In this document: piece by piece, positions 1 through 64,000 of the stretch
Layout: each line of letters opens with the position of its first letter
Position numbering within the stretch: position 1 is the first letter of the stretch
Notes under the pieces: generated by a model
Seen by the model: the letters and a program-made list of their open reading frames with translations, nothing else
What the model was told of the DNA's origin: nothing
The model's database searches: none
IMG/VR virus record: IMGVR_UViG_3300042198_000079
Location: 64,001 to 128,000 of that record
Source of the DNA: a virus
DNA: 64,000 nucleotides
Strand: one strand, 5' to 3'
Position numbers and translations under genes: made by a program

Positions 1-2
1 CT

Positions 3-1694
3 TGTAATGGTGTTAGCGGAAGCTGGACCGAAGTTCCTGAAGAAAGATGGAACTTCAAGACTTGGAACCTTTATGGGGAATTGGCAAGCTTGTCAGAAGC
101 AGTTGAAAGATATGCACCTTCCCAGTTTGGAACCGAAGTATACAACGATCATTTAAATGTTACATTGTGGAAATTGACTCCAGATTCTTCTGGGAACATG
201 ATAAAATTAAACGCAGAATTGTGGGAAACTCATTCTGGTAGTTTAAATTCAAATAGAAAGGAAACAAACACTTCTGGTGAAAGTTTTGTTAATTTGTTCT
301 TGCCGGAAGTTGTAAGAAGAAATAATTCTAGATTGAAAATTTTCGTTAATAAATTCTTGTCTGAAAGAAATTGTTGGAACAATGATCAAACTGGTCTTCC
401 CAAAAAGAGAGTTAGAATGGTCAATGGTTCTACTTTTGTTTCTCAAGAAGGATTAGATCCACAAGAACAAATGCAAGGTTATGCAGACAATCTTTTTGGA
501 TTAGCAAGTTGTGGTATAACTTGTGAACAAAGATTCTTAAACGAATGTCATACAAAAGACATAGGAAATCTTCCTATAAAATTACAAATAGCACTGAGAG
601 GTGTGGAAAACCCGGAAATATATGATATTGATCTTTCTGTTGATGCTGGATTGTCTACTGTTTGGGCAACCAGAAACAGTGTGGAAGCATCTAACTGCGA
701 TGTTTGTAGAGACGATTCTTACATTTTCGATGACAATGTTTATGTAAATCTTGGATTCTTAAATGATTATGAAGGACTGAATGTTCTTACTCCAGCAAAA
801 GCCGGATGGGATACTATATACAGAATTTTCAGAACTTTTGCAGAAGATCAAAGAGTTATTAACTGCGGTGTTCCAATTTTCCACATTCAAGATCCTTTAA
901 GACAAATATTCGTAAATGGAAAATTCCGTACATTTGATAACAAAAAGGTCATTGTTTCTACCTCAGAAACGATGGGTAAAACTTTTGCTAGAACTATATG
1001 GGCACCATTGAAAAATTTATTAGAAGGTGTTAGTAGTCCATATGTTGGTGTTTGGGCAAACTGGTTACAAGCCTATAATGCTTTTGATGACACTGTGTTT
1101 TGGGCACCTAGTTCTCCTTTTGTTGCTGCAATGTTAGCACGAAATGACGAAAATGGACCACAAAGAGTTGGAACTGCTCCTTTTGGATTATCTAATGGCG
1201 AAATTAGAAATGTTATTGGAGGTCAGGCTGGATTAGCAATAAATCCTTATCAAAAAGAAAGAGATAAACTTGCTGAAATATCCGCTAACCCGATTATATA
1301 CATAAGAAACGAAGGAGCTATTTATTCCTTTAACCATAAAACTACTTTGAGATCTGAATATGCATTAAGATCTAGAGTTCCTGTTAGTAGAGTTTTCATC
1401 GAACTTGCAAAACAAGGACAAGAAATCGCATATGGATTCTTGAATCAACCCAATACTATAATTACTAGAACTAATCTTAGAAGTGCTATTGAAACCCGAT
1501 TGAAAATTTATAAAGACAATGGGGTTTTAGAAAAATACAGAATTGTCATGACATCTGGCGACGATGGTCAAGTCGGAGGACTCAAAAAGAGATTGAATGT
1601 GTTTATCTACTTGACATTCTCTGGATGGGTCGAAGAAATTGTTCTTAACTTTATAGGAACAGACGAAGGAGTTACGGTTGAAACTTTAGAATAA
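3..1694 (+). CDS. Tail sheath protein (T4 gp18-like), 5'-truncated by window edge
   Basis: Frame is open from nt 3. Sheath C-terminal signatures: VWANW..YNAFDD..WAPSSPFVAAMLARND, APFGLSNG, NPYQKERDKL..ISANPI, SRVPVSRVF, NQPNTIITR, VEEIVLNF. Confidence 0.88.
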   Translation, partial: CNGVSGSWTEVPEERWNFKTWNLYGELASLSEAVERYAPSQFGTEVYNDHLNVTLWKLTPDSSGNMIKLNAELWETHSGSLNSNRKETNTSGESFVNLFLPEVVRRNNSRLKIFVNKFLSERNCWNNDQTGLPKKRVRMVNGSTFVSQEGLDPQEQMQGYADNLFGLASCGITCEQRFLNECHTKDIGNLPIKLQIALRGVENPEIYDIDLSVDAGLSTVWATRNSVEASNCDVCRDDSYIFDDNVYVNLGFLNDYEGLNVLTPAKAGWDTIYRIFRTFAEDQRVINCGVPIFHIQDPLRQIFVNGKFRTFDNKKVIVSTSETMGKTFARTIWAPLKNLLEGVSSPYVGVWANWLQAYNAFDDTVFWAPSSPFVAAMLARNDENGPQRVGTAPFGLSNGEIRNVIGGQAGLAINPYQKERDKLAEISANPIIYIRNEGAIYSFNHKTTLRSEYALRSRVPVSRVFIELAKQGQEIAYGFLNQPNTIITRTNLRSAIETRLKIYKDNGVLEKYRIVMTSGDDGQVGGLKKRLNVFIYLTFSGWVEEIVLNFIGTDEGVTVETLE

Positions 1695-1736
1695 AAAATA
1701 GGTAAAGACAAATCATAAAACCAAAAAACCGTTATC

Positions 1737-1763
1737 AACCCGCACATAAAGTGCGGGTTTTTT
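1737..1763 (+). terminator. Rho-independent terminator after sheath gene
   Basis: aacccgcac-ataaa-gtgcgggtt followed by a T-run. Confidence 0.85.
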
Positions 1764-1803
1764 GTAGAGAAAAACTAAAAATATGAAAAAGTTAACACAC
1801 AAC

Positions 1804-2046
1804 TTAATTAAATTTTAGCTTGAATCTATCCTCTTTAGGCAGATTGAACATACAATCGTTTTTATCTGCCCTGATTTCTGGGTTACTTTCATTTTTCTTT
1901 CTCAAAAGCGGTAAAATTTCCTCTGTTAGATTTTTAGTAATCGTTTGCAATTGGTAAACAGAATCCATCAAAACTTTTTGACGATGTTCAAATTTTTGGA
2001 TTTTTTCGCTGAGTAGTTCCAATTCTTGAAGTAGTTCTTCGTTCAT
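1804..2046 (-). CDS. Small coiled-coil hypothetical protein (start probably ATG 2046)
   Basis: Heptad-like ORF preceded on - by TTGACA(2078-2083)-16-TATGAT(2056-2061). Confidence 0.6.
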   Translation of the reverse strand: MNEELLQELELLSEKIQKFEHRQKVLMDSVYQLQTITKNLTEEILPLLRKKNESNPEIRADKNDCMFNLPKEDRFKLKFN

Positions 2047-2113
2047 CTTGATGTGATCATACCACAAAAAAACACATTGTCAACGATTTTTTTTAAAAAA
2101 ATATTTAATGACG

Positions 2114-2121
2114 TATAAATA
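2114..2121 (+). promoter_or_regulatory. T4-type late promoter TATAAATA for the capsid gene
   Basis: Exact TATAAATA about 90 nt upstream of the gp23 ATG; a gp55 homologue is in the window. Confidence 0.8.
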
Positions 2122-2211
2122 AATTTGTATAGTCGCAAACCAATTTGTGAAAATACGAAATTACGGAAAACATTTTTGTGGTCCGTGAAACCAAAAACCC
2201 AAAATAAAAAT

Positions 2212-3738
2212 ATGTTATTAGACGAAAGTTATCAAGGTTCGGTATCCAAGGCAAAAATGCTCACTGCCAAATGGCGGGAAGTTCTTGACCACGAAGATGC
2301 CGGAAGTCGCAGAATTGAAGATCCATATCTTCGTTATTGTACAGCTCAAATTCTCGAAAACCAAGCAGATTGGTTTAAGAAAAAGGGAATGTTGAGATTT
2401 AATGGTGGTCGTGGAGTTCAAAGATTGAACGAAGCAGGACTTGGAAACAATGATATTTATACCTCTTATGGTAATCCCGGATACAATGTCGGTGCAAATG
2501 GCGGAGATGTTCCTGCCAATAACGACTTTTATGCTCCGGGCGATGCTCGTATCCCGACTACGTTGATCCCGATGTTAAGACGTACGTTCCCTTCGTTGAT
2601 CACGCACGAAATTGCTGGTGTTCAACCTATGGACGGACCCTTAGCACTCATTTGGGCATTACGTTATCGTTATGATGGCGAAAACCTTGCTTGCTTCTCT
2701 CCTGATGGTGGTTGCAGCATGAATGCTCCTGCTGTTAGCAGTGCCCCTTGGAGAGCGCACAGTTATCAAGAAGCGGGTAATCCTGCTTACTTGAATACTG
2801 CTCACACTGGTGTTATTAACAATAGCCTTAGTGGTATTGGTGTTGTTGGTCAATCTACCTCTGGTAGTAATTTCGACAGTCTTCCGTTTGAAATGGGTGT
2901 TGCAGAACAATTGTTAAATTGGGAAAGCAAAACTAATTTCCCGCAAATGAAGTTTACCCTTGAAAAGACTGCTGTTGAAGCAGGTACTAGAAGGCTTGCT
3001 ACCAAGTGGCCTCTTGAAGCTGAACAAGACTTGGGTGCAATGAATCGTTTGGATATTCGTCAGGAAATGACCAATATCATGGCATACGAATTACAAGCGG
3101 AAATTGACCGTGAAATTGTCATTCGTATGAGAAACATTGCTTTGCAAGCTGGTCAAGGTATCGCAAATGGGTATTCCTTGTGGAGTCCTTGTAGTGCTGA
3201 TGGTCGTCACTTTGCAGAACGTGGTGTTGATTTGTATGCTCGTATCGTGCAAATCGCAAACATCATGACTGTCAAGACCAGACGTGGTCCTGCTAACTTC
3301 TTGATTGTTACCCCTACGGTTGCAACCATTCTCCAAACTTTGGATAATTATACTTTGTATAATATCAATCACACTCTTCCTCAAACCCAATCTTTTGGTA
3401 TTACCAAGATTGGTACCTTGGGTGGTGAGTTTACTGTTTACAGAGATGTTCACACCGAAGCTCAGTGGGTTCAAGGTCAAAGACCTAATCGTATTGATTA
3501 TATCCTTCTTGGATACAAGGGACGTGAGTTCTGGGATACTGGATTGGTTTATGCTCCGTATATTCCAATTACTATCCAAGAAACCATTGGACCAAACGAT
3601 GGTGCTGCTAGAATTCTCATGATGACTCGCTATGCGGTAGCGGAATCGATTTGGGGGTCCAGTAACTTCTATCATGTTCTGATTTTGAAGGGTCTTGGTC
3701 AAGCATGTGGAGTTAACGGTCCTGTGTATATGGGCTAA
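2212..3738 (+). CDS. Major capsid protein (T4 gp23-like); start at ATG 2212
   Basis: KWREVL, TAQILENQ, LIPMLRRTFPSLITHEIAGVQPMDGP, RRLATKWPLEAEQDL, ELQAEIDREI, TRRGPANF, GLVYAPYIP, MMTRY. Probable maturation site LNE/AG. Confidence 0.96.
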   Translation: MLLDESYQGSVSKAKMLTAKWREVLDHEDAGSRRIEDPYLRYCTAQILENQADWFKKKGMLRFNGGRGVQRLNEAGLGNNDIYTSYGNPGYNVGANGGDVPANNDFYAPGDARIPTTLIPMLRRTFPSLITHEIAGVQPMDGPLALIWALRYRYDGENLACFSPDGGCSMNAPAVSSAPWRAHSYQEAGNPAYLNTAHTGVINNSLSGIGVVGQSTSGSNFDSLPFEMGVAEQLLNWESKTNFPQMKFTLEKTAVEAGTRRLATKWPLEAEQDLGAMNRLDIRQEMTNIMAYELQAEIDREIVIRMRNIALQAGQGIANGYSLWSPCSADGRHFAERGVDLYARIVQIANIMTVKTRRGPANFLIVTPTVATILQTLDNYTLYNINHTLPQTQSFGITKIGTLGGEFTVYRDVHTEAQWVQGQRPNRIDYILLGYKGREFWDTGLVYAPYIPITIQETIGPNDGAARILMMTRYAVAESIWGSSNFYHVLILKGLGQACGVNGPVYMG

Positions 3739-3772
3739 TAACTCCCTGTAAATCAAAGAGTTACAACTAATT

Positions 3773-3808
3773 AACAAACCGTAAGACAAAATCTTACGGT
3801 TTGTTTTT
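3773..3808 (+). terminator. Rho-independent terminator after gp23
   Basis: aacaaaccgtaaga-caaaa-tcttacggtttgtt plus T-run. Confidence 0.85.
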
Positions 3809-3865
3809 GTAATTTAATGGTATGCCGTCTCTGCGAGCATTTGGATTTAGATGGTTCTATGTCAA

Positions 3866-3894
3866 TTGACACAACAACTCTGATACAGTATAAT
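3866..3894 (+). promoter_or_regulatory. Perfect sigma70-consensus promoter
   Basis: TTGACA(3866-3871)-17 nt-TATAAT(3889-3894). Confidence 0.85.
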
Positions 3895-3908
3895 GCCGTA
3901 TTACTATT

Positions 3909-4107
3909 ATGAAAAAAGAAGAAATAGAAACTTGGAAAAAACACTTTCAAAAATTCAATAAAGCGACGTTTATGAAGCATAAATAACAAAAGTTAAAGGA
4001 TCACATATATGATTCAAAATTAACAGAATATCAAAATATGAAAAAATAATGGATATAAGCGCATTTATGATTGTGGAAAGAAAAAATACATATTTGAAGT
4101 AAAATAA
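3909..4107 (+). pseudogene. Deleted/frameshifted remnant of a Hef-like phage homing endonuclease
   Basis: Reads MKKEEIETWKKHFQKFNKATFMKHK*QKLKDHIYDSKLTEYQNMK, then shifts to NGYKRIYDCGKKKYIFEVK*. The LTExQNM..NGYxRIYDCG tail resembles the C-terminus of Hef-like endonucleases. Confidence 0.6.
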
Positions 4108-4109
4108 AG

Positions 4110-4141
4110 AAAAGGGGGAGACGTTTTAGTCTCCCCCTTTT
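4110..4141. terminator. Bidirectional terminator
   Basis: aaaagggggagac-gtttta-gtctccccctttt between convergent units. Confidence 0.85.
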
Positions 4142-4153
4142 CTCATCCCTATA

Positions 4154-4591
4154 TTAACTTAATTTATAAGTCTTTATATTTTCTCTTTCTCTTTTTGATC
4201 TGGGAACCAACACTTCTAATACTCCATCAGTATATTTAAATGATATATTGTCAATATCATAATCTTGACCAACAGAAAACGATCTATTATATGTATATTC
4301 TTTTTTCCCGTCTTTTGATACAATTTGTCTTTTGCCGGAAATATATACTTCTCTAGAAACAGAATTAGACTTTAGTTCCATTTCATCTTTAGGAACACCC
4401 GGAAGGTCAATTTGAACAGTTAAACCATCTTCATTAGAAGAAAATCTAACTTGATCTCCAGTTTTATATATTTGTTCCAAGTTATGAAATACTGGAACCC
4501 GATTAAATTCACTGAATAATCGATCCATTTCGATTAACAATGCATTTTGTGGTAATTGTGGTGATTGACGATTTAGTTTATATTTGTCCAT
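4154..4591 (-). CDS. Small heat-shock protein (Hsp20/alpha-crystallin)
   Basis: IDLPGVPKDEMEL, ISGKR, YNRSF, YTDGVLEVLVP. Confidence 0.92.
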   Translation of the reverse strand: MDKYKLNRQSPQLPQNALLIEMDRLFSEFNRVPVFHNLEQIYKTGDQVRFSSNEDGLTVQIDLPGVPKDEMELKSNSVSREVYISGKRQIVSKDGKKEYTYNRSFSVGQDYDIDNISFKYTDGVLEVLVPRSKRERENIKTYKLS

Positions 4592-4648
4592 GGTTTTTTG
4601 TAATTAGTTAGTTAAAATGTAGTTTGTTTTAGTTACAAACTACAAAAA

Positions 4649-4679
4649 TATTTATACTACAAACAATCTATCTTGTCAA
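4649..4679 (-). promoter_or_regulatory. Overlapping sigma70-like and late promoter for hsp20
   Basis: TTGACA(4674-4679)-17-TATAAA; the -10 box extends to TATAAATA (4649-4656). Confidence 0.7.
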
Positions 4680-4690
4680 GACATGTTTTT

Positions 4691-5443
4691 TTAGTTAAAT
4701 ATGATTTCTACACCGAGTAAATGGGCATCGTGACCGTAAGTATCGCCGGATGCAGTAGCATTTCGGTAGATTTGGAATAATATCGGTGTGTTTGCTGCTG
4801 GTGTTCCTGCAATAGTAACTGCATTTGTTGCTGATGTAATGTGCATATCGTTCAGGGCAAGGAGAGTATCAGTTACCGTTTGTGCGTTACCAAATGAGGT
4901 ATCCAGTGCATCGTGATTTGCGAATGCACGACCTTGAATACTCCAGACGACATCATCATTACCGTCCCCAACTCCACTTGCCGTCCAATAAAATCGGGAA
5001 GTTATGGTAGAATTATTGTAGTTGTTTGGAAGGATGACAACAGCTTGGGCAAATTCGTTTGTAGTTGCATCGAAAAGAAGCTCATCCCAATTTGTGTGGT
5101 TAATAGGAAGTTCACGAGAATTCACTCTACATCCATTGGTTTTACGAGGAACCCATGTGTTTGCATTAATCCAAATGTTTGTTGCACCGAAATGACTACT
5201 TAATGAATTGAAATTTATTAGTAAATTATCTACTTCTACTTCAAGGGCACTTAAACTACCAGAATCGGAAAATTCATCAACTATATCAACAACATCTTCT
5301 ACTCTATAACTTCTTGGTCCTCCGTCAGAACTTTCTCCTGATATTATTTCAGAAGCTGTAACGAGAGGAGGAACTTCATATCTTCCCGGTGATCTCATTC
5401 CAGCTAATGGATCATAATAAGGATCATTTGACTCGTTACTCAT
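4691..5443 (-). CDS. Putative virion/tail-fibre-associated protein with a beta-rich C-terminal domain
   Basis: Late promoter at 5450-5457, 6 nt before ATG 5443. C-terminal FDATTNEFAQ..RFYWTA..VVWSIQG..FQIYR..DTYGHDAHLLGV domain resembles ends of phage fibre proteins. Confidence 0.5.
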   Translation of the reverse strand: MSNESNDPYYDPLAGMRSPGRYEVPPLVTASEIISGESSDGGPRSYRVEDVVDIVDEFSDSGSLSALEVEVDNLLINFNSLSSHFGATNIWINANTWVPRKTNGCRVNSRELPINHTNWDELLFDATTNEFAQAVVILPNNYNNSTITSRFYWTASGVGDGNDDVVWSIQGRAFANHDALDTSFGNAQTVTDTLLALNDMHITSATNAVTIAGTPAANTPILFQIYRNATASGDTYGHDAHLLGVEIIFN

Positions 5444-5515
5444 ATACAATATTTATACATATATTTTATATTTTAAAACCAATTATCGATAAATAACAAA
5501 GATAAATAAATTTAA

Positions 5516-6532
5516 ATGACTTCGTCTAAAAAAATACCTTATATTAAAAAAATAGAAGCTAATGTATGTCCACAAGAAACAATAGACATTATAAACAGAA
5601 ACTTGTCTTCTATTGTAAATGCATTTAAAGCAGAAGCCAGTCCTGTTTATACATTGGGAGATATAAAAGCAAGTTTATCTAAAACAGACGAAAATGGATG
5701 GTTTGTTTGTGACGGCAGACTATTCGATTTAGAATTATTTCCGCAATTAAGAACATTGGTAACTCAAGGCGTTTTGACTCAAGTTGGACCAAGTACAGTT
5801 TTATTGCCGGATTTGAGAGGAAGATTTTTAAGAGGATATGATTCTTCTAATGAAAGAGATCCAGATTTTGCTACTAGATATAATATTTTAGGAAATACTT
5901 CTGGGAATTCTTTTCCGGGAACTTATCAAGATCATGCACAAGAAATAGAAAAAGAAGCATATGATTATTACTATTCTTATTCTGATACTATAAAATATAG
6001 AGAATATACTTTTAATAAAGTAGTTAGAGACGCTAGTAAATTGTCAGGATCGGAATTTGTAGACTACAATGAAGTTAAAAAAGCCTATTTAGATGATGAT
6101 ACAAATTTACAATCTAGATTAATAACAGAAAAAAAAGATTATAAACAAAAAGTAGAAGCAGTTAAACTTCCTAGTTTAAATCAAGTTATAAACAGGGACA
6201 ATCACGAATTAAAAGTTCCGATAGCAAACAACGAACAAGGTGTTGTAAGAGGAATTGCATCACAAAATTCTGGAATTAATTCTGGTGTAGAATCCCGTCC
6301 AAAAAATATGACGGTCGTTTATAAATTATATATAGGAGAACCAAACTGCTGTAGTCCTGAAGAATTGCCAGAATGGAACGTGGAAGATGCAAATGTTTGG
6401 TTTCCTGCTAATTTCAGCGAACCGTTGGATTGTAGCAGTCTGTCTGCATTGTCTGCAATATACACTGATTTAGCATGTGATCCATTTGATTTAGATAATA
6501 ATTTAGATACTGGAAACTTACAACAAATATAA
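5516..6532 (+). CDS. Tail collar domain protein (short tail fibre-like)
   Basis: GDIK..GWFVCDG..FPQL..LPDLRGRFLRGYD and ESRPKNMTV motifs. Confidence 0.85.
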   Translation: MTSSKKIPYIKKIEANVCPQETIDIINRNLSSIVNAFKAEASPVYTLGDIKASLSKTDENGWFVCDGRLFDLELFPQLRTLVTQGVLTQVGPSTVLLPDLRGRFLRGYDSSNERDPDFATRYNILGNTSGNSFPGTYQDHAQEIEKEAYDYYYSYSDTIKYREYTFNKVVRDASKLSGSEFVDYNEVKKAYLDDDTNLQSRLITEKKDYKQKVEAVKLPSLNQVINRDNHELKVPIANNEQGVVRGIASQNSGINSGVESRPKNMTVVYKLYIGEPNCCSPEELPEWNVEDANVWFPANFSEPLDCSSLSALSAIYTDLACDPFDLDNNLDTGNLQQI

Positions 6533-6552
6533 GATATAAGTATTAATATAAA

Positions 6553-8547
6553 ATGGCAGTAGATTCAAGAAAAACCTTATTAATAACTGATTTAGATCCA
6601 ACGGTTTTTGGGAAAATAACAATAGGCAATAAATGTTATGTTAGTATTCCAACAATGAGTGGATCTGGTTTTAACTCATTATTTAGATACAGTATAAGAG
6701 ATTTAGGAGATGTTAGTAATGACGCAATTCCGGTAGAAAATAATATTCTTGCATTTAAAAACGGAAAATGGGTTTCGTCTGTTATTGATTCCACTTTTAA
6801 ACAAAACTTGGATATAAAATTAAATGATATAACCGATGTTAATTTAAACCAAAATTTAGCACAAGATAGTGTTTTATCATGGGACGGTATTTCTAATAAA
6901 TGGATACCAAAAGCGATTACGTCTAATCAAGATAATAATAATAATGTATATGTTCCAGAAAGAATAAAGTTTGTAGGAACAGCAAAAGGACAAACAGAAG
7001 GTGTTTTTGTTGTTTCTACAACAAATGAAATATATCAATCCGGGGTATCCAATAGTGTTTATAATTATTTTACAGCAGCAGCTCCCGGAGGAACTACGGA
7101 TAGATTGGTATTATCCCCATTTTCAGAAGAAGACGGACCAGTAGACGGATCAGGATGGAAAAAAGTGTTATTTAACAATAGAAATTGTTATGCATTAACT
7201 GTTAACGGACAACTTTGGGCAAAAGGATTTAATGATTGTGGACAATTAGGAGTTGGGACTAAAGTCCCTGTTACAGCTAATAGTAAAACAGATGTGTTCA
7301 GACTAGTAAGTCCTCCAAGTTTCATTGCGGGTTCCGTTACGATTAAAACTGTTTTTGAAGATATAGATATATCTTGGTCAAATCCTACTGCTCTAAGATC
7401 TCAAGAGGTTGTGGTAGCCGCAATATGTAGAAAAGATACACAATCACAAGTACCCGGAGCAGATAGATATCTTTTTGTATGGGGTAATACATTTATAACT
7501 GAAGCTAATGGTATTGAGAATACACCTAAACGAATATCTAATTTCGATGCGTTAAAACCAATTAAAGTATCATTGGGAATGAGTGGTGCTACACATTATA
7601 CTGTTTTATGCGAAGATGGAAAAGTTTTTACGGCAGTAAATAGACTTTTCGGAGATCGGGCATCAGATAGAACTTTCAATAATACTTTAGTTACCACGTA
7701 TGCTGGAAATCCTTTAGGAAGATCTCATACACTTTCAGCATTTCCCGTAAGTAGTTTTAATGAAGTTTCGTATGATGTGACGCCAGTTCCTATTATAAAA
7801 GATATTTATAATGGATGTGGTGCATATTTTCAAACTACTACCACCAGTTCGTATGCGCCCTATACTATGTTAATAGATAATAACGATAAATTATACTATG
7901 CTGGAAGAAATAATACAGGACAAGCAGGAATAGGAACAAAAACTACAATCGCAACATCAACTTCTGCTAGTGGACAAGGCGCATTTGTTGCATGTATTAA
8001 CTCTACCACAAACGGTCAATTAAGAGTTAAAAGTTTCGGAATAAATGACGGAGCATTTCATTTTGCACACATAGAAAAAGACACTGAAAAATTAGTAACT
8101 CTTGGTTCAAATATAGGAAATCAATTAGGAACATTAGGAGCAGCAAATATGGTTACTAGTGCATATTCTATAGTAAATATGCCGCTTAGTGGAGAAACTA
8201 TTAAAAAAGTAATAACCGGGTCATATGCTACTTCGACCGGGGATAATACTTTATCCGGTATGACCATGGTATTGACAAATAATGGTCTTGTTTATACATT
8301 CGGTCATTGCCCAAATGGGCAAAGCGGAAACGGAAGACTTAATCCTGCTCTTCCAGCTATTGTTCCTATGCCAGAACCTATTTTTGATATTACTATGGTT
8401 GGAGCAGATCAAGAATCTGCTATATTTGTATTAGGAAATAGCGGACGAGGATATGTTTGGGGTGCAAACAATAAAGGACAAACTGGAGCATTGCCCCCCA
8501 GTATCGGTTCCATCCCATATCCTATAAATGTTCCAATTCCTCAATAA
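6553..8547 (+). CDS. RCC1/BLIP-II repeat beta-propeller protein, probable receptor-binding fibre
   Basis: Repeats LWAKGFNDCGQLGVG, AGRNNTGQAGIG, GSNIGNQLG, FGHCPNGQSGNG, WGANNKGQTG. N-terminal fibre-type LxDLxDV...VLxW...KW repeats. Confidence 0.8.
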   Translation: MAVDSRKTLLITDLDPTVFGKITIGNKCYVSIPTMSGSGFNSLFRYSIRDLGDVSNDAIPVENNILAFKNGKWVSSVIDSTFKQNLDIKLNDITDVNLNQNLAQDSVLSWDGISNKWIPKAITSNQDNNNNVYVPERIKFVGTAKGQTEGVFVVSTTNEIYQSGVSNSVYNYFTAAAPGGTTDRLVLSPFSEEDGPVDGSGWKKVLFNNRNCYALTVNGQLWAKGFNDCGQLGVGTKVPVTANSKTDVFRLVSPPSFIAGSVTIKTVFEDIDISWSNPTALRSQEVVVAAICRKDTQSQVPGADRYLFVWGNTFITEANGIENTPKRISNFDALKPIKVSLGMSGATHYTVLCEDGKVFTAVNRLFGDRASDRTFNNTLVTTYAGNPLGRSHTLSAFPVSSFNEVSYDVTPVPIIKDIYNGCGAYFQTTTTSSYAPYTMLIDNNDKLYYAGRNNTGQAGIGTKTTIATSTSASGQGAFVACINSTTNGQLRVKSFGINDGAFHFAHIEKDTEKLVTLGSNIGNQLGTLGAANMVTSAYSIVNMPLSGETIKKVITGSYATSTGDNTLSGMTMVLTNNGLVYTFGHCPNGQSGNGRLNPALPAIVPMPEPIFDITMVGADQESAIFVLGNSGRGYVWGANNKGQTGALPPSIGSIPYPINVPIPQ

Positions 8548-8885
8548 TCTTCGTTTTGAGAAGATTCCATATTAATTAAATTATCAATCAATATACTAAG
8601 TCCAGCCTTTGTAGTAAAAGATTTTACTTTTTTTACTATATGGCCTTCGCCTTTTGTATCAATACCAAGAACTATAAATGCATCAAAAAATTCAGAAACC
8701 ATTCCATCTAATACAGATGCATCATTTTCTGTAAAATTTACTTGATTATATTCTATATCATTAACATTATCGTTTATTAGTTTTTTCTCATAACTAAAAT
8801 CTTCAACAATTTTTTGTTTTGTAGAATCGTCTATTTTATTTCTTTTAATTTTGTATTTTTTTATAGTTTTATATTTTTTTTGCAT
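8541..8885 (-). CDS. Hypothetical protein
   Basis: 114-aa ORF with TATAAATA at 8894-8901, 8 nt upstream. Confidence 0.6.
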   Translation of the reverse strand: MQKKYKTIKKYKIKRNKIDDSTKQKIVEDFSYEKKLINDNVNDIEYNQVNFTENDASVLDGMVSEFFDAFIVLGIDTKGEGHIVKKVKSFTTKAGLSILIDNLINMESSQNEDY

Positions 8886-8906
8886 TATATTAATATTTAT
8901 AGATTA

Positions 8907-9572
8907 TTATTGTTCTTCGTGAATTTCTTCTTCAGTATTTAAAGAAGTTACCGGATTTTTACCGATACAACCAAAACTGTAAAGATCAGTCATTATTACT
9001 TCCATAGATTCTGTATATAGCTTTGGTAAGAACATTGGAACCATTTGACCTCCGTCATAGTATCTAATGTTTCCGTCTTTATATCTAATGATATATAAAG
9101 ACGAACCATGTGGATCTACAGAAAAAATCCACTTTCTAGAATCGTTTTCGTCGAAAGTAATATTCTTTGAATTTTCCTTTAAAAAGTTTATATAATATCC
9201 AGAATTGAATAATCTATTAATTATATAGTTTTTTGTTTTTAGATTAGTGGGAATAACCGTATTTTTACTATATGTAATATTATTAACTATTTGTTCTATT
9301 GTATCATAGATATATTCGTGATCTATTTGTGTTTGAATTTTATTATCGTAAATAAGATCAAACGAAAACGAACCTAAATTTTCTCTATTTATATGAGCAA
9401 CAGCAATTATTTTATGATCTGGATGTAATATAACAGAATAAAGTCTACTGTCCCATTTTCCAAAATTAAAATCTAATTTTTCGCAATATTCATATGCTTG
9501 CCTCATTCTAGAAACAAATTCATCAACAGTTGGTGGCTTTATTGTTATATTTTTTACTCTTTGTTTTCCCAT
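8907..9572 (-). CDS. Hypothetical protein with two tandem similar domains
   Basis: DSRLYSVILHP and DSRKWIFSVDP halves; lies in the replication operon. Confidence 0.6.
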   Translation of the reverse strand: MGKQRVKNITIKPPTVDEFVSRMRQAYEYCEKLDFNFGKWDSRLYSVILHPDHKIIAVAHINRENLGSFSFDLIYDNKIQTQIDHEYIYDTIEQIVNNITYSKNTVIPTNLKTKNYIINRLFNSGYYINFLKENSKNITFDENDSRKWIFSVDPHGSSLYIIRYKDGNIRYYDGGQMVPMFLPKLYTESMEVIMTDLYSFGCIGKNPVTSLNTEEEIHEEQ

Positions 9573-9585
9573 AGTTTTTTAAAGT

Positions 9586-10368
9586 TTAAGAATTTTTAAT
9601 TCTAGAAAGAACATATATTATTGTGGAATCGTTTTCAACACAAAAGAACAATATAACATTTCTTTCCAAGTTTATTTTTACTAGCGTATCAATAGAAGGA
9701 AGATAATCTATGAAATTTGCATTTAATGTATACTGAAAAGGCTTTTCTGATTTTGAAGGAGTCTTAAAAGACATTTCATCTATAGATAAATCTTTGCTTT
9801 TATCTGCTACAGACCGAAAAACGCATTCGTTTTCATCGTTTGTTATTTTCAAAAAAGAATGATTAGAAAAAGATATGCATCTTTTAATTGAAGATATTTC
9901 TTCTTTGAGAATAGAAAAAGAAACATTGTAAGAATAATTTAAAATTTGATCTTTCTTAAACGGGATTCTTTTAATTTTATCATTGAGCAAATATTCGTTC
10001 ATTAATTGAATTTTGAATAAGTGCTTGTCTCCGTTATATTCCATAACTCCGTTGGAAATATTAAATTCCAACGGGGAACTTTTATCTTCTTCTTTATTCT
10101 TCTTTTTTGATTTGTTATTAGAAACGGAATCTGCTCCAAACATCAATTTGGAAATATCATTTATTCCAAAATCAAATTTTTCATTTTCTGCAACGTCTGA
10201 TTCGCATGAAATAATAGAACAAATAATATTGCTCTTGTCCCCATTATGATCTGTTATAGAATATAAACAGTCTTTTTCTACAGAGAAAATACAACTTGTA
10301 TCAAAAGGAACCAGAGATTTTAAGAATGTTTTGGTAAATGACTCAGGATTAATCTTTAATTTCATCAA
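9586..10368 (-). CDS. Probable sliding clamp (gp45-like)
   Basis: About 260 aa, two-domain alpha/beta pattern (FGINDISKL..FKIQL), in a T4-like replication cluster. Confidence 0.6.
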   Translation of the reverse strand: MMKLKINPESFTKTFLKSLVPFDTSCIFSVEKDCLYSITDHNGDKSNIICSIISCESDVAENEKFDFGINDISKLMFGADSVSNNKSKKKNKEEDKSSPLEFNISNGVMEYNGDKHLFKIQLMNEYLLNDKIKRIPFKKDQILNYSYNVSFSILKEEISSIKRCISFSNHSFLKITNDENECVFRSVADKSKDLSIDEMSFKTPSKSEKPFQYTLNANFIDYLPSIDTLVKINLERNVILFFCVENDSTIIYVLSRIKNS

Positions 10369-11152
10369 TGTTTTTTGCTAAGGTTTTTACGGATTCGCGA
10401 ACACTCTTCAAATAACCATCTTCTAATTCAATTATATTGACATCTTTTCTTCCTACAACTGCCAGAGAATGAGTTGCGATTATCATTTGAATGTTGTTGT
10501 TTTTTTGAAACTTCGCTAAAACATCCCACATTTGTAACTGTTTTGCAAGCGACAAACCCTTTTCGGGTTCATCTAATAAAAGTGTAATTCTTTTATTTTT
10601 AGGAAGTTGTTTACCGAGACTATCCATCCATTCTTTTTGGATCATTTGTTCTTTAGTTGCATTTTTCCAAAATTCTTTAGGATATCCTTCGTTTACAGTG
10701 TTTAGAATTTTATTTATTCTAGAAACGATATATTGTCCAGATGAATAATTTTCCAGTGCATTTTCAAATTTTTCATCTTCTGTTGTTATATCATCATCAA
10801 ATTTTAAATCAAGTTGATGAACTCTATTTTCAGAATGGTTATGAAAACATGGAGTCCCGTCCCATTTTACAAGAGCATCGATATCTTGAGTTTTAGTAAG
10901 CCTTCTTAAAACAAAAGGAAAATGAGCAACTTTTGTCACGCCCAAAATATTTGGGTCAACTGGTTTTGACCAACCACTATTTGGAATACATGTATATGCT
11001 TTTAACGTATCTAAAATTGTAGATTTACCGCTACCAATTTGGGCATATAAAACATTAATTCCAGACGTAAATGTAAAAGTCTTCTGGAAAAAAGAACTAC
11101 TAATTTTGGTTTCTATTGGATATCCAGAAACTATTTTTATATCGTATATCAT
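10349..11152 (-). CDS. Stand-alone ABC-type (AAA_21-like) ATPase
   Basis: Walker A AQIGSGKST, SSGQ signature, LLLDEPE Walker B, IIATHS H-loop. Confidence 0.85.
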   Translation of the reverse strand: MIYDIKIVSGYPIETKISSSFFQKTFTFTSGINVLYAQIGSGKSTILDTLKAYTCIPNSGWSKPVDPNILGVTKVAHFPFVLRRLTKTQDIDALVKWDGTPCFHNHSENRVHQLDLKFDDDITTEDEKFENALENYSSGQYIVSRINKILNTVNEGYPKEFWKNATKEQMIQKEWMDSLGKQLPKNKRITLLLDEPEKGLSLAKQLQMWDVLAKFQKNNNIQMIIATHSLAVVGRKDVNIIELEDGYLKSVRESVKTLAKNIDEIKD

Positions 11153-11769
11153 ATATTTTCGATAAAATCATCAGAATTTAACAAGTCTTCTTCGTTTAAT
11201 TTAGTATAATTAAATGTTATTTTAGATGGATCGGGTGTTTCCCAATTAAATTCATTTACTTTTGGATTAGATTTGTCCTGTTCCATGAAATCCACTATTT
11301 TTTTCAATTCTTCTAAATCTGTAATTTCATAAAGATTTATTCTATAATCATTATAGTCATGAAAAACTATATTATTATCAATAATAGAATGATTTATATT
11401 AGAAGACAGCAATTCTTGTTTAAACAGATCGCAATTTTCTTTTATTGTCTTAAATGAATTTTCGATCATTTTAGATAAATGATTAAAAATGTCTTCTACA
11501 TTATCTGTAGACAAGATTATTTGCGATTCGTTCGATTTATCTATTAAATCTATATTTTTAGAATTATCGTCAAGTTTTAAATATAAAGATTCAGTAAGAG
11601 ATATTTCCTCGTTTTTAACATAAAAAGGGTCAATTTCAGGAAGATTTGAATTTAAACCTTTATATAACCAAAATAATTCGCCCAAATCTGTATATCTAAA
11701 TTTTGTTGCCCAGAAATGAAAAAATTGTATACTATACGTTTGAGTTTTTATATATTCATCATTCGTCAT
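11149..11769 (-). CDS. Hypothetical protein
   Basis: 206-aa ORF tightly packed with its neighbours. Confidence 0.6.
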   Translation of the reverse strand: MTNDEYIKTQTYSIQFFHFWATKFRYTDLGELFWLYKGLNSNLPEIDPFYVKNEEISLTESLYLKLDDNSKNIDLIDKSNESQIILSTDNVEDIFNHLSKMIENSFKTIKENCDLFKQELLSSNINHSIIDNNIVFHDYNDYRINLYEITDLEELKKIVDFMEQDKSNPKVNEFNWETPDPSKITFNYTKLNEEDLLNSDDFIENI

Positions 11770-12334
11770 TTTTCTTTTTTCTTTCTATAGGGTATTTGGA
11801 CGAAAGTCTTTTATCTATTCTATTGCAAATAGTTTTTAATTCTTTGTTTTCTTGTTTTAATGCTATTATTTCGTTCAACATTAAAACAATAACCTCATTT
11901 ACAGACATATTGTTACCATCTTCTGGAACATTAACTGTATTTTTCTTTTTTTGAGGTTGTCTAAAATCTCCTAATTCAACTTCTTTCTCTAAAGATTTTG
12001 TAAGATTGGTTGAAAACTTTTCTCTAAGTTCATTAGGAATATTAATGAACTTTAATTCTTCTACAGGAAGTTCAATAACATTCGGATTGTGGTTTTGTGG
12101 AGGAGTAGGAGGAGTGTTATAATTAACGTGCGGAACATTAAATTGGGGTTGATACCCCCCCGGATACCCACCTTGTTGTGGGTATCCGGGTCGCATTTGC
12201 ATAGAGTTATAAAGTGAGGAACTATGTGACGAATGTTTAGCAGGAGAATCACCGTCCAAATATGAATTTTCGTGTGAACGAAGTTCAACTGCTGTTTGAA
12301 ACTTTAATTGTCTTGCTAAAATATCGTCTTCCAT
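11759..12334 (-). CDS. Hypothetical protein with Pro/Gly/Gln low-complexity middle; likely start 12334
   Basis: Track ORF 11759..12454 overlaps gp32; internal MEDDILARQ begins just after the gp32 stop. Confidence 0.55.
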   Translation of the reverse strand: MEDDILARQLKFQTAVELRSHENSYLDGDSPAKHSSHSSSLYNSMQMRPGYPQQGGYPGGYQPQFNVPHVNYNTPPTPPQNHNPNVIELPVEELKFINIPNELREKFSTNLTKSLEKEVELGDFRQPQKKKNTVNVPEDGNNMSVNEVIVLMLNEIIALKQENKELKTICNRIDKRLSSKYPIERKKKNDE

Positions 12335-12350
12335 CTTTTTTTTATCTATT

Positions 12351-13340
12351 TCACACAGAGGTTTTTCTACTTCTGGAAAGCTTTTCGAGAAGTTCGAGAT
12401 CATCGTCTTCGTCTTCTTCGACCATGCTTCTAATATTCTTTTTAGTAGGTTCATTCAAATTTTCATGATTACCCATGGGGATAAAATCGTCATCACCGTC
12501 ATTAACAATTTTATTATTATTGAAATTAAAAATCTTTTTATTGCTAGAAAGACTATTAACAATGTCGGTCAAATGAAGATTAATCGTATTGTTAATCTCT
12601 TCCTCAGATTTAACTTGAGGAACATATTTAGTGAGATCGTAAACCTTATGGTATGGTTCTTTCCAATCTTCCAAACCTTTAATTCGTTTTTGCATACTTT
12701 CAAAACCACATCCAGAAGGATCATAGCTAATATAATCTCCCTTGCTGGTAATCTTAATCTTATAAGAAATGCCCTTTTCGCTCAAATCAAAAAGAACATT
12801 GCCCAATTTATCGGTATTGGAATCGCCCTTGTAGTTTTTCATGAACTGAGCATAAATAAGAGAAGTAATTTCTCTAGTTTGCCAGTTTCTATTAGCAGGA
12901 AGTCTCAAAACTCTATTTTGATTATACTCTTCCTTGAATTTTTCAACTTTCTCATTTTTATGAGAAATGGTAAACCAATTGAAAACAACCTTCGGAATCA
13001 CTTTAATAAAGTTTCTGGCTTCTTTAAAGTGTTCATCTTTAGTTTCCACATACTTATTCCAAAGCTTTTGTCTAAGATCAATAATAGGATCTGAAAGCTT
13101 TTTGCTCTTTCTCAAAAGACCACAATCGATAAAACTACCGTTAGATTGAGATTGAATTCCGCATTGCGTATATTCAATCCAAGGATTGGATCGGTCATTC
13201 ACATTAGGAAGAAATCTTCCAATGATAATATCTCCTGTTTGGAATTTGATAATTTCTGGATTGGTATTTTCTTTTTGCTCGGTATCGAGAGTAACTCCAG
13301 TCAATTCTTCGCCACCAAGCAATTCTTCAATTGTATTCAT
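12351..13340 (-). CDS. Single-stranded DNA-binding protein (gp32-like)
   Basis: RFLPN, DPIIDLRQKLWN, FDLSEKG..KIKI..KGDYISYD, acidic C-terminal tail, replication context. Confidence 0.85.
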   Translation of the reverse strand: MNTIEELLGGEELTGVTLDTEQKENTNPEIIKFQTGDIIIGRFLPNVNDRSNPWIEYTQCGIQSQSNGSFIDCGLLRKSKKLSDPIIDLRQKLWNKYVETKDEHFKEARNFIKVIPKVVFNWFTISHKNEKVEKFKEEYNQNRVLRLPANRNWQTREITSLIYAQFMKNYKGDSNTDKLGNVLFDLSEKGISYKIKITSKGDYISYDPSGCGFESMQKRIKGLEDWKEPYHKVYDLTKYVPQVKSEEEINNTINLHLTDIVNSLSSNKKIFNFNNNKIVNDGDDDFIPMGNHENLNEPTKKNIRSMVEEDEDDDLELLEKLSRSRKTSV

Positions 13341-13460
13341 ATGTTTTATTAATTTAAGTTTAGTTTAAGTTTAGTTTAAGTTTATTTGTTTTTGTGTTTT
13401 GTTTTAGTATTCTTGTTTTGAATACTAAAGATAGTTACATCATTTTCCATTCAGTGTCAA
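13341..13460 (-). promoter_or_regulatory. gp32 promoter, 5' hairpin and G-free repetitive leader (candidate autogenous operator)
   Basis: TTGACA at 13455-13460; 10-bp hairpin 13403-13429; about 3 copies of an 11-nt unit CTAAACTTAAA at 13353-13385. Confidence 0.65.
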
Positions 13461-13798
13461 CCTTTAACGACCTCTATTCTATGAAATCCTCCAAAAATGT
13501 GATTAGAAACAGCAAGAACGACTTCTCCGTCATTTAATATTTTGAAAGTTCCGGTTTCTAAATTTGGATTCCATTCGTGTTGATCTCCTATAATGTAATC
13601 TTTTTCGTATGTTTCTCCTCCATCTGAGGTATCTTCGTATCCATCAAATACAACTCCAGATTTTAAAAACAATCTATACGAATATTTTCTTGGTTTATTT
13701 TTTAAAGGCTTTTTAGAATTTAAAGAATCGTCACTAATTTCCATAGAATATATTGTAACACGATGTAATATCAATGTCAACAATGTTGTTTGAGCCAC
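13457..13798 (-). CDS. Hypothetical protein
   Basis: ORF in operon; true start may be the internal MEIS. Confidence 0.55.
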   Translation of the reverse strand: MAQTTLLTLILHRVTIYSMEISDDSLNSKKPLKNKPRKYSYRLFLKSGVVFDGYEDTSDGGETYEKDYIIGDQHEWNPNLETGTFKILNDGEVVLAVSNHIFGGFHRIEVVKG

Positions 13799-14280
13799 TG
13801 AGCAAGTTCGTCTTTGGATAAAGATATATAAGGAATTATTTGATCATCATTCATGTCAATCAAGCTAATAGATCCATTAGGATGATGTTTGATATATCCA
13901 ATAGGCAATATCAAATTATATATCCATTCCAACATAATTGAAGAATGAGTAGACATAACAAAAGGAAATTGTTTATATTCTATATAATTCCTCTTACAAT
14001 AATCTTTTACCAATAAATCATATTTTGCATAATCTTTATTAGTTTTCCACCAATTTATTTTATTTTCTGTAAAATTTTCTATTGCTTCTGATGTCAAAAA
14101 CCAATTTAAAGGTTTACTGGTTTTTGTTTTAAAAAACAAATTATTAAAAAATCTAGGTTTTAAATATAAAAAAGAAAATAAAACATCTAAATCATGCGGA
14201 TCGTATTTCGGATTTTCTTCTCCTTGTTCTTTTTTTGGGTTGTTCGTCATCCACATTTCTAATATTTCCTGTTTTTTCAT
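13777..14280 (-). CDS. Hypothetical protein
   Basis: 167-aa ORF between helicase and gp32. Confidence 0.55.
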   Translation of the reverse strand: MKKQEILEMWMTNNPKKEQGEENPKYDPHDLDVLFSFLYLKPRFFNNLFFKTKTSKPLNWFLTSEAIENFTENKINWWKTNKDYAKYDLLVKDYCKRNYIEYKQFPFVMSTHSSIMLEWIYNLILPIGYIKHHPNGSISLIDMNDDQIIPYISLSKDELAQWLKQHC

Positions 14281-14521
14281 TGTTGTATTTTTTAGATTTA
14301 GATGCGGTTGGATATTGATATGAATAAAATTCTATAAATGAATATTTTGTAATCTCTAAATATTTTTCTAAAAGAAGCATAATATTTTTGTTTTTTATAA
14401 CTTCTAATATAAAAGTAGTAGAACTATATATTTTATTATTTAATAAAGATATTAAAGTAGTTACTTTTTTAAAACCAGATAAAATTTCATTATAATCTAT
14501 TTCATCATATTCATTTTGCAT
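14192..14521 (-). CDS. Hypothetical protein
   Basis: 109-aa ORF directly downstream of the helicase. Confidence 0.5.
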   Translation of the reverse strand: MQNEYDEIDYNEILSGFKKVTTLISLLNNKIYSSTTFILEVIKNKNIMLLLEKYLEITKYSFIEFYSYQYPTASKSKKYNNEKTGNIRNVDDEQPKKRTRRRKSEIRSA

Positions 14522-14530
14522 TAATAATAA

Positions 14531-16969
14531 TTAACCCTGTATAGTATCGAAATCAAAATTAAAATTTGACGAAGAAACAGAATTAATCATATTTTCCATT
14601 TCGGAATTAAAGTCTGTCATTTTCATATTTCTATAATCTATAGATAGTTTACCTCCTTGACCTTTAACACTGAAACGAGATTTCACAACTCTATAATTAA
14701 TCCAAGAACCCTCTTTTGCATTTTGATCTTGCCAAAAGTTTATTTGTGCATCTGCCGTTTGCGGAATTCCTTGAGATTCCAAAGTAGCAGACATATCAGG
14801 ATCTTCTTGTTTTAAAGAATTTTTAATATCTAATTGTGTCGGAGACAATATAGGACATTCCCAAATATACGAAAGACTTCTGACGTTAGCAGCAAGATCT
14901 TTTTGATCTTTATACATGTTATAACCTTTGCTTTGATTTCCTGAATTTGGAATCATTAAAGAATGCATATCCAAAATAATAATATCTGGAACAAATCCGT
15001 CTACTCTTTTAAGCTGCTTTAAAAAAGATGAATATTGTCTAGGTGTAATTTCATTAGCAGGAAATTGTTTTATATTCAATCTTCCTTTTTCCAAAGAAGA
15101 TTTTAATGTTTCAATTTCTTTTCTCAATTCGTCGCTCTTATAATGTAAATTAGACAGTTCGATTCCGGTTATAATAGAAGAAACTCGTTTTGCCCAATTT
15201 TTTTCACTTAATTCAAATGTAGCAACTTGCACTTTTTTGTTTTGTTTTAAACAATTAGTTGCAAGGTTTGCCATTGTTAAAGAATTGTGCGTAACAATAT
15301 AGTTTGTTGTTAAATACAAATTATCTTTTGCATTTACTGTTATGCACATCGATTCTTCGTCTGCGGTTTTTTTAATAGAAATTACAAAATTATCTCCAAA
15401 TTTTTCAATTACATAATCATTCTTTAATTCTTCGTATATTTTTTTAGAAACTAATATTTCTAAATATGTTTTAGATGCAGAATACAACTTACAAGAACAT
15501 CCTAATGACCATATGATTTTTTGTATTTGTTTAAACAACCAATCATGATTCCATTTTAAATCAAATAAATTTTTATTAATACAAAAAATTAAGTTTTTTG
15601 TATTTTCTTTTAAAAAGAGATCATCTTTGGTATCTAAAATGCCCTTCAAAAGATTAATTTTATCGACTGCTGTATAGTCAATGCATTCAACAGGAACATA
15701 TTTGCTGTAAATTTTGTTATTTTCGACAAATATTTTCTTAAATTTGTCTAGATAAAAATCGTTTTTATCTTCGCTATCGGACAAAACATAATGATCCTCT
15801 TTATATTCTTTTAAATTATAAACAGTTTTATTTTCAGGAGGAAGTATTGTATTTAAATAATATTTGTCTTGAAAAATTCCGTTTATTTGAGAAACGATGT
15901 TTTTATCTTTTAAGTGAAAAACTATTTTATCGTCGAGAATAGCTCCAGATGTTAAAAAACACCCAAGAACATAAGGAGGTATTTCTGGTTTAGAATATGT
16001 AAAAATAGGAGAAGAACAAGGTATTTTTATTAAATCTTTGCTAGAATTAAACTTATGAAGAATATTCAAAGTAGTAAGGGTTTCGTAAATTTCCAAATCT
16101 TTATTCCAAACATTCCACAAATGATCTTTACATGCTTTTACTTTTCTTCCGTCCCAAAACGTAATTTCATACGTTTCAACAATTCCTTGAGGATGAACAT
16201 GTGTAATTGTGACAGGCGAACCATCCGAACCAAAAACACAATCTCCCGGTTGCAAACTTCCAAAAGCAACAATTCCTTTATATGGAGTTGGGGTTTGTGT
16301 ATATAATGGTTGTGCTTTACCTATATTGACGGTTCCGCCAAATACATAGAAAGATACGTCACTAGAACAAAACCCCCCTCCAAGTGCCTTGTCTAAGCTT
16401 GGAAATCCAGAGCTAATAAAATTATCAACTCTTTTTAATTCATCAATGTGTTTTTCTATATTTTCCAGATAAAAAAAGCCTGTATCTTCTTTTAAGGAAA
16501 TGCCGAATACTCGGTCCATTTCTTTTTGTATTTGATGTGTATCATAAACCCCATTGGATGTTTTTAATTCAATTTGTTTATCTAAAATCTTTTGAATACT
16601 TCTTTGTTTTATGTAAACTTCTAGATTTTTTAATAATTCGTCGAAATTAAAAATTTCTCCTTTTGGAATCTTTTTTAATTCTGCTAAGGTTTTAGCTAAA
16701 AACGCATCTTCGTCTTCATTGTTTAATTTTAAAACAATTTCAGAAGCAGTTGGAAAATTATCATAACTTTCATAATAACTTTTAATTATAGAAAAAATAG
16801 GACGGAAAAAAGAATTAGTCCGCCCTATCATTTCTGGAGTAAGATAATTAATCGCAACATTAGAAAATCTTTCCTTTTTTCTCAAAAGGAAATGATACAT
16901 CATTACTGTTTCAAATTTATCTAAGTTAAGTGTATTATTCGTCGTTGTCATCTGGTAATTCGAAATCAA
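14531..16969 (-). CDS. Replicative helicase (gp41/DnaB-like) containing an intein
   Basis: ISSGFPSLDKALGGG, P-loop GGTVNIGK|S split by the intein, TFELSE, IKQFP, SPTQ, ADAQ, KSRF. Confidence 0.93.
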   Translation of the reverse strand: MISNYQMTTTNNTLNLDKFETVMMYHFLLRKKERFSNVAINYLTPEMIGRTNSFFRPIFSIIKSYYESYDNFPTASEIVLKLNNEDEDAFLAKTLAELKKIPKGEIFNFDELLKNLEVYIKQRSIQKILDKQIELKTSNGVYDTHQIQKEMDRVFGISLKEDTGFFYLENIEKHIDELKRVDNFISSGFPSLDKALGGGFCSSDVSFYVFGGTVNIGKAQPLYTQTPTPYKGIVAFGSLQPGDCVFGSDGSPVTITHVHPQGIVETYEITFWDGRKVKACKDHLWNVWNKDLEIYETLTTLNILHKFNSSKDLIKIPCSSPIFTYSKPEIPPYVLGCFLTSGAILDDKIVFHLKDKNIVSQINGIFQDKYYLNTILPPENKTVYNLKEYKEDHYVLSDSEDKNDFYLDKFKKIFVENNKIYSKYVPVECIDYTAVDKINLLKGILDTKDDLFLKENTKNLIFCINKNLFDLKWNHDWLFKQIQKIIWSLGCSCKLYSASKTYLEILVSKKIYEELKNDYVIEKFGDNFVISIKKTADEESMCITVNAKDNLYLTTNYIVTHNSLTMANLATNCLKQNKKVQVATFELSEKNWAKRVSSIITGIELSNLHYKSDELRKEIETLKSSLEKGRLNIKQFPANEITPRQYSSFLKQLKRVDGFVPDIIILDMHSLMIPNSGNQSKGYNMYKDQKDLAANVRSLSYIWECPILSPTQLDIKNSLKQEDPDMSATLESQGIPQTADAQINFWQDQNAKEGSWINYRVVKSRFSVKGQGGKLSIDYRNMKMTDFNSEMENMINSVSSSNFNFDFDTIQG
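15284..16315 (-). mobile_element. Ala-initiated (class 3-type) intein, 344 aa, with degenerate LAGLIDADG region
   Basis: Starts AQPL after GK and ends VTHN/S. Block B KACKDHLW, block F SMCITV; endonuclease-like PYVLGCFLTSG and LLKGILDTKD. Confidence 0.88.
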
Positions 16970-18029
16970 CTTTAGTAGAGTCTACATCATAGATTCCATT
17001 TTGTCCATTGCCACCAATGGAATAATTCGAATAACACCAAGATCGAAATTCTTCATTTTCTAATAAAGAAAGCAAAACATTTTTTGGAATATTAGAAGAA
17101 GTGTAATACTTATCATTATAACCAACCCAAGTTTTTCTTCCATCCAGACCCAATTCCTTACATTTATTTTTTTCTATTTTTTTGAGGAAATTTGAATGGG
17201 TTCCCAGTTCCAGTAATCCAGAACAAGTATCAATACCTTCTTTTTCATGAATATTAATTGATACTTGTAAGTTTTGTTTTACGAAACGCGATTTGATTGC
17301 AGTTATACAAAATGTTTGTCCAACAACACTATCTCCATCTTTTAATTTTTTACTAGAAGTAAAAAGTATAGTATCGGATGCCAAATATAATTTCTTACCT
17401 CCTGCGATCACTTTTTTACTAAACATTTCTTGAGTATCATAATAGTGATTAATTAATAGACAAGGAATGCCCCGTGCCTTTAGTCTAGGGGTCATAACTC
17501 TGGCAAAAGAATTTAATTTTTTTGCTCTGGTCATATCGGTTTTGTCTTCTCCTGCCAAAAGATCATCTGCTTCTTTTTTACTAGAAGCCATACCAATAGA
17601 ATCGACAATGATTAAAACTTTATCGTCTAAAGTAGCAGGATAAATGTCATTCATCATCCCATGAGTCAAATCTTCGATACCTTCAAAAGATTTATATGCA
17701 ACATCTTCATCTTTTAATCCAAAATTCTTAAAATATTCTGGTGTTGCTCCATGTTCATTTGAATAAAACAATATAACAGGATTTTCCTTTTCGTGTTTTT
17801 TTACAAATGAACTTGCAATTTCTAAACAATATGAAGTTTTAAAAGTAGAACTGTCTCCGACAAATTGAATAATTCCCGGTCTGATTCCCCCGTTTTTAGG
17901 ATCACCTCCTAAAATAAGATTCAAAGCAGGAATTCTTGTAGGAACTGGTTCTACGTGAAGAATTTCACATTCGGATACTTTAGAGAAGCCCGGTTTTTTA
18001 AATATTGTATCTTTAAAAATTGTTGTCAT
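16935..18029 (-). CDS. uvsX: RecA-like recombinase UvsX
   Basis: TRIPALNLILGG, GDSSTFKT, IIVDSIGMASSKKE, DMTRAK, INHYY, GGKKLYLASD, KSRFVK. Confidence 0.92.
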   Translation of the reverse strand: MTTIFKDTIFKKPGFSKVSECEILHVEPVPTRIPALNLILGGDPKNGGIRPGIIQFVGDSSTFKTSYCLEIASSFVKKHEKENPVILFYSNEHGATPEYFKNFGLKDEDVAYKSFEGIEDLTHGMMNDIYPATLDDKVLIIVDSIGMASSKKEADDLLAGEDKTDMTRAKKLNSFARVMTPRLKARGIPCLLINHYYDTQEMFSKKVIAGGKKLYLASDTILFTSSKKLKDGDSVVGQTFCITAIKSRFVKQNLQVSINIHEKEGIDTCSGLLELGTHSNFLKKIEKNKCKELGLDGRKTWVGYNDKYYTSSNIPKNVLLSLLENEEFRSWCYSNYSIGGNGQNGIYDVDSTKVDFELPDDNDE

Positions 18030-18032
18030 AAT

Positions 18033-18428
18033 TTATTCAAATAATCTAGGAATAGTAATTTCTTCAGATTGTGTGTTGGAAACTAAATTAGAAGGAGGAA
18101 CTTCTATCAATCCACAACGAAGCAAATACACTTGTTTAAAAGTGTGATTTTCTGAAGTAACTTCCTTGTCTAAATCAAATGGTAAATCGGAATGTAATAA
18201 ATTTGATTTATTAAATGAAAACGGTTCATTTTCCTTTTTCATAAATTCTGTAAAAACAACAGGAAAAGGTTCATAAAACAATGATTGATTGTTTGGACCA
18301 GTTCTCAAAATAATTTTATGTAAATGTGTCAAAGAAACATTGTTTTTTGTTTCGGAATCTAAAATCCCAATAAAAACGGTTCCTTCGTTTGTTACTACCA
18401 CTCTAACGTCATGTTCGGTCTTATCCAT
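18033..18428 (-). CDS. Hypothetical protein
   Basis: 131-aa ORF with TTGATA(18459-18464)-17-TATAAT(18436-18441), 7 nt before ATG. Confidence 0.65.
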   Translation of the reverse strand: MDKTEHDVRVVVTNEGTVFIGILDSETKNNVSLTHLHKIILRTGPNNQSLFYEPFPVVFTEFMKKENEPFSFNKSNLLHSDLPFDLDKEVTSENHTFKQVYLLRCGLIEVPPSNLVSNTQSEEITIPRLFE

Positions 18429-18460
18429 ATATCTTATTATACACTACTTTAAAATCGATA

Positions 18461-20923
18461 TCAAGCACATGAAGCAAATTCTTTAAACAAATCTACTTCA
18501 CCGTATGTTTGAAAATTAGGAAATCTCCAATTCAAAACTTCAAATGAAGTCTTTAATCCTGAATAGATTGTTCTTTCCCACATTCCGTAATAGTCAGGAA
18601 TCAATCCAAAGTCATAAGGAAATTCGGTTTTATATGCTATTCTTTCTATTCCATAAGAATTTTGCATAACACTCATAACTTTAATATCATCGCCATCAGT
18701 AATAATTGGATATTTTTTAATATTGTATAATTCTATCAATTCATTATACTTCAAAGAAGCCTTTATATGAAAGGGAACTCCTTTTTTCACATTTTTATAC
18801 TTCTTTATATTTTTACAAGATATTCTTGTTGCCAGATTATCTATTGGCGTTTCTGAAAATTTTTCCCAATGTTCAGAAAGAACATCACAAACTTCAGATT
18901 CGCTAAAACCATTCAATATACAATTTTCAAAAACATCTCTTAGTATTCCTTTTGCTTCTTTAGAAATCGTCGATTTTCTTACAGAAACTCCTCTGTATTT
19001 GTATTCTAGTTTATTCTTTCCTTCAGAACAACGAACACGCATAACATAGTTTTTCTTTTTTAAGAAAAGAGAATAATCACTGGCAACTTCCCATCCAAAT
19101 TTACAACGAGGATCAATGGAATTATATTCATTTTTACAAAATATTTCTACTTTTTTGTTTAAAATTTTGGTCAAAGAATTTAAAACTTTAATTCCGTCAT
19201 TAGTAAGACCATCAGAATCAAAATAATCTAATGTGAGAACTTTAACCATTAAAGAATCAGTATCTGAAGCAACCACGCACGATTCATCATTAAAAATATC
19301 TTCCATTACAGTTGCAGACTTTTTGATCAAATTTTGACCAGTGGAAGTTACGCTTTCTGCACATTCTACATCATACATACAGAAATATTTGCATCCACAT
19401 GCTCCATATACAGAATTAATCAAAATCTTAATTGCATATTGTTCGCTATCCAAAATCTTTTTCTTATCTGGATCTTCGGTAGTTTCTATCAATTTTTTGA
19501 TACGAACACGTTCAGAATATGTTTTGTCCAAATATTCTGGAATGATTCCTTTAAAAGATTGATCGAAAATTATTCCACAAGAAGAAAGAGAATATTTATT
19601 GGATTTTAAATAAGCATCAAAACCATCTAAAGGCATTATTTTTTCTTTATCGAGTATAGAAAATTTAACTTGTCCATCTGTTTTTTTAATAACTTTTCCA
19701 ATTTTAGTTTCGGGGGAAATATTCAAAGTTATCATTGTATTTGGATACAATGAATTAACGTCAAAAACGACAATTCCGGTATGAATGCCCGGAATTGGTT
19801 CTTTAACAAACCCCCCTTCAAAATCTACAGAAGAGTCGTCGTATATATTAGAAGGAATAATTCTTTTCTTTTCCCATGCGGATTTGGCAAGACATCCTTC
19901 GATGATTCTAACTTTACCCAAAGCAGAATTCAATGTGGTAAATCCCTGCGTAACCGTATTTCTTGCAATTTGCAAAAACGATTTTTTTTCATCTAGATCT
20001 ACCATCAATCTAACGTCTTGAATATTGTATTCTACAAATTTTCTCCAATCGTTATTGGAAAGAGAATAAAGCGAACCTTCATATTTTATTTTGCCTTCCA
20101 AACCAGAATAAGTGGAAACATATTCCAATGAATAACTTTCTAATTTAGAAGGATGCATGTATTCAAACAACAATTTATAATCAACATGGGATATTCCCGG
20201 AATATCCCATTTATCGTATTGCGTTTGACGTTTTCTATTTAACTTTTTAGTAGAATAGATTTTTCTAATGGGAGACAGAGATTCTGGAGGGATTTTCAAT
20301 CTTTTCAATCGATTGACAATATATGGAATATCGAATTCTTCTCCGTTCCATGTTACCAAAATATCAGGAAGGGAAGAAATTCTATATGCAAAATTTTCTA
20401 ATAGTTCTTTTTCAGTTTTAAAGTAATAATATATATTTCTGTCATCAATCGGATCACATTTTTTTATTCCCCAAGTATAGGTGATATTGTCAATTGAATC
20501 ATGACAAGAAATCACATTTATCGGAAATTTGGAATCTTCTGGTTGAGGAAATCCATCATTTTCTGGATCTACATCGACTTCAATGTCCAAATACCATATT
20601 CTCATTTTAAATGAGGAATCCAACCCTTTGTCTTTATATTTTAAGAAAAGATATTGTTGGTCACAAGGTAAATTAAAATAAACTTTGCCGTAATTGTCTT
20701 TGGCAAAAGTATTACGTTCATATGAATTAGAAAACCTTTTTAAGACTAAAGGTTCATCATAGATGGATCTTGCGTCTTCTACATTGTCGTGTATAGATTT
20801 TTGAGTGTATAAAAACGGCTTGTAATTAATTATCGAATGATTTCTGGTGCCACTGTCGTCATAAATCCATTCATGAATATTTGATGTTTTTGAATCAAAA
20901 TAAACATTAGACAATTTTATCAT
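18461..20923 (-). CDS. Family B DNA polymerase (gp43-like)
   Basis: Exo motifs DIEVD, WNGEEFDIPY, YNIQDV; Pol motifs DVNSLYP, KILINSVYG, SDTDS, KKNY. Confidence 0.97.
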   Translation of the reverse strand: MIKLSNVYFDSKTSNIHEWIYDDSGTRNHSIINYKPFLYTQKSIHDNVEDARSIYDEPLVLKRFSNSYERNTFAKDNYGKVYFNLPCDQQYLFLKYKDKGLDSSFKMRIWYLDIEVDVDPENDGFPQPEDSKFPINVISCHDSIDNITYTWGIKKCDPIDDRNIYYYFKTEKELLENFAYRISSLPDILVTWNGEEFDIPYIVNRLKRLKIPPESLSPIRKIYSTKKLNRKRQTQYDKWDIPGISHVDYKLLFEYMHPSKLESYSLEYVSTYSGLEGKIKYEGSLYSLSNNDWRKFVEYNIQDVRLMVDLDEKKSFLQIARNTVTQGFTTLNSALGKVRIIEGCLAKSAWEKKRIIPSNIYDDSSVDFEGGFVKEPIPGIHTGIVVFDVNSLYPNTMITLNISPETKIGKVIKKTDGQVKFSILDKEKIMPLDGFDAYLKSNKYSLSSCGIIFDQSFKGIIPEYLDKTYSERVRIKKLIETTEDPDKKKILDSEQYAIKILINSVYGACGCKYFCMYDVECAESVTSTGQNLIKKSATVMEDIFNDESCVVASDTDSLMVKVLTLDYFDSDGLTNDGIKVLNSLTKILNKKVEIFCKNEYNSIDPRCKFGWEVASDYSLFLKKKNYVMRVRCSEGKNKLEYKYRGVSVRKSTISKEAKGILRDVFENCILNGFSESEVCDVLSEHWEKFSETPIDNLATRISCKNIKKYKNVKKGVPFHIKASLKYNELIELYNIKKYPIITDGDDIKVMSVMQNSYGIERIAYKTEFPYDFGLIPDYYGMWERTIYSGLKTSFEVLNWRFPNFQTYGEVDLFKEFASCA

Positions 20924-21216
20924 TTTTTATTCGTGTTAGATATGCTAGATTTTAACAGAAGTCCTTCTTGGTAATTTCTTATTTCGATAAAGGACTCGTT
21001 GAGAAGTTCTGTTAACTTATTTGTAATCTTAGAATCTATACCATCGATCTTTATCTCCTTCAACACACATTCTCCAGAAATCTTAAAAAAAACTTCGTCT
21101 CTTTCCTTTTCTATGTAAAAATTTCTTAAAGCTTTGCCTAATTTTTCAAATTCTTCTTCCCACGAAGAACTAGAATCGTATAATTCTTCAATAACATTTT
21201 TTTCGTCCGATGCCAT
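20920..21216 (-). CDS. Possible YbaB/EbfC-like nucleoid-associated protein
   Basis: Helix, then VFFKISGECVLKEIKID, then LTELLNESF helix; 98 aa. Promoter TTGACA-17-TAAGAT at 21225-21253. Confidence 0.45.
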   Translation of the reverse strand: MASDEKNVIEELYDSSSSWEEEFEKLGKALRNFYIEKERDEVFFKISGECVLKEIKIDGIDSKITNKLTELLNESFIEIRNYQEGLLLKSSISNTNKK

Positions 21217-21249
21217 ACTTTTGTATCTTATAGATTTTTTAGTTCTTTG

Positions 21250-22506
21250 TCAATCTGGAAATTGTTCTTTGTTCAAATTATAAATTAATTTTGATTCTTT
21301 TCTGGATTTGTCGCCATATGGAGTCAGAAACAATTTTAAATAATCGTCCATGTGATCTTGTATAAATAATCCCTCTGCTCTTTGTCTGGATTGTTTAGAA
21401 ATTTCACTATAATTTCCATTTAATACTTCGTCTATTTTAGAAATCATTTCCTCTCCACTTTGAAATTTATATCTAGCATCAGCATACGGAGGACATTCTT
21501 GAGCAACACATGGCAACCCCTGAACCCAAGAATCCAAAAGTTTTTGCCAACTTTTAGAATGTGAAAAATAATTTGCTATTAAAGGAGCAATAGTGCATTG
21601 CACATTTAAACTTTTAAGTTTTTCAGGAAAATCCATAATGTTTACCCATTCGTGAAATTCAATTTGTCCAGAATCTACATATTTTTTAAGATATACTGGA
21701 CAACCACCAAATAAAACCCATTGATATTTATCTAATGTCTCTATTATGGATTTTCCTACGTGTATAAAATCATCATACAAGTCTTCTTGTTTCTCGACCT
21801 TTCCTGTAATTTTAAAATGAGTTGGGCTACCGTTCCAACAAACTCTTGGTTTCTTTTTATTTTTTTCAAAATTTCTTAAAACATTTTCTTCATTATAATG
21901 ATTTCCTGCCCATCTTTTTGAAATCAAGTTTGGAAATGTTGTAATTTTATTATAACCTAATGTATTTCTGTATGTCTCCTTCATAAAAGAAGAACAAACT
22001 ATAAATTCATCGCATAAGTTTATAATTTCTTTGACTCTAGAATCGTGGTTCGGATCTTTGAAATTTTCTTTTGCAGCATTGTAATCCGGTATACCATGGT
22101 GATATTTTCCGTCGAGTCCTTTAACACTTAACAAAAAGAGATCATCGACTTCAAATATTAATTTAAATGCTGTTCCTTTTTCTGCTAAAATTGATTGTTG
22201 TAAGTTTTTAAGGTTTTTGAAATATTCCAATTGGTGTTGTTCGCCCTGCCTTTGTATAATAACAGCATTAGAATTAGTAAAAGTTTCTTTTGAAAAAATC
22301 ATCATATGGCTTGTGTTTACAATGCCCTTTCCGTGATAGCTAAGGTGCATTAGTGGTTCCATTAGCCTGATATAAGAACACCCGCTAGAATCCGCCAAAA
22401 AGGACGTTATAACGGGAATTTGATTGATGATTGGGGAACGGGGAGAATTTTGATTTTCTAAATTTACATTAGTATTTTTAAATTCTCTCTTAAACTGTAA
22501 TGCCAT
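21250..22506 (-). CDS. GT-B fold glycosyltransferase
   Basis: ADSSGCSYIRL, IIQRQ, IFEVDDL, CWNGSPTH, IAPLIANYFSHSKS, GLPCVAQ..PY. Confidence 0.8.
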   Translation of the reverse strand: MALQFKREFKNTNVNLENQNSPRSPIINQIPVITSFLADSSGCSYIRLMEPLMHLSYHGKGIVNTSHMMIFSKETFTNSNAVIIQRQGEQHQLEYFKNLKNLQQSILAEKGTAFKLIFEVDDLFLLSVKGLDGKYHHGIPDYNAAKENFKDPNHDSRVKEIINLCDEFIVCSSFMKETYRNTLGYNKITTFPNLISKRWAGNHYNEENVLRNFEKNKKKPRVCWNGSPTHFKITGKVEKQEDLYDDFIHVGKSIIETLDKYQWVLFGGCPVYLKKYVDSGQIEFHEWVNIMDFPEKLKSLNVQCTIAPLIANYFSHSKSWQKLLDSWVQGLPCVAQECPPYADARYKFQSGEEMISKIDEVLNGNYSEISKQSRQRAEGLFIQDHMDDYLKLFLTPYGDKSRKESKLIYNLNKEQFPD

Positions 22507-22546
22507 ATAAATAGATATATTTTTATCTATTCGACATCAAATAACA

Positions 22547-24235
22547 TTATGCATTCACCAAAACGGTTTCTCTATCTATTTTTTCTAAATGTATAATCTT
22601 ATCAAAAGAAAACGAAACTGATTCTCTGTGAGTTATAAAAAATACACAATGATTATTTTCGATTGCTCTTTCTCTTAATAACTCTAATATAGAAACTATA
22701 CCAACTTCATCTATAGATGAATCTAAAAGTTCATCACAAACAAATAAATTACAATCAAATCCAGTCACTATTTTTTTAATGTCTTGCAGTGCTAAAAGAA
22801 TTGATACGTCTATTCTTTTTGCTTCGCCTCCAGATAAACTCCCATACGATATTTCTTTTTCTTTTTGAAAAATAACAACATCGAAATTGTTTTCTACTTT
22901 TATTGAATAAGGAAAATTAAAAACATTTGCATAATTAGCTAGAATATAATTAAACTTATCTAATATTTTGGGAATTATTATAGACTTTATACCTTTATCT
23001 CCTAAAAGCTGAATAGCATTTAATTGAATATCCATTTGAAATAATTTTTCGTCTAAAAGAGTAGATAAATTTTTTATTTCTTCGTCATATTTTGAAATTT
23101 CTAAAATCAAACTATTATTGTCTAATTTTTGGTTTAATTTTATATTAATTTCTTTTATTTTCTCATATAATGGATCTAGTCCATTTTTCATTTGTTCAAC
23201 TATATTGTTATTTTCTAATATAGATTTTTTTAAATCGTTTTCTATATAAATGATTTGTATATGTCGATCTTCCCTTTTAGATATTTTGTTTATTAAGTTT
23301 TTTATTTTTTCTTCATATTCTACTTTGTGCGTCATATCTGCACTGTTCCAACTTTGTTTACAGGTTGGACATATGTTTGGAGTTTTATAAACATTAGAAG
23401 ATTTAAGAAGTTCTAATTCTTTTTTTAAACCTATTAACTGATTAGAAATTTTTTGTTTTACTTCTTCTAATTGTTTTAGATTACTGGTATTTTCTTTTAT
23501 TATATCTAAACTTTTTTCTAAAATAGATGTATCGTATTTTGATATTTTTAATTCGATATTTTTTTTATCTTTGTTTAATTGTTCTATCAATATAGAAAAT
23601 TTTTCTTCTTCGTTTTTCAATACATCTTCTAATCTTTTTTTACCGTTCTTTTTTTCTTGTAAAGATGAATAATCAATATCTATTTCTTTTTGTAATTTGT
23701 TTTTATCTAATCTTGCTGCTTCCAGCATGTCTCTTAAAACAGTTAAATCAAAAATAGATTCTAAAAATTTTTGTCTATTTATTGGCGTTTCTGATAAAAA
23801 ACTATTTGTTTTTGTGTCGAGAAATATAGAATTTCTTGCAAATTTTTCATTACAATGAATTATTTGGCATATTTCTTTATTAGTTTCGTCTACAGATTTA
23901 GTTATATCTTGACCATTTTTAATAAAAGTAATTGACGTGGGTATTCTTCTAGTCAGTTCATATTCGTCTTCCCCTATAGAAAAATATAGTTTTACACAAG
24001 TAGATCCGCCTTTTCTATTTCTAATTTCTGATTGTTTTATTCTTCGGAATGCCTCTCCGAATAAAACCCAAAAAATACTATCTAAAATTAAAGCAGATTT
24101 ACCTACTCCATTTCTGGAATTTTTATCTTTATTAAATCCTTGAACAAGTGTTAATCCAGAATTGTAATTTAATTCTATCTGACTTGTAATTGACAAGAAA
24201 TTTGAAACTATGATTTTTTTGAACTTTACAAACAC
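22547..24235 (-). CDS. Recombination ATPase subunit (gp46/SbcC/Rad50-like)
   Basis: NFLS, RNGVGKS, CPTCKQ zinc hook, LSGGE, CDELLDSSID, FITH. Confidence 0.95.
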   Translation of the reverse strand: MFVKFKKIIVSNFLSITSQIELNYNSGLTLVQGFNKDKNSRNGVGKSALILDSIFWVLFGEAFRRIKQSEIRNRKGGSTCVKLYFSIGEDEYELTRRIPTSITFIKNGQDITKSVDETNKEICQIIHCNEKFARNSIFLDTKTNSFLSETPINRQKFLESIFDLTVLRDMLEAARLDKNKLQKEIDIDYSSLQEKKNGKKRLEDVLKNEEEKFSILIEQLNKDKKNIELKISKYDTSILEKSLDIIKENTSNLKQLEEVKQKISNQLIGLKKELELLKSSNVYKTPNICPTCKQSWNSADMTHKVEYEEKIKNLINKISKREDRHIQIIYIENDLKKSILENNNIVEQMKNGLDPLYEKIKEINIKLNQKLDNNSLILEISKYDEEIKNLSTLLDEKLFQMDIQLNAIQLLGDKGIKSIIIPKILDKFNYILANYANVFNFPYSIKVENNFDVVIFQKEKEISYGSLSGGEAKRIDVSILLALQDIKKIVTGFDCNLFVCDELLDSSIDEVGIVSILELLRERAIENNHCVFFITHRESVSFSFDKIIHLEKIDRETVLVNA

Positions 24236-24265
24236 TATAAAATCTATATTAAATTAGTTACATTT

Positions 24266-24901
24266 TCAAGAAACAAGATCGTTTATTTTGTTTCTATATT
24301 TTTTTATAAAATTTTCGTCTATTATTGTATTTTCTTCAACGAAATTTTCTGCTATTCTTTCGTATTGTAAATGAAAAAAATCTTCAGGTGAAGAAAAAAA
24401 TTCTATGTAAGATTGATTTTCGTTTAACCACCATTTTTGGTCATCGATACTAAAACATTCCTTTATTAATTTACAAAGATCCTTTGTATTGTTATACAAA
24501 TCATTCGCATAAGATTCATAGATTATGTTGTGTTTAGATTTGTTAAAATATAAATCTTTATGGTCTTTGTATTGATAACTCGTAACACAAACATTGTAAT
24601 CGTTTATTTCTTTATTTTGTTTTTTTAACAAATTGTAGATTATCGGGGTTGGATCTTCTCGATAACAATAAAATATATTTTTTCTATTAATATAGACATT
24701 GGTCAGATCATTTGTATACATTCCCCAAAAATTTTCTTTAGAACTTTCTTGAAAATAACTTTTGGGATATGCTGTAGTTTGTAAAAATATTTCAATACAA
24801 CAAGAAACTAAATCTAGTCCAGAAAAAGGAAAACCAATCAAGACCGGATAATCTTGATTGGTCATAAAAGACGTATAAAAGCTTTTATTGTAGTCTTCCA
24901 T
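24266..24901 (-). CDS. Hypothetical protein, weak sulfotransferase-fold resemblance
   Basis: PVLIGFPFSG, YCYREDP, IIYE loosely match LxSxPRSG / RDP / YE. Confidence 0.35.
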   Translation of the reverse strand: MEDYNKSFYTSFMTNQDYPVLIGFPFSGLDLVSCCIEIFLQTTAYPKSYFQESSKENFWGMYTNDLTNVYINRKNIFYCYREDPTPIIYNLLKKQNKEINDYNVCVTSYQYKDHKDLYFNKSKHNIIYESYANDLYNNTKDLCKLIKECFSIDDQKWWLNENQSYIEFFSSPEDFFHLQYERIAENFVEENTIIDENFIKKYRNKINDLVS

Positions 24902-25386
24902 TACGAACCACTGCTTCCTAAACCACCTCTTGATTTTTTCTGAGGAATTTCGCTTTCAACCAATACAATTTCTGGAATAGGCATAATTATAATTTGTGCT
25001 ATCCTATCTCCCTTTTTGTATATTTTATCATAAATAGCACTATCTTCTTCTCCATTAATATGATTAGATAATAATACATATGAAGGACTCATATATAATC
25101 TATAATTAAGAATAATTTCGTCAGTATAGCCATGATCAATAACGGCAACAGAGTTGACTAAACTCAAACATTTATTTTTAATAGACGATCTTGGGAAAAC
25201 ATATCCTACATAATTTTTTGGAATATTTATTCCTATCCCGGTTTCGTAACTTATAATACACGTATTATTCGTTTCTCTTTTTATATCACCTTCTTCCAAA
25301 GCATATATATCAAATGCGGCATCATATTGATTGGCTTTTGTTGGAATTTTTGCATCCACATGATGTTTGTATAATTCAATATTCAT
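24901..25386 (-). CDS. dut: dUTPase (trimeric)
   Basis: DAAFDI, VFPRSS, AVIDHGYTDEI, GDRIAQ, RGGLGSSG. Confidence 0.95.
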   Translation of the reverse strand: MNIELYKHHVDAKIPTKANQYDAAFDIYALEEGDIKRETNNTCIISYETGIGINIPKNYVGYVFPRSSIKNKCLSLVNSVAVIDHGYTDEIILNYRLYMSPSYVLLSNHINGEEDSAIYDKIYKKGDRIAQIIIMPIPEIVLVESEIPQKKSRGGLGSSGS

Positions 25387-25819
25387 TATATTTTAGTATT
25401 TCTAGTGCTTTTTGTAAATCTTTTTCTTCTATTCCGAAATTGTAATTTATTTTTATATGGAAAGGTATTTGATAATCATTAAATACCACACTTGATAAAT
25501 CGTCAAATATACAAAATTTATCTGCCAATATGTTTATATTGTTTGATGATAACCATTCTTGTATTTCGTCTCCTTTTCGTTTGGAGAAATGTTTTGTTTT
25601 ATCTATAAAATTCCCAAATAGATTATTATTATTTGTAAAGTGTTTTAATTCGTCGAAAGTTTCATATAAATGTGTTTCGAACACTATTTCACATTTTGGT
25701 ATTTTTGCAACAAAGTCATTCCAAATATTGACAATTTTTTTAGGTATTGTAATAGAATTTATATTCTCAGTAATAGGTAATAAAGTTCCGTCAATATCTA
25801 AAAAAATTATTTGTCTCAT
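25376..25819 (-). CDS. HAD-family protein (RNA-repair HAD-like)
   Basis: IFLDIDGTL, KGDEIQEWL, FCIFDD, GIEEKD. Confidence 0.8.
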   Translation of the reverse strand: MRQIIFLDIDGTLLPITENINSITIPKKIVNIWNDFVAKIPKCEIVFETHLYETFDELKHFTNNNNLFGNFIDKTKHFSKRKGDEIQEWLSSNNINILADKFCIFDDLSSVVFNDYQIPFHIKINYNFGIEEKDLQKALEILKYNEY

Positions 25820-25974
25820 TAGTCTATATCTGTATAAAAAGATTGAATCAAATATTCGACAATATAATCTAATTGATCTTCATCGAATTCAACATCACAT
25901 TCGGATAATAGATTTTCTATTTTTTCTACTATCGTTTCTTTGTCGTCTTCATATTGTAAATGCTTTTTCGACAT
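25819..25974 (-). CDS. Small acidic hypothetical protein (51 aa, not in ORF track)
   Basis: MSKKHLQYEDDKETIVEKIENLLSECDVEFDEDQLDYIVEYLIQSFYTDID*; stop overlaps the next ATG. Confidence 0.6.
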   Translation of the reverse strand: MSKKHLQYEDDKETIVEKIENLLSECDVEFDEDQLDYIVEYLIQSFYTDID

Positions 25975-26003
25975 AATAATATCTACTAATTAGTATTTTA
26001 TGT

Positions 26004-26234
26004 TTAGTTTTTTAAAGAAATTATCCTGCCGTTGTCAGGAGACGATTTGTCAAACTCAACAATAACTTTATCACCAACAACCACGCCCATATATTTCTTT
26101 CGAACTTCTTTATTTGGATAACATGTTAAATCAACGAAATTTTCGGCGTTTTCTTCTAAACGAACTAAAAACTTTCCACCTTTTAAGATTTCTTTTATCA
26201 AACCTTCTTTTTTTAAAAGATTTTCTTTTCCCAT
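26004..26234 (-). CDS. infA: Translation initiation factor IF1 homologue (divergent)
   Basis: MGKENLLKKEGLIKEIL..KFLVRLE..VRKKYM..VVGDKVIVE..PDNGRII follows the IF1 pattern. Confidence 0.85.
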   Translation of the reverse strand: MGKENLLKKEGLIKEILKGGKFLVRLEENAENFVDLTCYPNKEVRKKYMGVVVGDKVIVEFDKSSPDNGRIISLKN

Positions 26235-26235
26235 A

Positions 26236-27084
26236 TTATTTATAATATATTTTTTCTAACATATTTCCGTTAGTAGAATGCATTTTTTCTAGAAAATTTA
26301 AAACTTCTTCAATGCCCATTGGTTTTGCCTGAGTTGGATTAAATCCGTGTTTTTTTTCAAACAATAAAAGAGCATCTTTAAAATTCTGTAAGAATTTTTC
26401 TTTGTCTTTTCTGATTATTGAACACGAATGATTTTCGTCTTGCTCTCCAATATATTGATCAGAATTTGCAATATCCGCCCACCATCCAAATCCAGTCGAA
26501 AACCCATTTTTGAAAATTCTATATGAATGTTCAACATGTTCCATAGCATTGACGAAATTTTCATCAATATATCCAACAATAGGTATAATTGCGCTGTTAT
26601 AATAACTAAACGATCCAAGGATATTTGGATGAAAAGTAATTTCATATTTTTCATCCATACATTCGTAATCAACGGAATTGATTATAATCGAAGAACCATC
26701 AGAATTTACGTTTGCATTTCCGTGCTTGTGGAAATTAAAATGATAAATTCCACTTGTATATGCATGTTTGATATATCTTTCAAAGATAGAATTATCTTTG
26801 AGTAACATATCATCCTCGATTAAGAAGATATGTTTTTTATTTTTATTTCTGAGAAATCTTAATAATTCATTTTTTGCATGTCCGACAGAAAGCGTTTCTT
26901 TATTAATTTCTTTAGAAACTAAAGAAAATTTATCTTTATTATATTCTATAGGTTCTGTGCCGGAATTGAAAATTAAAATTTCTGACAAATAATCAGTATC
27001 TATAGAATTTAATAAATTATTAAAAAATTCTGGTCTGTTACATGTAATTAAACCAACACCTATATCTTCTTTAAAAATACTCAT
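26236..27084 (-). CDS. GT-A/GT2-like glycosyltransferase
   Basis: IGVGLITCNR, VGHAKN, IFLIEDD, VGYIDENF. Promoter TTGACA-17-TACTAT at 27094-27122. Confidence 0.85.
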   Translation of the reverse strand: MSIFKEDIGVGLITCNRPEFFNNLLNSIDTDYLSEILIFNSGTEPIEYNKDKFSLVSKEINKETLSVGHAKNELLRFLRNKNKKHIFLIEDDMLLKDNSIFERYIKHAYTSGIYHFNFHKHGNANVNSDGSSIIINSVDYECMDEKYEITFHPNILGSFSYYNSAIIPIVGYIDENFVNAMEHVEHSYRIFKNGFSTGFGWWADIANSDQYIGEQDENHSCSIIRKDKEKFLQNFKDALLLFEKKHGFNPTQAKPMGIEEVLNFLEKMHSTNGNMLEKIYYK

Positions 27085-27118
27085 ATGAGATATATAGTAT
27101 CATATTGATTTTTTGGTG

Positions 27119-28411
27119 TCAATATCCCCAAGAATTAATTTTATTAATTTTTTTCTTAAATTTTGTTTCAACAACAAAATCACGTAAATTAAAAATTTTA
27201 GATTTTTCTGGAATGTAATAATTACATGGACGTGTTTCAGTTAAAAACCAAAAATATTTTTCTGGATGTTTTGGTTGCAATGCTGTTCCTTGCCCATCTG
27301 TTATAATAAAAACAGAATCTGGATGCTGTTTCATTTGATTAACTTCGTTCGCAATAATATCGAATCTTGTCCCACCTCCAACTGGAATAGAACAATCTTC
27401 GTTTTTATAGATTTGTGTTATATTAGTTAATGTATCATCAAAAACATACACTTTAATATTAAAATATTCTTCTGGAATCATTCTAGATGCAGATACAAAC
27501 ATATCAACATATTTTTCACAACTTCCACTAACATCTAAAAATAAACAAATGTTGTTTTTATTTTTTAAAAGTGCATCGTTTTTATTTTTACCGGGAAATA
27601 TAAAAGACGAATTACGCATTATGGACGAATATCTTCTATTTTGATAACCCCATTGTGGTTGATTTTTAACTCTTTTGATACTGTATCTACACCATTTATC
27701 GATAACAGAATACCAAGGTTTTTTCTGAGAAAGATTATTTAACCAATTAATCGTTTTGTTGTTTTGATTGCCGCAAAACGATTGAGATTTAATTTCAGAT
27801 TCTATCTCTTGAGGATCATAAGATTCATATGATTCAAAATATTTTTGAATAAAATCTTGAAAGGTTTCTAATTTTTCTAACCCACTAATATTTTCCATAG
27901 GAAAATACATAATATCACTATTATTATTTTCTTCTGAATTTTTTCTTAGAAGATCGAAATAGTATTCGACGCTTTTATTGTAATGATTTTCTATAGGTCC
28001 ATATTTTTCGGTATCGTGAAACACAGTATCCACCCATGCAATTTTATCTGCTAAATCAGGAGATAAACTGTTTCTTTTTATGTTTAAAAAATCATTAATG
28101 AAATGATTAATATAAACATCTGTTGAGATATTAAATATCTCATATTCGCTTTTATCAAGATCTTTTATTCTCCATAAATGTCCGAAAAATAAATGACACA
28201 TTTCATGGCAAATAACAAATACTTTATCTAAATCTGTTTTTGTAGTTTCTTTCCAAAAAGAAGGATTTACATAAAATGTAATTTTATTTTCATGTAAACT
28301 TACACAAGCAGTTTCTATAGAATTGTTTTCTATAACATTTCCATAACCAACCATTAATTTAAATAATTCATGTTGATCGTAGAAATGGTGACGATATTCT
28401 TTTATATTCAT
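27119..28411 (-). CDS. HExxH metallopeptidase-like + VWA domain protein (DUF2201-type)
   Basis: ETACV, FVICHEMCH, DVSGS MIDAS motif, GGGTRF, IITDG. Confidence 0.88.
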   Translation of the reverse strand: MNIKEYRHHFYDQHELFKLMVGYGNVIENNSIETACVSLHENKITFYVNPSFWKETTKTDLDKVFVICHEMCHLFFGHLWRIKDLDKSEYEIFNISTDVYINHFINDFLNIKRNSLSPDLADKIAWVDTVFHDTEKYGPIENHYNKSVEYYFDLLRKNSEENNNSDIMYFPMENISGLEKLETFQDFIQKYFESYESYDPQEIESEIKSQSFCGNQNNKTINWLNNLSQKKPWYSVIDKWCRYSIKRVKNQPQWGYQNRRYSSIMRNSSFIFPGKNKNDALLKNKNNICLFLDVSGSCEKYVDMFVSASRMIPEEYFNIKVYVFDDTLTNITQIYKNEDCSIPVGGGTRFDIIANEVNQMKQHPDSVFIITDGQGTALQPKHPEKYFWFLTETRPCNYYIPEKSKIFNLRDFVVETKFKKKINKINSWGY

Positions 28412-30012
28412 TACTTTACGTAAGCAAAAAACACATCATTGGACTTGGGAAGAATTGTATACAGTGTTTGCAATGAATATTTCTTACTGAGATAATCATC
28501 TTGTGACCAAACCGTTAAAAGCCTATTCAAAACAGTATCAAATTCTCCATTTTTTGTCAGCGAATCATCCATCAAAGAAAAAACTAGTAACAAATCATTA
28601 AAATTTTTCTTAATAGTATTTTTCGTACATTTTCCATATGACTTTAAAATAATCTTTGTCGCATTTGAAAGTTTTGCAATAGGACATTTAATCTCAATTT
28701 TTAATGTTTCACTCGTTATATCTTTATAACTAGATCCGACATTGATTAAGTCACACAATCTTCTATTTACAGATTTAAATCTGTAAATAGAAGCACTTAA
28801 ATTCATTCGATCTTCAGACGTAACACTACTAGTAGTAAACAGATTAGTAGGGTCGAATTTTTCTTCAGTTGGGCCGTTTTGAATAAATAATGAATTTTCA
28901 AGAGAATTAATATCAAATATAGTATTTTTTTGGACTTCCAAAGAAGATTGATTTTTAAGATGATGTAATTTTATCGAAACTACATCATTTTCGCACATTT
29001 TATTCGTTCTTTCTAGAGAACGAACGACACTAGGAGAAGTATTATATGTAGAACAAATTTCTTTATAGATTTTGCAGAAATTTTTATCGTCTAAAGCATA
29101 TTTAAATTCTACATAACTTTGGTATTCGTCATTTTCCAAAAACATCTTGGAAACAATGTCTCTGGGAGCAAGAGGAGTGTATTTTTTAAGAGATTCCTCT
29201 GTAAAAGTTTTTTTAATATAATTGAGTTTTCCGGTATCGATTAACTTTTTATAGTTTTCTTCGCATGGATTCAACAACAAATCATCATATATTAATTTTA
29301 CAGGATCTGATTGTAGATACGTAACCAGTTGCTTAATATTAGAATCGGAAGGTAAAATTATATTTAATGGGATGCCTTGTTTATAAGATCTGTATGCTTC
29401 TTCCAATCTTCTAGAAGAGATATGTTTTCTGGAATTTTCATGCTGTTCAGCCCACCATTTCACCAAGATGTTTCCATCATTTTTGTATTTTTCATTAAAG
29501 AACCTTTCGCTAGGTCTAGAAGGAATTCTAATAATACACTGGAATCTATCAATTTGAGCAGGGTCAATTTCTTCTACGTTATAATTGAACATTTCGTCAG
29601 AAGGAGGATTTATGGATGCCCATACAATTTTCAGATTTGGAAATTTTCTTCCATTAATGCTTTTAAATTGTAAAAGTTCCATCATGGCATTCAATGTGGC
29701 TTTATCAGCAGCACGATTATATTCGTCCAGAAAGATTGCTTCCAGATTTTCATTGATTCTGGCAGGTCTTACAAATTTGAGATGTCCGGTTTCTTCGTCT
29801 TCTTTCGGAATCCCAATAAAATCAATCCAAGGATCGCACGTAGGTGCAGAAAAATACGCATAGTTTAATTTGTTTCTTTCAAAACAAGAAACAACTCTTT
29901 CTGTTTTTCCACATCCATGGTTTCCGATCAACAGCAAGTTTTTATTTGCTGTTGCAATTTGATCTAGCATGTTGTCGGATACATCAATTTCGGGATATTC
30001 GTTTATATTCAT
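28411..30012 (-). CDS. MoxR-like AAA+ ATPase
   Basis: GNHGCGKT, IFLDEYNRA, NAMMEL, WASINPP, DPAQIDRF; paired with the VWA gene. Confidence 0.88.
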   Translation of the reverse strand: MNINEYPEIDVSDNMLDQIATANKNLLLIGNHGCGKTERVVSCFERNKLNYAYFSAPTCDPWIDFIGIPKEDEETGHLKFVRPARINENLEAIFLDEYNRAADKATLNAMMELLQFKSINGRKFPNLKIVWASINPPSDEMFNYNVEEIDPAQIDRFQCIIRIPSRPSERFFNEKYKNDGNILVKWWAEQHENSRKHISSRRLEEAYRSYKQGIPLNIILPSDSNIKQLVTYLQSDPVKLIYDDLLLNPCEENYKKLIDTGKLNYIKKTFTEESLKKYTPLAPRDIVSKMFLENDEYQSYVEFKYALDDKNFCKIYKEICSTYNTSPSVVRSLERTNKMCENDVVSIKLHHLKNQSSLEVQKNTIFDINSLENSLFIQNGPTEEKFDPTNLFTTSSVTSEDRMNLSASIYRFKSVNRRLCDLINVGSSYKDITSETLKIEIKCPIAKLSNATKIILKSYGKCTKNTIKKNFNDLLLVFSLMDDSLTKNGEFDTVLNRLLTVWSQDDYLSKKYSLQTLYTILPKSNDVFFAYVK

Positions 30013-30995
30013 TTTTTACAAGTTTCGTAGTATTTTTTTAACTTTTCTTTAAGTTGCGGTTTTTGCTTTTCGTCGATTGTATCGTTGTTCGATACCACAA
30101 TATCGATAATCTCGTTAATGTCAACAGAAGAATTGTCGAGTTTTTCTATTTTTTCTTCGCCCATTAAAATAGGAGAATCCATAATGCTTATTGATACATC
30201 TTTAAATTTTGATCGATCTAAATTTTCTAAAATGGATTCTTTATGAATTTTTATAAAATTGTTTTCTTTTCCGATTAAATCTTTTTCGTTAAAAATATTA
30301 TAATGTTTAGGACTCCATGTATTTTTTATTTCGTTAAATGACTTAGATTCTGTATCAAAAATCCAAAAATAACTATCTTTCCCCTCTTCTCCGAAATTTA
30401 ATTCAAAAGGTGAACCCAAATACATTATAGTCCCGTCTTTGTATTTTTTTCTTTGAAAACGATGATAATGTCCAGAAACAACAAAATCAGAATAATTAAA
30501 CAGTTCTGATTTGTTTTTACCATGAATTGATGGTCTGCCATTATCTAAAGAAAATCCTTGTATGTCAAAGTGACACATTAGAAAATCAGCTTTTAAAGGT
30601 TCTTCGCCCCAAGGGACAAAACAAAATTTTATATTATCTATTTCTACAATTTCGGTCTTATTAAAAATAAAAACTTGTTCTCCATCATGGAAATGAGAAA
30701 CAGAATTTACCAAACTAGAATTTCTAAAATAACAATCATGATTTCCCGTTATCATGAATATTTTTTCAAAATTGTTTTTAAGTTTAGAAAAACAGTCATT
30801 TGAAAAATGTAAATCGTCTACTGATATTTGTCTGTCATTATCGTGCCAGTCTCCTAAAAAAAATAAAATATCAGAATTGTTTTCTTTTGAAATTTTTATA
30901 AATTTGTCAACCCAATCATTTGTAATTTCTTTATATATATTTTTTGGATTTTTTAAGATGTGTATATCTGAAAAGATGCTTATTCTTCTGTGCAT
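30009..30995 (-). CDS. Recombination nuclease subunit (gp47/SbcD/Mre11-like)
   Basis: SDIH, LGDWHD, GNHD, SGHYH, YLGSP. Confidence 0.93.
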   Translation of the reverse strand: MHRRISIFSDIHILKNPKNIYKEITNDWVDKFIKISKENNSDILFFLGDWHDNDRQISVDDLHFSNDCFSKLKNNFEKIFMITGNHDCYFRNSSLVNSVSHFHDGEQVFIFNKTEIVEIDNIKFCFVPWGEEPLKADFLMCHFDIQGFSLDNGRPSIHGKNKSELFNYSDFVVSGHYHRFQRKKYKDGTIMYLGSPFELNFGEEGKDSYFWIFDTESKSFNEIKNTWSPKHYNIFNEKDLIGKENNFIKIHKESILENLDRSKFKDVSISIMDSPILMGEEKIEKLDNSSVDINEIIDIVVSNNDTIDEKQKPQLKEKLKKYYETCKK

Positions 30996-31543
30996 TCCAA
31001 TTCATGGTAATCCTCTGGTGTTTCATTGTCAACATCATAAAAATCATTATTTTCAAAAAAATTATCTTCTTCGTCTTCTAGATGATTTTTTCTTTTATAA
31101 TTTTCAAACCCGTTACTTTCTATAATTTGAGAAAAAACATGACTTTTATATTTATTCATTTCTTCCACATTCTTTTTTTCTTTTTTTATTATTTTAATAA
31201 ACTCTCTAGATGCAATACACGAAAAATATGAAAATGGTTTTAAATAATGACCGTTTTCGTCAACTCTTTCCAAATCAAATTTTTTATTAACGACTGCCTT
31301 CCAACATCTGTTAACAGCATCAGCAACAAATTCGTCTTTCCACGAATATTGCCAAAAATTTCCAGAAGATGATAAATGTTTACAAAGAGAAAATAAACTC
31401 TCACACAATTCTCTTTCTTTAATTTCTTTAACTTTACTACCTTCTAAAGAATTATAATATTCTTTTAATGTTTCCCTGAAAGTTTCATTATCAAAGTAGT
31501 GATTTTGTGTTGACTTTTTCTTTTTCTTCTGTAGTATTGACAT
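30980..31543 (-). CDS. Late-transcription sigma factor (gp55-like)
   Basis: HYFDN, NFWQYSWKDEFVADA, PFSYFSCIA..F...IKKEKK; adjacent to gp47. Promoter TTGACA-17-TATAGT at 31562-31590. Confidence 0.9.
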   Translation of the reverse strand: MSILQKKKKKSTQNHYFDNETFRETLKEYYNSLEGSKVKEIKERELCESLFSLCKHLSSSGNFWQYSWKDEFVADAVNRCWKAVVNKKFDLERVDENGHYLKPFSYFSCIASREFIKIIKKEKKNVEEMNKYKSHVFSQIIESNGFENYKRKNHLEDEEDNFFENNDFYDVDNETPEDYHELECTEE

Positions 31544-31596
31544 ATAAAAATATATACATATACTATAATAAAATTATAAATTGATGTCAAACAATA

Positions 31597-32670
31597 TTAT
31601 CTAGCAACAAAATTTCTTGGAGGGTTATTTTCAACTTCTATAACATTATCTTCTGGAAGATAATTTTGAATTTGATCTAAAAAAGAATTTCCAGATTCTT
31701 CGCTTTGAAATAAAGATTGATATGTCGGTAATTTCAATTGAATATTTTTAATACTATTACTTAAATTTTTAGTTTTATTCAATGCTCTATAAAAAAGATT
31801 AGAAAATTTTTGTAAAATTTCATTATCTAATTTTTCTAATGATGGTGGATTTTCTTTACTAGATTCAATTTCCGATGGTGATAAAGAATTTATTGTATTT
31901 TCTCCTATTTTTGCTGAAATAAAATTTACAGCTTCTTCACAATATTCTTCATCGTTTCCAACTGGAGGTTCTAATAAAATTTGAGGATATGTTAAATATA
32001 TTTTAGTTCGGGTATCATCACGATAATAATTTTTTAGTTGTTCTCTATTTATCAACCTATTAATACAAGAATAATAAAGTGCTTTACAATATTTTAAATA
32101 TGTAAGATTTCTAAAATTGCCTTGATCTTCCATATCATCTGGAACCTCTAAATCTTCATCTTTCTCTTCCTCTTTATTGCGAGGTTCTTTTTTTCCTTTT
32201 GAATTTTTTTTAGAGGGAGGATTCTTTTTTCCTCCGCCAGAAAGTATATCTCCTAGTTCTTCATCTAAATTTCTATCATCACCTTTTTTTTCATATATTA
32301 GTTTCATTAATGCGCTTTTTTTGAAATATTCTCCTAAAGATGTTTCAGCAGGTTTGGGTTGCATTTCTATTTTTAATAAATTTAGAAATTTTTCATAAGC
32401 CGGATTATTTCCATAAAAATTTCTAAATTCTTTTTCATTACCCGGTTCGTTGAAATTTAAATTTTTTAATTTTTCTGGCATTTTATTTTTAAAATTATCA
32501 TATTCATCTTTGTCAACTTCTGCATCTTTAAAATTATCTGCATTTAAAACATTAATATTTTCAGAACTTACATTATTATTTCCGGTGCTAGAAAAGCTTG
32601 TCGGCAAGAAATTCGATCCATTAAGAATATTTTCATAAAATTTTCTAGTCTTTTTTAAATGTTTAAACAT
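31597..32670 (-). CDS. Hypothetical late protein
   Basis: AATAAATA 8 nt before ATG; low-complexity charged middle. Confidence 0.6.
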   Translation of the reverse strand: MFKHLKKTRKFYENILNGSNFLPTSFSSTGNNNVSSENINVLNADNFKDAEVDKDEYDNFKNKMPEKLKNLNFNEPGNEKEFRNFYGNNPAYEKFLNLLKIEMQPKPAETSLGEYFKKSALMKLIYEKKGDDRNLDEELGDILSGGGKKNPPSKKNSKGKKEPRNKEEEKDEDLEVPDDMEDQGNFRNLTYLKYCKALYYSCINRLINREQLKNYYRDDTRTKIYLTYPQILLEPPVGNDEEYCEEAVNFISAKIGENTINSLSPSEIESSKENPPSLEKLDNEILQKFSNLFYRALNKTKNLSNSIKNIQLKLPTYQSLFQSEESGNSFLDQIQNYLPEDNVIEVENNPPRNFVAR

Positions 32671-32750
32671 ATTATCTATATTTATTCAACTAAACAAACA
32701 AATCAAAAAAAACTTATTGATAATAATATAAATTACTATATTATTGTTTC

Positions 32751-33050
32751 GTGGTTATAAAAACATTATGTATTAATACAATTTTATCTCGACCAGATTT
32801 TGTTAAAGAAATATGGGATATAAACTGTTCTGAAATAGACAAAGAATATATCATACTTTTAGAACGATATTTAAATAAAAACAATACCTTTAATATAAAA
32901 TATATTTTATCCACTCCTGAAATTTTAGAAAATAAAAAAATATTAAATTGGGCAAAAAAGAAAAAATATCCAGTATTAGATCATGAACTTCCCAAAGTAA
33001 TAGATACTAGCGAATTAGATAAAGAAATTATAAAGTGTTTATCTTTTTAA
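32751..33050 (+). CDS. Hypothetical protein
   Basis: 99-aa GTG-start ORF with a TTGATA...TACTAT-like promoter upstream. Confidence 0.5.
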   Translation: MVIKTLCINTILSRPDFVKEIWDINCSEIDKEYIILLERYLNKNNTFNIKYILSTPEILENKKILNWAKKKKYPVLDHELPKVIDTSELDKEIIKCLSF

Positions 33051-33709
33051 TTATTAATAATTTTGTTTAGAATATTGTTGACACTCTTTCTATTAATCAT
33101 AAAATCTAATCTATTAGTAGAATTTATCCTATAATAAGAGTTTACAATACTATCAAAAATTTCTTTTGAACCTACTGATTGAATTAAATTGTTTATTATA
33201 TTTTGATCAAAATAATCTAAAATAATATAATCATTATCTTCTTTGTTTATTTCTTTTCTTATTATTTCCCCTGTCGAATTTTCTTTTTTTGATAATTCGT
33301 AAAATTTTTTCCATATCTTAAAAGAATTTTCATTTATATAAGTATCACATCTCAACCATCCTTCGTCTTTATAAATTTTATATATTGTTTCCATTAAAAG
33401 ATAATAAAAAAATGGACCATTTCCTTTTTTAGGCACAAAAACATTATCTATCATAAATTTTGATTCAGATGGAGTCCAATCGGAAACACTACATTTAATC
33501 CATGCTTTTTCTAGATTATTTTTTATTTTAGCATCAGAATCAGAAATATCGTTTTTTATTATTATGCTTTTTATATTATTTTTAATTTTATCTTTAGTTT
33601 CAGATTTATATATTAATTCTATTTTTAATTTTTTATAATCTACTTCATTTTTTTTATCATTCATATCTTTCATTGCCATTTCTAACAAATATTTTTTAAA
33701 ATTTATCAT
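33047..33709 (-). CDS. Leader-tagged protein with GNAT-like acetyltransferase features
   Basis: Starts MINFKKYLLE; KKGNGPFFYYLLME..LRCD..SFKIWKKFY resembles GNAT motifs A/B. TATAAATA at 33718-33725. Confidence 0.5.
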   Translation of the reverse strand: MINFKKYLLEMAMKDMNDKKNEVDYKKLKIELIYKSETKDKIKNNIKSIIIKNDISDSDAKIKNNLEKAWIKCSVSDWTPSESKFMIDNVFVPKKGNGPFFYYLLMETIYKIYKDEGWLRCDTYINENSFKIWKKFYELSKKENSTGEIIRKEINKEDNDYIILDYFDQNIINNLIQSVGSKEIFDSIVNSYYRINSTNRLDFMINRKSVNNILNKIINN

Positions 33710-33800
33710 AATAATTTTATTTATAGAATTTAAAACAAATATCAGTTCTTGTGGATTTTTAATGTTGACATCGTTGTTCCGTTCGACTATCTCTAATAAG

Positions 33801-35150
33801 ATGCAATTTGAATTAACGGCAGATCAAGAAAAAGCACTAATCGAAATAAACAAATGGTATAATTCGCCTCCTTCTAAAAAGGCACTTCTTTATGGACAAG
33901 CCGGAGTAGGTAAAACATCTGTTGTTGCAACCTTTATAAAAAACTTAATAAAAACCAAAGACAAAACTAAAGTAAAAATTTGCGTTGTTGCTCCTACCCA
34001 TAAAGCACTAAAGGTTATTAAAAACATGTGCGAAAAAAATGAAATAATAGAAGATTTACACTTTAATACAATTCATAGTCTTTTGGGATTAAGACAAGTA
34101 ATTGACGGTTATGGAAATCAATCATTCAAAAGGGAAAATGGAAGTTCTGGTAAAGATAAATCGTCCGAATATAATTTGATTATTTGTGACGAGGCATCCA
34201 TGATTGGATCAGAACTTTTATCATATATAAAAAACGATATAAAAATTTTATTTGTCGGGGACAATTTTCAGCTAAACCCTGTAAATGAAATTGATTCTCC
34301 CGTTTTCAATTTAGATATTCCTAAATTCGGATTAACCGAAATTGTTAGACAAGTTAAAGAAAATAAAATAATTGAATTTTCTAAATCCATTAGAGAAAAA
34401 GGAGGCATTAGCGATATTAGAAGTTATTTAGGAACAAATGATTTAATTCTAATGCCAATGAAAAGATTTCAAGCAGGTATTCCAGATGTTTTTAATTCTG
34501 AAAATTATAAGAAAAATATCGATTATGGAAGAATTTTGTGCTATACTAATAAAGAAGTATCAAAATGGAATCAATACATAAGAAATAAAATATTTCCAAA
34601 TTCCAATCGACAAATTGATGTCGGCGAAAGAATAATTTTTAGAAAACCGGCACTAAACATAAATTTTAATTCTTCTAAAAAGAAAAGCACTTTGCAAAAT
34701 CGTTTTTCATTTGATACAAACGACGAAGTAACAATTATAGACGTAGAAGAAAAAATATTTAAATTCAAAAATTTTAGTTTAGATACTTATGTTTGTGAAG
34801 GATTAGACGAAAATACAGGCAAATCTGGAAAATTCAGAATTCTTAATAATAATTCAACAGACGAATATAATGATATTTTATCTAATTTAAAAAGACAAGC
34901 TCTTTCTAAAAAACAAGGAACCAAAGAAGCGAAAAATGCATGGGTTTGTTATTATGAATTTTCTGATCTTTTTGCAGTAATTCAGGGTGCATATGCGTGT
35001 ACAGTACATGTTTCGCAAGGATCAACTTTTGAAAACTGTTTTGTTATTCTTTCCGATTTTGATAATTGTAGAGTAAATTTAGAAAAAATTAGATTGTTTT
35101 ACACTGCTGTAACTAGAGCAAGTGAAAAGGTTGTAATGATCACTGCCTAA
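33801..35150 (+). CDS. dda: Dda/RecD-like SF1B helicase
   Basis: LTADQ, GQAGVGKT, APTHKA, TIHSLL, CDEASM, GDNFQLNPV, TVHVSQGSTF, YTAVTRA. TTGACA at 33765 supports ATG 33801. Confidence 0.92.
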   Translation: MQFELTADQEKALIEINKWYNSPPSKKALLYGQAGVGKTSVVATFIKNLIKTKDKTKVKICVVAPTHKALKVIKNMCEKNEIIEDLHFNTIHSLLGLRQVIDGYGNQSFKRENGSSGKDKSSEYNLIICDEASMIGSELLSYIKNDIKILFVGDNFQLNPVNEIDSPVFNLDIPKFGLTEIVRQVKENKIIEFSKSIREKGGISDIRSYLGTNDLILMPMKRFQAGIPDVFNSENYKKNIDYGRILCYTNKEVSKWNQYIRNKIFPNSNRQIDVGERIIFRKPALNINFNSSKKKSTLQNRFSFDTNDEVTIIDVEEKIFKFKNFSLDTYVCEGLDENTGKSGKFRILNNNSTDEYNDILSNLKRQALSKKQGTKEAKNAWVCYYEFSDLFAVIQGAYACTVHVSQGSTFENCFVILSDFDNCRVNLEKIRLFYTAVTRASEKVVMITA

Positions 35151-35233
35151 AAAAATTAAACAAAATTTAGTTGTCAACTTGACAAAATATATCATTGGAT
35201 ATAAGTTATTCTGGAAAGATACAAATACAACTA

Positions 35234-36544
35234 ATGAAATTAACAAAAGAAGATTTTTTTAATTTTCTCAAAAAGAATATTCCATTACAACACTTAGCCC
35301 GCCAATACGGTTTACGTCATGTTCCCGGTAATTGGAAAAGATGGAAATACGAGTTTTTAAATTCATCAAAAACAATAGATCAAACAAGCGACATTTTAGG
35401 TTTTTTTGATGAAAAAACTACCAGTGAAGAAGAATGCGCTTCCAGTGTAGAAAAACCAGAACATGATAAAAAAGTATATTTTAGCGCATGTTACAAAGAT
35501 GAAGAAAATGGCAATTTAAAAATAATGCCAATCGAAGAATATTGTTTTCATTACAATCTACCATACGAAGATGTTTCTTCTTATAAATTAATTAAACACA
35601 ATGGAGGTGCATATTATAACATCTTTTTCCGAGAAAAGAATAAAAAAATTGATGATGATTCATTAGATGGAATAAAACAAATAGAAATAGCATTACAAAA
35701 ATGGGCAAACGGAAAAGGCAAAGTAAATAGAAACTTTCAAGAAAAAAAGAAACACGGAGATGCTGTAATTGTTATTTCCGATCTACATTTGGGATCTTTA
35801 GTAACGGGTTTAATAAAAACTCCAAACTTTTCAAAAGAAATATGTATAGAATATTTAGAAAGTGCTGTTGATGAAATTAATAAACAGGTTTATGATAATG
35901 CACATGTTTTTATATTAGGAGACTTAGTAGAAACCATATCAGGATTAAATCATATTAATTCATGGCAAGAATTAGGACATAAAGAACATGGAGCAAATAT
36001 AATTAAAATTGCAACAGAAGTTCTCCATGAACATTTCCTTTCTAAAATTCAAAGACTCAAAAACATAAAAATTGTTGCGGGAAATCATGATCGTCTTACT
36101 GCACAGAAGGATGCTGATCCAGAATGTAGTGGAGCAAACTTAATCGCATGGGGATTAAGTTTGCTTGGATATAATATAGAATATAATTCTCTTTGTATAA
36201 GAAACGAAGTAGATGATATTTGTTATGTTCTTCTACACGGAGATAAAGGAATTTCTAGAAAACAAACAAAAGAAATTGTTTGGGATTATGGAAAACAAGG
36301 AATTTTTAATGTTGTTTTAGAAGGGCATCTACACTCTAGAATGGAACGAACAGTTAATAGAAAACTTCCCCAGTTAAAACATTTGGAACATTGTGATACT
36401 GTAGATACCAGAAGATTTATATGTCCTTCTTTCTTTACTGGTAATTTTTATTCAGAATCAAATGGGTGGACATCTACTCCCGGATTTAAAATTATCAAAA
36501 GTAATGGCAAAGGTAGACCAAATGTTTTTGATTATACGTTGTAA
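35234..36544 (+). CDS. Calcineurin-like metallophosphoesterase
   Basis: ISDLHLG, LGDLVE, AGNHDR, LHGD, GHLH. Promoter TTGACA(35179)-17-TAAGTT. Confidence 0.88.
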   Translation: MKLTKEDFFNFLKKNIPLQHLARQYGLRHVPGNWKRWKYEFLNSSKTIDQTSDILGFFDEKTTSEEECASSVEKPEHDKKVYFSACYKDEENGNLKIMPIEEYCFHYNLPYEDVSSYKLIKHNGGAYYNIFFREKNKKIDDDSLDGIKQIEIALQKWANGKGKVNRNFQEKKKHGDAVIVISDLHLGSLVTGLIKTPNFSKEICIEYLESAVDEINKQVYDNAHVFILGDLVETISGLNHINSWQELGHKEHGANIIKIATEVLHEHFLSKIQRLKNIKIVAGNHDRLTAQKDADPECSGANLIAWGLSLLGYNIEYNSLCIRNEVDDICYVLLHGDKGISRKQTKEIVWDYGKQGIFNVVLEGHLHSRMERTVNRKLPQLKHLEHCDTVDTRRFICPSFFTGNFYSESNGWTSTPGFKIIKSNGKGRPNVFDYTL

Positions 36545-36641
36545 GTTATTTGAAAGTATAAAAATTATATAATATAATATTATTATGTATCGTGTATAAG
36601 AAGACGACACCGTAAACTCAATAAAACACATAAAAAACAAT

Positions 36642-37424
36642 ATGGACAGCAACAAAATAGGGGTAGGAATCGTTACATATAATTCTGAAGATTACTACAA
36701 CACATTATATCAAACACTACCCTTAGATAAAATTGACGTTTTAGTAACTGTTAATGGCGGAAACAAATACAAAAACGAATATAAAAGTAATTGGATTCAG
36801 CATTCAGAAAATGTTTATCCTTCAGTTTGTAGAAATGATTGTATAAATTTTTTATTACAAAGAAATTGCGAACATGTTTTTATAATTGAGGATGATATGG
36901 TTCTAAAATCGCCTGATATATTTGACAAATATATTCAAGCTTCAAAAGAGTCTGGTTTGAAATATTTTTCCTTTGTTTCTACATCTTGGGAGTCAGGTGA
37001 ACCCGGTAAACGCACACCACGTCTAACCGTTGAGTATAAAAATAATGTAAGCATTTCTTTTTATAAGAATATGTGTAATGAGTTTACTTATCATCATAAA
37101 ACCTGCTACGAAAAAACTGGTTTATACGATACAAACTTCAGAGACCCTTTTGATATTGACCTAGCTTATAGAGAATCTCGTCAAGATTATGCAGCACCTT
37201 TTTGGTGGTTTGCAGATATTACGAATTCAGATAATTTAATAACGAATAACCCTAATGCTGTATCACGCCTTCAAGGTGATCGACCGGACGGATCTCGGGA
37301 ACAAAGAATTCAAAAAGAATGGGAATATTTTATTAGTAAACATCAATTACATGTAACACAAATACCCGATATTAATAAAGAAAATTTGCTAAAAAAACTT
37401 AAACAAATTAAGTCTAATATATAA
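36642..37424 (+). CDS. GT2-like glycosyltransferase (paralogue of 26236..27084)
   Basis: IGVGIVTYN, VFIIEDD, TGLYD, WWFADI. Confidence 0.85.
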   Translation: MDSNKIGVGIVTYNSEDYYNTLYQTLPLDKIDVLVTVNGGNKYKNEYKSNWIQHSENVYPSVCRNDCINFLLQRNCEHVFIIEDDMVLKSPDIFDKYIQASKESGLKYFSFVSTSWESGEPGKRTPRLTVEYKNNVSISFYKNMCNEFTYHHKTCYEKTGLYDTNFRDPFDIDLAYRESRQDYAAPFWWFADITNSDNLITNNPNAVSRLQGDRPDGSREQRIQKEWEYFISKHQLHVTQIPDINKENLLKKLKQIKSNI

Positions 37425-37425
37425 A

Positions 37426-38175
37426 ATGAAAAAAATTTTAACAACTTTTGCAGGATATAGTTATACTTTAAAACTAAGCCAACTTAGATTAATTGAACAG
37501 GCTAAAAAACATTTTAATGGATGTGCAACTTTTGATGAAAACTCTCCACAAATAGTACAGTTATTTCATCAATATAAAGAAATAAGTCAGTATCGCCGTG
37601 GCGCAGGTTTTTGGATGTGGAAACCTTTTATAATACTTAAAACTTTTGAATCTCTTGATAACGGTGATTTTGTTTTTTATATGGATTCTGGAACCGATAT
37701 AATTGATGACTTAACCCCGCTTTTTAAATTATGTGAAAAAAATAATGGATTTTTATTTTTTGAAAATAGAAGTGGCAACCCTACAGGTAATATTTGGACT
37801 AACGATTTATGGACTAAAAAGGATTGTTTTATATTAACAGACTGCGACTCAGAAAAATTTTATAAAGCTTCTCAAGTTGACGGTGCATATATTTTATTAC
37901 AAAAAAATGATACAACAGTATTGTTTTTACAGGAATATTTTAAATATTGTACAGATCGTAGAATAATTACAGACGAACCAAACACTTTAGGCGAAAATTT
38001 ACCACAATTTATCGATCATCGACACGATCAATCAATACTTTCTTTATTAGTTAAAAAATACAATTTTAACCTATACCCACAACCATCAGAAGTTGGTAAC
38101 AGTCATCGACCACCTGATTGTCCGTATAAACAATTATTTTTGCATCATCGAGGAACTATTTTTGGCCGCGTATGA
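37426..38175 (+). CDS. Nucleotide-diphospho-sugar transferase-like protein
   Basis: RGAGFWMWKP, YMDSG, WTKKDCF, HRHDQSILSLL. Confidence 0.75.
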   Translation: MKKILTTFAGYSYTLKLSQLRLIEQAKKHFNGCATFDENSPQIVQLFHQYKEISQYRRGAGFWMWKPFIILKTFESLDNGDFVFYMDSGTDIIDDLTPLFKLCEKNNGFLFFENRSGNPTGNIWTNDLWTKKDCFILTDCDSEKFYKASQVDGAYILLQKNDTTVLFLQEYFKYCTDRRIITDEPNTLGENLPQFIDHRHDQSILSLLVKKYNFNLYPQPSEVGNSHRPPDCPYKQLFLHHRGTIFGRV

Positions 38176-38275
38176 AAATTTGTATATGTATTAATAGTTT
38201 TGAAGTTGAAGAGGACGTTATTTATAATTTAGAAAAAGCTTTCCCTAAATTAGAAAATACAACTATTGTAAAATA
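38172..38275 (+). pseudogene. Short truncated ORF, probable remnant of another glycosylation gene
   Basis: MKICICINSF... begins overlapping the previous stop (ATGA) and ends after about 34 codons. Confidence 0.3.
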
Positions 38276-38320
38276 GTTATTTTTCAAAAAAAATAAAAAA
38301 AATTAATATAAATAAGTATA

Positions 38321-38968
38321 ATGAAATACGATTCTCAAATAAAACAATTTCTCAAAAATACAATTGTAGACCGAAATCCTGCTCAGGCTCAAAGAATTAT
38401 AAAAAACATTTTAAGAAAAAAAGTAGATTCTTATTTCTATGAAAGTTATAAAGTATTTAAAAATTCTAAAAATAAATCCGATTCGATTTGGTTTGAAACG
38501 TCCCAACCAAGTGAAAATGAAATGTCTTTCGAGGATAAGAAAAAAAAATTATTAGAAATTCTTAAAGACCAACAGGTTTTTTCGCATATACTCGATCCTT
38601 CAGAAGAAGATCTTATAAAATATCTTGATTATGAATATTATGAAGATGAATATCCTGAAGGACTTGAAAATAGTTGTAATGTAATCTTGTTTCACGACGA
38701 CAACGACAATCCACATTTTATTTTTTGGCCTCTCATTATAGAGGATGAAGAAACTATTCGTAATATCTTACGAGAAGCTGGATTTAAGGCACATATATCC
38801 AGAACTTTAAATGGAAATGCAACAGCTTGTAAAGGTGATAATTATTTTAACTGGACGATTGATGAATCATTGACAATAGATGATGCCAATAAAATTATAG
38901 ATAAAGCAATAGAGCGTTATTCTTATTCTTCATTTCATTATACATTACATCGAGATGACATTTATTAA
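38321..38968 (+). CDS. Hypothetical late protein
   Basis: TATAAATA at 38307-38314, 6 nt before ATG; helical N-terminus ending YFYES. Confidence 0.6.
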   Translation: MKYDSQIKQFLKNTIVDRNPAQAQRIIKNILRKKVDSYFYESYKVFKNSKNKSDSIWFETSQPSENEMSFEDKKKKLLEILKDQQVFSHILDPSEEDLIKYLDYEYYEDEYPEGLENSCNVILFHDDNDNPHFIFWPLIIEDEETIRNILREAGFKAHISRTLNGNATACKGDNYFNWTIDESLTIDDANKIIDKAIERYSYSSFHYTLHRDDIY

Positions 38969-39029
38969 AATACAATACAATATGATAAATTAAATTGACA
39001 TTTCTGATTTAAGATGTCATATTGTATTG

Positions 39030-39584
39030 ATGATTCGTCGAATAAATATTCTCGGAGGACCGTGTTCGGGAAAAAGTAATTTTGCTGCAAAATTATATTC
39101 TTTATTTAAAACAAAAAAATATAATATTGAATTGTGTAGAGAATATGTAAAAAATTGGGTTTATAAACAAAAAAAACCAGAATCTTTCGACCAAATTTTC
39201 ATATTCGGAAAACAATTGCACGAAGAATTTATTCCATTAAGCAGTGGAACAGATTTAATTGTTACGGATTGTCCTTTAATACTTTCGTATTATTATTCAA
39301 CAGAAATGAATATTTCGCAATCGATTTCAGAATCAATTTTTAATATCATTTTTGAATTTGAAAAAATTTATCCATCGATTAATGTCTTGCTTGAAGGTAA
39401 TTTTGAATATGTAGAATCTGGAAGATTCCACACAAAACAACAAGCAGACAAAATACAAGAAAGTTTAAAAAATATTTTATTAAATTCAAATACAGATTAC
39501 ATATTAATTGATCCCACTTCGGAAGATTCTGAAGAAAAAATATTTGAATATTATTTAGAAAAAAAGTGGAGTCCATATGCATAA
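39030..39584 (+). CDS. NadR/Ttd14-like P-loop kinase/ATPase
   Basis: INILGGPCSGKS, EYVK, VTDCPL, GRFH. Confidence 0.8.
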   Translation: MIRRINILGGPCSGKSNFAAKLYSLFKTKKYNIELCREYVKNWVYKQKKPESFDQIFIFGKQLHEEFIPLSSGTDLIVTDCPLILSYYYSTEMNISQSISESIFNIIFEFEKIYPSINVLLEGNFEYVESGRFHTKQQADKIQESLKNILLNSNTDYILIDPTSEDSEEKIFEYYLEKKWSPYA

Positions 39585-39590
39585 AAAACC

Positions 39591-39992
39591 ATGAAAACAT
39601 TAACAATTATTAGAGGATGTCCAAATGCAGGTAAAACTACGTTTGCCGAATATATGAACAAATTTAATGAAAATATGGCAATTTGTTCTGCGGATCATTA
39701 TTTTGAAGATCCAGAAACAGGCGAATATAAGTTCGACGCTTCAAAATTAAAAGAGGCACATGCTGCATGTCAACAACATGCAGAATCAGAAATGCAGATG
39801 GGAAACGATGTTGTTATTAGCAATACTAATTCGCAAGATTGGGAAATGAAATACTATGAGGATTTAGCAGAAAAATATAGTTATAGAGTTTTTCATATTA
39901 TTGTAGAAAATCGTCACGGTAATAAAAATAATCATGAAGTTCCTGATATTGTTGTTGAAAAAATGAAAAAAAGATTTAGTATTTCTCTATAA
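39591..39992 (+). CDS. AAA_33 P-loop kinase
   Basis: IIRGCPNAGKTTFA, SADHYF, AHAAC, ISNT, HEVP. Confidence 0.85.
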   Translation: MKTLTIIRGCPNAGKTTFAEYMNKFNENMAICSADHYFEDPETGEYKFDASKLKEAHAACQQHAESEMQMGNDVVISNTNSQDWEMKYYEDLAEKYSYRVFHIIVENRHGNKNNHEVPDIVVEKMKKRFSISL

Positions 39993-40079
39993 ACTTTACG
40001 AAAGATTTCTAAGAATATAACTTTAATGAAACGGAGAATTTATTTGTGCTTTTAATTTCTTATATGGGAAAGGAGAACC

Positions 40080-40814
40080 ATGTGGACTTTAATATCGTGT
40101 AGTTATAATACGCCGGATATAACCGAAAATATGATAAGATCTTTTCGGAAATATCATCCAGATCAAGAAATATTAATTTCTGAAAACTCTACCAATGAAG
40201 ATACTGTAAAGGTATTAGATGGGCTTGATATCGAGTATATTAGAATGCCAGAATCGTGTCATTCTCCTTCTGTAGATTCTTTAATCAGAGAAGTAAAAAC
40301 TGATTATGTTTTATTGGTAGATACTGACGTTTTATTTTATACTTCACAAGATGCCATCTATAATAAAATTATCGAAGATGGTATAGATTTGTGTGGGACG
40401 GTTTGTGGAGATAGAGGAGGAAAAAAGATACATACTAAAATCCATCCATGGTATTGTTGGATAAATGTCAAAAGAGTAAAAGAACTTGGAATAAATTTTA
40501 ACGACCCTAATAGGCTGGGGTTTGTAAAAACGTCAGATAAAATTTATGATGTAGGTTCTAGTTTCTTTGAAGATTGTATTTCTAATAATTTAAAATTACG
40601 TCATTTTGATGGACAAGATTTATATTATTATCATTACGAAGGCATGTCGTGGAGAGTACAAAAATATGATCCGAACAAACCAGAAGGGGATATAGATATA
40701 GATTCAACCGCTTCTCATAACAATAAACAGTTGTATGAATATGGTCGTTATATATATGAAAAATACAAAAAAGATGTGCAAGAACGTATGTATTTCTCAG
40801 AATGCAATATATGA
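40080..40814 (+). CDS. GT2-like glycosyltransferase
   Basis: SYNTP, ISENS, YVLLVDTDV (DxD), IHPW, YDVGS. Confidence 0.8.
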   Translation: MWTLISCSYNTPDITENMIRSFRKYHPDQEILISENSTNEDTVKVLDGLDIEYIRMPESCHSPSVDSLIREVKTDYVLLVDTDVLFYTSQDAIYNKIIEDGIDLCGTVCGDRGGKKIHTKIHPWYCWINVKRVKELGINFNDPNRLGFVKTSDKIYDVGSSFFEDCISNNLKLRHFDGQDLYYYHYEGMSWRVQKYDPNKPEGDIDIDSTASHNNKQLYEYGRYIYEKYKKDVQERMYFSECNI

Positions 40815-40849
40815 ATTTATCATTAATATAACTATTAAATAAATAAAGT

Positions 40850-41824
40850 ATGTCAGACATTTTTGCTCCAAGAACTACAATCGAACCCGAAGAATATACC
40901 ATATTTAAAAAATATGTTGACGCTATTAATGATGCATATTGGACAGTAAAACATTATAATTTCACCAAAGATATTCAAGATTTTAGGGTGGAATTAAATG
41001 AAATCGAAAGAGAGGCAATTAAAAGGACCATGCTTGCTATTTCTACTATAGAAGTAAAAGCAAAAACTTTTTACGGAGTAAATGTTACTCTTCGATTTCC
41101 AAAACCAGAACTACAAGATTTGGGAGCAACTTTTGCAGAATCGGAAGTGCGTCATCAAAGAGCATATAGTCATTTATTAAAATTGTTATGTCTTAATCAA
41201 GATTTTGAAGAAATAGAAAAAATTCCAGTTATTGCAAACAGACTAAAATATTTAGGAAAATATAAAGAATGGCAAAATTCTAATAAAGATTCTAATTTCA
41301 TAAAATCGTTAATATTATTTGCTATATTTATTGAAGGAACTTCGTTAATGACTCAATTTATTATAATGCAGTCATTTAAAAATTATAAGAATCAATTAGT
41401 AGGAATTAACAATGTTGTTCATGCTACAAATAAAGAAGAGGTTCTTCATACTTTGGCAGCATTTGATATTATCAACATTTTACGCAATGAGCATCCAGAA
41501 ATGTTTACGGATGAAACAGAGGAATTAGTTCATACATGGACTAAAAAAGCATATTTAGCCGAGTCTGAAATGCTTAATTGGATTTTTGAAAATGGAGAAC
41601 TCGATTTTCTTCCAAAATCGGTATTAGACGAGTATATTAAACACCGTCTTGATTGGTGTATTACCCAAATTGGTTATAAACCAGTTTTTGGAAATATTTC
41701 TATTCCGTCTGAACTTGAATGGTTTGATGTTGGACTGAATTCTTCTAGACAAAACGACTTCTTTAATGATCGTCCAACTGATTATCATTTAGGTAATTCA
41801 TATACAGAAGAGGATTTGTTTTAA
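40850..41824 (+). CDS. nrdB: Ribonucleotide reductase class Ia beta subunit
   Basis: AISTIE, ESEVRHQRAY, FIEG..L..QF, KEEVLH, DFFNDRPTDY. Confidence 0.95.
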   Translation: MSDIFAPRTTIEPEEYTIFKKYVDAINDAYWTVKHYNFTKDIQDFRVELNEIEREAIKRTMLAISTIEVKAKTFYGVNVTLRFPKPELQDLGATFAESEVRHQRAYSHLLKLLCLNQDFEEIEKIPVIANRLKYLGKYKEWQNSNKDSNFIKSLILFAIFIEGTSLMTQFIIMQSFKNYKNQLVGINNVVHATNKEEVLHTLAAFDIINILRNEHPEMFTDETEELVHTWTKKAYLAESEMLNWIFENGELDFLPKSVLDEYIKHRLDWCITQIGYKPVFGNISIPSELEWFDVGLNSSRQNDFFNDRPTDYHLGNSYTEEDLF

Positions 41825-41847
41825 ATAATTACAGATAAATATTTTTG

Positions 41848-42630
41848 ATGTTGTCATTTAAAGAATTTCTAGTAGAGAATTTTATGGAAGAAGAATTGCC
41901 TACTTTAATAAGTGCAATAAAAAATCTTACTAGTAAAAATAGTTCTACTAAAGAAAAATTGTTAAAAGATCTTCAAGATATATACGGTTTTAAATTTGAA
42001 AATTTCGGATCAGGTGTGAGTTCTGTTGTTTATGCAGGAACAAAAAGCACAATTCCACAATATATAATGAAGATATTTGAAAGTTCTGAGGATACAGCAT
42101 CACAAGAATATCTTGAATATTGTAAGAGTAATCAAAGTTCTAATCCGTTTCTTCCGTTTCTTCCATCCCCAGAAAAACAACCTTTGATTTTAAATAAATT
42201 GCAGAAAATTTATATAATGGAATATGTAACGGTAGATCCGTGGAAAGGTAATAATCATTTAAGTATTTTTTTTGGTAAAGAAAAGTTTTCTAATTTTATA
42301 GACCAAGTTTCAAATATTTTGGGCGGTGATGTTATGGATTGGTTTGTTCCATCTGAAGTTATAATTTTTGATCACTGTATAAATGATCTTCTTATTGAAG
42401 ATCAAAGCAAGTTTGAAAAAATTCTGGAGGAATTATTCGATGATAAGTTTTATGACTTTATGAACTGGATTGGAGTCTATGAACATATCATAAATTCAAA
42501 TCCTAGAGCATCATTAGACTTTGGATATGGAAATTATGGCTTTAGACCAAGTGATGGTCATATGGTCATATTTGATCCACTAACCACCATGACCGAAGAC
42601 GAGAACCCGCTAACCTCCACAACCGAGTGA
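41848..42630 (+). CDS. Leader-tagged protein-kinase-like protein between nrdB and nrdA
   Basis: Starts MLSFKEFLVE; FGSGVSSVVY Gly-loop, IMKIF, YIMEY, LDFGYGNYG, VIFDP. Confidence 0.7.
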   Translation: MLSFKEFLVENFMEEELPTLISAIKNLTSKNSSTKEKLLKDLQDIYGFKFENFGSGVSSVVYAGTKSTIPQYIMKIFESSEDTASQEYLEYCKSNQSSNPFLPFLPSPEKQPLILNKLQKIYIMEYVTVDPWKGNNHLSIFFGKEKFSNFIDQVSNILGGDVMDWFVPSEVIIFDHCINDLLIEDQSKFEKILEELFDDKFYDFMNWIGVYEHIINSNPRASLDFGYGNYGFRPSDGHMVIFDPLTTMTEDENPLTSTTE

Positions 42631-42743
42631 TTATTCGTATAACTTTGAAATCAAACAACTAAAATATGTTATTAAAATTTAATAATTAAAAAACATATTG
42701 CATTGACACGATTTCCTACATAGCATAAGTTATTGAACTAAAA

Positions 42744-45700
42744 ATGTCACAAAGAAAAGACTTCGATTGGCTTAATAAAGATTCTAAATTATTTTTATCA
42801 CGCGGATACTTGGAAGAAGGAGAAACCGCAGAACAACGAATAAAAAATATATCAAAAACTGCTCAAAAATATTTGGAGCAAATGTGGTATAAAAATAACA
42901 AATATAAATTCTGGAAAAAGAAACCAGAACTTATACGAAACTTTTCGGAAAAATTTGAATACTGTATGGCACGGGGATGGTTTTCTTTATCTACTCCGGT
43001 TTGGAGCAATTATGGTAAGAAAAGAGGGGCACCAGTGAGCTGTTTTGGGTCTCGTACTGAGCTAGATTCTTGCGAATCTATTATATACACTAATGCTGAA
43101 ATAGCAACTATGACTCAAAAAGGAGGAGGAACTAGTATTTACATTGGAGATTTGCGTCCAAGAGGATCAAAAATATCTAGTGGAGGTGTTAGCGATGGTC
43201 CAATTTCTTTTCTTGGTCTGTTTGAGTCTTCTGCGAACATAATGAAGCAGGGGTGTTATGCATTTGATACTGAAGTCTTAACTGAAAAAGGATGGATGTT
43301 ATTTGAAGATATTATTAATAGATCTGAAATAAAGGTTGCCCAAGTGCATGATGACGATTCTATAGATTTTGTAACACCAGATAATTATTTTAAATACGAA
43401 GTAGATGAAGAATTGATTTTATTTAAAGATTCTAAAAATATTGATTTATTGGTTACTCAAAATCATAATATGAGGTATAAAAGGTTGGATCGGGTAAACA
43501 CTAAAAAAGATAAGGACGGGAAATATATTTCAAATGAGAAATTTTTAAATCCTAAAGTGTTTATGAAACAAGCAAAAGATATGCCTCTTTACAGAAATAT
43601 TATTCTTAATAATTCTGGCTTTGCTAAAGCAACGAGTAATAATTGTCTTACACATAAAGAACGATTTCTCATTGCATTACAGGCAGATGGACATATAAAC
43701 AAACTAACCAATAAATTAGATTTTCATTTTTCTAAACAGCGAAAAATTGATAGACTTATTAATATTCTTTCAAATCTAGAAGGATATTCATATATCAAAC
43801 GAGACAGTAAGAGCGATAATACTACATATATAATTGTTACTCCACCCGAGGGAATTCAACACACTAAACAATTTGATTGGGTGAATCTAAACACCATTTC
43901 TAAAGAATGGTGTTTAGATTTTGTTTTGGAATTGTTGGAATGGGATGGGTCTAAAAATGCCAATAATCCAATCAATGGTAAATATTCCAGCGTGCTGGAA
44001 TATAATGTAGATATTGCTCAATGTGTTGCTTCTATGTGTGGTTATAAAACTCGTAAAACTACTGTTGCTCGCGATGAATCAAGACATTGTATTTATAATT
44101 TACAATTATCAAAAGGCGAACATTTTGGTGTCGAAAAATTGAAACCAGAGTTACTTCCATATAAGGGGTTTGTATATTGTGTGGAAGTGCCAACACATAA
44201 TATCTTAGTAAGAAGAAATGGACACGTAACGGTTTGTGGAAATTCAACAAGACGAGGAAGTCTTGCCGCATATCTTCCAATTGAACATCCTGATATTATG
44301 GAATTTTTAGATATCAGAATGGAAGGATGCCCTCTTCAAAATATTTTAAGTGGAGTTACTGTTGGGAATGAATGGTTTGAGGAAATGAAAGCAGGGGATA
44401 AAGGAAAAAGAAAAGTGTGGGCAAAATTAATGAAAGCCCGCGCATTTGCTGGTGTTCCTTATATTCTCTTTAGAGATAATGCCAATAAAAATAAACCACA
44501 GGTTTATAAAGACAAGAATATGGAAATAGTGGCATCCAATCTTTGTGTTACTGGTGACCAGAGAGTTGTCAGTGATCGAGGTCTTCTAACAGTTAAAGAA
44601 TTATATGAACAAGGAGGGTCGTTAAAACTTTTCGATAACGATAAGATCGTTAATGCATCTCCTATGCAACTAATAGAAAAAGATGCTGATGTATTTAAAA
44701 TTACTTTAGAAAACGGATTAGAGCATTCTATTACAGGGTATCATAAAGTATCTACTAAAAATGGAAATGTAGCTTGTAGCGATTTGAAAGTAGGGGATAT
44801 GGTAAAAGTCCAAACCAAATCGATGTATGGAGATAGTAGTGGATATTTCCCAGAATATGAAGATTATTATATTTCGTTTAATTCGTATAGTAATGGAGTT
44901 GGGTCTAAACAAGAAATTTATGATGCTTTAAAAAATCTAACATTAGAACAAAAAATCTTTCTTGCATCAAGAGGAGAATTAATCAATGATGATGGATGTT
45001 CTAAAATTGTTAGTATAGAACATATAGGAAAAGAAGATGTTTATTGCACAACCGTAGATTCGCAAGAACATTTATGGATTTGTAATGGGTTTATTACTTC
45101 TAACTGTAATGAAATAATGCTCCCTTCTTCTGAAAACGAATCTTTTGTTTGTGTTTTATCTTCTATAAATTTGTTATATTACGATGAATGGAAAGATACT
45201 GATGCTCCTGAAATCCTTCTTGCATTTTTAGATACGGTTAATGAAGAATTTGTAATTAAAACTAATAATATGCCTTTTATGAAGAGGGCAAATAGATTTG
45301 CTAAACGACACAGGGCACTTGGTTTAGGAGTGTTAGGATGGCACTCCTATCTCCAAAAAAACATGATTCCATTTGGTAGCTTTGTTGCAATGGGCAAAAC
45401 AAACGAAATTTTTTCCAAAATAAATGATAAAACTTTAAACATGACAAAACAACTTGCGTCATGGTTTGGAGAACCAGAATTATTAAAAGGTTATGGAGAA
45501 CGAAATACTACTCGTTGTGCATTGGCACCTACCAAATCTTCTTCATTTATTTTGGGTCAAGTTTCGCAAAGTATTGAACCATATCATTCAAATTATTTTG
45601 TTGACGATAAAGCAAAAGCTCAAGTAGTTTTTAAAAATCCATATTTGAAAGAAGTATTAAAAAAATACGACAAAGATGATCAAGAAGTGTGGGATAGTAT

Positions 45701-46007
45701 TAAAGATGCAAATGGAAGCGTTCAACATTTGAAATTTTTAACTGACGAAGAGCGAGAAGTGTTTAAAACATTTGGAGAAATATCACAAATGGATATCATT
45801 AAACAAGCAGGTATTCGTCAAAAATATATAGATCAAGGACAATCATTGAATTTAATGATACATCCTAAGTGTTCTGCGAAAGACGAGAATCAGTTATATA
45901 TTGCTTCGCACGAAGAAGGTTTGAAAGGGCTCTATTATCGAAAAAGTTTTAATGCTGCTAGTGAATTTAGAAGAGAATTGGTTTCCTGTTCTACTTGTGA
46001 AGGATGA
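42744..46007 (+). CDS. nrdA: Ribonucleotide reductase class Ia alpha subunit with two inteins
   Basis: STPVWSN, PVSCF, KGGGTS, KQG|STRRG, SNL|CNEI, FVCVLSS, APTKSSS, DQGQSLN, C-terminal CSTCEG. Confidence 0.96.
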   Translation: MSQRKDFDWLNKDSKLFLSRGYLEEGETAEQRIKNISKTAQKYLEQMWYKNNKYKFWKKKPELIRNFSEKFEYCMARGWFSLSTPVWSNYGKKRGAPVSCFGSRTELDSCESIIYTNAEIATMTQKGGGTSIYIGDLRPRGSKISSGGVSDGPISFLGLFESSANIMKQGCYAFDTEVLTEKGWMLFEDIINRSEIKVAQVHDDDSIDFVTPDNYFKYEVDEELILFKDSKNIDLLVTQNHNMRYKRLDRVNTKKDKDGKYISNEKFLNPKVFMKQAKDMPLYRNIILNNSGFAKATSNNCLTHKERFLIALQADGHINKLTNKLDFHFSKQRKIDRLINILSNLEGYSYIKRDSKSDNTTYIIVTPPEGIQHTKQFDWVNLNTISKEWCLDFVLELLEWDGSKNANNPINGKYSSVLEYNVDIAQCVASMCGYKTRKTTVARDESRHCIYNLQLSKGEHFGVEKLKPELLPYKGFVYCVEVPTHNILVRRNGHVTVCGNSTRRGSLAAYLPIEHPDIMEFLDIRMEGCPLQNILSGVTVGNEWFEEMKAGDKGKRKVWAKLMKARAFAGVPYILFRDNANKNKPQVYKDKNMEIVASNLCVTGDQRVVSDRGLLTVKELYEQGGSLKLFDNDKIVNASPMQLIEKDADVFKITLENGLEHSITGYHKVSTKNGNVACSDLKVGDMVKVQTKSMYGDSSGYFPEYEDYYISFNSYSNGVGSKQEIYDALKNLTLEQKIFLASRGELINDDGCSKIVSIEHIGKEDVYCTTVDSQEHLWICNGFITSNCNEIMLPSSENESFVCVLSSINLLYYDEWKDTDAPEILLAFLDTVNEEFVIKTNNMPFMKRANRFAKRHRALGLGVLGWHSYLQKNMIPFGSFVAMGKTNEIFSKINDKTLNMTKQLASWFGEPELLKGYGERNTTRCALAPTKSSSFILGQVSQSIEPYHSNYFVDDKAKAQVVFKNPYLKEVLKKYDKDDQEVWDSIKDANGSVQHLKFLTDEEREVFKTFGEISQMDIIKQAGIRQKYIDQGQSLNLMIHPKCSAKDENQLYIASHEEGLKGLYYRKSFNAASEFRRELVSCSTCEG
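43254..44243 (+). mobile_element. Intein 1 in NrdA (330 aa) with LAGLIDADG-type endonuclease
   Basis: CYAFDTEVLT..LVTQNH..IALQADG..LLEWDG..VYCVEVPTH..VCGN/S. Confidence 0.9.
44544..45104 (+). mobile_element. Intein 2 in NrdA (187-aa mini-intein) at the catalytic NLC site
   Basis: CVTGDQRV..ITGYH..DVYCTTV..NGFITSN/C. Confidence 0.9.
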
Positions 46008-46055
46008 TCACCCAAAAAGATCGTCTGGACATATATCAATATAAAACACTTAAAG

Positions 46056-46316
46056 ATGAAACATAAAATTGTAAAAACAGAAGGATGTCTTAGCTTTGGT
46101 TTGACTATTGATGATAAAAATATCGAGGATATTCCAAAAGTTGAATTAAACAAAATAGTTGATTATCTTTGTGAAAAAATGAAAGAAGGTCTGGACGATG
46201 GAACAGTTGTCTTTTCAGATATTGTTAATGTTTTTCAATATTCTGATTATGGAAGCGATGAGCATTCTTGTGAAACTTGTGGCGATACAGTTCATTGGTG
46301 TATTTGGGAAATATGA
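46056..46316 (+). CDS. Small hypothetical protein with C-terminal CxxCG
   Basis: TEGC..CETCGD..WEI. Confidence 0.6.
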   Translation: MKHKIVKTEGCLSFGLTIDDKNIEDIPKVELNKIVDYLCEKMKEGLDDGTVVFSDIVNVFQYSDYGSDEHSCETCGDTVHWCIWEI

Positions 46317-46357
46317 GTATTTTTAACATATTTATTCGTAAACTATAAATATGTTAT

Positions 46358-46855
46358 ATGTTAGAAAAATTTAATAATTATATCAATGAATTTCTTTTAG
46401 AAAAAAAAGATAGATGTCACAGAAAAGCCGAACAAGTTTATGGTAAAAAAACTTCTGCATATAGAAGCGGAGCAATAGTAAAATGCAGACAAGGCAAAAT
46501 CTGGAAAAAGAAAAAAATTAAAGAAAATACAATAAAAGAAGAGACGCTTGAAGAACCAACACAACTTAATGAAAAAAACACTTTCTCGAAAGAAAAAGAA
46601 AGTGGTTTACATGGTTGGTTTTCTCGTCAAGGAGGAAAAGGAAAAAGTAAAGGCTGGGTAGATTGTAATACCTGTCGTAAAGATAAAAAAACAGGAAAGA
46701 AAACCTGCAAAACCTGTGGAAGAGGCAAAGGCGAAAAAAGAAGCAAATATCCTGCCTGTCGTCCAACACCTTCAGCGTGTAATTCCAGAAAAAGATTAAA
46801 AAAAGGATCTAAAAGAATTTCTTGGAAAAAAGGAAGTAGAACGAAATCCAAATAA
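46358..46855 (+). CDS. Leader-tagged, very basic Cys-rich protein
   Basis: MLEKFNNYINEFLLE; SAYRSGAIVKCR and GLHGWF..GWVDC..YPACRP modules. TATAAATA at 46344-46351. Confidence 0.7.
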   Translation: MLEKFNNYINEFLLEKKDRCHRKAEQVYGKKTSAYRSGAIVKCRQGKIWKKKKIKENTIKEETLEEPTQLNEKNTFSKEKESGLHGWFSRQGGKGKSKGWVDCNTCRKDKKTGKKTCKTCGRGKGEKRSKYPACRPTPSACNSRKRLKKGSKRISWKKGSRTKSK

Positions 46856-46857
46856 AA

Positions 46858-47637
46858 TTATTCTGTTTCTAAGTTTAAATATTTTGGAGGAACGTGTCCG
46901 TGAATAATTAAAGTATCTTCGCTTATTCCCTCCCAAGATTCTACTTCGCAATAATAATTATCTAAGCCTATCATATGTGCCAAAGATCTTTTTAATTCAC
47001 ATATATTTACAGATTCTTCTTGTGTTACTTCTGGCATATATCCGTCCTTTTTCATTAATCCTAAATCAATACTAAAAACACAATCTCCATACGATCCTGA
47101 ACCGCTTAGTGCGTTTTCATCTTCGTCAGTAAAACAAAAAATAGCATCTCCTGTAGATCTATTAGATATTCCTCTTGTTTCATTTCTTGGTTCTAATCCA
47201 CGTTTTTTTATACTTTCTACATTTTTACGTGGTGTTGCATGATATATAAAGCTCACATTTTCCTTTTCTGGAACGCTATCCCAAAATGATTCTTCTTCTC
47301 GTTCTGGTAAAAGCATTTCTACATCATAATCAGATAAATTATCTAACCATTCATCAGCTTTTTCTGAACGACTACCGTCGTATATATAAGTGTCTTTTTT
47401 GAAATTATAAACTATATATTTTTCTTTTTCTTTACTTAATTCGACAACCCAAAACACAATTCCGAATAATGTAAATATTTCTTCTATTTCATAAAGTTCT
47501 AAATTTGTTAAAAAATAATCATCTCTTGGATCAAATTCAGACACATTGTCAATATTTAATATATTTTTATAGTGTCTTATTTTTCTTTCTTTCGCTCTTT
47601 CTTCATTATCGTCTTCGGGAACATCGAACAAAAGCAT
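46858..47637 (-). CDS. Protein with C-terminal Tpt1/KptA-like ADP-ribosyltransferase-fold domain
   Basis: IYHATPRKNVESIKKRGLEP, IFCFT, YGDCVFSIDL, HVPPKYL. In-frame upstream VLSKYNKFIKE. Confidence 0.6.
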   Translation of the reverse strand: MLLFDVPEDDNEERAKERKIRHYKNILNIDNVSEFDPRDDYFLTNLELYEIEEIFTLFGIVFWVVELSKEKEKYIVYNFKKDTYIYDGSRSEKADEWLDNLSDYDVEMLLPEREEESFWDSVPEKENVSFIYHATPRKNVESIKKRGLEPRNETRGISNRSTGDAIFCFTDEDENALSGSGSYGDCVFSIDLGLMKKDGYMPEVTQEESVNICELKRSLAHMIGLDNYYCEVESWEGISEDTLIIHGHVPPKYLNLETE

Positions 47638-47680
47638 TTGCTCATATTGTTCTTTTATAAATTTATTATATTTAGATAAA

Positions 47681-48563
47681 ACACAAAGATACTTATATTA
47701 ATTTACTGGTTTAGTAATTAATTTCGTTTCGAGTTTCTTTATAAAATATTCTTATCCGTTAAGGTGGGATTTAAAATGTTTGTATAGCAGGACGAAATCT
47801 TGCTCTTTTTTCATCTATCACATCAAAATAAATTCTACCATATATTTCAAACGGATAACCAACAAAATCCATTATATTTCCTAAAATTGGAAGTTTAGAA
47901 CTAGTAAAATCCCAAATATCATAATATGAAATATATTCTCCTTCGTCGTCTTTACCATAACTTATTGTATAACTTCCCATAAATGTAGATTCTAGTCTAT
48001 GACTAGGAAAACCACATAAATCTGATATTTGACTGGAAGTTGCTGGTTTTCTTATTTTTTTAGCAACATCTACAAGTATTTTAGTATTTTCTTCTGACAT
48101 AATATAAAATTCTGCCAAATTATATTCTTTTTTCTCTGGTAAAATATCATAGTATATTGAATTTTTATTTTTACTTATTTTTGGGAGATGATTTGGATTT
48201 GTTATTTTAAAAAAACTTCTTTCTAACACTTCTTTATCTCCAGTAAGAAAATAATACCATGCATCATAATCTACTTTAAAATCATCTTCTAAATAATCAT
48301 CATTTTCAATGTCATCGAAATATTTATCTTTTGTCACACGTAGAATAAGATTTATAAATTCGTTTATACTTTTAGGAAATTCATTTCTTGGATCGATGTT
48401 TCTAAATATTCTGTCTGCCAATGATTTAGGCAACAACCCCTCATTTAATAAATTATCACAATATTTATTAAATGAATGTAATACAAACTTTTCTTTATTC
48501 ATATAAAGATATTTATATTGATTTACTGGTTTAGTAATTAATTTCAATTCAAGTTTCTCTATA
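47681..48563. repeat. 63-bp imperfect direct repeats (47681-47743 and 48501-48563), 820 bp apart
   Basis: 55/63 identical by hand alignment; shared core atttactggtttagtaattaatttc. Confidence 0.9.
47771..48502 (-). CDS. Leader-tagged hypothetical protein (second half of the 551-aa track ORF)
   Basis: Own TATAAATA at 48510-48517, 7 nt before ATG 48502; MNKEKFVLHSFNKYCDNLLNE; C-terminal GKDDEGEYISYYDIWDF..PFEIYGRIY. Confidence 0.7.
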   Translation of the reverse strand: MNKEKFVLHSFNKYCDNLLNEGLLPKSLADRIFRNIDPRNEFPKSINEFINLILRVTKDKYFDDIENDDYLEDDFKVDYDAWYYFLTGDKEVLERSFFKITNPNHLPKISKNKNSIYYDILPEKKEYNLAEFYIMSEENTKILVDVAKKIRKPATSSQISDLCGFPSHRLESTFMGSYTISYGKDDEGEYISYYDIWDFTSSKLPILGNIMDFVGYPFEIYGRIYFDVIDEKRARFRPAIQTF

Positions 48564-49426
48564 TTAATTTTAATTTTTGGAACATAATCTTTTGGAAGTT
48601 TGTTTTCTATACCTAAAAATTCTGTATTTTCGTCCACTATAAAAGTTAAAACAAGATCTGTTAAATTTAACATAATTTGCGAAGAGGTCCAGACTTTGTA
48701 GTTTGTTCTATATGGTTCTAAATAACCGGGAATTCCGTCATGATGTTTTCTGAGACTAGCAAGCAATTCTTCTGGAGTTTCTGATTTTCTTGCTTCTTTT
48801 GTTGCCAATCTATATCTAGACATAGACGATTTTCTATCTTTTCCTGTTTGATATCCTTGATCTGGATATTGAATACCGTGATTAGTTCTAACTATAATTT
48901 CATCTTTTCCAAACTTTTTAATTGACGGTTTTCCAAATTTCAATTTTTCAATTGAAACAAAATAATCTTTACAACCAACTGTTGTATGTCCTCCTATACC
49001 TCTTTGGTAAAGATCTAAACATTTTATAACTTTTTCGATATTACTATAACCAAGTGCTTTTCTTATTTTAAATCCATCTTTTGATATTTTTGTTTTTTTA
49101 TTTCTATGTTTTTTATCCATAGATACTCCTTCGTTTTCGTCTTTTTTTCCTTGTAGAGTAGTATTAACTATTCCTATACCAAATTCGTTCATTCCTTCCG
49201 AATAATCAGTTTCTTCATCGTGCATATATACTGTTTCTATCCCATTTATAATTTCTCTAACTATAGATATTCTCGGAATATATGTTCTATCTCTGTTTTT
49301 TGCTAAAATTACTTTTCCCGCAACCGAAGTTCCGACTGATGTGCATTCGTTTAATATTTTAAAATTATGATTATTTAAAGTTTCCAATAAAAACTTATTA
49401 TATTTATGTAAAAATAAAAAATTCAT
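47771..49426 (-). CDS. Ntn-hydrolase (C45/choloylglycine hydrolase-like) reading through in frame into the next gene
   Basis: E/CTSVG..LAKNRDR, SEGMNEFGIGIVN, VRTNHG, SSMSR. AATAAATA 6 nt before ATG. Confidence 0.8.
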   Translation of the reverse strand: MNFLFLHKYNKFLLETLNNHNFKILNECTSVGTSVAGKVILAKNRDRTYIPRISIVREIINGIETVYMHDEETDYSEGMNEFGIGIVNTTLQGKKDENEGVSMDKKHRNKKTKISKDGFKIRKALGYSNIEKVIKCLDLYQRGIGGHTTVGCKDYFVSIEKLKFGKPSIKKFGKDEIIVRTNHGIQYPDQGYQTGKDRKSSMSRYRLATKEARKSETPEELLASLRKHHDGIPGYLEPYRTNYKVWTSSQIMLNLTDLVLTFIVDENTEFLGIENKLPKDYVPKIKINIEKLELKLITKPVNQYKYLYMNKEKFVLHSFNKYCDNLLNEGLLPKSLADRIFRNIDPRNEFPKSINEFINLILRVTKDKYFDDIENDDYLEDDFKVDYDAWYYFLTGDKEVLERSFFKITNPNHLPKISKNKNSIYYDILPEKKEYNLAEFYIMSEENTKILVDVAKKIRKPATSSQISDLCGFPSHRLESTFMGSYTISYGKDDEGEYISYYDIWDFTSSKLPILGNIMDFVGYPFEIYGRIYFDVIDEKRARFRPAIQTF

Positions 49427-49454
49427 TATTAGTATTTATTTGAAAAAATAAAAG

Positions 49455-49558
49455 TTTTAAGAAAATTTGTTAGTGAGTCTCTGTCAACCACTTCTTCTTC
49501 GAGAACTCCAAAAGGTTGGGAAAGTGCGAAAACTCCTACCTAACAAATTTTCTTAAAA
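49455..49558. ncRNA. Candidate structured RNA or miniature inverted-repeat element
   Basis: Perfect 19-bp terminal inverted repeat enclosing further nested helices. Confidence 0.4.
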
Positions 49559-49561
49559 TTC

Positions 49562-51043
49562 TTAATTTTCGTTCGCTTTGTTTTCTTCTTCTAATTCTAT
49601 AATTCTTCTTATTATATATAGAGGATTTTTAAAAGTGTCTACGATATAGACACTTTTATAATATTCTAATATTTTCATATAATTATCTAAAGCTTTTTTA
49701 TTTTTAATATGCCCGAGACTTCCTAATTCTTTAAAAACTCCTCTACCATATATTATCATATATGCATATGTATTATATTTCTCATAGTCATCCGTATCTT
49801 TTAGTTTGCCTTCTTCGTCTAAATTTAAAATATCGCAAACTTTATTAAAATCGTCTTTCATGTCGTTCCAAGATTCTATATATTCTTTTTTCTTTTTTTC
49901 TTCTTCGGCTTTATAATATTCTCTTTTTCTTATTCGTTGTTCTTCTTCTCTTTTTTCTTTTGAAAAAGTTTCTCCAGTATTAATATTTTCCTCTCCCCTT
50001 TCATACCAAATTCTTTTAAATTTATTTTTAAAGTCTGATAATTTTTCATCGTGATATAAAGTAACATCTATATCACCTCTTTCCGATTTTATTCTTATCT
50101 CCATTCCGTGCCTAGTGAATTTTTTAAACATTTTATGTTTTTTTTGTCCCATTTTTAAGTTTGCCATTCTGTATGGCAAACTCGCATCATAAATGTCAAT
50201 TTTTATTTCTCTACCCTTTACAGTCCAAAATATTTTATTATTATCACTATTTTTAATTTTGTCCTCGTTCATTTCTTTTGCTAAGAATGCTACAATTTTT
50301 CTTTTTAGCCTAAAAAGAAATTCTCCTCTTATTTCGTTTGAACCATTTCCCGTTACAAATGTTTCTATTATTTCAAAAGAAAAAGGAGTTAACCATAATA
50401 TTTGTTCCGGTTCAGCATGATATATTGATGCTTGATTTAATGTTTTTGCTTTGTCTTCCAAACAATCTATCCTCATAGATTTTAAAATTTTAGATTGATC
50501 AAATTGATTTCTAACAGTTGGTTCTACGAAATTATAATTTCTTCTACTATTTGTTCGCGTATTTGAAAAATCCATTTGAACTGCCGTCATGAATAATTTT
50601 CCGGGCGAGGTTACTCCTTTAGCTTTATTTGGATAAATTTTTTTTGCTCTAAAATATGAATCTTCGAAATCTATATCTTCAAAATTTGCTCTTTTTAACA
50701 AGTCTATAGCAAACCATTCCTCCATATCACTTAATATTACTTTATGTTTAGATGTGTCTTTTATAACTTTTAAAAATTTACTGTTAGCTCCGTAAAAAAT
50801 ATCACCCGGATGATCTATTACATATTTCAAAGGATATGCATATGTCCCTACGGGATCGTTGTGGGTAGGATCTTTACTAAAACCTTTGGATAAAACATCT
50901 GTACTATTTCCATTATCAAATCTAACATATAAAGTCGGGTCATTTTTTTTAGATTTATATTTTTTATAAAATTCGTTAAATCCTTTTGAAAAAACGTCAG
51001 AAAAATGCACTTCGCATAAAATATAATTTTTAAAACTTCTCAT
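49562..51043 (-). CDS. Leader-tagged hypothetical protein
   Basis: MRSFKNYILCE; TATAAATA at 51053-51060; motifs DPVGTYAYP and IYHAEPEQ. Confidence 0.7.
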   Translation of the reverse strand: MRSFKNYILCEVHFSDVFSKGFNEFYKKYKSKKNDPTLYVRFDNGNSTDVLSKGFSKDPTHNDPVGTYAYPLKYVIDHPGDIFYGANSKFLKVIKDTSKHKVILSDMEEWFAIDLLKRANFEDIDFEDSYFRAKKIYPNKAKGVTSPGKLFMTAVQMDFSNTRTNSRRNYNFVEPTVRNQFDQSKILKSMRIDCLEDKAKTLNQASIYHAEPEQILWLTPFSFEIIETFVTGNGSNEIRGEFLFRLKRKIVAFLAKEMNEDKIKNSDNNKIFWTVKGREIKIDIYDASLPYRMANLKMGQKKHKMFKKFTRHGMEIRIKSERGDIDVTLYHDEKLSDFKNKFKRIWYERGEENINTGETFSKEKREEEQRIRKREYYKAEEEKKKKEYIESWNDMKDDFNKVCDILNLDEEGKLKDTDDYEKYNTYAYMIIYGRGVFKELGSLGHIKNKKALDNYMKILEYYKSVYIVDTFKNPLYIIRRIIELEEENKANEN

Positions 51044-51095
51044 TATATATCTTATTTATATTAATTTTGATTAGTAAAACTAAATATATTAAACA

Positions 51096-51563
51096 ATGAC
51101 ATCGACAATTTTAGAAAAATATACAAATTATATAAATTCTATTTTTGAATCCGAATCTAAAAAACAGGCAGTATTTATAATAATACCGATTAGTGAGAAC
51201 ACATTAGCAGCAACAACAAGACCAAACGAAGAAAACAAAATAGGACTTCCCGGAGGGAAGGTAGATCCCGGAGAAGAATTGATAGATGCTGTTGTTAGAG
51301 AATCTACAGAAGAAGGATGGAAAATAGACCGGAAGTTAGTTTCCGAAACCCCTATACGCGATATATTAATAAATAATACACACGTTTATTGGTTTAGATA
51401 TACAGGAACAGCAGAAGAATTATCAGAATATAAAGAAAAACATAGAGGTATACTCCCCATAGTAGTAACAGTTGAAGAAATTTCAAATTCTGGTTTTGGT
51501 AATGAATTTATTAGAAATTGGTGGAAGGAAAACGTAAAATTATTAAACGAAAAAAATAAATAA
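51096..51563 (+). CDS. Leader-tagged Nudix hydrolase
   Basis: GLPGGKVDPGEELIDAVVRESTEEG Nudix box; N-terminus LEKYTNYINSIFE. Confidence 0.9.
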   Translation: MTSTILEKYTNYINSIFESESKKQAVFIIIPISENTLAATTRPNEENKIGLPGGKVDPGEELIDAVVRESTEEGWKIDRKLVSETPIRDILINNTHVYWFRYTGTAEELSEYKEKHRGILPIVVTVEEISNSGFGNEFIRNWWKENVKLLNEKNK

Positions 51564-51568
51564 TATAT

Positions 51569-52597
51569 ATGAATTCTGATTTTTCTGTTCCAGATTTTAA
51601 ACTATTTCCAGTTACTAGGGATTTTATAGGAAGCACTGTTAAAAATCTTTGGCACCTTGAACAATTGGGATTAAAAAATGTTTGGGAAACAACTAAAGGA
51701 TCTGGTATAAAAATAGCAATTTTAGATTCTGGATTTGCACCACATGAAGAAATTAGTAATGTAAAAGAATCGATATCTTTTGTTTTAGATGAAGACGAAA
51801 TAGATTATGCCGGACACGGAACTAGTGTAATAGGGATCTTGGGATCTAAGTGCAAAGAACTTTGCGGCATATGTCCTGAATCAGAAATATATTCTTTAAA
51901 GATTTTGAATAGATATATCGAAGGAAATTTTGATTCTTTGTATAAAGCACTAGAATGGTGTTTAAAAAATAAACCAGATATAATAAATTTATCAATATCT
52001 TCCAAAACGGTTATGCCTCCCAATATAAAACAAATATTGGAAGAATTGTACAATCAAAATATAATTATATGTGCATCGACTGGGAACGATAGTTCGGAAA
52101 TTTCTTATCCTGCAAAATATGAATCCGTATTTTCAATAGGAGCATATGATCGAGACGGCAACATTGCAGCATTTTCTAACAGAGGAAACGAAATAGACTT
52201 TTCTGCTCCCGGTGTTGACATTTATACATGTAGTAATAAAAATAATGGATATGTACATGCGACCGGAACTAGTTTTGCTAGTCCGATATTTGCAGGAATA
52301 GTTTCTTTAATTTTATCAAAACACACTTTTGAAAGCATTAATCAATTAAAAACATATTTGGTAAAACACGTAAAAGATATGGGAGAAAAAGGATGGGATA
52401 AATTTTATGGATGGGGAAGCATTATACCAGAAACTGGTATAGAAATTTCAAACGATAAAACTTCTATCCGAGAAGAAAAAATTATATTGGGGACAAAACA
52501 AAAATGCTTTATAGATGATTTGCTTTTTCTTTTAAAGTCATTTAATAATTTAATAGGAAACGATAAAAATAAATTTCCAATATATCACAAAAATTAA
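51569..52597 (+). CDS. Subtilisin-family (S8) serine protease
   Basis: Triad ILDSG / GHGTSV / GTSFASP; oxyanion STGN. Confidence 0.95.
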   Translation: MNSDFSVPDFKLFPVTRDFIGSTVKNLWHLEQLGLKNVWETTKGSGIKIAILDSGFAPHEEISNVKESISFVLDEDEIDYAGHGTSVIGILGSKCKELCGICPESEIYSLKILNRYIEGNFDSLYKALEWCLKNKPDIINLSISSKTVMPPNIKQILEELYNQNIIICASTGNDSSEISYPAKYESVFSIGAYDRDGNIAAFSNRGNEIDFSAPGVDIYTCSNKNNGYVHATGTSFASPIFAGIVSLILSKHTFESINQLKTYLVKHVKDMGEKGWDKFYGWGSIIPETGIEISNDKTSIREEKIILGTKQKCFIDDLLFLLKSFNNLIGNDKNKFPIYHKN

Positions 52598-53088
52598 TAA
52601 TTAGTTTGAAAATTTTTCAAATCTTTTTCGCTCCAAATTTGGAACTCCCATCCTTTTTTATCACAATGTTCTTTTGCGGTTTTCCATTTTTGAATATTCA
52701 TTAAAGTTTCATTTATTCTATAATTCCAAGTAGAGATTTTCTCTCTAGGTGATTTGATTAATGTTTTGTTTTCTGTTAATAATTTAACATTGTTTATTTG
52801 TTTTTGTGGTTTTATTTCTGCTAATATTATTTTTCCATCAGACGTTTCTATAATAAAATCTACAAAATATCTTGCGTTTCTTACTGTTCCGTCTTTCTGA
52901 ATTTTTTTGTAAGATATCCAATACAGTTCGCTTCCCCATTTTTTTATTTTAGGAGATCTGTCCAACAGTCTCATATAATCTGCTTCTAATTTAGATCTAT
53001 AAAAAGGCAAGTTTTCGTTTAAAAGTTTCTGAGGATTTGACGGTTTCCAAAATCCTTGCTTGTAACCATCTTTGTTAATTTTGCCCAT
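52594..53088 (-). CDS. Head completion nuclease (gp4/TnsA-like)
   Basis: YKQG.WKP.NPQK, YRSKLE, WGSE, YFVDF, EIKP, KW..A..C..GWEF. TATAAATA at 53100-53107. Confidence 0.9.
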   Translation of the reverse strand: MGKINKDGYKQGFWKPSNPQKLLNENLPFYRSKLEADYMRLLDRSPKIKKWGSELYWISYKKIQKDGTVRNARYFVDFIIETSDGKIILAEIKPQKQINNVKLLTENKTLIKSPREKISTWNYRINETLMNIQKWKTAKEHCDKKGWEFQIWSEKDLKNFQTNY

Positions 53089-53128
53089 GCTATTGAAAAT
53101 ATTTATATTGGCATGGTAAATATAACAT

Positions 53129-53509
53129 ATGATGATGAATAATGCATTTAAGTCGCCGGAACTAAACCGTCAAAACCTTAATACTCTTTTTCCTACAAAG
53201 GATTATGTTCCTGTTCAAATATTATTTGTAACAGAAAGAATAAACGAACCGGGGAGAAAATATTACAGACTTCCTAAAAGCAAAGTAGCATATTCGATGG
53301 GGTCTTTAAATATAACAATAGGAGATCTTACTATTGATGAACTTTATGATTATGTAGATCAAACTATGGAAGATAGTATATATGAAGGAAACATATTAGA
53401 TATAAAAATAGAAGAACCCCCGAATTATCAAAATTATCAAAATACTGAACAACAACAGCAACAACAAAATAACCCCTCAAATATTACTGGTAATATTATT
53501 ACTATTTGA
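53129..53509 (+). CDS. Hypothetical protein
   Basis: GGTAAATA 6 nt before ATG; Gln-rich tail. Confidence 0.55.
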   Translation: MMMNNAFKSPELNRQNLNTLFPTKDYVPVQILFVTERINEPGRKYYRLPKSKVAYSMGSLNITIGDLTIDELYDYVDQTMEDSIYEGNILDIKIEEPPNYQNYQNTEQQQQQQNNPSNITGNIITI

Positions 53510-53961
53510 ATTTTTGTTATATGGAATGGGAAAATGTTCCAGAAAATTTGGACGAATGGTTCGGATTTGTATATTTGATAGAAAGATTGAATGCAAAGGA
53601 AAACGAAAAAAAATATTATTGGGGATGTAAAACTTTAAAGAAAACAGTAAAATTAAATCCATTAAAAGGATATAAAAGAAAAAGAAAAAAAATATCCGAT
53701 ACTGATTGGAAAAATTATTATGGAAGTAGTGAAGAATTAAAAAAAGATATAGATATACATGGTAAAGAAAATTTTAAAAGAACAATGATAAAAATGTGTA
53801 AAAGCAAATGGGAATTAAAATACGAAGAATTAAAAATTCAAATAGAAAACGATGTTTTATTTAGAGAAGATACATACAACGGAATAATAAATGCAAGATT
53901 GGGGAATTGTCCAAAAGTTTTAAAAGAAGAATATTTAAAATCTAAAACATTAAATACTTGA
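53506..53961 (+). CDS. GIY-YIG-like endonuclease (start may be ATG 53521)
   Basis: FGFVYLIE..KYYWGCK..DWKNYYGSS..GKENFKR..YNG. Confidence 0.75.
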   Translation: MNFCYMEWENVPENLDEWFGFVYLIERLNAKENEKKYYWGCKTLKKTVKLNPLKGYKRKRKKISDTDWKNYYGSSEELKKDIDIHGKENFKRTMIKMCKSKWELKYEELKIQIENDVLFREDTYNGIINARLGNCPKVLKEEYLKSKTLNT

Positions 53962-53995
53962 TTCTATTTTCAATAAATGTTACATTATAATTCGT

Positions 53996-54412
53996 ATGAG
54001 TGAAAAAATGAACAATGAAGATTGTCCAATAAAAACAAGAAGCGACGAAATTAAAAAATTTATCGTGTTCGATGAAAACGATATAGAAGAAAAAATAAAA
54101 AAAGTAGATGTATTTAATTTAAATTTAGTAACTGATTATCATTTAGAGTATTCCGAATTTAAAAAGAAAGAAGATGCCTTTGAAGATTGGGTTCAAGAAA
54201 ATATTAAAAAAAATATTGAAGACGGATCACCAACCTCTAGAGCAGCAGAAGAATCTTTAAAAAAGACAAAAGAATATAAAAGAATAAAAAGAGAAATAAG
54301 AAAGCACGAAGAATATATAAATTTTTTAAAAGATGCAATTGGGATTATTAAAAATTTTAATTTTTCTATACAAAGATACATAGATAGAAAAAAATTCATA
54401 GAAAAAATATAA
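53996..54412 (+). CDS. uvsY: Probable UvsY recombination mediator
   Basis: 138-aa helical protein ending FSIQRYID..KF, directly upstream of uvsW. Confidence 0.6.
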   Translation: MSEKMNNEDCPIKTRSDEIKKFIVFDENDIEEKIKKVDVFNLNLVTDYHLEYSEFKKKEDAFEDWVQENIKKNIEDGSPTSRAAEESLKKTKEYKRIKREIRKHEEYINFLKDAIGIIKNFNFSIQRYIDRKKFIEKI

Positions 54413-55825
54413 ATGGTTGTAAAAATTATACATGTAGATAATAGATTAGCAAAAATAATATGTGATAAATCCTTATTAACGAGAATTCGTAATTTTTTTT
54501 CATATAGACAAACTACATGGAAAAATAAAAGAAAGACTTCTTATATAGAATATCTTTTTAATATTTCTGGAATTTTTAAAAAAGGATTAATACCTTTATT
54601 ACAAGAATATTTAAATGTTAATAACATTGTTCATACGGTAGAATATTCTTATGAAAGAAAGATAGTTCCCATAGAAGAAGATAAAATATGGTTTCCAAAA
54701 AACAAAGAACCGTTTGATTACCAATTAAAAGCAGTTCTTCGTTCTTTAAAAAGAGAAAGAGGACTTTGGGATTTGGCAACTTCATCTGGTAAATCTCTTA
54801 CTGCATGTATGTTTATACAATCATTTTTAAATCATCATGATGGTTCCAAGGCAATGTTTGTCGTCAATGATACAAACCTTTTATATCAAGCTCAGAAAGA
54901 CTTTATAGAATATGGAACAGATCCTGATGATATTACCTTATGGGGCGATTTTAATGTTCCCGATTTTAATAAAAAAATTTTAATTGTTATAAGCAAATCT
55001 CTAATATCAAACTTTGAATTTAGTTATTCTTTTACAAAAGACAGAACATTGCTTTTTTGTGATGAAGTTGATTTAGTAGCAAATCCAAAAACACAAATAC
55101 ATAAATTTATAGATAATCATTCGTCTGAATTTAGATTTGGATGTACAGGAACTATACCGTCTGATATATATTTAAAACATAAATTGATTAGTAATTTTGG
55201 GGACATTATAATAAAAAAATCAGCAGAAGAATTAAGAACAACTGGAGTTTTAACTAGTTGTGAAGTTTTACCTTTTATGGTTTTTCACGACGAAAAGAGT
55301 AAAGAAACATTATCTTGGGAAGAAGAATTTGATTATATCTGTAATTCTAATGAAAGAAATAAACTTTTATTAGATATTGCAATTTCATTAAAAACCAATA
55401 CTCTCTTGTTGGTAGATAGAATATCGCAGATAGAATACATAGAGTCAATATCAAAAGACATATCAGATAAAGAAATTTTTTTTATGAGAGGAGATATTCG
55501 ATCCGAACAAAGAAAAGAAATTTTAGATAAAATGGAAACAATAAACAACGGTATTGTTGTTTCCATATCTACTTTATTTTCAAGAGGCGTTAGTGTTAAA
55601 AATATACATAATGTTATTTGTTCTTCTTTAGGCAAATCAGAATCGAGAATAATACAAACAATAGGAAGAGGTTTAAGAAAACACAAAACAAAAAATAAAG
55701 CACTTATTATAGATGTTTTTGATAATCTTAAATATTCGAAAAAACACTGGAATAGCAGAAAAGAAGTTTATGCATCAGAAAATATACCAATATTATATCA
55801 AAAAACTTTTGATATAAATATTTAA
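54413..55825 (+). CDS. uvsW: UvsW SF2 helicase
   Basis: DYQ, LATSSGKS, CDEV, RFGCTGT, FSRGVSVKNIH, QTIGRGLR. Confidence 0.93.
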   Translation: MVVKIIHVDNRLAKIICDKSLLTRIRNFFSYRQTTWKNKRKTSYIEYLFNISGIFKKGLIPLLQEYLNVNNIVHTVEYSYERKIVPIEEDKIWFPKNKEPFDYQLKAVLRSLKRERGLWDLATSSGKSLTACMFIQSFLNHHDGSKAMFVVNDTNLLYQAQKDFIEYGTDPDDITLWGDFNVPDFNKKILIVISKSLISNFEFSYSFTKDRTLLFCDEVDLVANPKTQIHKFIDNHSSEFRFGCTGTIPSDIYLKHKLISNFGDIIIKKSAEELRTTGVLTSCEVLPFMVFHDEKSKETLSWEEEFDYICNSNERNKLLLDIAISLKTNTLLLVDRISQIEYIESISKDISDKEIFFMRGDIRSEQRKEILDKMETINNGIVVSISTLFSRGVSVKNIHNVICSSLGKSESRIIQTIGRGLRKHKTKNKALIIDVFDNLKYSKKHWNSRKEVYASENIPILYQKTFDINI

Positions 55826-56620
55826 ATGAAGTCTTTTAGACAATATTTAAATAGTTTTTTAACAGAAAATTCCAAAAAAGAAGCGTTCGATCCGGCGCAG
55901 CAGGACGCGGATTACATGGCCGCAGTCAATGCCGCGACTCAAGCAAGGAATGAAATCATTGACCGGTTTAATGCGGAAAATGTTTTCATTTTCCGCGACC
56001 TAGTGCAGAGCTTTGGTCAGCCGCCAACCGCAGGAGACATTCAGAACGACGACACCGACGATGAGCAGACTCAATTTGCGTCTTGGAAGTATCGCTACGG
56101 CGAGGCGGCGGGGTATTTCGTCACCAGAAATCGAACTCGAAAAGAAAACGGACAATGGGGCCAATGGTCTAAATGGGAAGCCTTTTCTCCAAAGTTCGAC
56201 CGACCGACGGACACGTTTGAAACCGCTGACGAAGCGATTGCTTGGTTGCGAACAGCGCCAATCATGGATGCAGGCAACCAAGTTGCGCTTGCCAAAACGT
56301 ATGAATCAGATCGCAATCGGGCGCTGGCAACATTTGAACTTCTGAATAAACTTGCAGTGCCTTCAGGCTGGACGTTGGTAAACGCACAAGACAGTCAATT
56401 CGGATCAAAGTATTGGAACCTAGTTGCTTCGGACGGCACAAAATACAAACTTTCGGTTCGGTCGCATGAACCTTCGCCCAAATGGCAGGCAGAACTTGGC
56501 GCAATTGATTATTACGTGCCGCTTCGATGGGATAAAGGCGACGCGATAAAGACCGTTCCGCTAGAAGACATTTCAGAAGCAATGTCTAAATTGGAAGATT
56601 GGTTGCGATCAAAAGCTTAA
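55826..56620 (+). CDS. Leader-tagged fragment of a GC-rich polyvalent-type protein
   Basis: AT-rich MKSFRQYLNSFLTE leader fused to GC-rich QQDADYMAAV...; TATAAATA at 55813-55820. Confidence 0.75.
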   Translation: MKSFRQYLNSFLTENSKKEAFDPAQQDADYMAAVNAATQARNEIIDRFNAENVFIFRDLVQSFGQPPTAGDIQNDDTDDEQTQFASWKYRYGEAAGYFVTRNRTRKENGQWGQWSKWEAFSPKFDRPTDTFETADEAIAWLRTAPIMDAGNQVALAKTYESDRNRALATFELLNKLAVPSGWTLVNAQDSQFGSKYWNLVASDGTKYKLSVRSHEPSPKWQAELGAIDYYVPLRWDKGDAIKTVPLEDISEAMSKLEDWLRSKA

Positions 56621-57424
56621 GGCAATCTTTCCGCCCTAGCGACGCCGCAGCAAGACGCTGCCTACCTCGCAGCCGTCGAGGCGGGCGATATGAAGACGGC
56701 GCAGCGAATGGTGAATGATGCGGCTGAAAATAAACAAACAGTTTTCCGAGGGCAAAAAGGCTTTCAGAGTAAATACCCGAAAAGCACTAAAGGATTCTTT
56801 GGGGTTGGACAGAAGATTGTTCCAACTTTTTGGACAACTTCCGAATCATTAGCAAAAGATTATTCTCGCGATGGAGAATACAAAGGATCGACAACACCAT
56901 CAGCAGAAGCGCAGAAAGGAATCGCTGCATGGGAATACGAGAATGTCTGGACAAGGAGTGACGGTTCACAATACACAACCACGGACACTACAACTGATAA
57001 GGGCATAGCGGAAAAGGCAAAAGAACAAGGAAGAAGAGTTAAAGAAACAAGGGTCTTCCCTCAAACCGCAACTGTGCAATCTGCAAAGTTGTTTTTCAAA
57101 AAACCTCTTGTGCTTGATGCAAACGGAGCAATTTGGCGAGAAGTGAATTTCAAAGGTAGGAAGATGTCTACCGATCAGATCGTTGAATACGCTTTCAAAA
57201 ACGGATATGATGGAGTGGAAATTAAGAATGTCAGAGATTCTTTTGCGGGGTTAAGGTTTGAAGATACCTCTAATGTATTGGTCTCATTTTATCCCGAACA
57301 AGTAAAATCCGCAGACCCAGTAACCTACGACGAATCCGGCAACATAATCCCACTTTCCAAACGATTTAATCCTGATAGCGAATCAATCAATGAATCAAAT
57401 GTCATATTTTCATATTGGAGTTAA
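56621..57424 (+). CDS. ART-PolyVal-like domain, in frame with the preceding ORF after a single TAA
   Basis: QQDAAYLAAVEAGDMKTAQRMV, VFRG, FWTT..AKDY, GYDGVEIKNVRD, QVKSADPVTYDESGNIIPLSKRFN. Confidence 0.7.
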   Translation, partial: GNLSALATPQQDAAYLAAVEAGDMKTAQRMVNDAAENKQTVFRGQKGFQSKYPKSTKGFFGVGQKIVPTFWTTSESLAKDYSRDGEYKGSTTPSAEAQKGIAAWEYENVWTRSDGSQYTTTDTTTDKGIAEKAKEQGRRVKETRVFPQTATVQSAKLFFKKPLVLDANGAIWREVNFKGRKMSTDQIVEYAFKNGYDGVEIKNVRDSFAGLRFEDTSNVLVSFYPEQVKSADPVTYDESGNIIPLSKRFNPDSESINESNVIFSYWS

Positions 57425-58870
57425 TTCTTGGGTATTCTCGTCATAAAAAGATACAATTCTTAATATTTTTCTTTTTTCTCTTTCTGCGATTTTTTGCATT
57501 TTTTCTATTTCTGTTTCGTAATATTTTTCAGGATCTTTTTTATATTTTGAAATTACTTCATCTGAAAATATTTTATTTAATTCTTCACTAATATCATCTT
57601 CTGCTGTGGGGTTAAGCACATGTTTAGATCCTATACTAAATAATTCGCTTGGGGGGAGGATTTCATAAAACGTGTCTTCTAAGCGTTGTTTAAAAATATT
57701 AAGAATTTTGTCTAAAAATGATTTTATCACTAGAATATCAGTTTCATTTTTCAATTTATTTATCAAATCTTTTCTAAATTTTACACACTCCTCAAAAAGT
57801 GGTATTAAATCTGTAAGGTTACTTCTTCTTAAGAAATGGATAACCACATCGGGTTTTTCATTTTCCAATACATTTAATATAGTATGAGCGATTTTGGTAT
57901 TATTGTGAAATTTTTGTAATACAAAATCAGTAATCTCAGTAATTTCTAAAAATTTAATAATTTTGTCTTTTTCTTCTTTTTCTTTCAACCCATTTATAAA
58001 ATTATTATATGAAAACTTATGTATTTCGTCTAATTTTTTATATAATTCGTTATTTTTTATTGCATTTATCAAATCGTTTTTTGTTTCAAATTTTCTTCTT
58101 TTATTACCATGTGAAAAAAGACTAGAATATATCTGTGTAGGATAATTAGGTATTTCTATTTTATCTATAAAATATTTATTATGATAAAATTTATAAATAT
58201 TTTTGATATTATAAACTGGAAGTATTGCCTTCCTGAAATCCGAATTTGTAAAATATTCTACCATCTCCCCAAATCCCGTTCCTGTTTTATTTCGTTTTCT
58301 CCTTGTAAATATATGACCAAGTTCATGAGACACAGCACTGACACATTCAGAATTTAATTCGTCTAATCCCTCTATAATTTTATTTTTTGTATTAGGAATT
58401 GTTAGCGGATCGATATCTAGAATTGCGCCTTTATTTAACAAATATTTTATTGTTATTTGTATTGTATCTTGATCTTCATAAATAATATATTTGCCTTTTT
58501 TGTGTTTTGCAATTGGAACTTGTGTAGATGCACCTCTCATGACAATTTTTTTATCTTTATGTAAATTTCCCAACGAATCAAAATTTTCTATAAAATCAAT
58601 TGTTATTCGGTATGTTAATTTATTAAATATTTTATCTCCTATTACAAATTCATCGCCAGCATTACATACATATTGACCATCTATTATAGATGAAGTCCGG
58701 TCATTATTATAGAACTTATTAAAATCCATGATTACTGATCTATTATTTCGGTTTAAATCCTCTATAATTTTATCATATATTATTGTGTATATTCTTTCTG
58801 ATACTTCGTGTATTTTTGGAAAAATCCCTCTGGCTTCTGATAAAAGCAAATATTCTTTAAATGTTTTCAT
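57410..58870 (-). CDS. Leader-tagged HExxH metallopeptidase-like protein
   Basis: MKTFKEYLLLSEARG; VSHELGH and downstream YFIDKIE. TATAAATA at 58878-58885. Confidence 0.65.
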   Translation of the reverse strand: MKTFKEYLLLSEARGIFPKIHEVSERIYTIIYDKIIEDLNRNNRSVIMDFNKFYNNDRTSSIIDGQYVCNAGDEFVIGDKIFNKLTYRITIDFIENFDSLGNLHKDKKIVMRGASTQVPIAKHKKGKYIIYEDQDTIQITIKYLLNKGAILDIDPLTIPNTKNKIIEGLDELNSECVSAVSHELGHIFTRRKRNKTGTGFGEMVEYFTNSDFRKAILPVYNIKNIYKFYHNKYFIDKIEIPNYPTQIYSSLFSHGNKRRKFETKNDLINAIKNNELYKKLDEIHKFSYNNFINGLKEKEEKDKIIKFLEITEITDFVLQKFHNNTKIAHTILNVLENEKPDVVIHFLRRSNLTDLIPLFEECVKFRKDLINKLKNETDILVIKSFLDKILNIFKQRLEDTFYEILPPSELFSIGSKHVLNPTAEDDISEELNKIFSDEVISKYKKDPEKYYETEIEKMQKIAEREKRKILRIVSFYDENTQELTPI

Positions 58871-58922
58871 TTACATTTATTTATATTCGTAAATATAAAT
58901 AAATATATAATAAAGTCTATTT

Positions 58923-59177
58923 ATGGACAAAAATCAACTGGAAGATTTGAAAGAATTGGGTAAAAATTATAAAAATGAATGGGCTTTTTTATGCAAACAT
59001 AAAGTTTTTATGGACAATATTCTTGACAAACTGCCATGGCACATGGTAATATTAGCAGAAGTTTTATTGGCTCATAAAGAAGTATCATTATGGGCGGACT
59101 TTGAAAAAAATTATCTATCAAAAGTAAAATCCAAACTCAAACAACACGTAACACAATATAGCGATGATTATCTATAA
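58923..59177 (+). CDS. Hypothetical protein
   Basis: 84-aa ORF downstream of TATAAATA at 58894-58901. Confidence 0.55.
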   Translation: MDKNQLEDLKELGKNYKNEWAFLCKHKVFMDNILDKLPWHMVILAEVLLAHKEVSLWADFEKNYLSKVKSKLKQHVTQYSDDYL

Positions 59178-59937
59178 TGAAGATTGTATAACAACGATGA
59201 ATAGACTGGAATTGCAAGATTCTGTGAATTTTATTATTTGCAGTCCGCCTTATGGAAATTGTAGAACTTATGAAAATCTTGGATTGGCTAGTTTCGATTT
59301 TCATAAAATCGCACAAGGAACTTTAAATGTTTTAAAAGAAGGTGGAGTAATTGCATGGATTGTTGGAGACACAACAGAAAATGGAAGCGAAACAGGAATA
59401 CCGTTTGAACAAGCATTATATTTTAAGAGTCTTGGGTATCGTCTACACGACACAATGATTTATCAAAAGAATAATTTTAGCAATCCGTCCAAAACTCGGT
59501 ACCATCAAATTTTCGAATATATTTTTCTATTCTCCAAAGGTGTTCCGAAAACATTTAATCCAATAAAAGATAGGAAAAATAAATACGGAGGAAAGGTGGG
59601 AAGTTGGGGAAAGAATACAGTTCGTCAAAAAGACGGATCATTTTTAGAAAGAAAGAAAAAAATAAATTCTGAATATGGAATGAGATATAATATTTGGAAA
59701 TACAAAACCTCTAAAAATGGACAAGAGGACGATATTGCATATAAACACCCAGCAATTTTTCCGATAAATTTAGCACAAGATTTAATCATATCATTTACAA
59801 ATCCGGGTGATCTAGTTTACGATCCATTAGCTGGAAGTGGCACTTCTTTAAAAGCCGCGAAAGATTTAAATAGACAATATATTGGAAGTGAGATAGTATC
59901 TAATTATTGTGATATAATAAACGAGAGGTTGTCATAA
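59164..59937 (+). CDS. DNA N4-cytosine/N6-adenine methyltransferase (beta class)
   Basis: CSPPY precedes HPAIFP and DPLAGSGT; no cognate restriction nuclease adjacent. Confidence 0.93.
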   Translation: MIIYNEDCITTMNRLELQDSVNFIICSPPYGNCRTYENLGLASFDFHKIAQGTLNVLKEGGVIAWIVGDTTENGSETGIPFEQALYFKSLGYRLHDTMIYQKNNFSNPSKTRYHQIFEYIFLFSKGVPKTFNPIKDRKNKYGGKVGSWGKNTVRQKDGSFLERKKKINSEYGMRYNIWKYKTSKNGQEDDIAYKHPAIFPINLAQDLIISFTNPGDLVYDPLAGSGTSLKAAKDLNRQYIGSEIVSNYCDIINERLS

Positions 59938-59957
59938 ATATAAATATAAATATCTGT

Positions 59958-61022
59958 GTGTTGACTTTTAAAAAATATCTCTTAAATGAACGAATTGGAG
60001 CTATAGAGGACAGGGATGATGATGGGGAGTATAAAGAATTTAGAACCATTATAAACGAAATATGGGGATTGATCCTAGATTGGTCAAAAGGAGTTTTTCC
60101 TTATGATGAGTTAAAAGTTAAAGATAAAGGAATTTCAACAAAGTTAATAAAATTAACTTTAGATTTAACCAAGGTAAAATCGCTTGGGGTGTTTTACCCC
60201 AAATTGTTTAGAGATAAATCTGTAAAAGATGATCTTAATGTTGAAACGGTGTTGATTCATTCTTTTGGAAAGTTAGACATTTTCGAACAACTTTTTAATG
60301 CCTTATCAATAACTCACGATAAGAAGGTTGTTGAATTAATTGATGAGTTATTGACCCTTTACATGGGAAGCGTCAGAACTAGTGGAAATATATCTTTTGA
60401 TGATGAAACGGGAGAATACACTATAAAATGCTTACTCGTTACTAAAGAAATATCATTAGATAATAACAACTTCAATCCTTCTCTATACGACTTTATAAAA
60501 AGCAATGAGAACTTTGAATACATTTTTAGAGAAGAGTGCAGACATTTTTTACAAAATCTCTTAATAAGCAAGACTTCTCTATCTAAAAATTTTGATAAGT
60601 TAGAAGATTATTTAATAGATCCTTATGAAATTGGTGCTAAAATAGAAGAAGGGTTGTTGAAGTTGGATAAAATTTTAGCCATTGATAAATTTTATAGAAT
60701 GTTTCTAGATATGTTACCATACTTCGATAAGTATGAATTTTTTTCTAAAGTGGTATCCTCTATACTTACAGATTTTTGGACTAAGACAACTGAGGATGTT
60801 AGGCATATACATAATTATATACATAGAAAAAATCCAACAAAAGTTGACGAAATAGAGCATTTAGTTTATATTGAAGTTATAGAACCTTTTCTTTTTACAA
60901 GTCTTCTACCACATATAAAAGAATACGTTGATAAATTTAGAGAAGAAGAATTGGGGAAGGACTGGGATAATATAGAAAATAATATTTCTTGGGAATTTTT
61001 TAAAAAGATTAAAGAATTATGA
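59958..61022 (+). CDS. Leader-tagged protein, degenerate metallopeptidase-like
   Basis: MLTFKKYLLNE; REECRH followed by YLIDPYEIGA. Tandem TATAAATA at 59939-59952. Confidence 0.6.
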   Translation: MLTFKKYLLNERIGAIEDRDDDGEYKEFRTIINEIWGLILDWSKGVFPYDELKVKDKGISTKLIKLTLDLTKVKSLGVFYPKLFRDKSVKDDLNVETVLIHSFGKLDIFEQLFNALSITHDKKVVELIDELLTLYMGSVRTSGNISFDDETGEYTIKCLLVTKEISLDNNNFNPSLYDFIKSNENFEYIFREECRHFLQNLLISKTSLSKNFDKLEDYLIDPYEIGAKIEEGLLKLDKILAIDKFYRMFLDMLPYFDKYEFFSKVVSSILTDFWTKTTEDVRHIHNYIHRKNPTKVDEIEHLVYIEVIEPFLFTSLLPHIKEYVDKFREEELGKDWDNIENNISWEFFKKIKEL

Positions 61023-61160
61023 AAAAGATATACTACAGACAATGCACAATGGAACGAACAATAAATGGTTCGACACATCATCATATAGCAGGTTTGGGAA
61101 AATGGTTGGAAGGTAACAACTGTCGGAGATTCTAAAAGAGAAGAGTCTGAAGATAATTAA
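61019..61160 (+). pseudogene. Probable internally deleted small phage gene
   Basis: MKKIYYRQCTMER... in one frame and ENGWKVTTVGD...* in another. Confidence 0.3.
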
Positions 61161-61168
61161 TATTAATA

Positions 61169-61574
61169 ATGTTGTCATTTAAGTGTTATTTTATAGAATC
61201 TACCACTTCTGATATTAGACCAGCAACCTCAGACGATTATGACCTAGTTTCTAAATTAGAAAAGGAAAATTATCCAGACGATCCTTGGATTGGAAGTCTT
61301 GAAGAGTTTGAAAATGTTCTGTTAAGTTTCTATTGGAGGACCACATGCAAAGGAAATGTTACAATTCTTTTTAAGAATCCCTAGTAAAGTAAATCGCTAT
61401 TATACTCATTCTTTTGACAAAAATACTGGCAAGACCGACTGGTTTGAAAAAATAGAATTTTTAAAAGATAATGGATTTGTAGATATTGGACCGGGCGACC
61501 AATCCAAAGAATCGGTTCCGTGGGCATATGATCTTAGTAAAATGCGCGAATTAGAATATATAACAATAGACTAA
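61169..61574 (+). pseudogene. Leader-tagged GNAT-like gene split by a frameshift or deletion
   Basis: MLSFKCYFIE..IRPATSDDYDLVSKLEKENYP (61169..61384) and IEFLKDNGFVDIG (61356..61574) lie in different frames. Confidence 0.5.
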
Positions 61575-61604
61575 AAAAGTTTTTCGATAATATAAATATA
61601 TAAA

Positions 61605-64000
61605 ATGCTTTCTTTTAAAAAATTTATACAACAAAAAGATTATTGCAGTCGAAGAATATTAGAAGCGTCAGATTTCGTATTAGATGGCGCAAAAATTAGA
61701 AAAAGTATAGAGAATATAAAGGAAAGACCTTTTAATGAATTATTTGGTAATAAAGACCGATTTCTAGTAAAAGCATTTAATCCTGTATTTTTACAGTATA
61801 TGGAACTATTTGATTTAAATCAAAATAATTTTGATTTAAAAAAAGGAGTTTATATAGAAAACGGTAAAAGAATGAGATACGGAAATATAATTAAAGACAG
61901 AACCCAAAAAAATGTATCTATTACACCAAAAGAAGTTAGACAACTAAAACACTTATTAAAACAAAAGCAAATATATGCACATTTGCTTTTTTCAAGACAT
62001 CCTATGGATGTAATAAGAATGAGCGATATAAATAAAATAAGCTCTTGTCATTCTCCTTATGGATCGAAGTTCGATTGTGCAATAACAGAATCACAAAACA
62101 ACGGAGGTATTGTTTTTATAATAAACGAAAGAGACAAAAAAAATGTTGAAAAAAATTTAGACATTGAGGATCTCTTTGAAGATCGAGATCGGAATATTAA
62201 AGGTTTTGTCACTCCATTGGCGCGAGTTAGACTTAGGAGGTTTGTGGATGTTTTAGAAGAATGTGATTTTGCAGTACCTGAAAAAAGATATTATGTTCCT
62301 GACGGAGATATGATGGGATATAGCGGGTTTTATAGTAATATAGTTCTAGATTATTGTAGAAAAAATCAAAAAATTTTTAAAGATTCTCCTTCAGATAAAT
62401 ACATAAGTGAAAATATTTTTCATACTGGAGGAGATTATACCGATACTCCATATCTTGAGTTATTAAATAATTTTTTTGACAGGGATACCGTTCAAGGACT
62501 TGGCGGAAGTTATGGTTCTTTTGCCGAAATTCCTTTTGAACGCTTGCCATTTGCAAAAGAAAAATATTTATTATTAAGAAATAGCAAAAATATTCTAAAA
62601 GAACTTAAACCTTATATTGGTAAAGATTATACAGCATTGTTTAGTCTTATGAAATTTTCTATAAATATTGGAGAATATTTAGATGCTGTTTTTTTAGAAA
62701 AAGTTATACCTTTGTATATTAAACAATGTATTGCCAAAAACAGACAACCTTGTATTTCAGGCCATAGAGGATTATTTATTTTTCTAAAAATATATAATTT
62801 GTTAATTGAAACGAATTCTACTTCGTCTTCTTCTGAATTATTAGCAAACATTATTATAAAATATTTATCCACACCTTCTTATCTCTATGGTCCGCCATTT
62901 GTAATGGATTTTTATACAAATGGGCAAGACTTTTGGTTTCAAAACATGAGAATTCCATCAGATTATAATGATTTTATAGTAAATATGAAAAAATTCATAG
63001 CTAATAATAAAGAAAAAATAATAAATTTGATAAATAATACACAAATACCCCTTTTCAACATAATTTATTTTTATAGAACATTGAGGGTAAGTGTTGGCGA
63101 TTATGACGGTTTAACACATTCAAATATTAAAAACGAAAGCATTAAATTTATATTATCGGAAACAAAACAAAAATTTATATCTTTAACCGTAAAAAGTATA
63201 TGTCTACATTTAGTATGGGCTAACTTCCATTTGGACAATTTATTTTACGATAATAAAAATATAGGCGAAAATGATATGATATATTTTTACTCTCCTAGCG
63301 ACGATGCAGTAATTAATTTTTCTGATTTAGATAAAAAAGAAAAACTATCGAATATTTTATTTCCTACACTTTTGGACACTTTAAATCAAATAATTTATTC
63401 CAAATATACTCATCTAAACTTAGATTATTATTTAAATAGATTTATTCTTCTTTGTCGTATTGTATTTAAAGATAACAAAATAATCTATAATAATATTATA
63501 GATTATTTTGTAAACGATATTATACCTGGAAGTGTAGAACTGAAGCAAACCACCACTATAATCACTCGTGAAAATATTTATGGAATTATTCGTTTATTTT
63601 TGCTACACTCTTTATTAAGCGAATCTCAAATTAAAAAAATAAAGTCGAAATTAATAGAATGCGATATTAATTATATAAAGCATAGTATGCATGATTCTTT
63701 TAAACATAGTTTAAATGGTTGCCTCTTTGAATATTATTTAAAAGATTTATATTTTTATTCTTTTTTCGTTAAATATTTGAATAATAATAGACATAATGAT
63801 TATTTTATTCCATTTTCTTTAAATGAAGAAGAAATAAAAACATATGAAGATTTGATTATGTTATGGATATTCGATAGAGATTTAAATCAGGAAGGACAAT
63901 CAATACGTAGATTATATGATGATGGTAGTAGAACTTTTTCTTATGTTAATATACAAGTGGTTAGCAATAATAATAATATTGAAGAAGGAATACCAATACC
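61605..64000 (+). CDS. Large leader-tagged protein with a PcfJ-like motif; runs off the window (not in ORF track)
   Basis: TATAAATA at 61591-61598, ATG 61605. MLSFKKFIQQ..RILE; SRHPMDVIRMSD..SSCHSP..CAITE..PLARVRLRRF..VPEKRYY. Frame is open where checked (start, middle, end). Confidence 0.75.
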   Translation, partial: MLSFKKFIQQKDYCSRRILEASDFVLDGAKIRKSIENIKERPFNELFGNKDRFLVKAFNPVFLQYMELFDLNQNNFDLKKGVYIENGKRMRYGNIIKDRTQKNVSITPKEVRQLKHLLKQKQIYAHLLFSRHPMDVIRMSDINKISSCHSPYGSKFDCAITESQNNGGIVFIINERDKKNVEKNLDIEDLFEDRDRNIKGFVTPLARVRLRRFVDVLEECDFAVPEKRYYVPDGDMMGYSGFYSNIVLDYCRKNQKIFKDSPSDKYISENIFHTGGDYTDTPYLELLNNFFDRDTVQGLGGSYGSFAEIPFERLPFAKEKYLLLRNSKNILKELKPYIGKDYTALFSLMKFSINIGEYLDAVFLEKVIPLYIKQCIAKNRQPCISGHRGLFIFLKIYNLLIETNSTSSSSELLANIIIKYLSTPSYLYGPPFVMDFYTNGQDFWFQNMRIPSDYNDFIVNMKKFIANNKEKIINLINNTQIPLFNIIYFYRTLRVSVGDYDGLTHSNIKNESIKFILSETKQKFISLTVKSICLHLVWANFHLDNLFYDNKNIGENDMIYFYSPSDDAVINFSDLDKKEKLSNILFPTLLDTLNQIIYSKYTHLNLDYYLNRFILLCRIVFKDNKIIYNNIIDYFVNDIIPGSVELKQTTTIITRENIYGIIRLFLLHSLLSESQIKKIKSKLIECDINYIKHSMHDSFKHSLNGCLFEYYLKDLYFYSFFVKYLNNNRHNDYFIPFSLNEEEIKTYEDLIMLWIFDRDLNQEGQSIRRLYDDGSRTFSYVNIQVVSNNNNIEEGIPI

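Follow-up and report, generated by a model that had tools for sequence, protein, structure and literature searches.

A T4-type capsid-targeting leader predicted on 26 genes of an uncultivated T4-like phage

Genes with a common leader

The DNA examined is a 144.6 kb contig of an uncultivated T4-like phage, estimated to be 67% complete. The window is a stretch of 64,000 nucleotides of this contig (IMGVR_UViG_3300042198_000079:64001-128000), and positions are those of the window unless contig positions are named. The leader comes in two forms, M-x-[ST/K]-F-[KN]-x-Y-[LI]-x-E and a variant extended by one helical turn (F-N-x-Y-[LI]-N-x-[FM]-L-x-E), and 26 genes of the contig begin with one or the other. 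These genes encode 8,330 aa in total and take up 17% of its length. The original prediction had quoted 13 such N-termini in the window; all are present at the positions and on the strands given, those at 47682(-) and 48502(-) with qualification, and a scan of the whole contig found 13 further members outside the window.

The first tagged gene of the flagged span encodes a family-less protein of 220 aa (33047-33709, minus strand; MINFKKYLLE) with TATAAATA 8 nt upstream. The second (41848-42630, plus strand; 260 aa, MLSFKEFLVE) carries a payload similar to the T7 gp0.7 protein kinase (PHROG 15752, E=4e-6, over 75 residues). Its atlas feature score is 0.97 to phage clusters, 11-17% of which carry Phage_T7_kinase, and its structure reaches a TM of 0.5-0.57 to Phage_T7_kinase clusters and 0.44-0.46 to APH/Pkinase clusters. 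The earlier kinase-like label is moderately supported by the PHROG and atlas matches, although the protein has no Pfam match. The protein of 165 aa at 46358-46855 (plus strand; long-form leader MLEKFNNYINEFLLE) is very basic, with a pI of 10.3 and 23% Lys, resembles the T4 internal proteins, and has a homologue in the relative G003. The adjacent gene at 46858-47682 (minus strand) has a decayed leader: VLSKYNKFIKE is preceded by GTT, which is not a start codon, the box is mutated to TATAAGTA, and the first ATG lies downstream of the leader at 47637.

Further along, an ORFan of 493 aa (49562-51043, minus strand; MRSFKNYILCE) is followed by a Nudix hydrolase of 155 aa with the leader MTSTILEKYTNYINSIFE (51096-51563, plus strand; PHROG 1198). 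The Nudix label is solid, as the PF00293 match of 33.2 bits lies above the curated threshold of 21.1. The protein of 486 aa at 57410-58870 (minus strand; leader MKTFKEYLLLSE) had been called metallopeptidase-like, for which we found nothing beyond a HELGH motif that is kept in its sole homologue. The right end of the window holds an ORFan of 354 aa with a GTG start (59958-61022, plus strand; (M)LTFKKYLLNE), a small gene of 71 aa without a TAAATA box (61169-61384, plus strand; MLSFKCYFIE), and a gene of 853 aa (61605-64000, plus strand; MLSFKKFIQQ..ILE) that continues beyond the window as far as contig base 128166 and is paralogous to contig 1965-4076. Two other payload labels fared poorly: PcfJ-like was unsupported, and GNAT-like was weak, with a sub-threshold match of 19 bits in a gene outside the window.

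An ART-like payload had also been proposed. The leader MKSFRQYLNSFLTE opens a gene at 55826-56620 (plus strand), in which it is joined to a module of high GC content (40-60%), whose opening linker resembles those of polyvalent proteins (PAQQDADYMAAV) and which ends in TAA. Directly after this stop and in the same frame lies an ART-PolyVal module (56621-57424, plus strand; PF18760) that shares 59% identity with P0121, a protein of 1958 aa, over residues 192-445 of the latter. Its PF18760 match of 26 bits is under the cut-off of 31.2, and many of its homologues carry PF18760. The domain assignment is solid, but the TAA stop separates the module from the leader, and it has no leader of its own. 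Weak ART-PolyVal/DUF3990 matches also occur at contig 31923-32741.

Enrichment of the leader was measured with the regular expression [FY]xx[YFW][LIFVCY]..[LIFVM]xE, which as a control recovers ipII and ipIII in T4. It matched 22 N-termini among 150 genes of the contig, where about 1.3 were expected (Poisson P about 4e-20) given a background of 32 internal matches in 45,689 residues. A stricter pattern, [STN]F[KR]x[YF][LIF], gave 40 matches in six frames, of which 11 precede an ORF of more than 60 aa, 10 of these 11 at residue 3. When 25 leaders were aligned by their first aromatic residue, this was F or Y in all 25, and Y/F/W stood at +3 in all 25; L/I occupied +4 in 19, and the Glu stood at +6 in 11 and at +10 in 7. 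Four members escape the regular expression (contig 28702-31401, 34613-35182 and 38044-38523, and the window gene starting at 61605), and two of the four have no [LI]-x-E near the leader (MLKKFNDYLKSFFNK, MLNKFNNYCETFLG). Conversely, a matching protein at contig 13817 (MSDNFEEWLNE) carries phage tail repeats, which could make it a tail protein; the pattern is thus not wholly specific. Replication and metabolism genes with Pfam or PHROG annotation (helicases, RNR subunits, DNA polymerase) fail it, as had been claimed.

The payloads differ widely. After removal of the first 22 aa, only two pairs are related by BLASTP, which bears out the description of the ORFs as unrelated. Members span pI values of 4.3 to 11.0 and lengths of 71 to 899 aa; most are acidic or neutral, and about three are small and very Lys-rich. 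Relatives at 42-50% identity in the major capsid protein bear the same leader type (MKTFKQYFLE, MITFKQFLIE), and one of them, G005, has 12 such genes on 85 kb. A comparison with six other genomes gave homologues for 4 of the 26 cargo genes, versus 47 of the 125 others; the cargo is conserved less than the rest of the genome and is mostly lineage-specific.

Late promoters and head-assembly genes

Within 3-12 nt ahead of the gene start, a TAAATA box occurs in 21 of the 26 members, at 5-11 nt from the start codon, compared with 37 of the 125 remaining genes (Fisher P=2e-6). It is absent nearby in the other five members, in keeping with the original prediction of a late box before nearly all tagged genes. 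A gp55-type late sigma factor, which would read TATAAATA promoters, is encoded at 30980-31543 (minus strand; PHROG 234, E=2e-19). These features point to late expression of the leader genes from TATAAATA boxes. The further proposal that promoter and tag form a portable DNA module of about 50 bp was not supported. Synonymous codon agreement among the leaders is 0.71, no more than codon usage predicts (0.62 +/- 0.065), and copying at the DNA level is limited to one 59-nt repeat pair. Since the leader codons vary synonymously, selection appears to act on the peptide.

The contig encodes the enzyme that such a peptide would need. A gp21-type protease of the Peptidase_S77 family (PF03420) lies at contig 37256-37993, with a match at 37409-37831 of 54.3 bits, and its HPP and GVSxRxLG motifs, which hold the catalytic His and Ser, align to T4 gp21. 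Eight leader genes adjoin this gene. The major capsid protein belongs to the gp23 family (2125-3738, plus strand), and its propeptide ends in a gp23-type maturation site, RLNE|AG, that aligns with FLTE|AE of T4. The whole protein is only about 27-33% identical to its counterparts in cultured T4-like phages. Genes for a gp20-type portal, terminase, and sheath are also present. Mutagenesis of T4 IPIII assigned targeting to positions 4 and 7 and processing to positions 8 and 10 of the capsid-targeting sequence (CTS) (PMC9026906). The conserved positions of the leader are the same, namely F/Y at 4, Y/F at 7, L/I at 8, and E at 10. This agreement, together with the gp21-type gene, favors the earlier identification of the leader as a T4-type CTS and prohead-protease propeptide.

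The Cys-Ntn hydrolase cargo

The gene at 48503-49426 (minus strand) has a leader of the form MNFLFLHKYNKFLLE..KILNE, and the candidate nucleophile, Cys28, follows immediately after I-L-N-E. Its AF2 model (pLDDT 86) matched IAT in Foldseek (2x1c, E=7e-9), and VIA gave Z scores of 21.8 to 3gvz, 19.6 to IAT and NAAA, and 16-17 to PVA and BSH. The structural alignments start at residue 28, which corresponds to Cys1/2 of PVA/BSH, Cys126 of NAAA, and Cys143 of acid ceramidase. The Pfam AAT match is 22 bits, under the cut-off of 23.2. The Cys is kept in 144 of 150 homologues, and C28, R45, D46, N182, and R204 are invariant in 40 Ntn sequences, their equivalence to PVA/BSH residues being judged from spacing only. 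The Ntn-hydrolase label is solid on the predicted fold, the superposed Cys28, and the conserved Cys, and the model places this Cys at the first residue of the predicted mature chain.

The family occurs on more than 570 viral contigs, and the domain is also found within multi-enzyme proteins of 1900-2800 aa. [LIVMF]-x-E stands ahead of the Cys in 49 of 150 representative homologues and in all 80 of the best IMG/VR homologues; long multi-domain relatives have x-[AGS]|C at this site, and some stand-alone relatives M|C. Among 16 large contigs with such an Ntn gene, 13 encode a Peptidase_S77, including all five that are at least 90% complete. This cargo offers an independent, though indirect, line of sequence evidence for the predicted leader cleavage, with which the RLNE|AG site of the major capsid protein also agrees. 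NAAA, acid ceramidase, and IAT are self-processing Cys-Ntn hydrolases, so the E|C bond in the cargo could also be cut autocatalytically.

The next gene (47771-48502, minus strand; 243 aa, leader ..SFNKYCDNLLNE) has its own TATAAATA and ATG. The upstream Ntn gene has CAA at its stop position and so reads into this gene in frame, which makes the start at 48502(-) an internal Met of a 551-aa ORF, 47771-49426. Direct repeats of 59 nt with 90% identity, each comprising a gene end and a late promoter (47685-47743 and 48505-48563), bracket this cargo as a cassette of 820 bp.

Proposed head delivery and its alternatives

We consider it about 75% probable that the shared N-terminus is a T4-type CTS that loads proteins into the head, is cleaved by the gp21-type protease, and lets the cargo be ejected with the DNA. 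The leader genes would be transcribed late from TATAAATA boxes via the gp55-type sigma factor, and the short amphipathic leader (aromatic-x-x-aromatic-[L/I]-x-E) would dock each protein on the scaffolding core during prohead assembly. The serine protease would then cut after the Glu of [L/I]-x-E and free the mature protein inside the head, from which it would leave with the DNA at infection and meet its targets in the host. In the Ntn hydrolase the same cut would also yield the free N-terminal Cys that the enzyme requires. The predicted cargo would include a Nudix hydrolase, a T7 gp0.7-like kinase, a Cys-Ntn hydrolase, a stop-separated ART-PolyVal module, and very basic small proteins. With the T4 loading peptide on about 26 unrelated proteins, a large and changeable protein set is probably shipped into the host with the DNA.

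The strongest alternative accepts loading and cleavage and takes most of the cargo as structural or scaffold-like head contents (inner body, DNA-condensing proteins, assembly factors) rather than injected effectors. An enzymatic family is absent for most payloads, several are small and Lys-rich like DNA-binding internal proteins, and a comparable N-terminus, MNLFENYQLTE, is found on a scaffold-like protein (contig 27752-28645) that also contains 18 [LIVMF]xE sites. However, the Nudix, kinase-like, and Ntn payloads have no obvious structural role, and the cargo is poorly conserved among relatives, contrary to structural genes. CTS-tagged proteins and fusions of T4 are, moreover, delivered into the host (PMC9026906), and we regard the structural explanation as unlikely.

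Much less probable is a propeptide that silences potentially toxic, late-made enzymes in the producing cell and never serves packaging, the phage protease or the enzyme itself cutting it off. The Ntn hydrolase would be inactive before the cut and its family contains self-processing enzymes, which fits this idea, but a tag of 10 residues is unlikely to inactivate folds as unrelated as Nudix and kinase. The leader also fits the T4 targeting determinants and not the cut site alone, and the T4-type protease is active only within the prohead core (PMC9026906). Least probable of all is that the leader codons, which are A/T-rich, act as an mRNA downstream box instead of a sorting signal: TAAATA lies just 5-9 nt from the ATG without a Shine-Dalgarno sequence, so late mRNAs probably begin at or beside the start codon, but 37 other genes, many of them structural, share this spacing without the motif, synonymous codons are free to vary while residues are conserved, the motif terminates in a protease site, and the Ntn site is locked to the nucleophile Cys across phages with differing leaders and upstream DNA.

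Returning to head delivery, a protease cut that makes the catalytic Cys the N-terminus would render the Ntn hydrolase a zymogen, switched on only inside the prohead. A wider proposal, which we put forward tentatively and at slightly less than even odds, is that this lineage, probably infecting Bacteroidota, uses the CTS as a plug-in address, delivers about one sixth of its genome as protein, and carries the Ntn cargo as such a zymogen, with joined cargo chains linking tagged genes to polyvalent giants. If this is true, activation of the Ntn enzyme would be confined to the capsid and its action to the next host, and chains joined at leader and cut sites, as in the ORF 47771-49426, would connect single tagged genes with giant polyvalent proteins.

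Comparison with known systems

The nearest counterparts are IPI, IPII, and IPIII of T4, whose CTS, MKTYQEFIAE, is processed by gp21. They share the 10-residue tag, with aromatic residues at 4 and 7, I/L at 8, and Glu at 10, as well as late expression, which is predicted for the present phage, and a gp21-family protease gene. Unrelated payloads behind a common tag are likewise found in both: the T-even internal proteins have been described as "a highly diverse set ... with only a conserved CTS" (PMC3012670; PMC9026906). The concept of a CTS on diverse internal proteins is therefore published (PMC3012670, PMC9026906), whereas the scale and the predicted protease-activated enzyme are new. With the same regular expression, T4 has 2 tagged genes, compared with the set of 26 here. 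The payloads of IPI-III are small and basic, whereas many of those described here are acidic or enzymatic or reach large sizes, with lengths of up to 899 aa; the T4 system is experimentally established, while the present one is predicted from its genes. T4 also loads the ADP-ribosyltransferase Alt into its head, where gp21 trims it before its delivery together with the DNA (PMC5512222, PMC9026906). The present phage likewise has ART-like payloads, but they are of the ART-PolyVal/DUF3990 type and not of the Alt/VIP2 clade.

Self-processing Cys-Ntn hydrolases (isopenicillin N acyltransferase, NAAA, acid ceramidase, penicillin V acylase, bile salt hydrolase) have the same fold as the phage cargo, with a Cys opening the first strand, and in both the precursor must shed everything ahead of this Cys. 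The known enzymes have a Met or a self-cleaved linker there, whereas the phage family has [LIVMF]-x-E, the cut motif of another enzyme. Giant phages of the phiKZ/SPN3US type have a prohead protease of a different family than the one here, with the cut motif S/A/G-x-E, and are not known to use a short common tag for targeting as T4 does. For the ejection and inner-body proteins of phiKZ and SPN3US, two reports (PMC5694885, PMC7411985) describe many head-internal proteins that lose N-terminal propeptides after Glu via the prohead protease.

Polyvalent proteins (Iyer et al. 2017, PMC5512222) are, like the present cargo, proposed to deliver disparate enzymes with the invading DNA. The suggested overlap in domain classes stands for the ART-PolyVal and Ntn domains, but most cargoes are ORFans that match neither Pfam nor PHROG families, and most payloads belong to no family of the polyvalent proteins. 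A polyvalent protein joins 2 to 15 disparate domains in one polypeptide, while the phage described here has one gene, one promoter, and one tag per domain. Exceptions with two modules are the read-through ORF 47771-49426, which joins the Ntn domain to the next cargo, and the stop-separated pair at 55826-57424.

Leader genes and their late promoters

The window belongs to a single IMG/VR virus contig of 144,634 bp with 30% G+C and an estimated completeness of 67%. The source virus is a T4-like myovirus. Its genes include a gp23-family major capsid protein (window 2125-3738; PHROG 138, with PF07068 in all homologues) and a gp21-type prohead protease, Peptidase_S77 (contig 37256-37993), the His and Ser motifs of which align with those of T4 gp21. 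A gp55-type late sigma factor (window 30980-31543) and portal, large terminase, sheath and gp15-like genes are also encoded. A comparison of two 8-kb pieces with 50,697 phage records revealed no close DNA relatives. The capsid protein shares only approximately 27-33% identity with its counterparts in cultured phages; many metagenomic homologues are closer, at 42-51%. IMG/VR relatives were reached through alignment of this protein and not through single-protein pattern scans, as scans with the protease or the capsid protein alone gave no matches. Two enzymes of this contig carry additional regions. An intein (PF14890, 39 bits) occupies residues 616-786 of the 1087-aa ribonucleotide reductase (RNR) large subunit (window 42744-46007), and a DnaB-like helicase (window 14531-16969, 812 aa) has an additional P-loop region at residues 200-570, which matches terminase and DnaC-like PHROGs and may be an insertion or fusion.

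The original prediction described about 13 unrelated genes with a common N-terminal motif behind a late promoter, and every N-terminus it quoted is present in the sequence. The pattern [STN]F[KR]x[YF][LIF] has 40 six-frame matches; 11 are followed by an ORF of more than 60 aa, and 10 of these start at ORF residue 3. A broader pattern, [FY]xx[YFW][LIFVCY]..[LIFVM]xE, was found at 22 of 150 gene N-termini, where approximately 1.3 would be expected from 32 internal matches in 45,689 residues (P about 4e-20). When members without the final Glu are included, there are 26 leader genes, 13 in the span flagged originally and 13 elsewhere, eight of the latter clustering around the protease at contig 28.7-38.5 kb. 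Together they encode 8,330 residues, or 17% of the contig. BLASTP without the first 22 residues detected only two related pairs, so the payloads are indeed unrelated. The pattern-positive genes include no annotated helicase, RNR subunit or DNA polymerase, in line with the absence of the motif from replication and metabolism genes noted originally.

The late box TAAATA, in most cases in the form TATAAATA, is found 5-11 nt upstream of the start in 21 of the 26 leader genes, compared with 37 of 125 others (P=2e-6), which bears out the proposed promoter association. The proposed motif scan also covered relatives, and these carry tagged genes as well. The leader type occurs at 42-50% capsid protein identity, with about 2-3, 6, 8 and 12 tagged genes in the relative contigs G003, G004, G002 and G005 (85 kb), respectively, against 22 pattern matches here. 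Across the contig, TAAATA is located 3-12 nt upstream of the start codon in 58 of 151 genes (e.g., window 33709, 46358, 55826 and 58870). A Shine-Dalgarno sequence is absent at these genes, and late mRNAs are probably leaderless or almost so. The leader-like N-terminus MSDNFEEWLNE, again behind TATAAATA, is also found on a 694-aa product of contig 13817-15901 that has phage tail repeats (PF12789, 121 bits). The match may have arisen by chance, or the protein may be tagged and carry repeats of a fibre-like kind.

When the leaders are aligned on their first aromatic residue, the consensus reads F-[KN]-x-[YF]-[LI]-x-E; one leader of this phage is MKTFKEYLLLSE. In the short form, positions 4 and 7 are aromatic, position 8 is Leu/Ile and position 10 is Glu, while the second form carries four more residues ahead of L-x-E. 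In the T4 IPIII leader MKTYQEFIAE, amber-suppressor mutagenesis showed that residues 4 and 7 are the main determinants of capsid targeting, with residues 8 and 10 governing processing (PMC9026906). As a positive control, the leader pattern picks out ipII and ipIII of T4, which are annotated there as internal virion proteins. A portable DNA module of about 50 bp had also been proposed; as recently copied DNA it is rejected, for the fraction of identical codons among leaders (0.71) is no more than codon usage predicts (0.62 +/- 0.065). Synonymous codons vary freely, and what the leaders conserve is the peptide rather than DNA copied recently as a cassette.

An Ntn hydrolase behind a putative protease cut site

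The major capsid protein has RLNE/AG at the position of the T4 gp23 maturation site FLTE/AE (slash, known or presumed cut position), which suggests that the L-x-E rule applies to this lineage as well. Independent evidence comes from an Ntn-hydrolase cargo (window 48503-49426, minus strand). Its Pfam AAT match is below threshold, and a search of 1.84 billion representative proteins yielded 454 homologues. Payload structure prediction, proposed with the original prediction, gave an AlphaFold model from 40 homologues with pLDDT 86, in which the leader is disordered with one short helix and the first strand begins at Cys28. Foldseek and VIA-align placed the model among Cys-Ntn hydrolases, with Z 21.8 to CV2077, 19-20 to isopenicillin N acyltransferase, NAAA and acid ceramidase, and 16-17 to penicillin V acylase and bile salt hydrolases. 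The alignments start at model residue 28, which falls on Cys126 in NAAA, on Cys143 in acid ceramidase and on the first or second residue of the mature acylases. In Cys-Ntn hydrolases, the nucleophile Cys must be a free N-terminus.

Directly ahead of Cys28 stands K-I-L-N-E. In the best 150 homologues, the Cys is invariant in 144, and the residues ahead of it were sorted into three classes: Met in 14 homologues, a small residue in 78, which for the most part are 700-2,800 aa long, and [LIVMF]-x-E in 49, which mostly have a length of approximately 287 aa and leaders of some 13 residues. All of the best 80 homologues from viral contigs have [LIVMF]-x-E immediately before the Cys, behind several differing leader types. 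Only 8 of 80 loci have a T4-like core gene within 10 kb of the Ntn gene; the question was settled by a whole-contig search, in which 13 of 16 large contigs with the gene, among them every one of the five with a completeness of 90% or more, encode Peptidase_S77. No further leader genes were detected in the flanks of the close Ntn relatives L134-L137. A different group of viral contigs in IMG/VR (L141-L147, L150 and L185) has Ntn homologues whose leader, MIKLRNLLxELNE, is of a separate type and abuts the Cys; upstream of these genes, 'ctatttattag' takes the place of TATAAATA.

The bond that must be cut for enzyme activity thus carries the head-protease motif across phage homologues of several leader types, which we read as strong indirect evidence that leaders are removed by the head protease. 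The protease would cut after [LIVMF]-x-E, and the Ntn hydrolase would be a zymogen that is matured in the prohead when this cut exposes the Cys. Alternatively, the enzyme may process itself at the Glu-Cys bond, as self-processing is known in the Ntn superfamily; the protease motif at that bond is the reason for reading it as a prohead-matured zymogen. A literature search found no paper on a protease-unmasked Ntn hydrolase. Self-cleavage is suggested for four homologues of 1900-2800 aa (P0281, P0321, P0356 and P0291), because x-[AGS] precedes their Cys. These putative multi-enzyme chains combine the Ntn domain with topoisomerase IB, polyA-polymerase/CCA-type nucleotidyltransferase, RNA ligase, ChaC and HAD.

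Among cultured phages, only Chryseobacterium phages MA9V-1 and MA9V-2 have the Ntn cargo. The MA9V-1 protein (gene MA9V1_182; phage record OR050627.1) reads FLNE/C, and three MA9V-1 genes have T4-like leaders, with the N-termini MKNFFSFINE, MKTFTCFINE and MKTFFNFVNE. One gene with the leader MKTFTCFINE (record 126205-126453) lies just upstream of a 1349-aa open frame containing a Peptidase_S77 domain (record 126606-126944). These carriers and the missing Shine-Dalgarno sequences hint weakly at a Bacteroidota host.

Other payloads and gene flux

The predicted payload classes fared unevenly. Nudix and Ntn-hydrolase assignments are solid and a resemblance to T7 gp0.7 kinase is moderate, whereas GNAT and a second ART/DUF3990 payload, both encoded outside the window, are weak. 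No support was found for a PcfJ-like payload. The metallopeptidase label of a 486-aa cargo reflects a motif only, HELGH, conserved in its sole homologue, which shares the first 18 residues; an AF2 model from two sequences (pLDDT 40) was not usable. Pfam and PHROGs assigned no family to most of the 26 cargoes, phmmer against PDB found no match for the 486-, 354-, 260- and 308-aa cargoes, the A2 profile likewise gave none, and the Atlas offered nothing usable for a 493-aa cargo. The remaining payloads are ORFans. With the leader removed, 4 of 26 cargoes, versus 47 of 125 other genes, have a homologue in the four relatives, MA9V-1 or T4. A subtilase (Peptidase_S8, 141 bits; window 51569-52597) directly follows the Nudix cargo, with its own TAAATA box and no leader.

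A solid, oddly placed ART-PolyVal domain (window 56621-57424) is in frame with the leader gene at 55826-56620 and separated from it by TAA (56618-56620). It lies in an island (window 55900-57400) of 40-60% G+C within 26% G+C DNA, where a QQDAxYxAAV linker stands ahead of each of two modules resembling those of polyvalent proteins. The island had no match in plasmids and appears to have been acquired recently from a donor of higher G+C. The proposed overlap with polyvalent proteins stands for this module, which shares 59% identity with a stretch of a 1958-aa protein, and for the Ntn domain, found in 1900-2800-aa proteins, but not for most payloads, as these are ORFans.

A 59-nt repeat, composed of a gene end and late promoter (90% identical), flanks an 820-bp cargo cassette. 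The upstream copy has CAA at the stop position, and the Ntn hydrolase and the next cargo are therefore fused in one 551-aa ORF (window 47771-49426), joined at a leader ending in LLNE. The gene after the downstream copy (start 47682) has lost both late box and start codon. These features fit recombination at promoter-leader junctions and show a route by which two-module chains can form.

Significance and comparison with T4

Injected proteins work before phage gene expression and are well positioned against host defences. T4, the textbook case, injects only a few, and 26 tagged genes in one phage suggest that the mechanism scales to a whole arsenal. N-terminal aromatic-x-x-aromatic-[LI]-x-E, a late box and an S77 protease provide a sequence rule for candidate injected proteins in metagenomic T4-like phages. 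The Ntn-hydrolase family, with MA9V-1 as a cultured carrier, is a clean, testable case of an enzyme activated by a capsid maturation protease. The leader is also of practical interest, as foreign proteins are already being loaded into capsids through fusion to the T4 capsid-targeting sequence (CTS).

The observation behind the original prediction is confirmed and its interpretation partly supported; we infer that the leader proteins of this phage are packaged, cleaved and injected. [quoted passage not shown] The mechanism proposed is therefore the published one, and its agreement with the T4 concept means that it is not new. T4 has 2 matches to the leader pattern, whereas this phage has 22. 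Features that go beyond the published T4 picture are this scale, payloads that include enzymes and very large proteins, a second form of the leader, the connection with polyvalent-protein modules (PMC5512222) and the putative protease-unmasked Ntn hydrolase.

Follow-up and report, generated by a model that had tools for sequence, protein, structure and literature searches.

The locus was analysed in a window of 64,000 nucleotides (positions 64,001 to 128,000 of the IMG/VR record IMGVR_UViG_3300042198_000079); the source contig belongs to an uncultured freshwater T4-like phage of AT-rich composition (29.5% G+C). A UvsW-like helicase gene (54413–55825, + strand; Pfam ResIII and Helicase_C) forms the conserved left anchor; its product is about 30% identical to the UvsW/helicases of T4-like phages and 64% identical to that of the syntenic gene in the nearest relative, L091. 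The conserved right anchor (58923–59937, + strand) consists of an 84-aa gene and an N6/N4 DNA methylase gene (Pfam N6_N4_Mtase), whose counterparts in L091 are 61% and 79% identical, respectively, and both lie directly 3' of uvsW. Between the anchors there is a block of 3.1 kb that contains two consecutive reading frames on the + strand, 55826–56620 (264 aa, tagged) and 56690–57424 (244 aa, untagged; ORF2), and a convergent tagged gene on the − strand (57410–58870, 486 aa; MKTFKEYLLLSE...) of native composition, for which no homologue was found in L091. As had been suggested with the original prediction, the region downstream of uvsW was compared in relatives; L091 and L092 were found by protein search with UvsW and represent the single relative lineage recovered, and a UvsW pattern search of viral contigs gave no relatives. 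In L091/L092, uvsW is followed by an 80-aa gene and the methylase gene, no interval being left and the whole 3.1-kb block being absent; because the nearest relative joins these genes directly, the block after uvsW is variable.

The tagged frame is preceded by a T4-type late promoter box, TATAAATA (55813–55820, + strand), located within the last part of uvsW, with 5 nt between it and the ATG at 55826. Such a box stands 5–13 nt 5' of the ATG in 25 of the 139 ORFs of at least 100 aa, other tagged genes included, and late expression of the tagged gene is predicted. The first 19 residues, MKSFRQYLNSFLTENSKKE (55826–55882, + strand), are a native AT-rich leader (19% G+C overall) and a predicted capsid targeting sequence (CTS); promoter and leader both read as first written. 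The start MKSFRQY resembles those of T4 IPI (MKTFKEF...ITE) and IPII/III (MKTYQEFIAE), with matching aromatic residues at positions 4 and 7, which have a role in the targeting motif of the T4 propeptide (PMC9026906). Leader residues 12–14 are L-T-E, a prohead-protease motif of the L/I-x-E type required by gp21 (PMC9026906), with the predicted cut after 55867; a prohead protease gene is present (Peptidase_S77, genome positions 37409–37831; 54.3 bits, above the cut-off). The leader motif is N-terminal in 9 of 139 ORFs versus 1 of 629 internal Met positions (P about 2e-12); about 17 genes of the genome bear the leader, in two tag lengths, and their bodies are unrelated to one another. These features point to a capsid targeting sequence with a protease site, and the product would be packaged and cleaved.

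Behind the leader, the G+C content (200-nt sliding) rises from 0.25 (55700–55899) to 0.51–0.53 (55900–56399) and falls to 0.23 by 57400–57599. The abrupt switch and the return to AT-rich sequence near 57385 that had been claimed are borne out by these values and by codon-position G+C, and the counts given for them (8/60 at 55801–55860, 41/60 at 56641–56700) are exact. The foreign segment measures about 1,515 bp (ca. 55883–57397) and comprises two modules; G+C is 50% in module 1 and 44% in module 2, and GC3 is 49% and 39%, respectively, against 14–25% in neighbouring native genes. Module 1 (55883–56617, + strand, 245 aa), delimited by G+C, GC3 and donor homology, is joined in frame to the native leader, as predicted, and opens with a degenerate polyvalent linker, QQDADYMAAV (55898–55927). 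The second repeat, QQDAAYLAAV (56645–56674), likewise aligns with the linker of polyvalent modules; both repeats of the original prediction are present and correspond in the alignment to the linker helix that is conserved at the N-terminus of modules in polyvalent proteins. Further high-G+C blocks occur elsewhere in the genome, and the one inspected (L004) is a glycine-rich tail-fibre-like region; because of this peak, high G+C alone is insufficient as proof of foreignness, and it is donor homology, not G+C, that settles the foreign origin of the insert.

At the boundary of the two modules stands an in-frame TAA (56618–56620, + strand), the same in all assemblies compared; it was missing from the original prediction and splits the single fused frame described there. 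The in-frame fusion of leader and insert stands, but its product is not one continuous tagged protein: because the TAA leaves the leader with module 1 only, the ADP-ribosyltransferase-like (ART-like) half is untagged. The same-frame continuation (56621–56689, + strand), which holds the start of the module 2 linker helix, is untranslated if the TAA is obeyed. Reassignment or suppression of TAA was considered and rejected: this codon is the commonest genuine stop in the genome (91 of 139 long ORFs), and aragorn detected no tRNA genes in the genome, hence no suppressor. The ATG of ORF2 at 56690 has GAGG 8 nt upstream, which says little on translation because just 7 of 139 ORFs carry a Shine-Dalgarno-like motif. 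ORF2 (+ strand) is still an intact frame, of uncertain expression; it is foreign up to about 57397, its last 8 codons being AT-rich.

Protein searches gave the internal matches in very large proteins that had been expected, and the insert is foreign, derived from internal modules of giant proteins. Module 2 is 82% identical in protein sequence to residues 750–997 of a 2,375-aa protein (P0002) encoded on a contig of 55% G+C (L002 for the DNA comparison: 85.4% identity over 56663–57366), and relatives of the ART module are encoded in 189 viral-contig stretches. Over 261 aligned positions, module 1 shares 39% identity with residues 4935–5186 (also delimited as 4935–5165) of a 6,293-aa protein (P0128), which also holds ART-like, ParB-like, methylase and helicase regions. 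The donors do not already carry the leader before these modules, since the matches lie deep inside them; the leader-like start MTFSQEF of P0003 was rejected, since it lies within a frame of 2,646 aa that a scaffold gap interrupts. The bounds of the insert are module bounds: it starts about 5 residues before the linker helix and ends at the ...PLSKRF...SI closing element. For module 1, no match was obtained in Pfam, PHROG, NCBIfam or PDB sequences, scores in the ESM Atlas did not exceed 0.78, and neither proteins of similar length nor, by pattern, viral or metagenome contigs contained relatives; its AF2 model (pLDDT 53; alignment of two rows) is unusable. A search with a degenerate DNA pattern, drawn from a conserved part of module 2, recovered 4 metagenome contigs, 3 of them with relatives just 52–56% identical and none with module 1 adjoining; because no donor with adjacent modules was found by this search, transfer in one step is assumed. 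A polyvalent protein unites 2–15 domains with differing activities in a single chain (Iyer et al. 2017, PMC5512222); the two modules are encoded here as separate ORFs, outside that range, and the locus is, on its reading frames, derived from a polyvalent protein rather than itself one.

ORF2 (56690–57424) represents a divergent ART-PolyVal-type module, assigned by homology and fold model. It matches PF18760 (ART-PolyVal) with E 3.9e-5 and 24.9 bits, below the Pfam gathering cut-off of 31.2, and 27 of 30 aligned relatives match the same family at E <=0.001; besides this sub-threshold match, Pfam gave no family, those of Alt type included, at E <=0.1. The AF2 model (pLDDT 89.5, pTM 0.83) was submitted to a representative-wide VIA-align search, in which 19 of the top 20 chains have the ART fold or a closely allied one; the matches, with modest Z scores (<=5.4), include PARP2 (Z 5.4, rmsd 4.9, 120 aligned), exotoxin A (5.3), ParT (5.2) and MbcT (5.2). 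Foldseek against the PDB returned nothing at E <=0.001 and a sequence profile search of the PDB no match; the assignment draws on the representative-wide structural aligner and on sequence, and according to the model module 2 has the ADP-ribosyltransferase fold. The ART-PolyVal-like domain of the original prediction is upheld by the fold and the E value, with the family score short of the cut-off. The ART-PolyVal active site comprises H (strand 1), Y (strand 2) and D (strand 5) (PMC5512222, section 9). In the module 2 alignment, the HGT position reads RGQ (R43, VFRGQ) in the window as well as in its closest subfamily, FWTTS stands at the strand-2 position and the Asp of GYDG (D197) is kept, as judged from sequence alone; because the strand-1 His is replaced by Arg, ADP-ribosyltransferase activity of module 2 is uncertain.

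Comparison of module 2 with L002 gave dN/dS 0.15, and the module was under purifying selection for most of this divergence. Between the window and L002, 51 sites are A/T here and G/C in L002 and 31 the opposite (P 0.035, unpolarised); with a 96%-identical lagoon contig, the polarised window branch has 5 changes to A/T and 4 to G/C. No clear AT drift of the insert (amelioration) is visible in these two comparisons, whose counts are too small for dating. The transfer had been called recent; the lack of compositional amelioration is the one observation in favour of this, and it gives no date.

A precedent for capture is found in the same genome. A 272-aa protein (genome positions 31926–32741) of native composition (GC3 18%) begins with METFKQWLNE and, over its full length from residue about 11, aligns with modules that lie inside giant proteins, at least 10 in number (best E 2e-22); by its alignment it is an older tag-ART fusion. 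This protein and the unrelated bodies of the other leader genes agree with the claim that new cargo is recruited by the leader; either the body of a pre-existing tagged gene may have been replaced or a whole cassette may have arrived.

We consider the locus to be a genuine, compositionally fresh horizontal acquisition of two polyvalent modules behind a late promoter and a CTS (probability about 0.7). Two consecutive modules of a polyvalent gene from a phage or mobile element would have been joined in frame behind promoter and CTS by illegitimate recombination, the target being a gene in the variable locus downstream of uvsW. The tagged gene would be transcribed late; the leader would dock the 264-aa product (tag and module 1) on the prohead scaffolding core, the Peptidase_S77 protease would cut the tag off after L-T-E, and the trimmed protein would be ejected into the next host along with the DNA, like T4 IPI–III and Alt. 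The TAA would later have parted module 2 from the tag; it may be a nonsense mutation of very recent date or a change that selection has kept.

The insertion may be real and have been without function from the start: an accidental entry into a dispensable locus, now decaying, with the TAA as its first lesion and neither half a working effector. Such a course is suggested by the stop itself, by the replaced catalytic His, by the nearest relative, which does without the whole block, and by the lack of amelioration, which implies little time under selection in this genome; the window branch (polarised with L002) shows 6 non-synonymous versus 5 synonymous changes, too few to be conclusive. Against it, the fusion is in frame, placed at the leader and bounded at module limits, 531 codons are open bar one, and the 244 codons of ORF2 are intact, a state hardly to be expected in DNA under drift. 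Moreover, all of the closest subfamily has the Arg variant, there within giant proteins that are intact, so that it is not a lesion of this copy, and the genome has retained the older tag-ART fusion. We regard inert DNA as an unlikely account.

The split may, conversely, be functional and the TAA a product of selection: module 1 would be packaged and injected, and the untagged ART, made from the same late transcript, would act in the producing cell, or low-level read-through would give a tagged two-module form. The intact ORF2 with its ATG and GAGG would fit this, as would the fixation of the TAA in all assemblies; the + strand has no terminator-like site between the ORFs, and a scan for promoters and terminators yielded no signal relevant to the locus that exceeded shuffled sequence. 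There is a parallel in T4, where Alt is packaged and its paralogues ModA and ModB are not (PMC5512222). This account is disfavoured by the UAA-G stop context, the absence of a suppressor tRNA, the scarce use of Shine-Dalgarno sites in this genome and the G+C-rich region before the ATG at 56690; no relative with the same split was found. A selected split is accordingly given a low probability.

The junctions, for which read support had been proposed as a check, are not confined to one assembly. The exact tagged frame (ORF1) occurs on five contigs; a 59.7-kb Logan contig from a public run (L006) and a 1,656-bp JGI contig (L007) are 100% identical over both junctions, and all 280 sampled 31-mers, of which about three fall on each junction, are present in two runs of two studies; the junction-bearing assemblies are all 100% identical freshwater data and may stem from one campaign. 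An assembly chimera, in which the assembler built a G+C-rich fragment from a different organism into the phage contig, would be in line with the metagenomic source and the abrupt switch, but is very improbable in view of the letter-for-letter recurrence of both junctions in the Logan assembly and a separate JGI sample (the short contig spanning both), the 31-mers, the in-frame join behind the leader and the return of AT-rich sequence 12–25 nt before the stop of the convergent gene.

With a genuine capture as the preferred reading, a wider proposal can be made tentatively: T4-type head-tag systems and polyvalent proteins may share one pool of DNA-co-delivered modules, exchanged by recombination at linker boundaries. 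We hold this to be possible rather than probable. If it is true, the genome displays the process at its start, in the fresh two-module capture without amelioration, and at its end, in the old, fully ameliorated tag-ART fusion; the boundary TAA would then be an early stage in the division of a polyvalent string into genes of one module each, tagged or untagged.

In T4 biology the capsid targeting sequence has long been seen as the means by which T4-like phages bring varied proteins into the head; T4 Alt is a packaged, injected ADP-ribosyltransferase. To our knowledge, the origin of the internal proteins at the classical T-even loci is not known. In the present case the donor class can be named, the breakpoints are placed within a few codons and the base composition of the donor is still kept, so that the acquisition of new injected effectors by phages becomes testable; packaging and anti-defence assays also gain a natural tag of 19 residues and two cargo modules not yet characterised.

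ORF2 resembles Alt in being a predicted ART-fold enzyme of a T4-type phage, in a late gene region beside head-targeting signals, and Alt is a functional analogue of what a tagged ART would be. ORF2 differs from Alt, which belongs to the R-S-E Alt/VIP2 clade, in its predicted ART-PolyVal (HYD2-like) lineage, with no Pfam match to Alt families, and in being untagged at present. The location of a polyvalent-type ART in a T4-like phage was also observed. Features in common with polyvalent proteins, which are known from phages and conjugative elements (Iyer, Burroughs, Anand, de Souza, Aravind 2017, PMC5512222), are the homology of both modules to internal parts of 2,000–6,300-aa proteins, the retained linker helix and C-terminal PLSxRF element, and the predicted role, delivery with the DNA. 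Unlike a polyvalent protein, the locus holds a two-module fragment only, split by a stop, and its modules sit in a T4-like phage behind a T4-type tag and are not embedded in a giant protein.

With the T4 internal proteins IPI, IPII and IPIII and their CTS (Mullaney and Black 1996; Repoila et al. 1994, as cited in PMC3012670 and PMC9026906) the locus shares a short N-terminal propeptide in which residues 4 and 7 are aromatic and L/I-x-E stands at the end, promoter-predicted late expression, a gp21-type protease gene, a variable locus and many unrelated bodies behind one conserved tag. The tag family, known here from sequence, is much larger than in T4 (about 17 genes, two tag lengths). A search of one literature library found no paper naming both T4-type tagged internal proteins and polyvalent proteins, and the present case ties together these two systems, so far treated apart. 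What is new, in contrast to the T4 internal proteins, is an unameliorated capture whose body has an identifiable, compositionally foreign donor class, the polyvalent proteins.

The G+C content of the window rises from ~25% to 51–53% at ~55883 and is 23% again by 57400; base counts and a sliding G+C profile reproduced all figures of the original prediction, in which a foreign fragment was fused in frame to a native AT-rich leader. The codon-position check agreed with these figures: GC3 was 49% in module 1 and 39% in module 2 of the insert, against 14–25% in native neighbours and 16% in the leader. The frame of the proposed fusion indeed runs from 55826 to 57424, but is broken by a single in-frame TAA (56618–56620), which is a genuine stop in this genome; the frame therefore encodes a 264-aa protein with the leader (ORF1, 55826–56620, module 1) and a leaderless 244-aa protein from the ATG at 56690 (ORF2, 56690–57424, module 2). 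Outside the window, G+C reaches its genome-wide maximum (67%) in the gene of a 694-aa late protein (L004:818–2902; genome 13817–15901), which has HTHDISSITNLQT-type repeats in tandem and a long C-terminal region rich in glycine; horizontal transfer was rejected as the cause of this peak, the G+C being explained by the glycine-rich coding region. The extreme contig end (L003:1–900; genome 1–900) reaches 57% G+C, is devoid of a convincing ORF and could be a further foreign fragment or an end artefact.

Assembly chimerism of the insert is highly improbable: the exact ORF1 protein (5′ junction through TAA) was found on five contigs; Logan assembly of a public run gave a 59.7-kb contig, 100% identical to the window across 12.8 kb; a 1,656-bp contig of another JGI sample (window 55818–57473; 100% identical) spans both junctions; and all 280 sampled 31-mers of 55300–57900 are present in two runs of two studies. 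The 1,656-bp contig, the sole one with this gene in its JGI sample, reaches from 8 nt upstream of the ATG to 49 nt past the ORF2 stop and so ends near the cassette limits; these ends could mark strain variants with differing flanks, or just low coverage.

Donors of the two modules: The frame read through the stop (P0001) was used as query in an exhaustive protein search and in a search among long proteins; as anticipated, both halves matched internal segments of giant proteins. Residues 276–524 (module 2) were 82% identical to residues 750–997 of a 2,375-aa metagenomic protein, whose gene (on a 55% G+C contig) is 85.4% identical in DNA to window 56663–57366; module 2 also shares 47–58% identity with inner segments of further proteins, 640 to 2,650 aa long. 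A 670-nt contig of a lagoon metagenome (X6), 96% identical to 56736–57332, is nearer than any donor gene compared; contig depth from this run is very high over 56605–56778 and 57301–57387, which reflects linker elements common to many polyvalent genes. Module 1 (residues 36–262) is 39% identical to residues 4935–5165 of a 6,293-aa protein, the single clear relative among the best 150 of 1.84 billion representative proteins; this protein also has ART-like, ParB-like, methylase and helicase regions, a mixture that is a hallmark of polyvalent proteins (PMC5512222). The two short repeats of the insert are the N-terminal linker helix opening polyvalent modules (consensus DADYLAAVERGDMETAQRMVDEAA in A2, the alignment of module 2 relatives), and the closing element of such modules in A2 is ...QIKSADPVTYD..GNVIPLS.RF....I. 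Since the insert starts ~5 residues ahead of the linker helix and ends at the closing element, it comprises two whole module units. The donors are without the leader, in line with the transfer originally proposed; one homologue seemingly starting with a leader was rejected, the start being internal to a longer frame.

Module 2 matched Pfam ART-PolyVal below threshold (24.9 vs 31.2 bits), and 27 of its 30 aligned relatives matched this family. The AlphaFold model obtained from that alignment was confident (pLDDT 89.5, pTM 0.83); Foldseek gave no significant match to it, and comparison with 48,161 representative chains gave a top list of nearly all ADP-ribosyltransferase folds: PARP2 (Z 5.4), exotoxin A, ParT, MbcT and tankyrase, along with a cyanophage pre-ejectosome protein and an anti-CRISPR. 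An ART fold is thus predicted for module 2 from the model; the Z values are modest, and it is the consistency of the list that carries weight. The active site of the family is H-Y-D (PMC5512222, section 9); the His position is Arg (VFRGQ) in the window and in the closest subfamily, and the Asp of GYDG is conserved. Because this Arg is a subfamily trait found in intact giant proteins, it is not damage to this copy. A dN/dS of 0.15 against the gene of the 2,375-aa protein indicates purifying selection during most of the divergence; the window's own short branch holds 6 non-synonymous and 5 synonymous changes, too few to decide. Searches of module 1 against Pfam, PHROG, NCBIfam, PDB sequences and ESM Atlas gave no family, fold or structure assignment.

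The source virus (144,634 bp contig of IMG/VR, 29.5% G+C; completeness 67% by CheckV estimate) is a distant T4 relative; the window covers positions 64001–128000 of its contig. A UvsW-type helicase gene (54413–55825; Pfam ResIII and Helicase_C) encodes a protein sharing ~30% identity with helicases of T4-like phages, including those of Campylobacter, and a prohead protease of T4 type (Peptidase_S77, 54.3 bits, over the Pfam cut-off) is encoded at genome 37409–37831. The late-promoter box TATAAATA was located within 40 nt of the start codon in 27 of the 139 long ORFs, 25 of them having it 5–13 nt before the start (e.g., window 55813–55828, 58871–58925); with this spacing, late mRNAs would have little or no 5′ untranslated sequence. 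A Shine-Dalgarno-like motif precedes only 7/139 long ORFs of the whole genome, a rarity that hints at a host not using such sites, e.g., Bacteroidota; no tRNA genes were found in 144 kb.

Leader family: Leaders in the window begin MKSFRQYLNSFLTE, MKTFKEYLLLSE, MLTFKKYLLNE, MRSFKNYILCE and MINFKKYLLE; in the T4 record IPII and IPIII begin MKTYQEFIAE and IPI begins MKTFKEFTSTTTPVSTITE. Genome-wide, ~17 genes with unrelated bodies have such a leader, in short and long forms; the N-terminal motif occurs in 9/139 long ORFs vs 1/629 internal methionines (P ~2e-12). A capsid targeting sequence is, by sequence, well supported as the predicted role. As the leaders are only 48–61% identical in DNA, that of ORF1 was not copied recently from another. 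Adjoining the prohead protease gene, L093:1–4953 (genome 31000–35950) contains at least 6 minus-strand genes with tag-like starts, mostly of the long form (MLTKFNNYLNSMLNE, MFEKFNKYFYSMLNE, MLKKFNDYLKSFF, MEKFNNYINQFLLE, MKSYLYEYITE; short form MISFKNYLIE), including a very basic 92-aa protein recalling T4 internal proteins and two paralogues of ~188 aa. A very basic tagged 165-aa protein is encoded at window 46358–46855 (+); the product of 48518–49366 (−; Pfam AAT, PF03417, 24.9 bits, just above the cut-off of 23.2) is consistent with an Ntn hydrolase.

Locus in relatives: Two relatives were found (UvsW 64% and 55% identical). The left-hand gene order of the nearest (L091/L092) is that of the window (subtilase, TnsA-like, small ORFs, SegE-like endonuclease, UvsW); there, a late promoter comes directly after uvsW, together with homologues of the 84-aa gene (61%) and DNA methylase (79%) of the window, and 55826–58922 (3.1 kb: ORF1, ORF2 and a convergent tagged 486-aa gene) is wholly missing. 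The comparison showed that the interval 3′ of uvsW is variable, but did not tell body replacement from arrival of a whole cassette; the native leader and the eight AT-rich last codons would be accounted for if the body of a pre-existing tagged gene had been replaced. Immediately 5′ of uvsW, in the window (53506–53961, 52594–53088) as in its relative (L091:7142–8472), are genes for SegE-like GIY-YIG homing endonucleases and a TnsA-like gene, with copy numbers that differ between the two; endonucleases of this kind could favour turnover of the adjoining variable locus.

Search of the phage genome with the collected giant proteins as queries gave a 272-aa tagged protein outside the window (genome 31926–32741, L093:927–1742, minus strand; starts METFKQWLNE), which from residue ~11 aligns over its full length to modules inside at least 10 giant proteins (24–30% identity; lowest E 2e-22). 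The protein has the strand-1 motif AYHGS at its opening, matches Pfam DUF3990 and ART-PolyVal weakly and is native in composition (30.5% G+C, GC3 18%). It looks like an old, ameliorated tag–ART fusion; its composition would mean that a head-tagged polyvalent-type ART has long been kept in this lineage, and the fresh capture then looks like the repeat of a productive route, not a freak. A 259-aa untagged protein (window 46858–47637, minus strand; IYHAT...GL motif) weakly matches a module of the giant protein P0152 (32% over 130 aa, E 1e-5) and could be a further ART- or Tpt1-like enzyme; its gene adjoins that of the tagged 165-aa protein.

Proposed working of the captured gene: Late transcription would begin a few bases ahead of the ATG, short leaders being presumably general for late genes of this phage; the tag would dock on the scaffolding core and be trimmed by the protease after L-T-E, and module 1 would remain in the head and enter the next cell with the DNA. 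Module 2, the frame of which is intact, is either a just-disabled remnant, an untagged late enzyme made from 56690, or a minor read-through product.

New here is a capture with a nameable donor class, unameliorated composition and mapped breakpoints, with a second, ameliorated case elsewhere in this genome; in the literature searched, no paper was found that contains both 'polyvalent protein' and 'capsid targeting'. Polyvalent proteins are predicted to be delivered alongside DNA, and ARTs of the Alt type known from T4-like phages do not occur in them (PMC5512222). It is established that T-even internal proteins are diverse, with the tag alone in common (PMC3012670, citing Repoila et al. 1994; PMC9026906). 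Ten N-terminal residues are enough in T4 to target a protein to the head, with positions 4 and 7 weighing most, and cleavage by gp21 follows L/I-x-E (PMC9026906); judged by sequence, the leaders here share all of these features.
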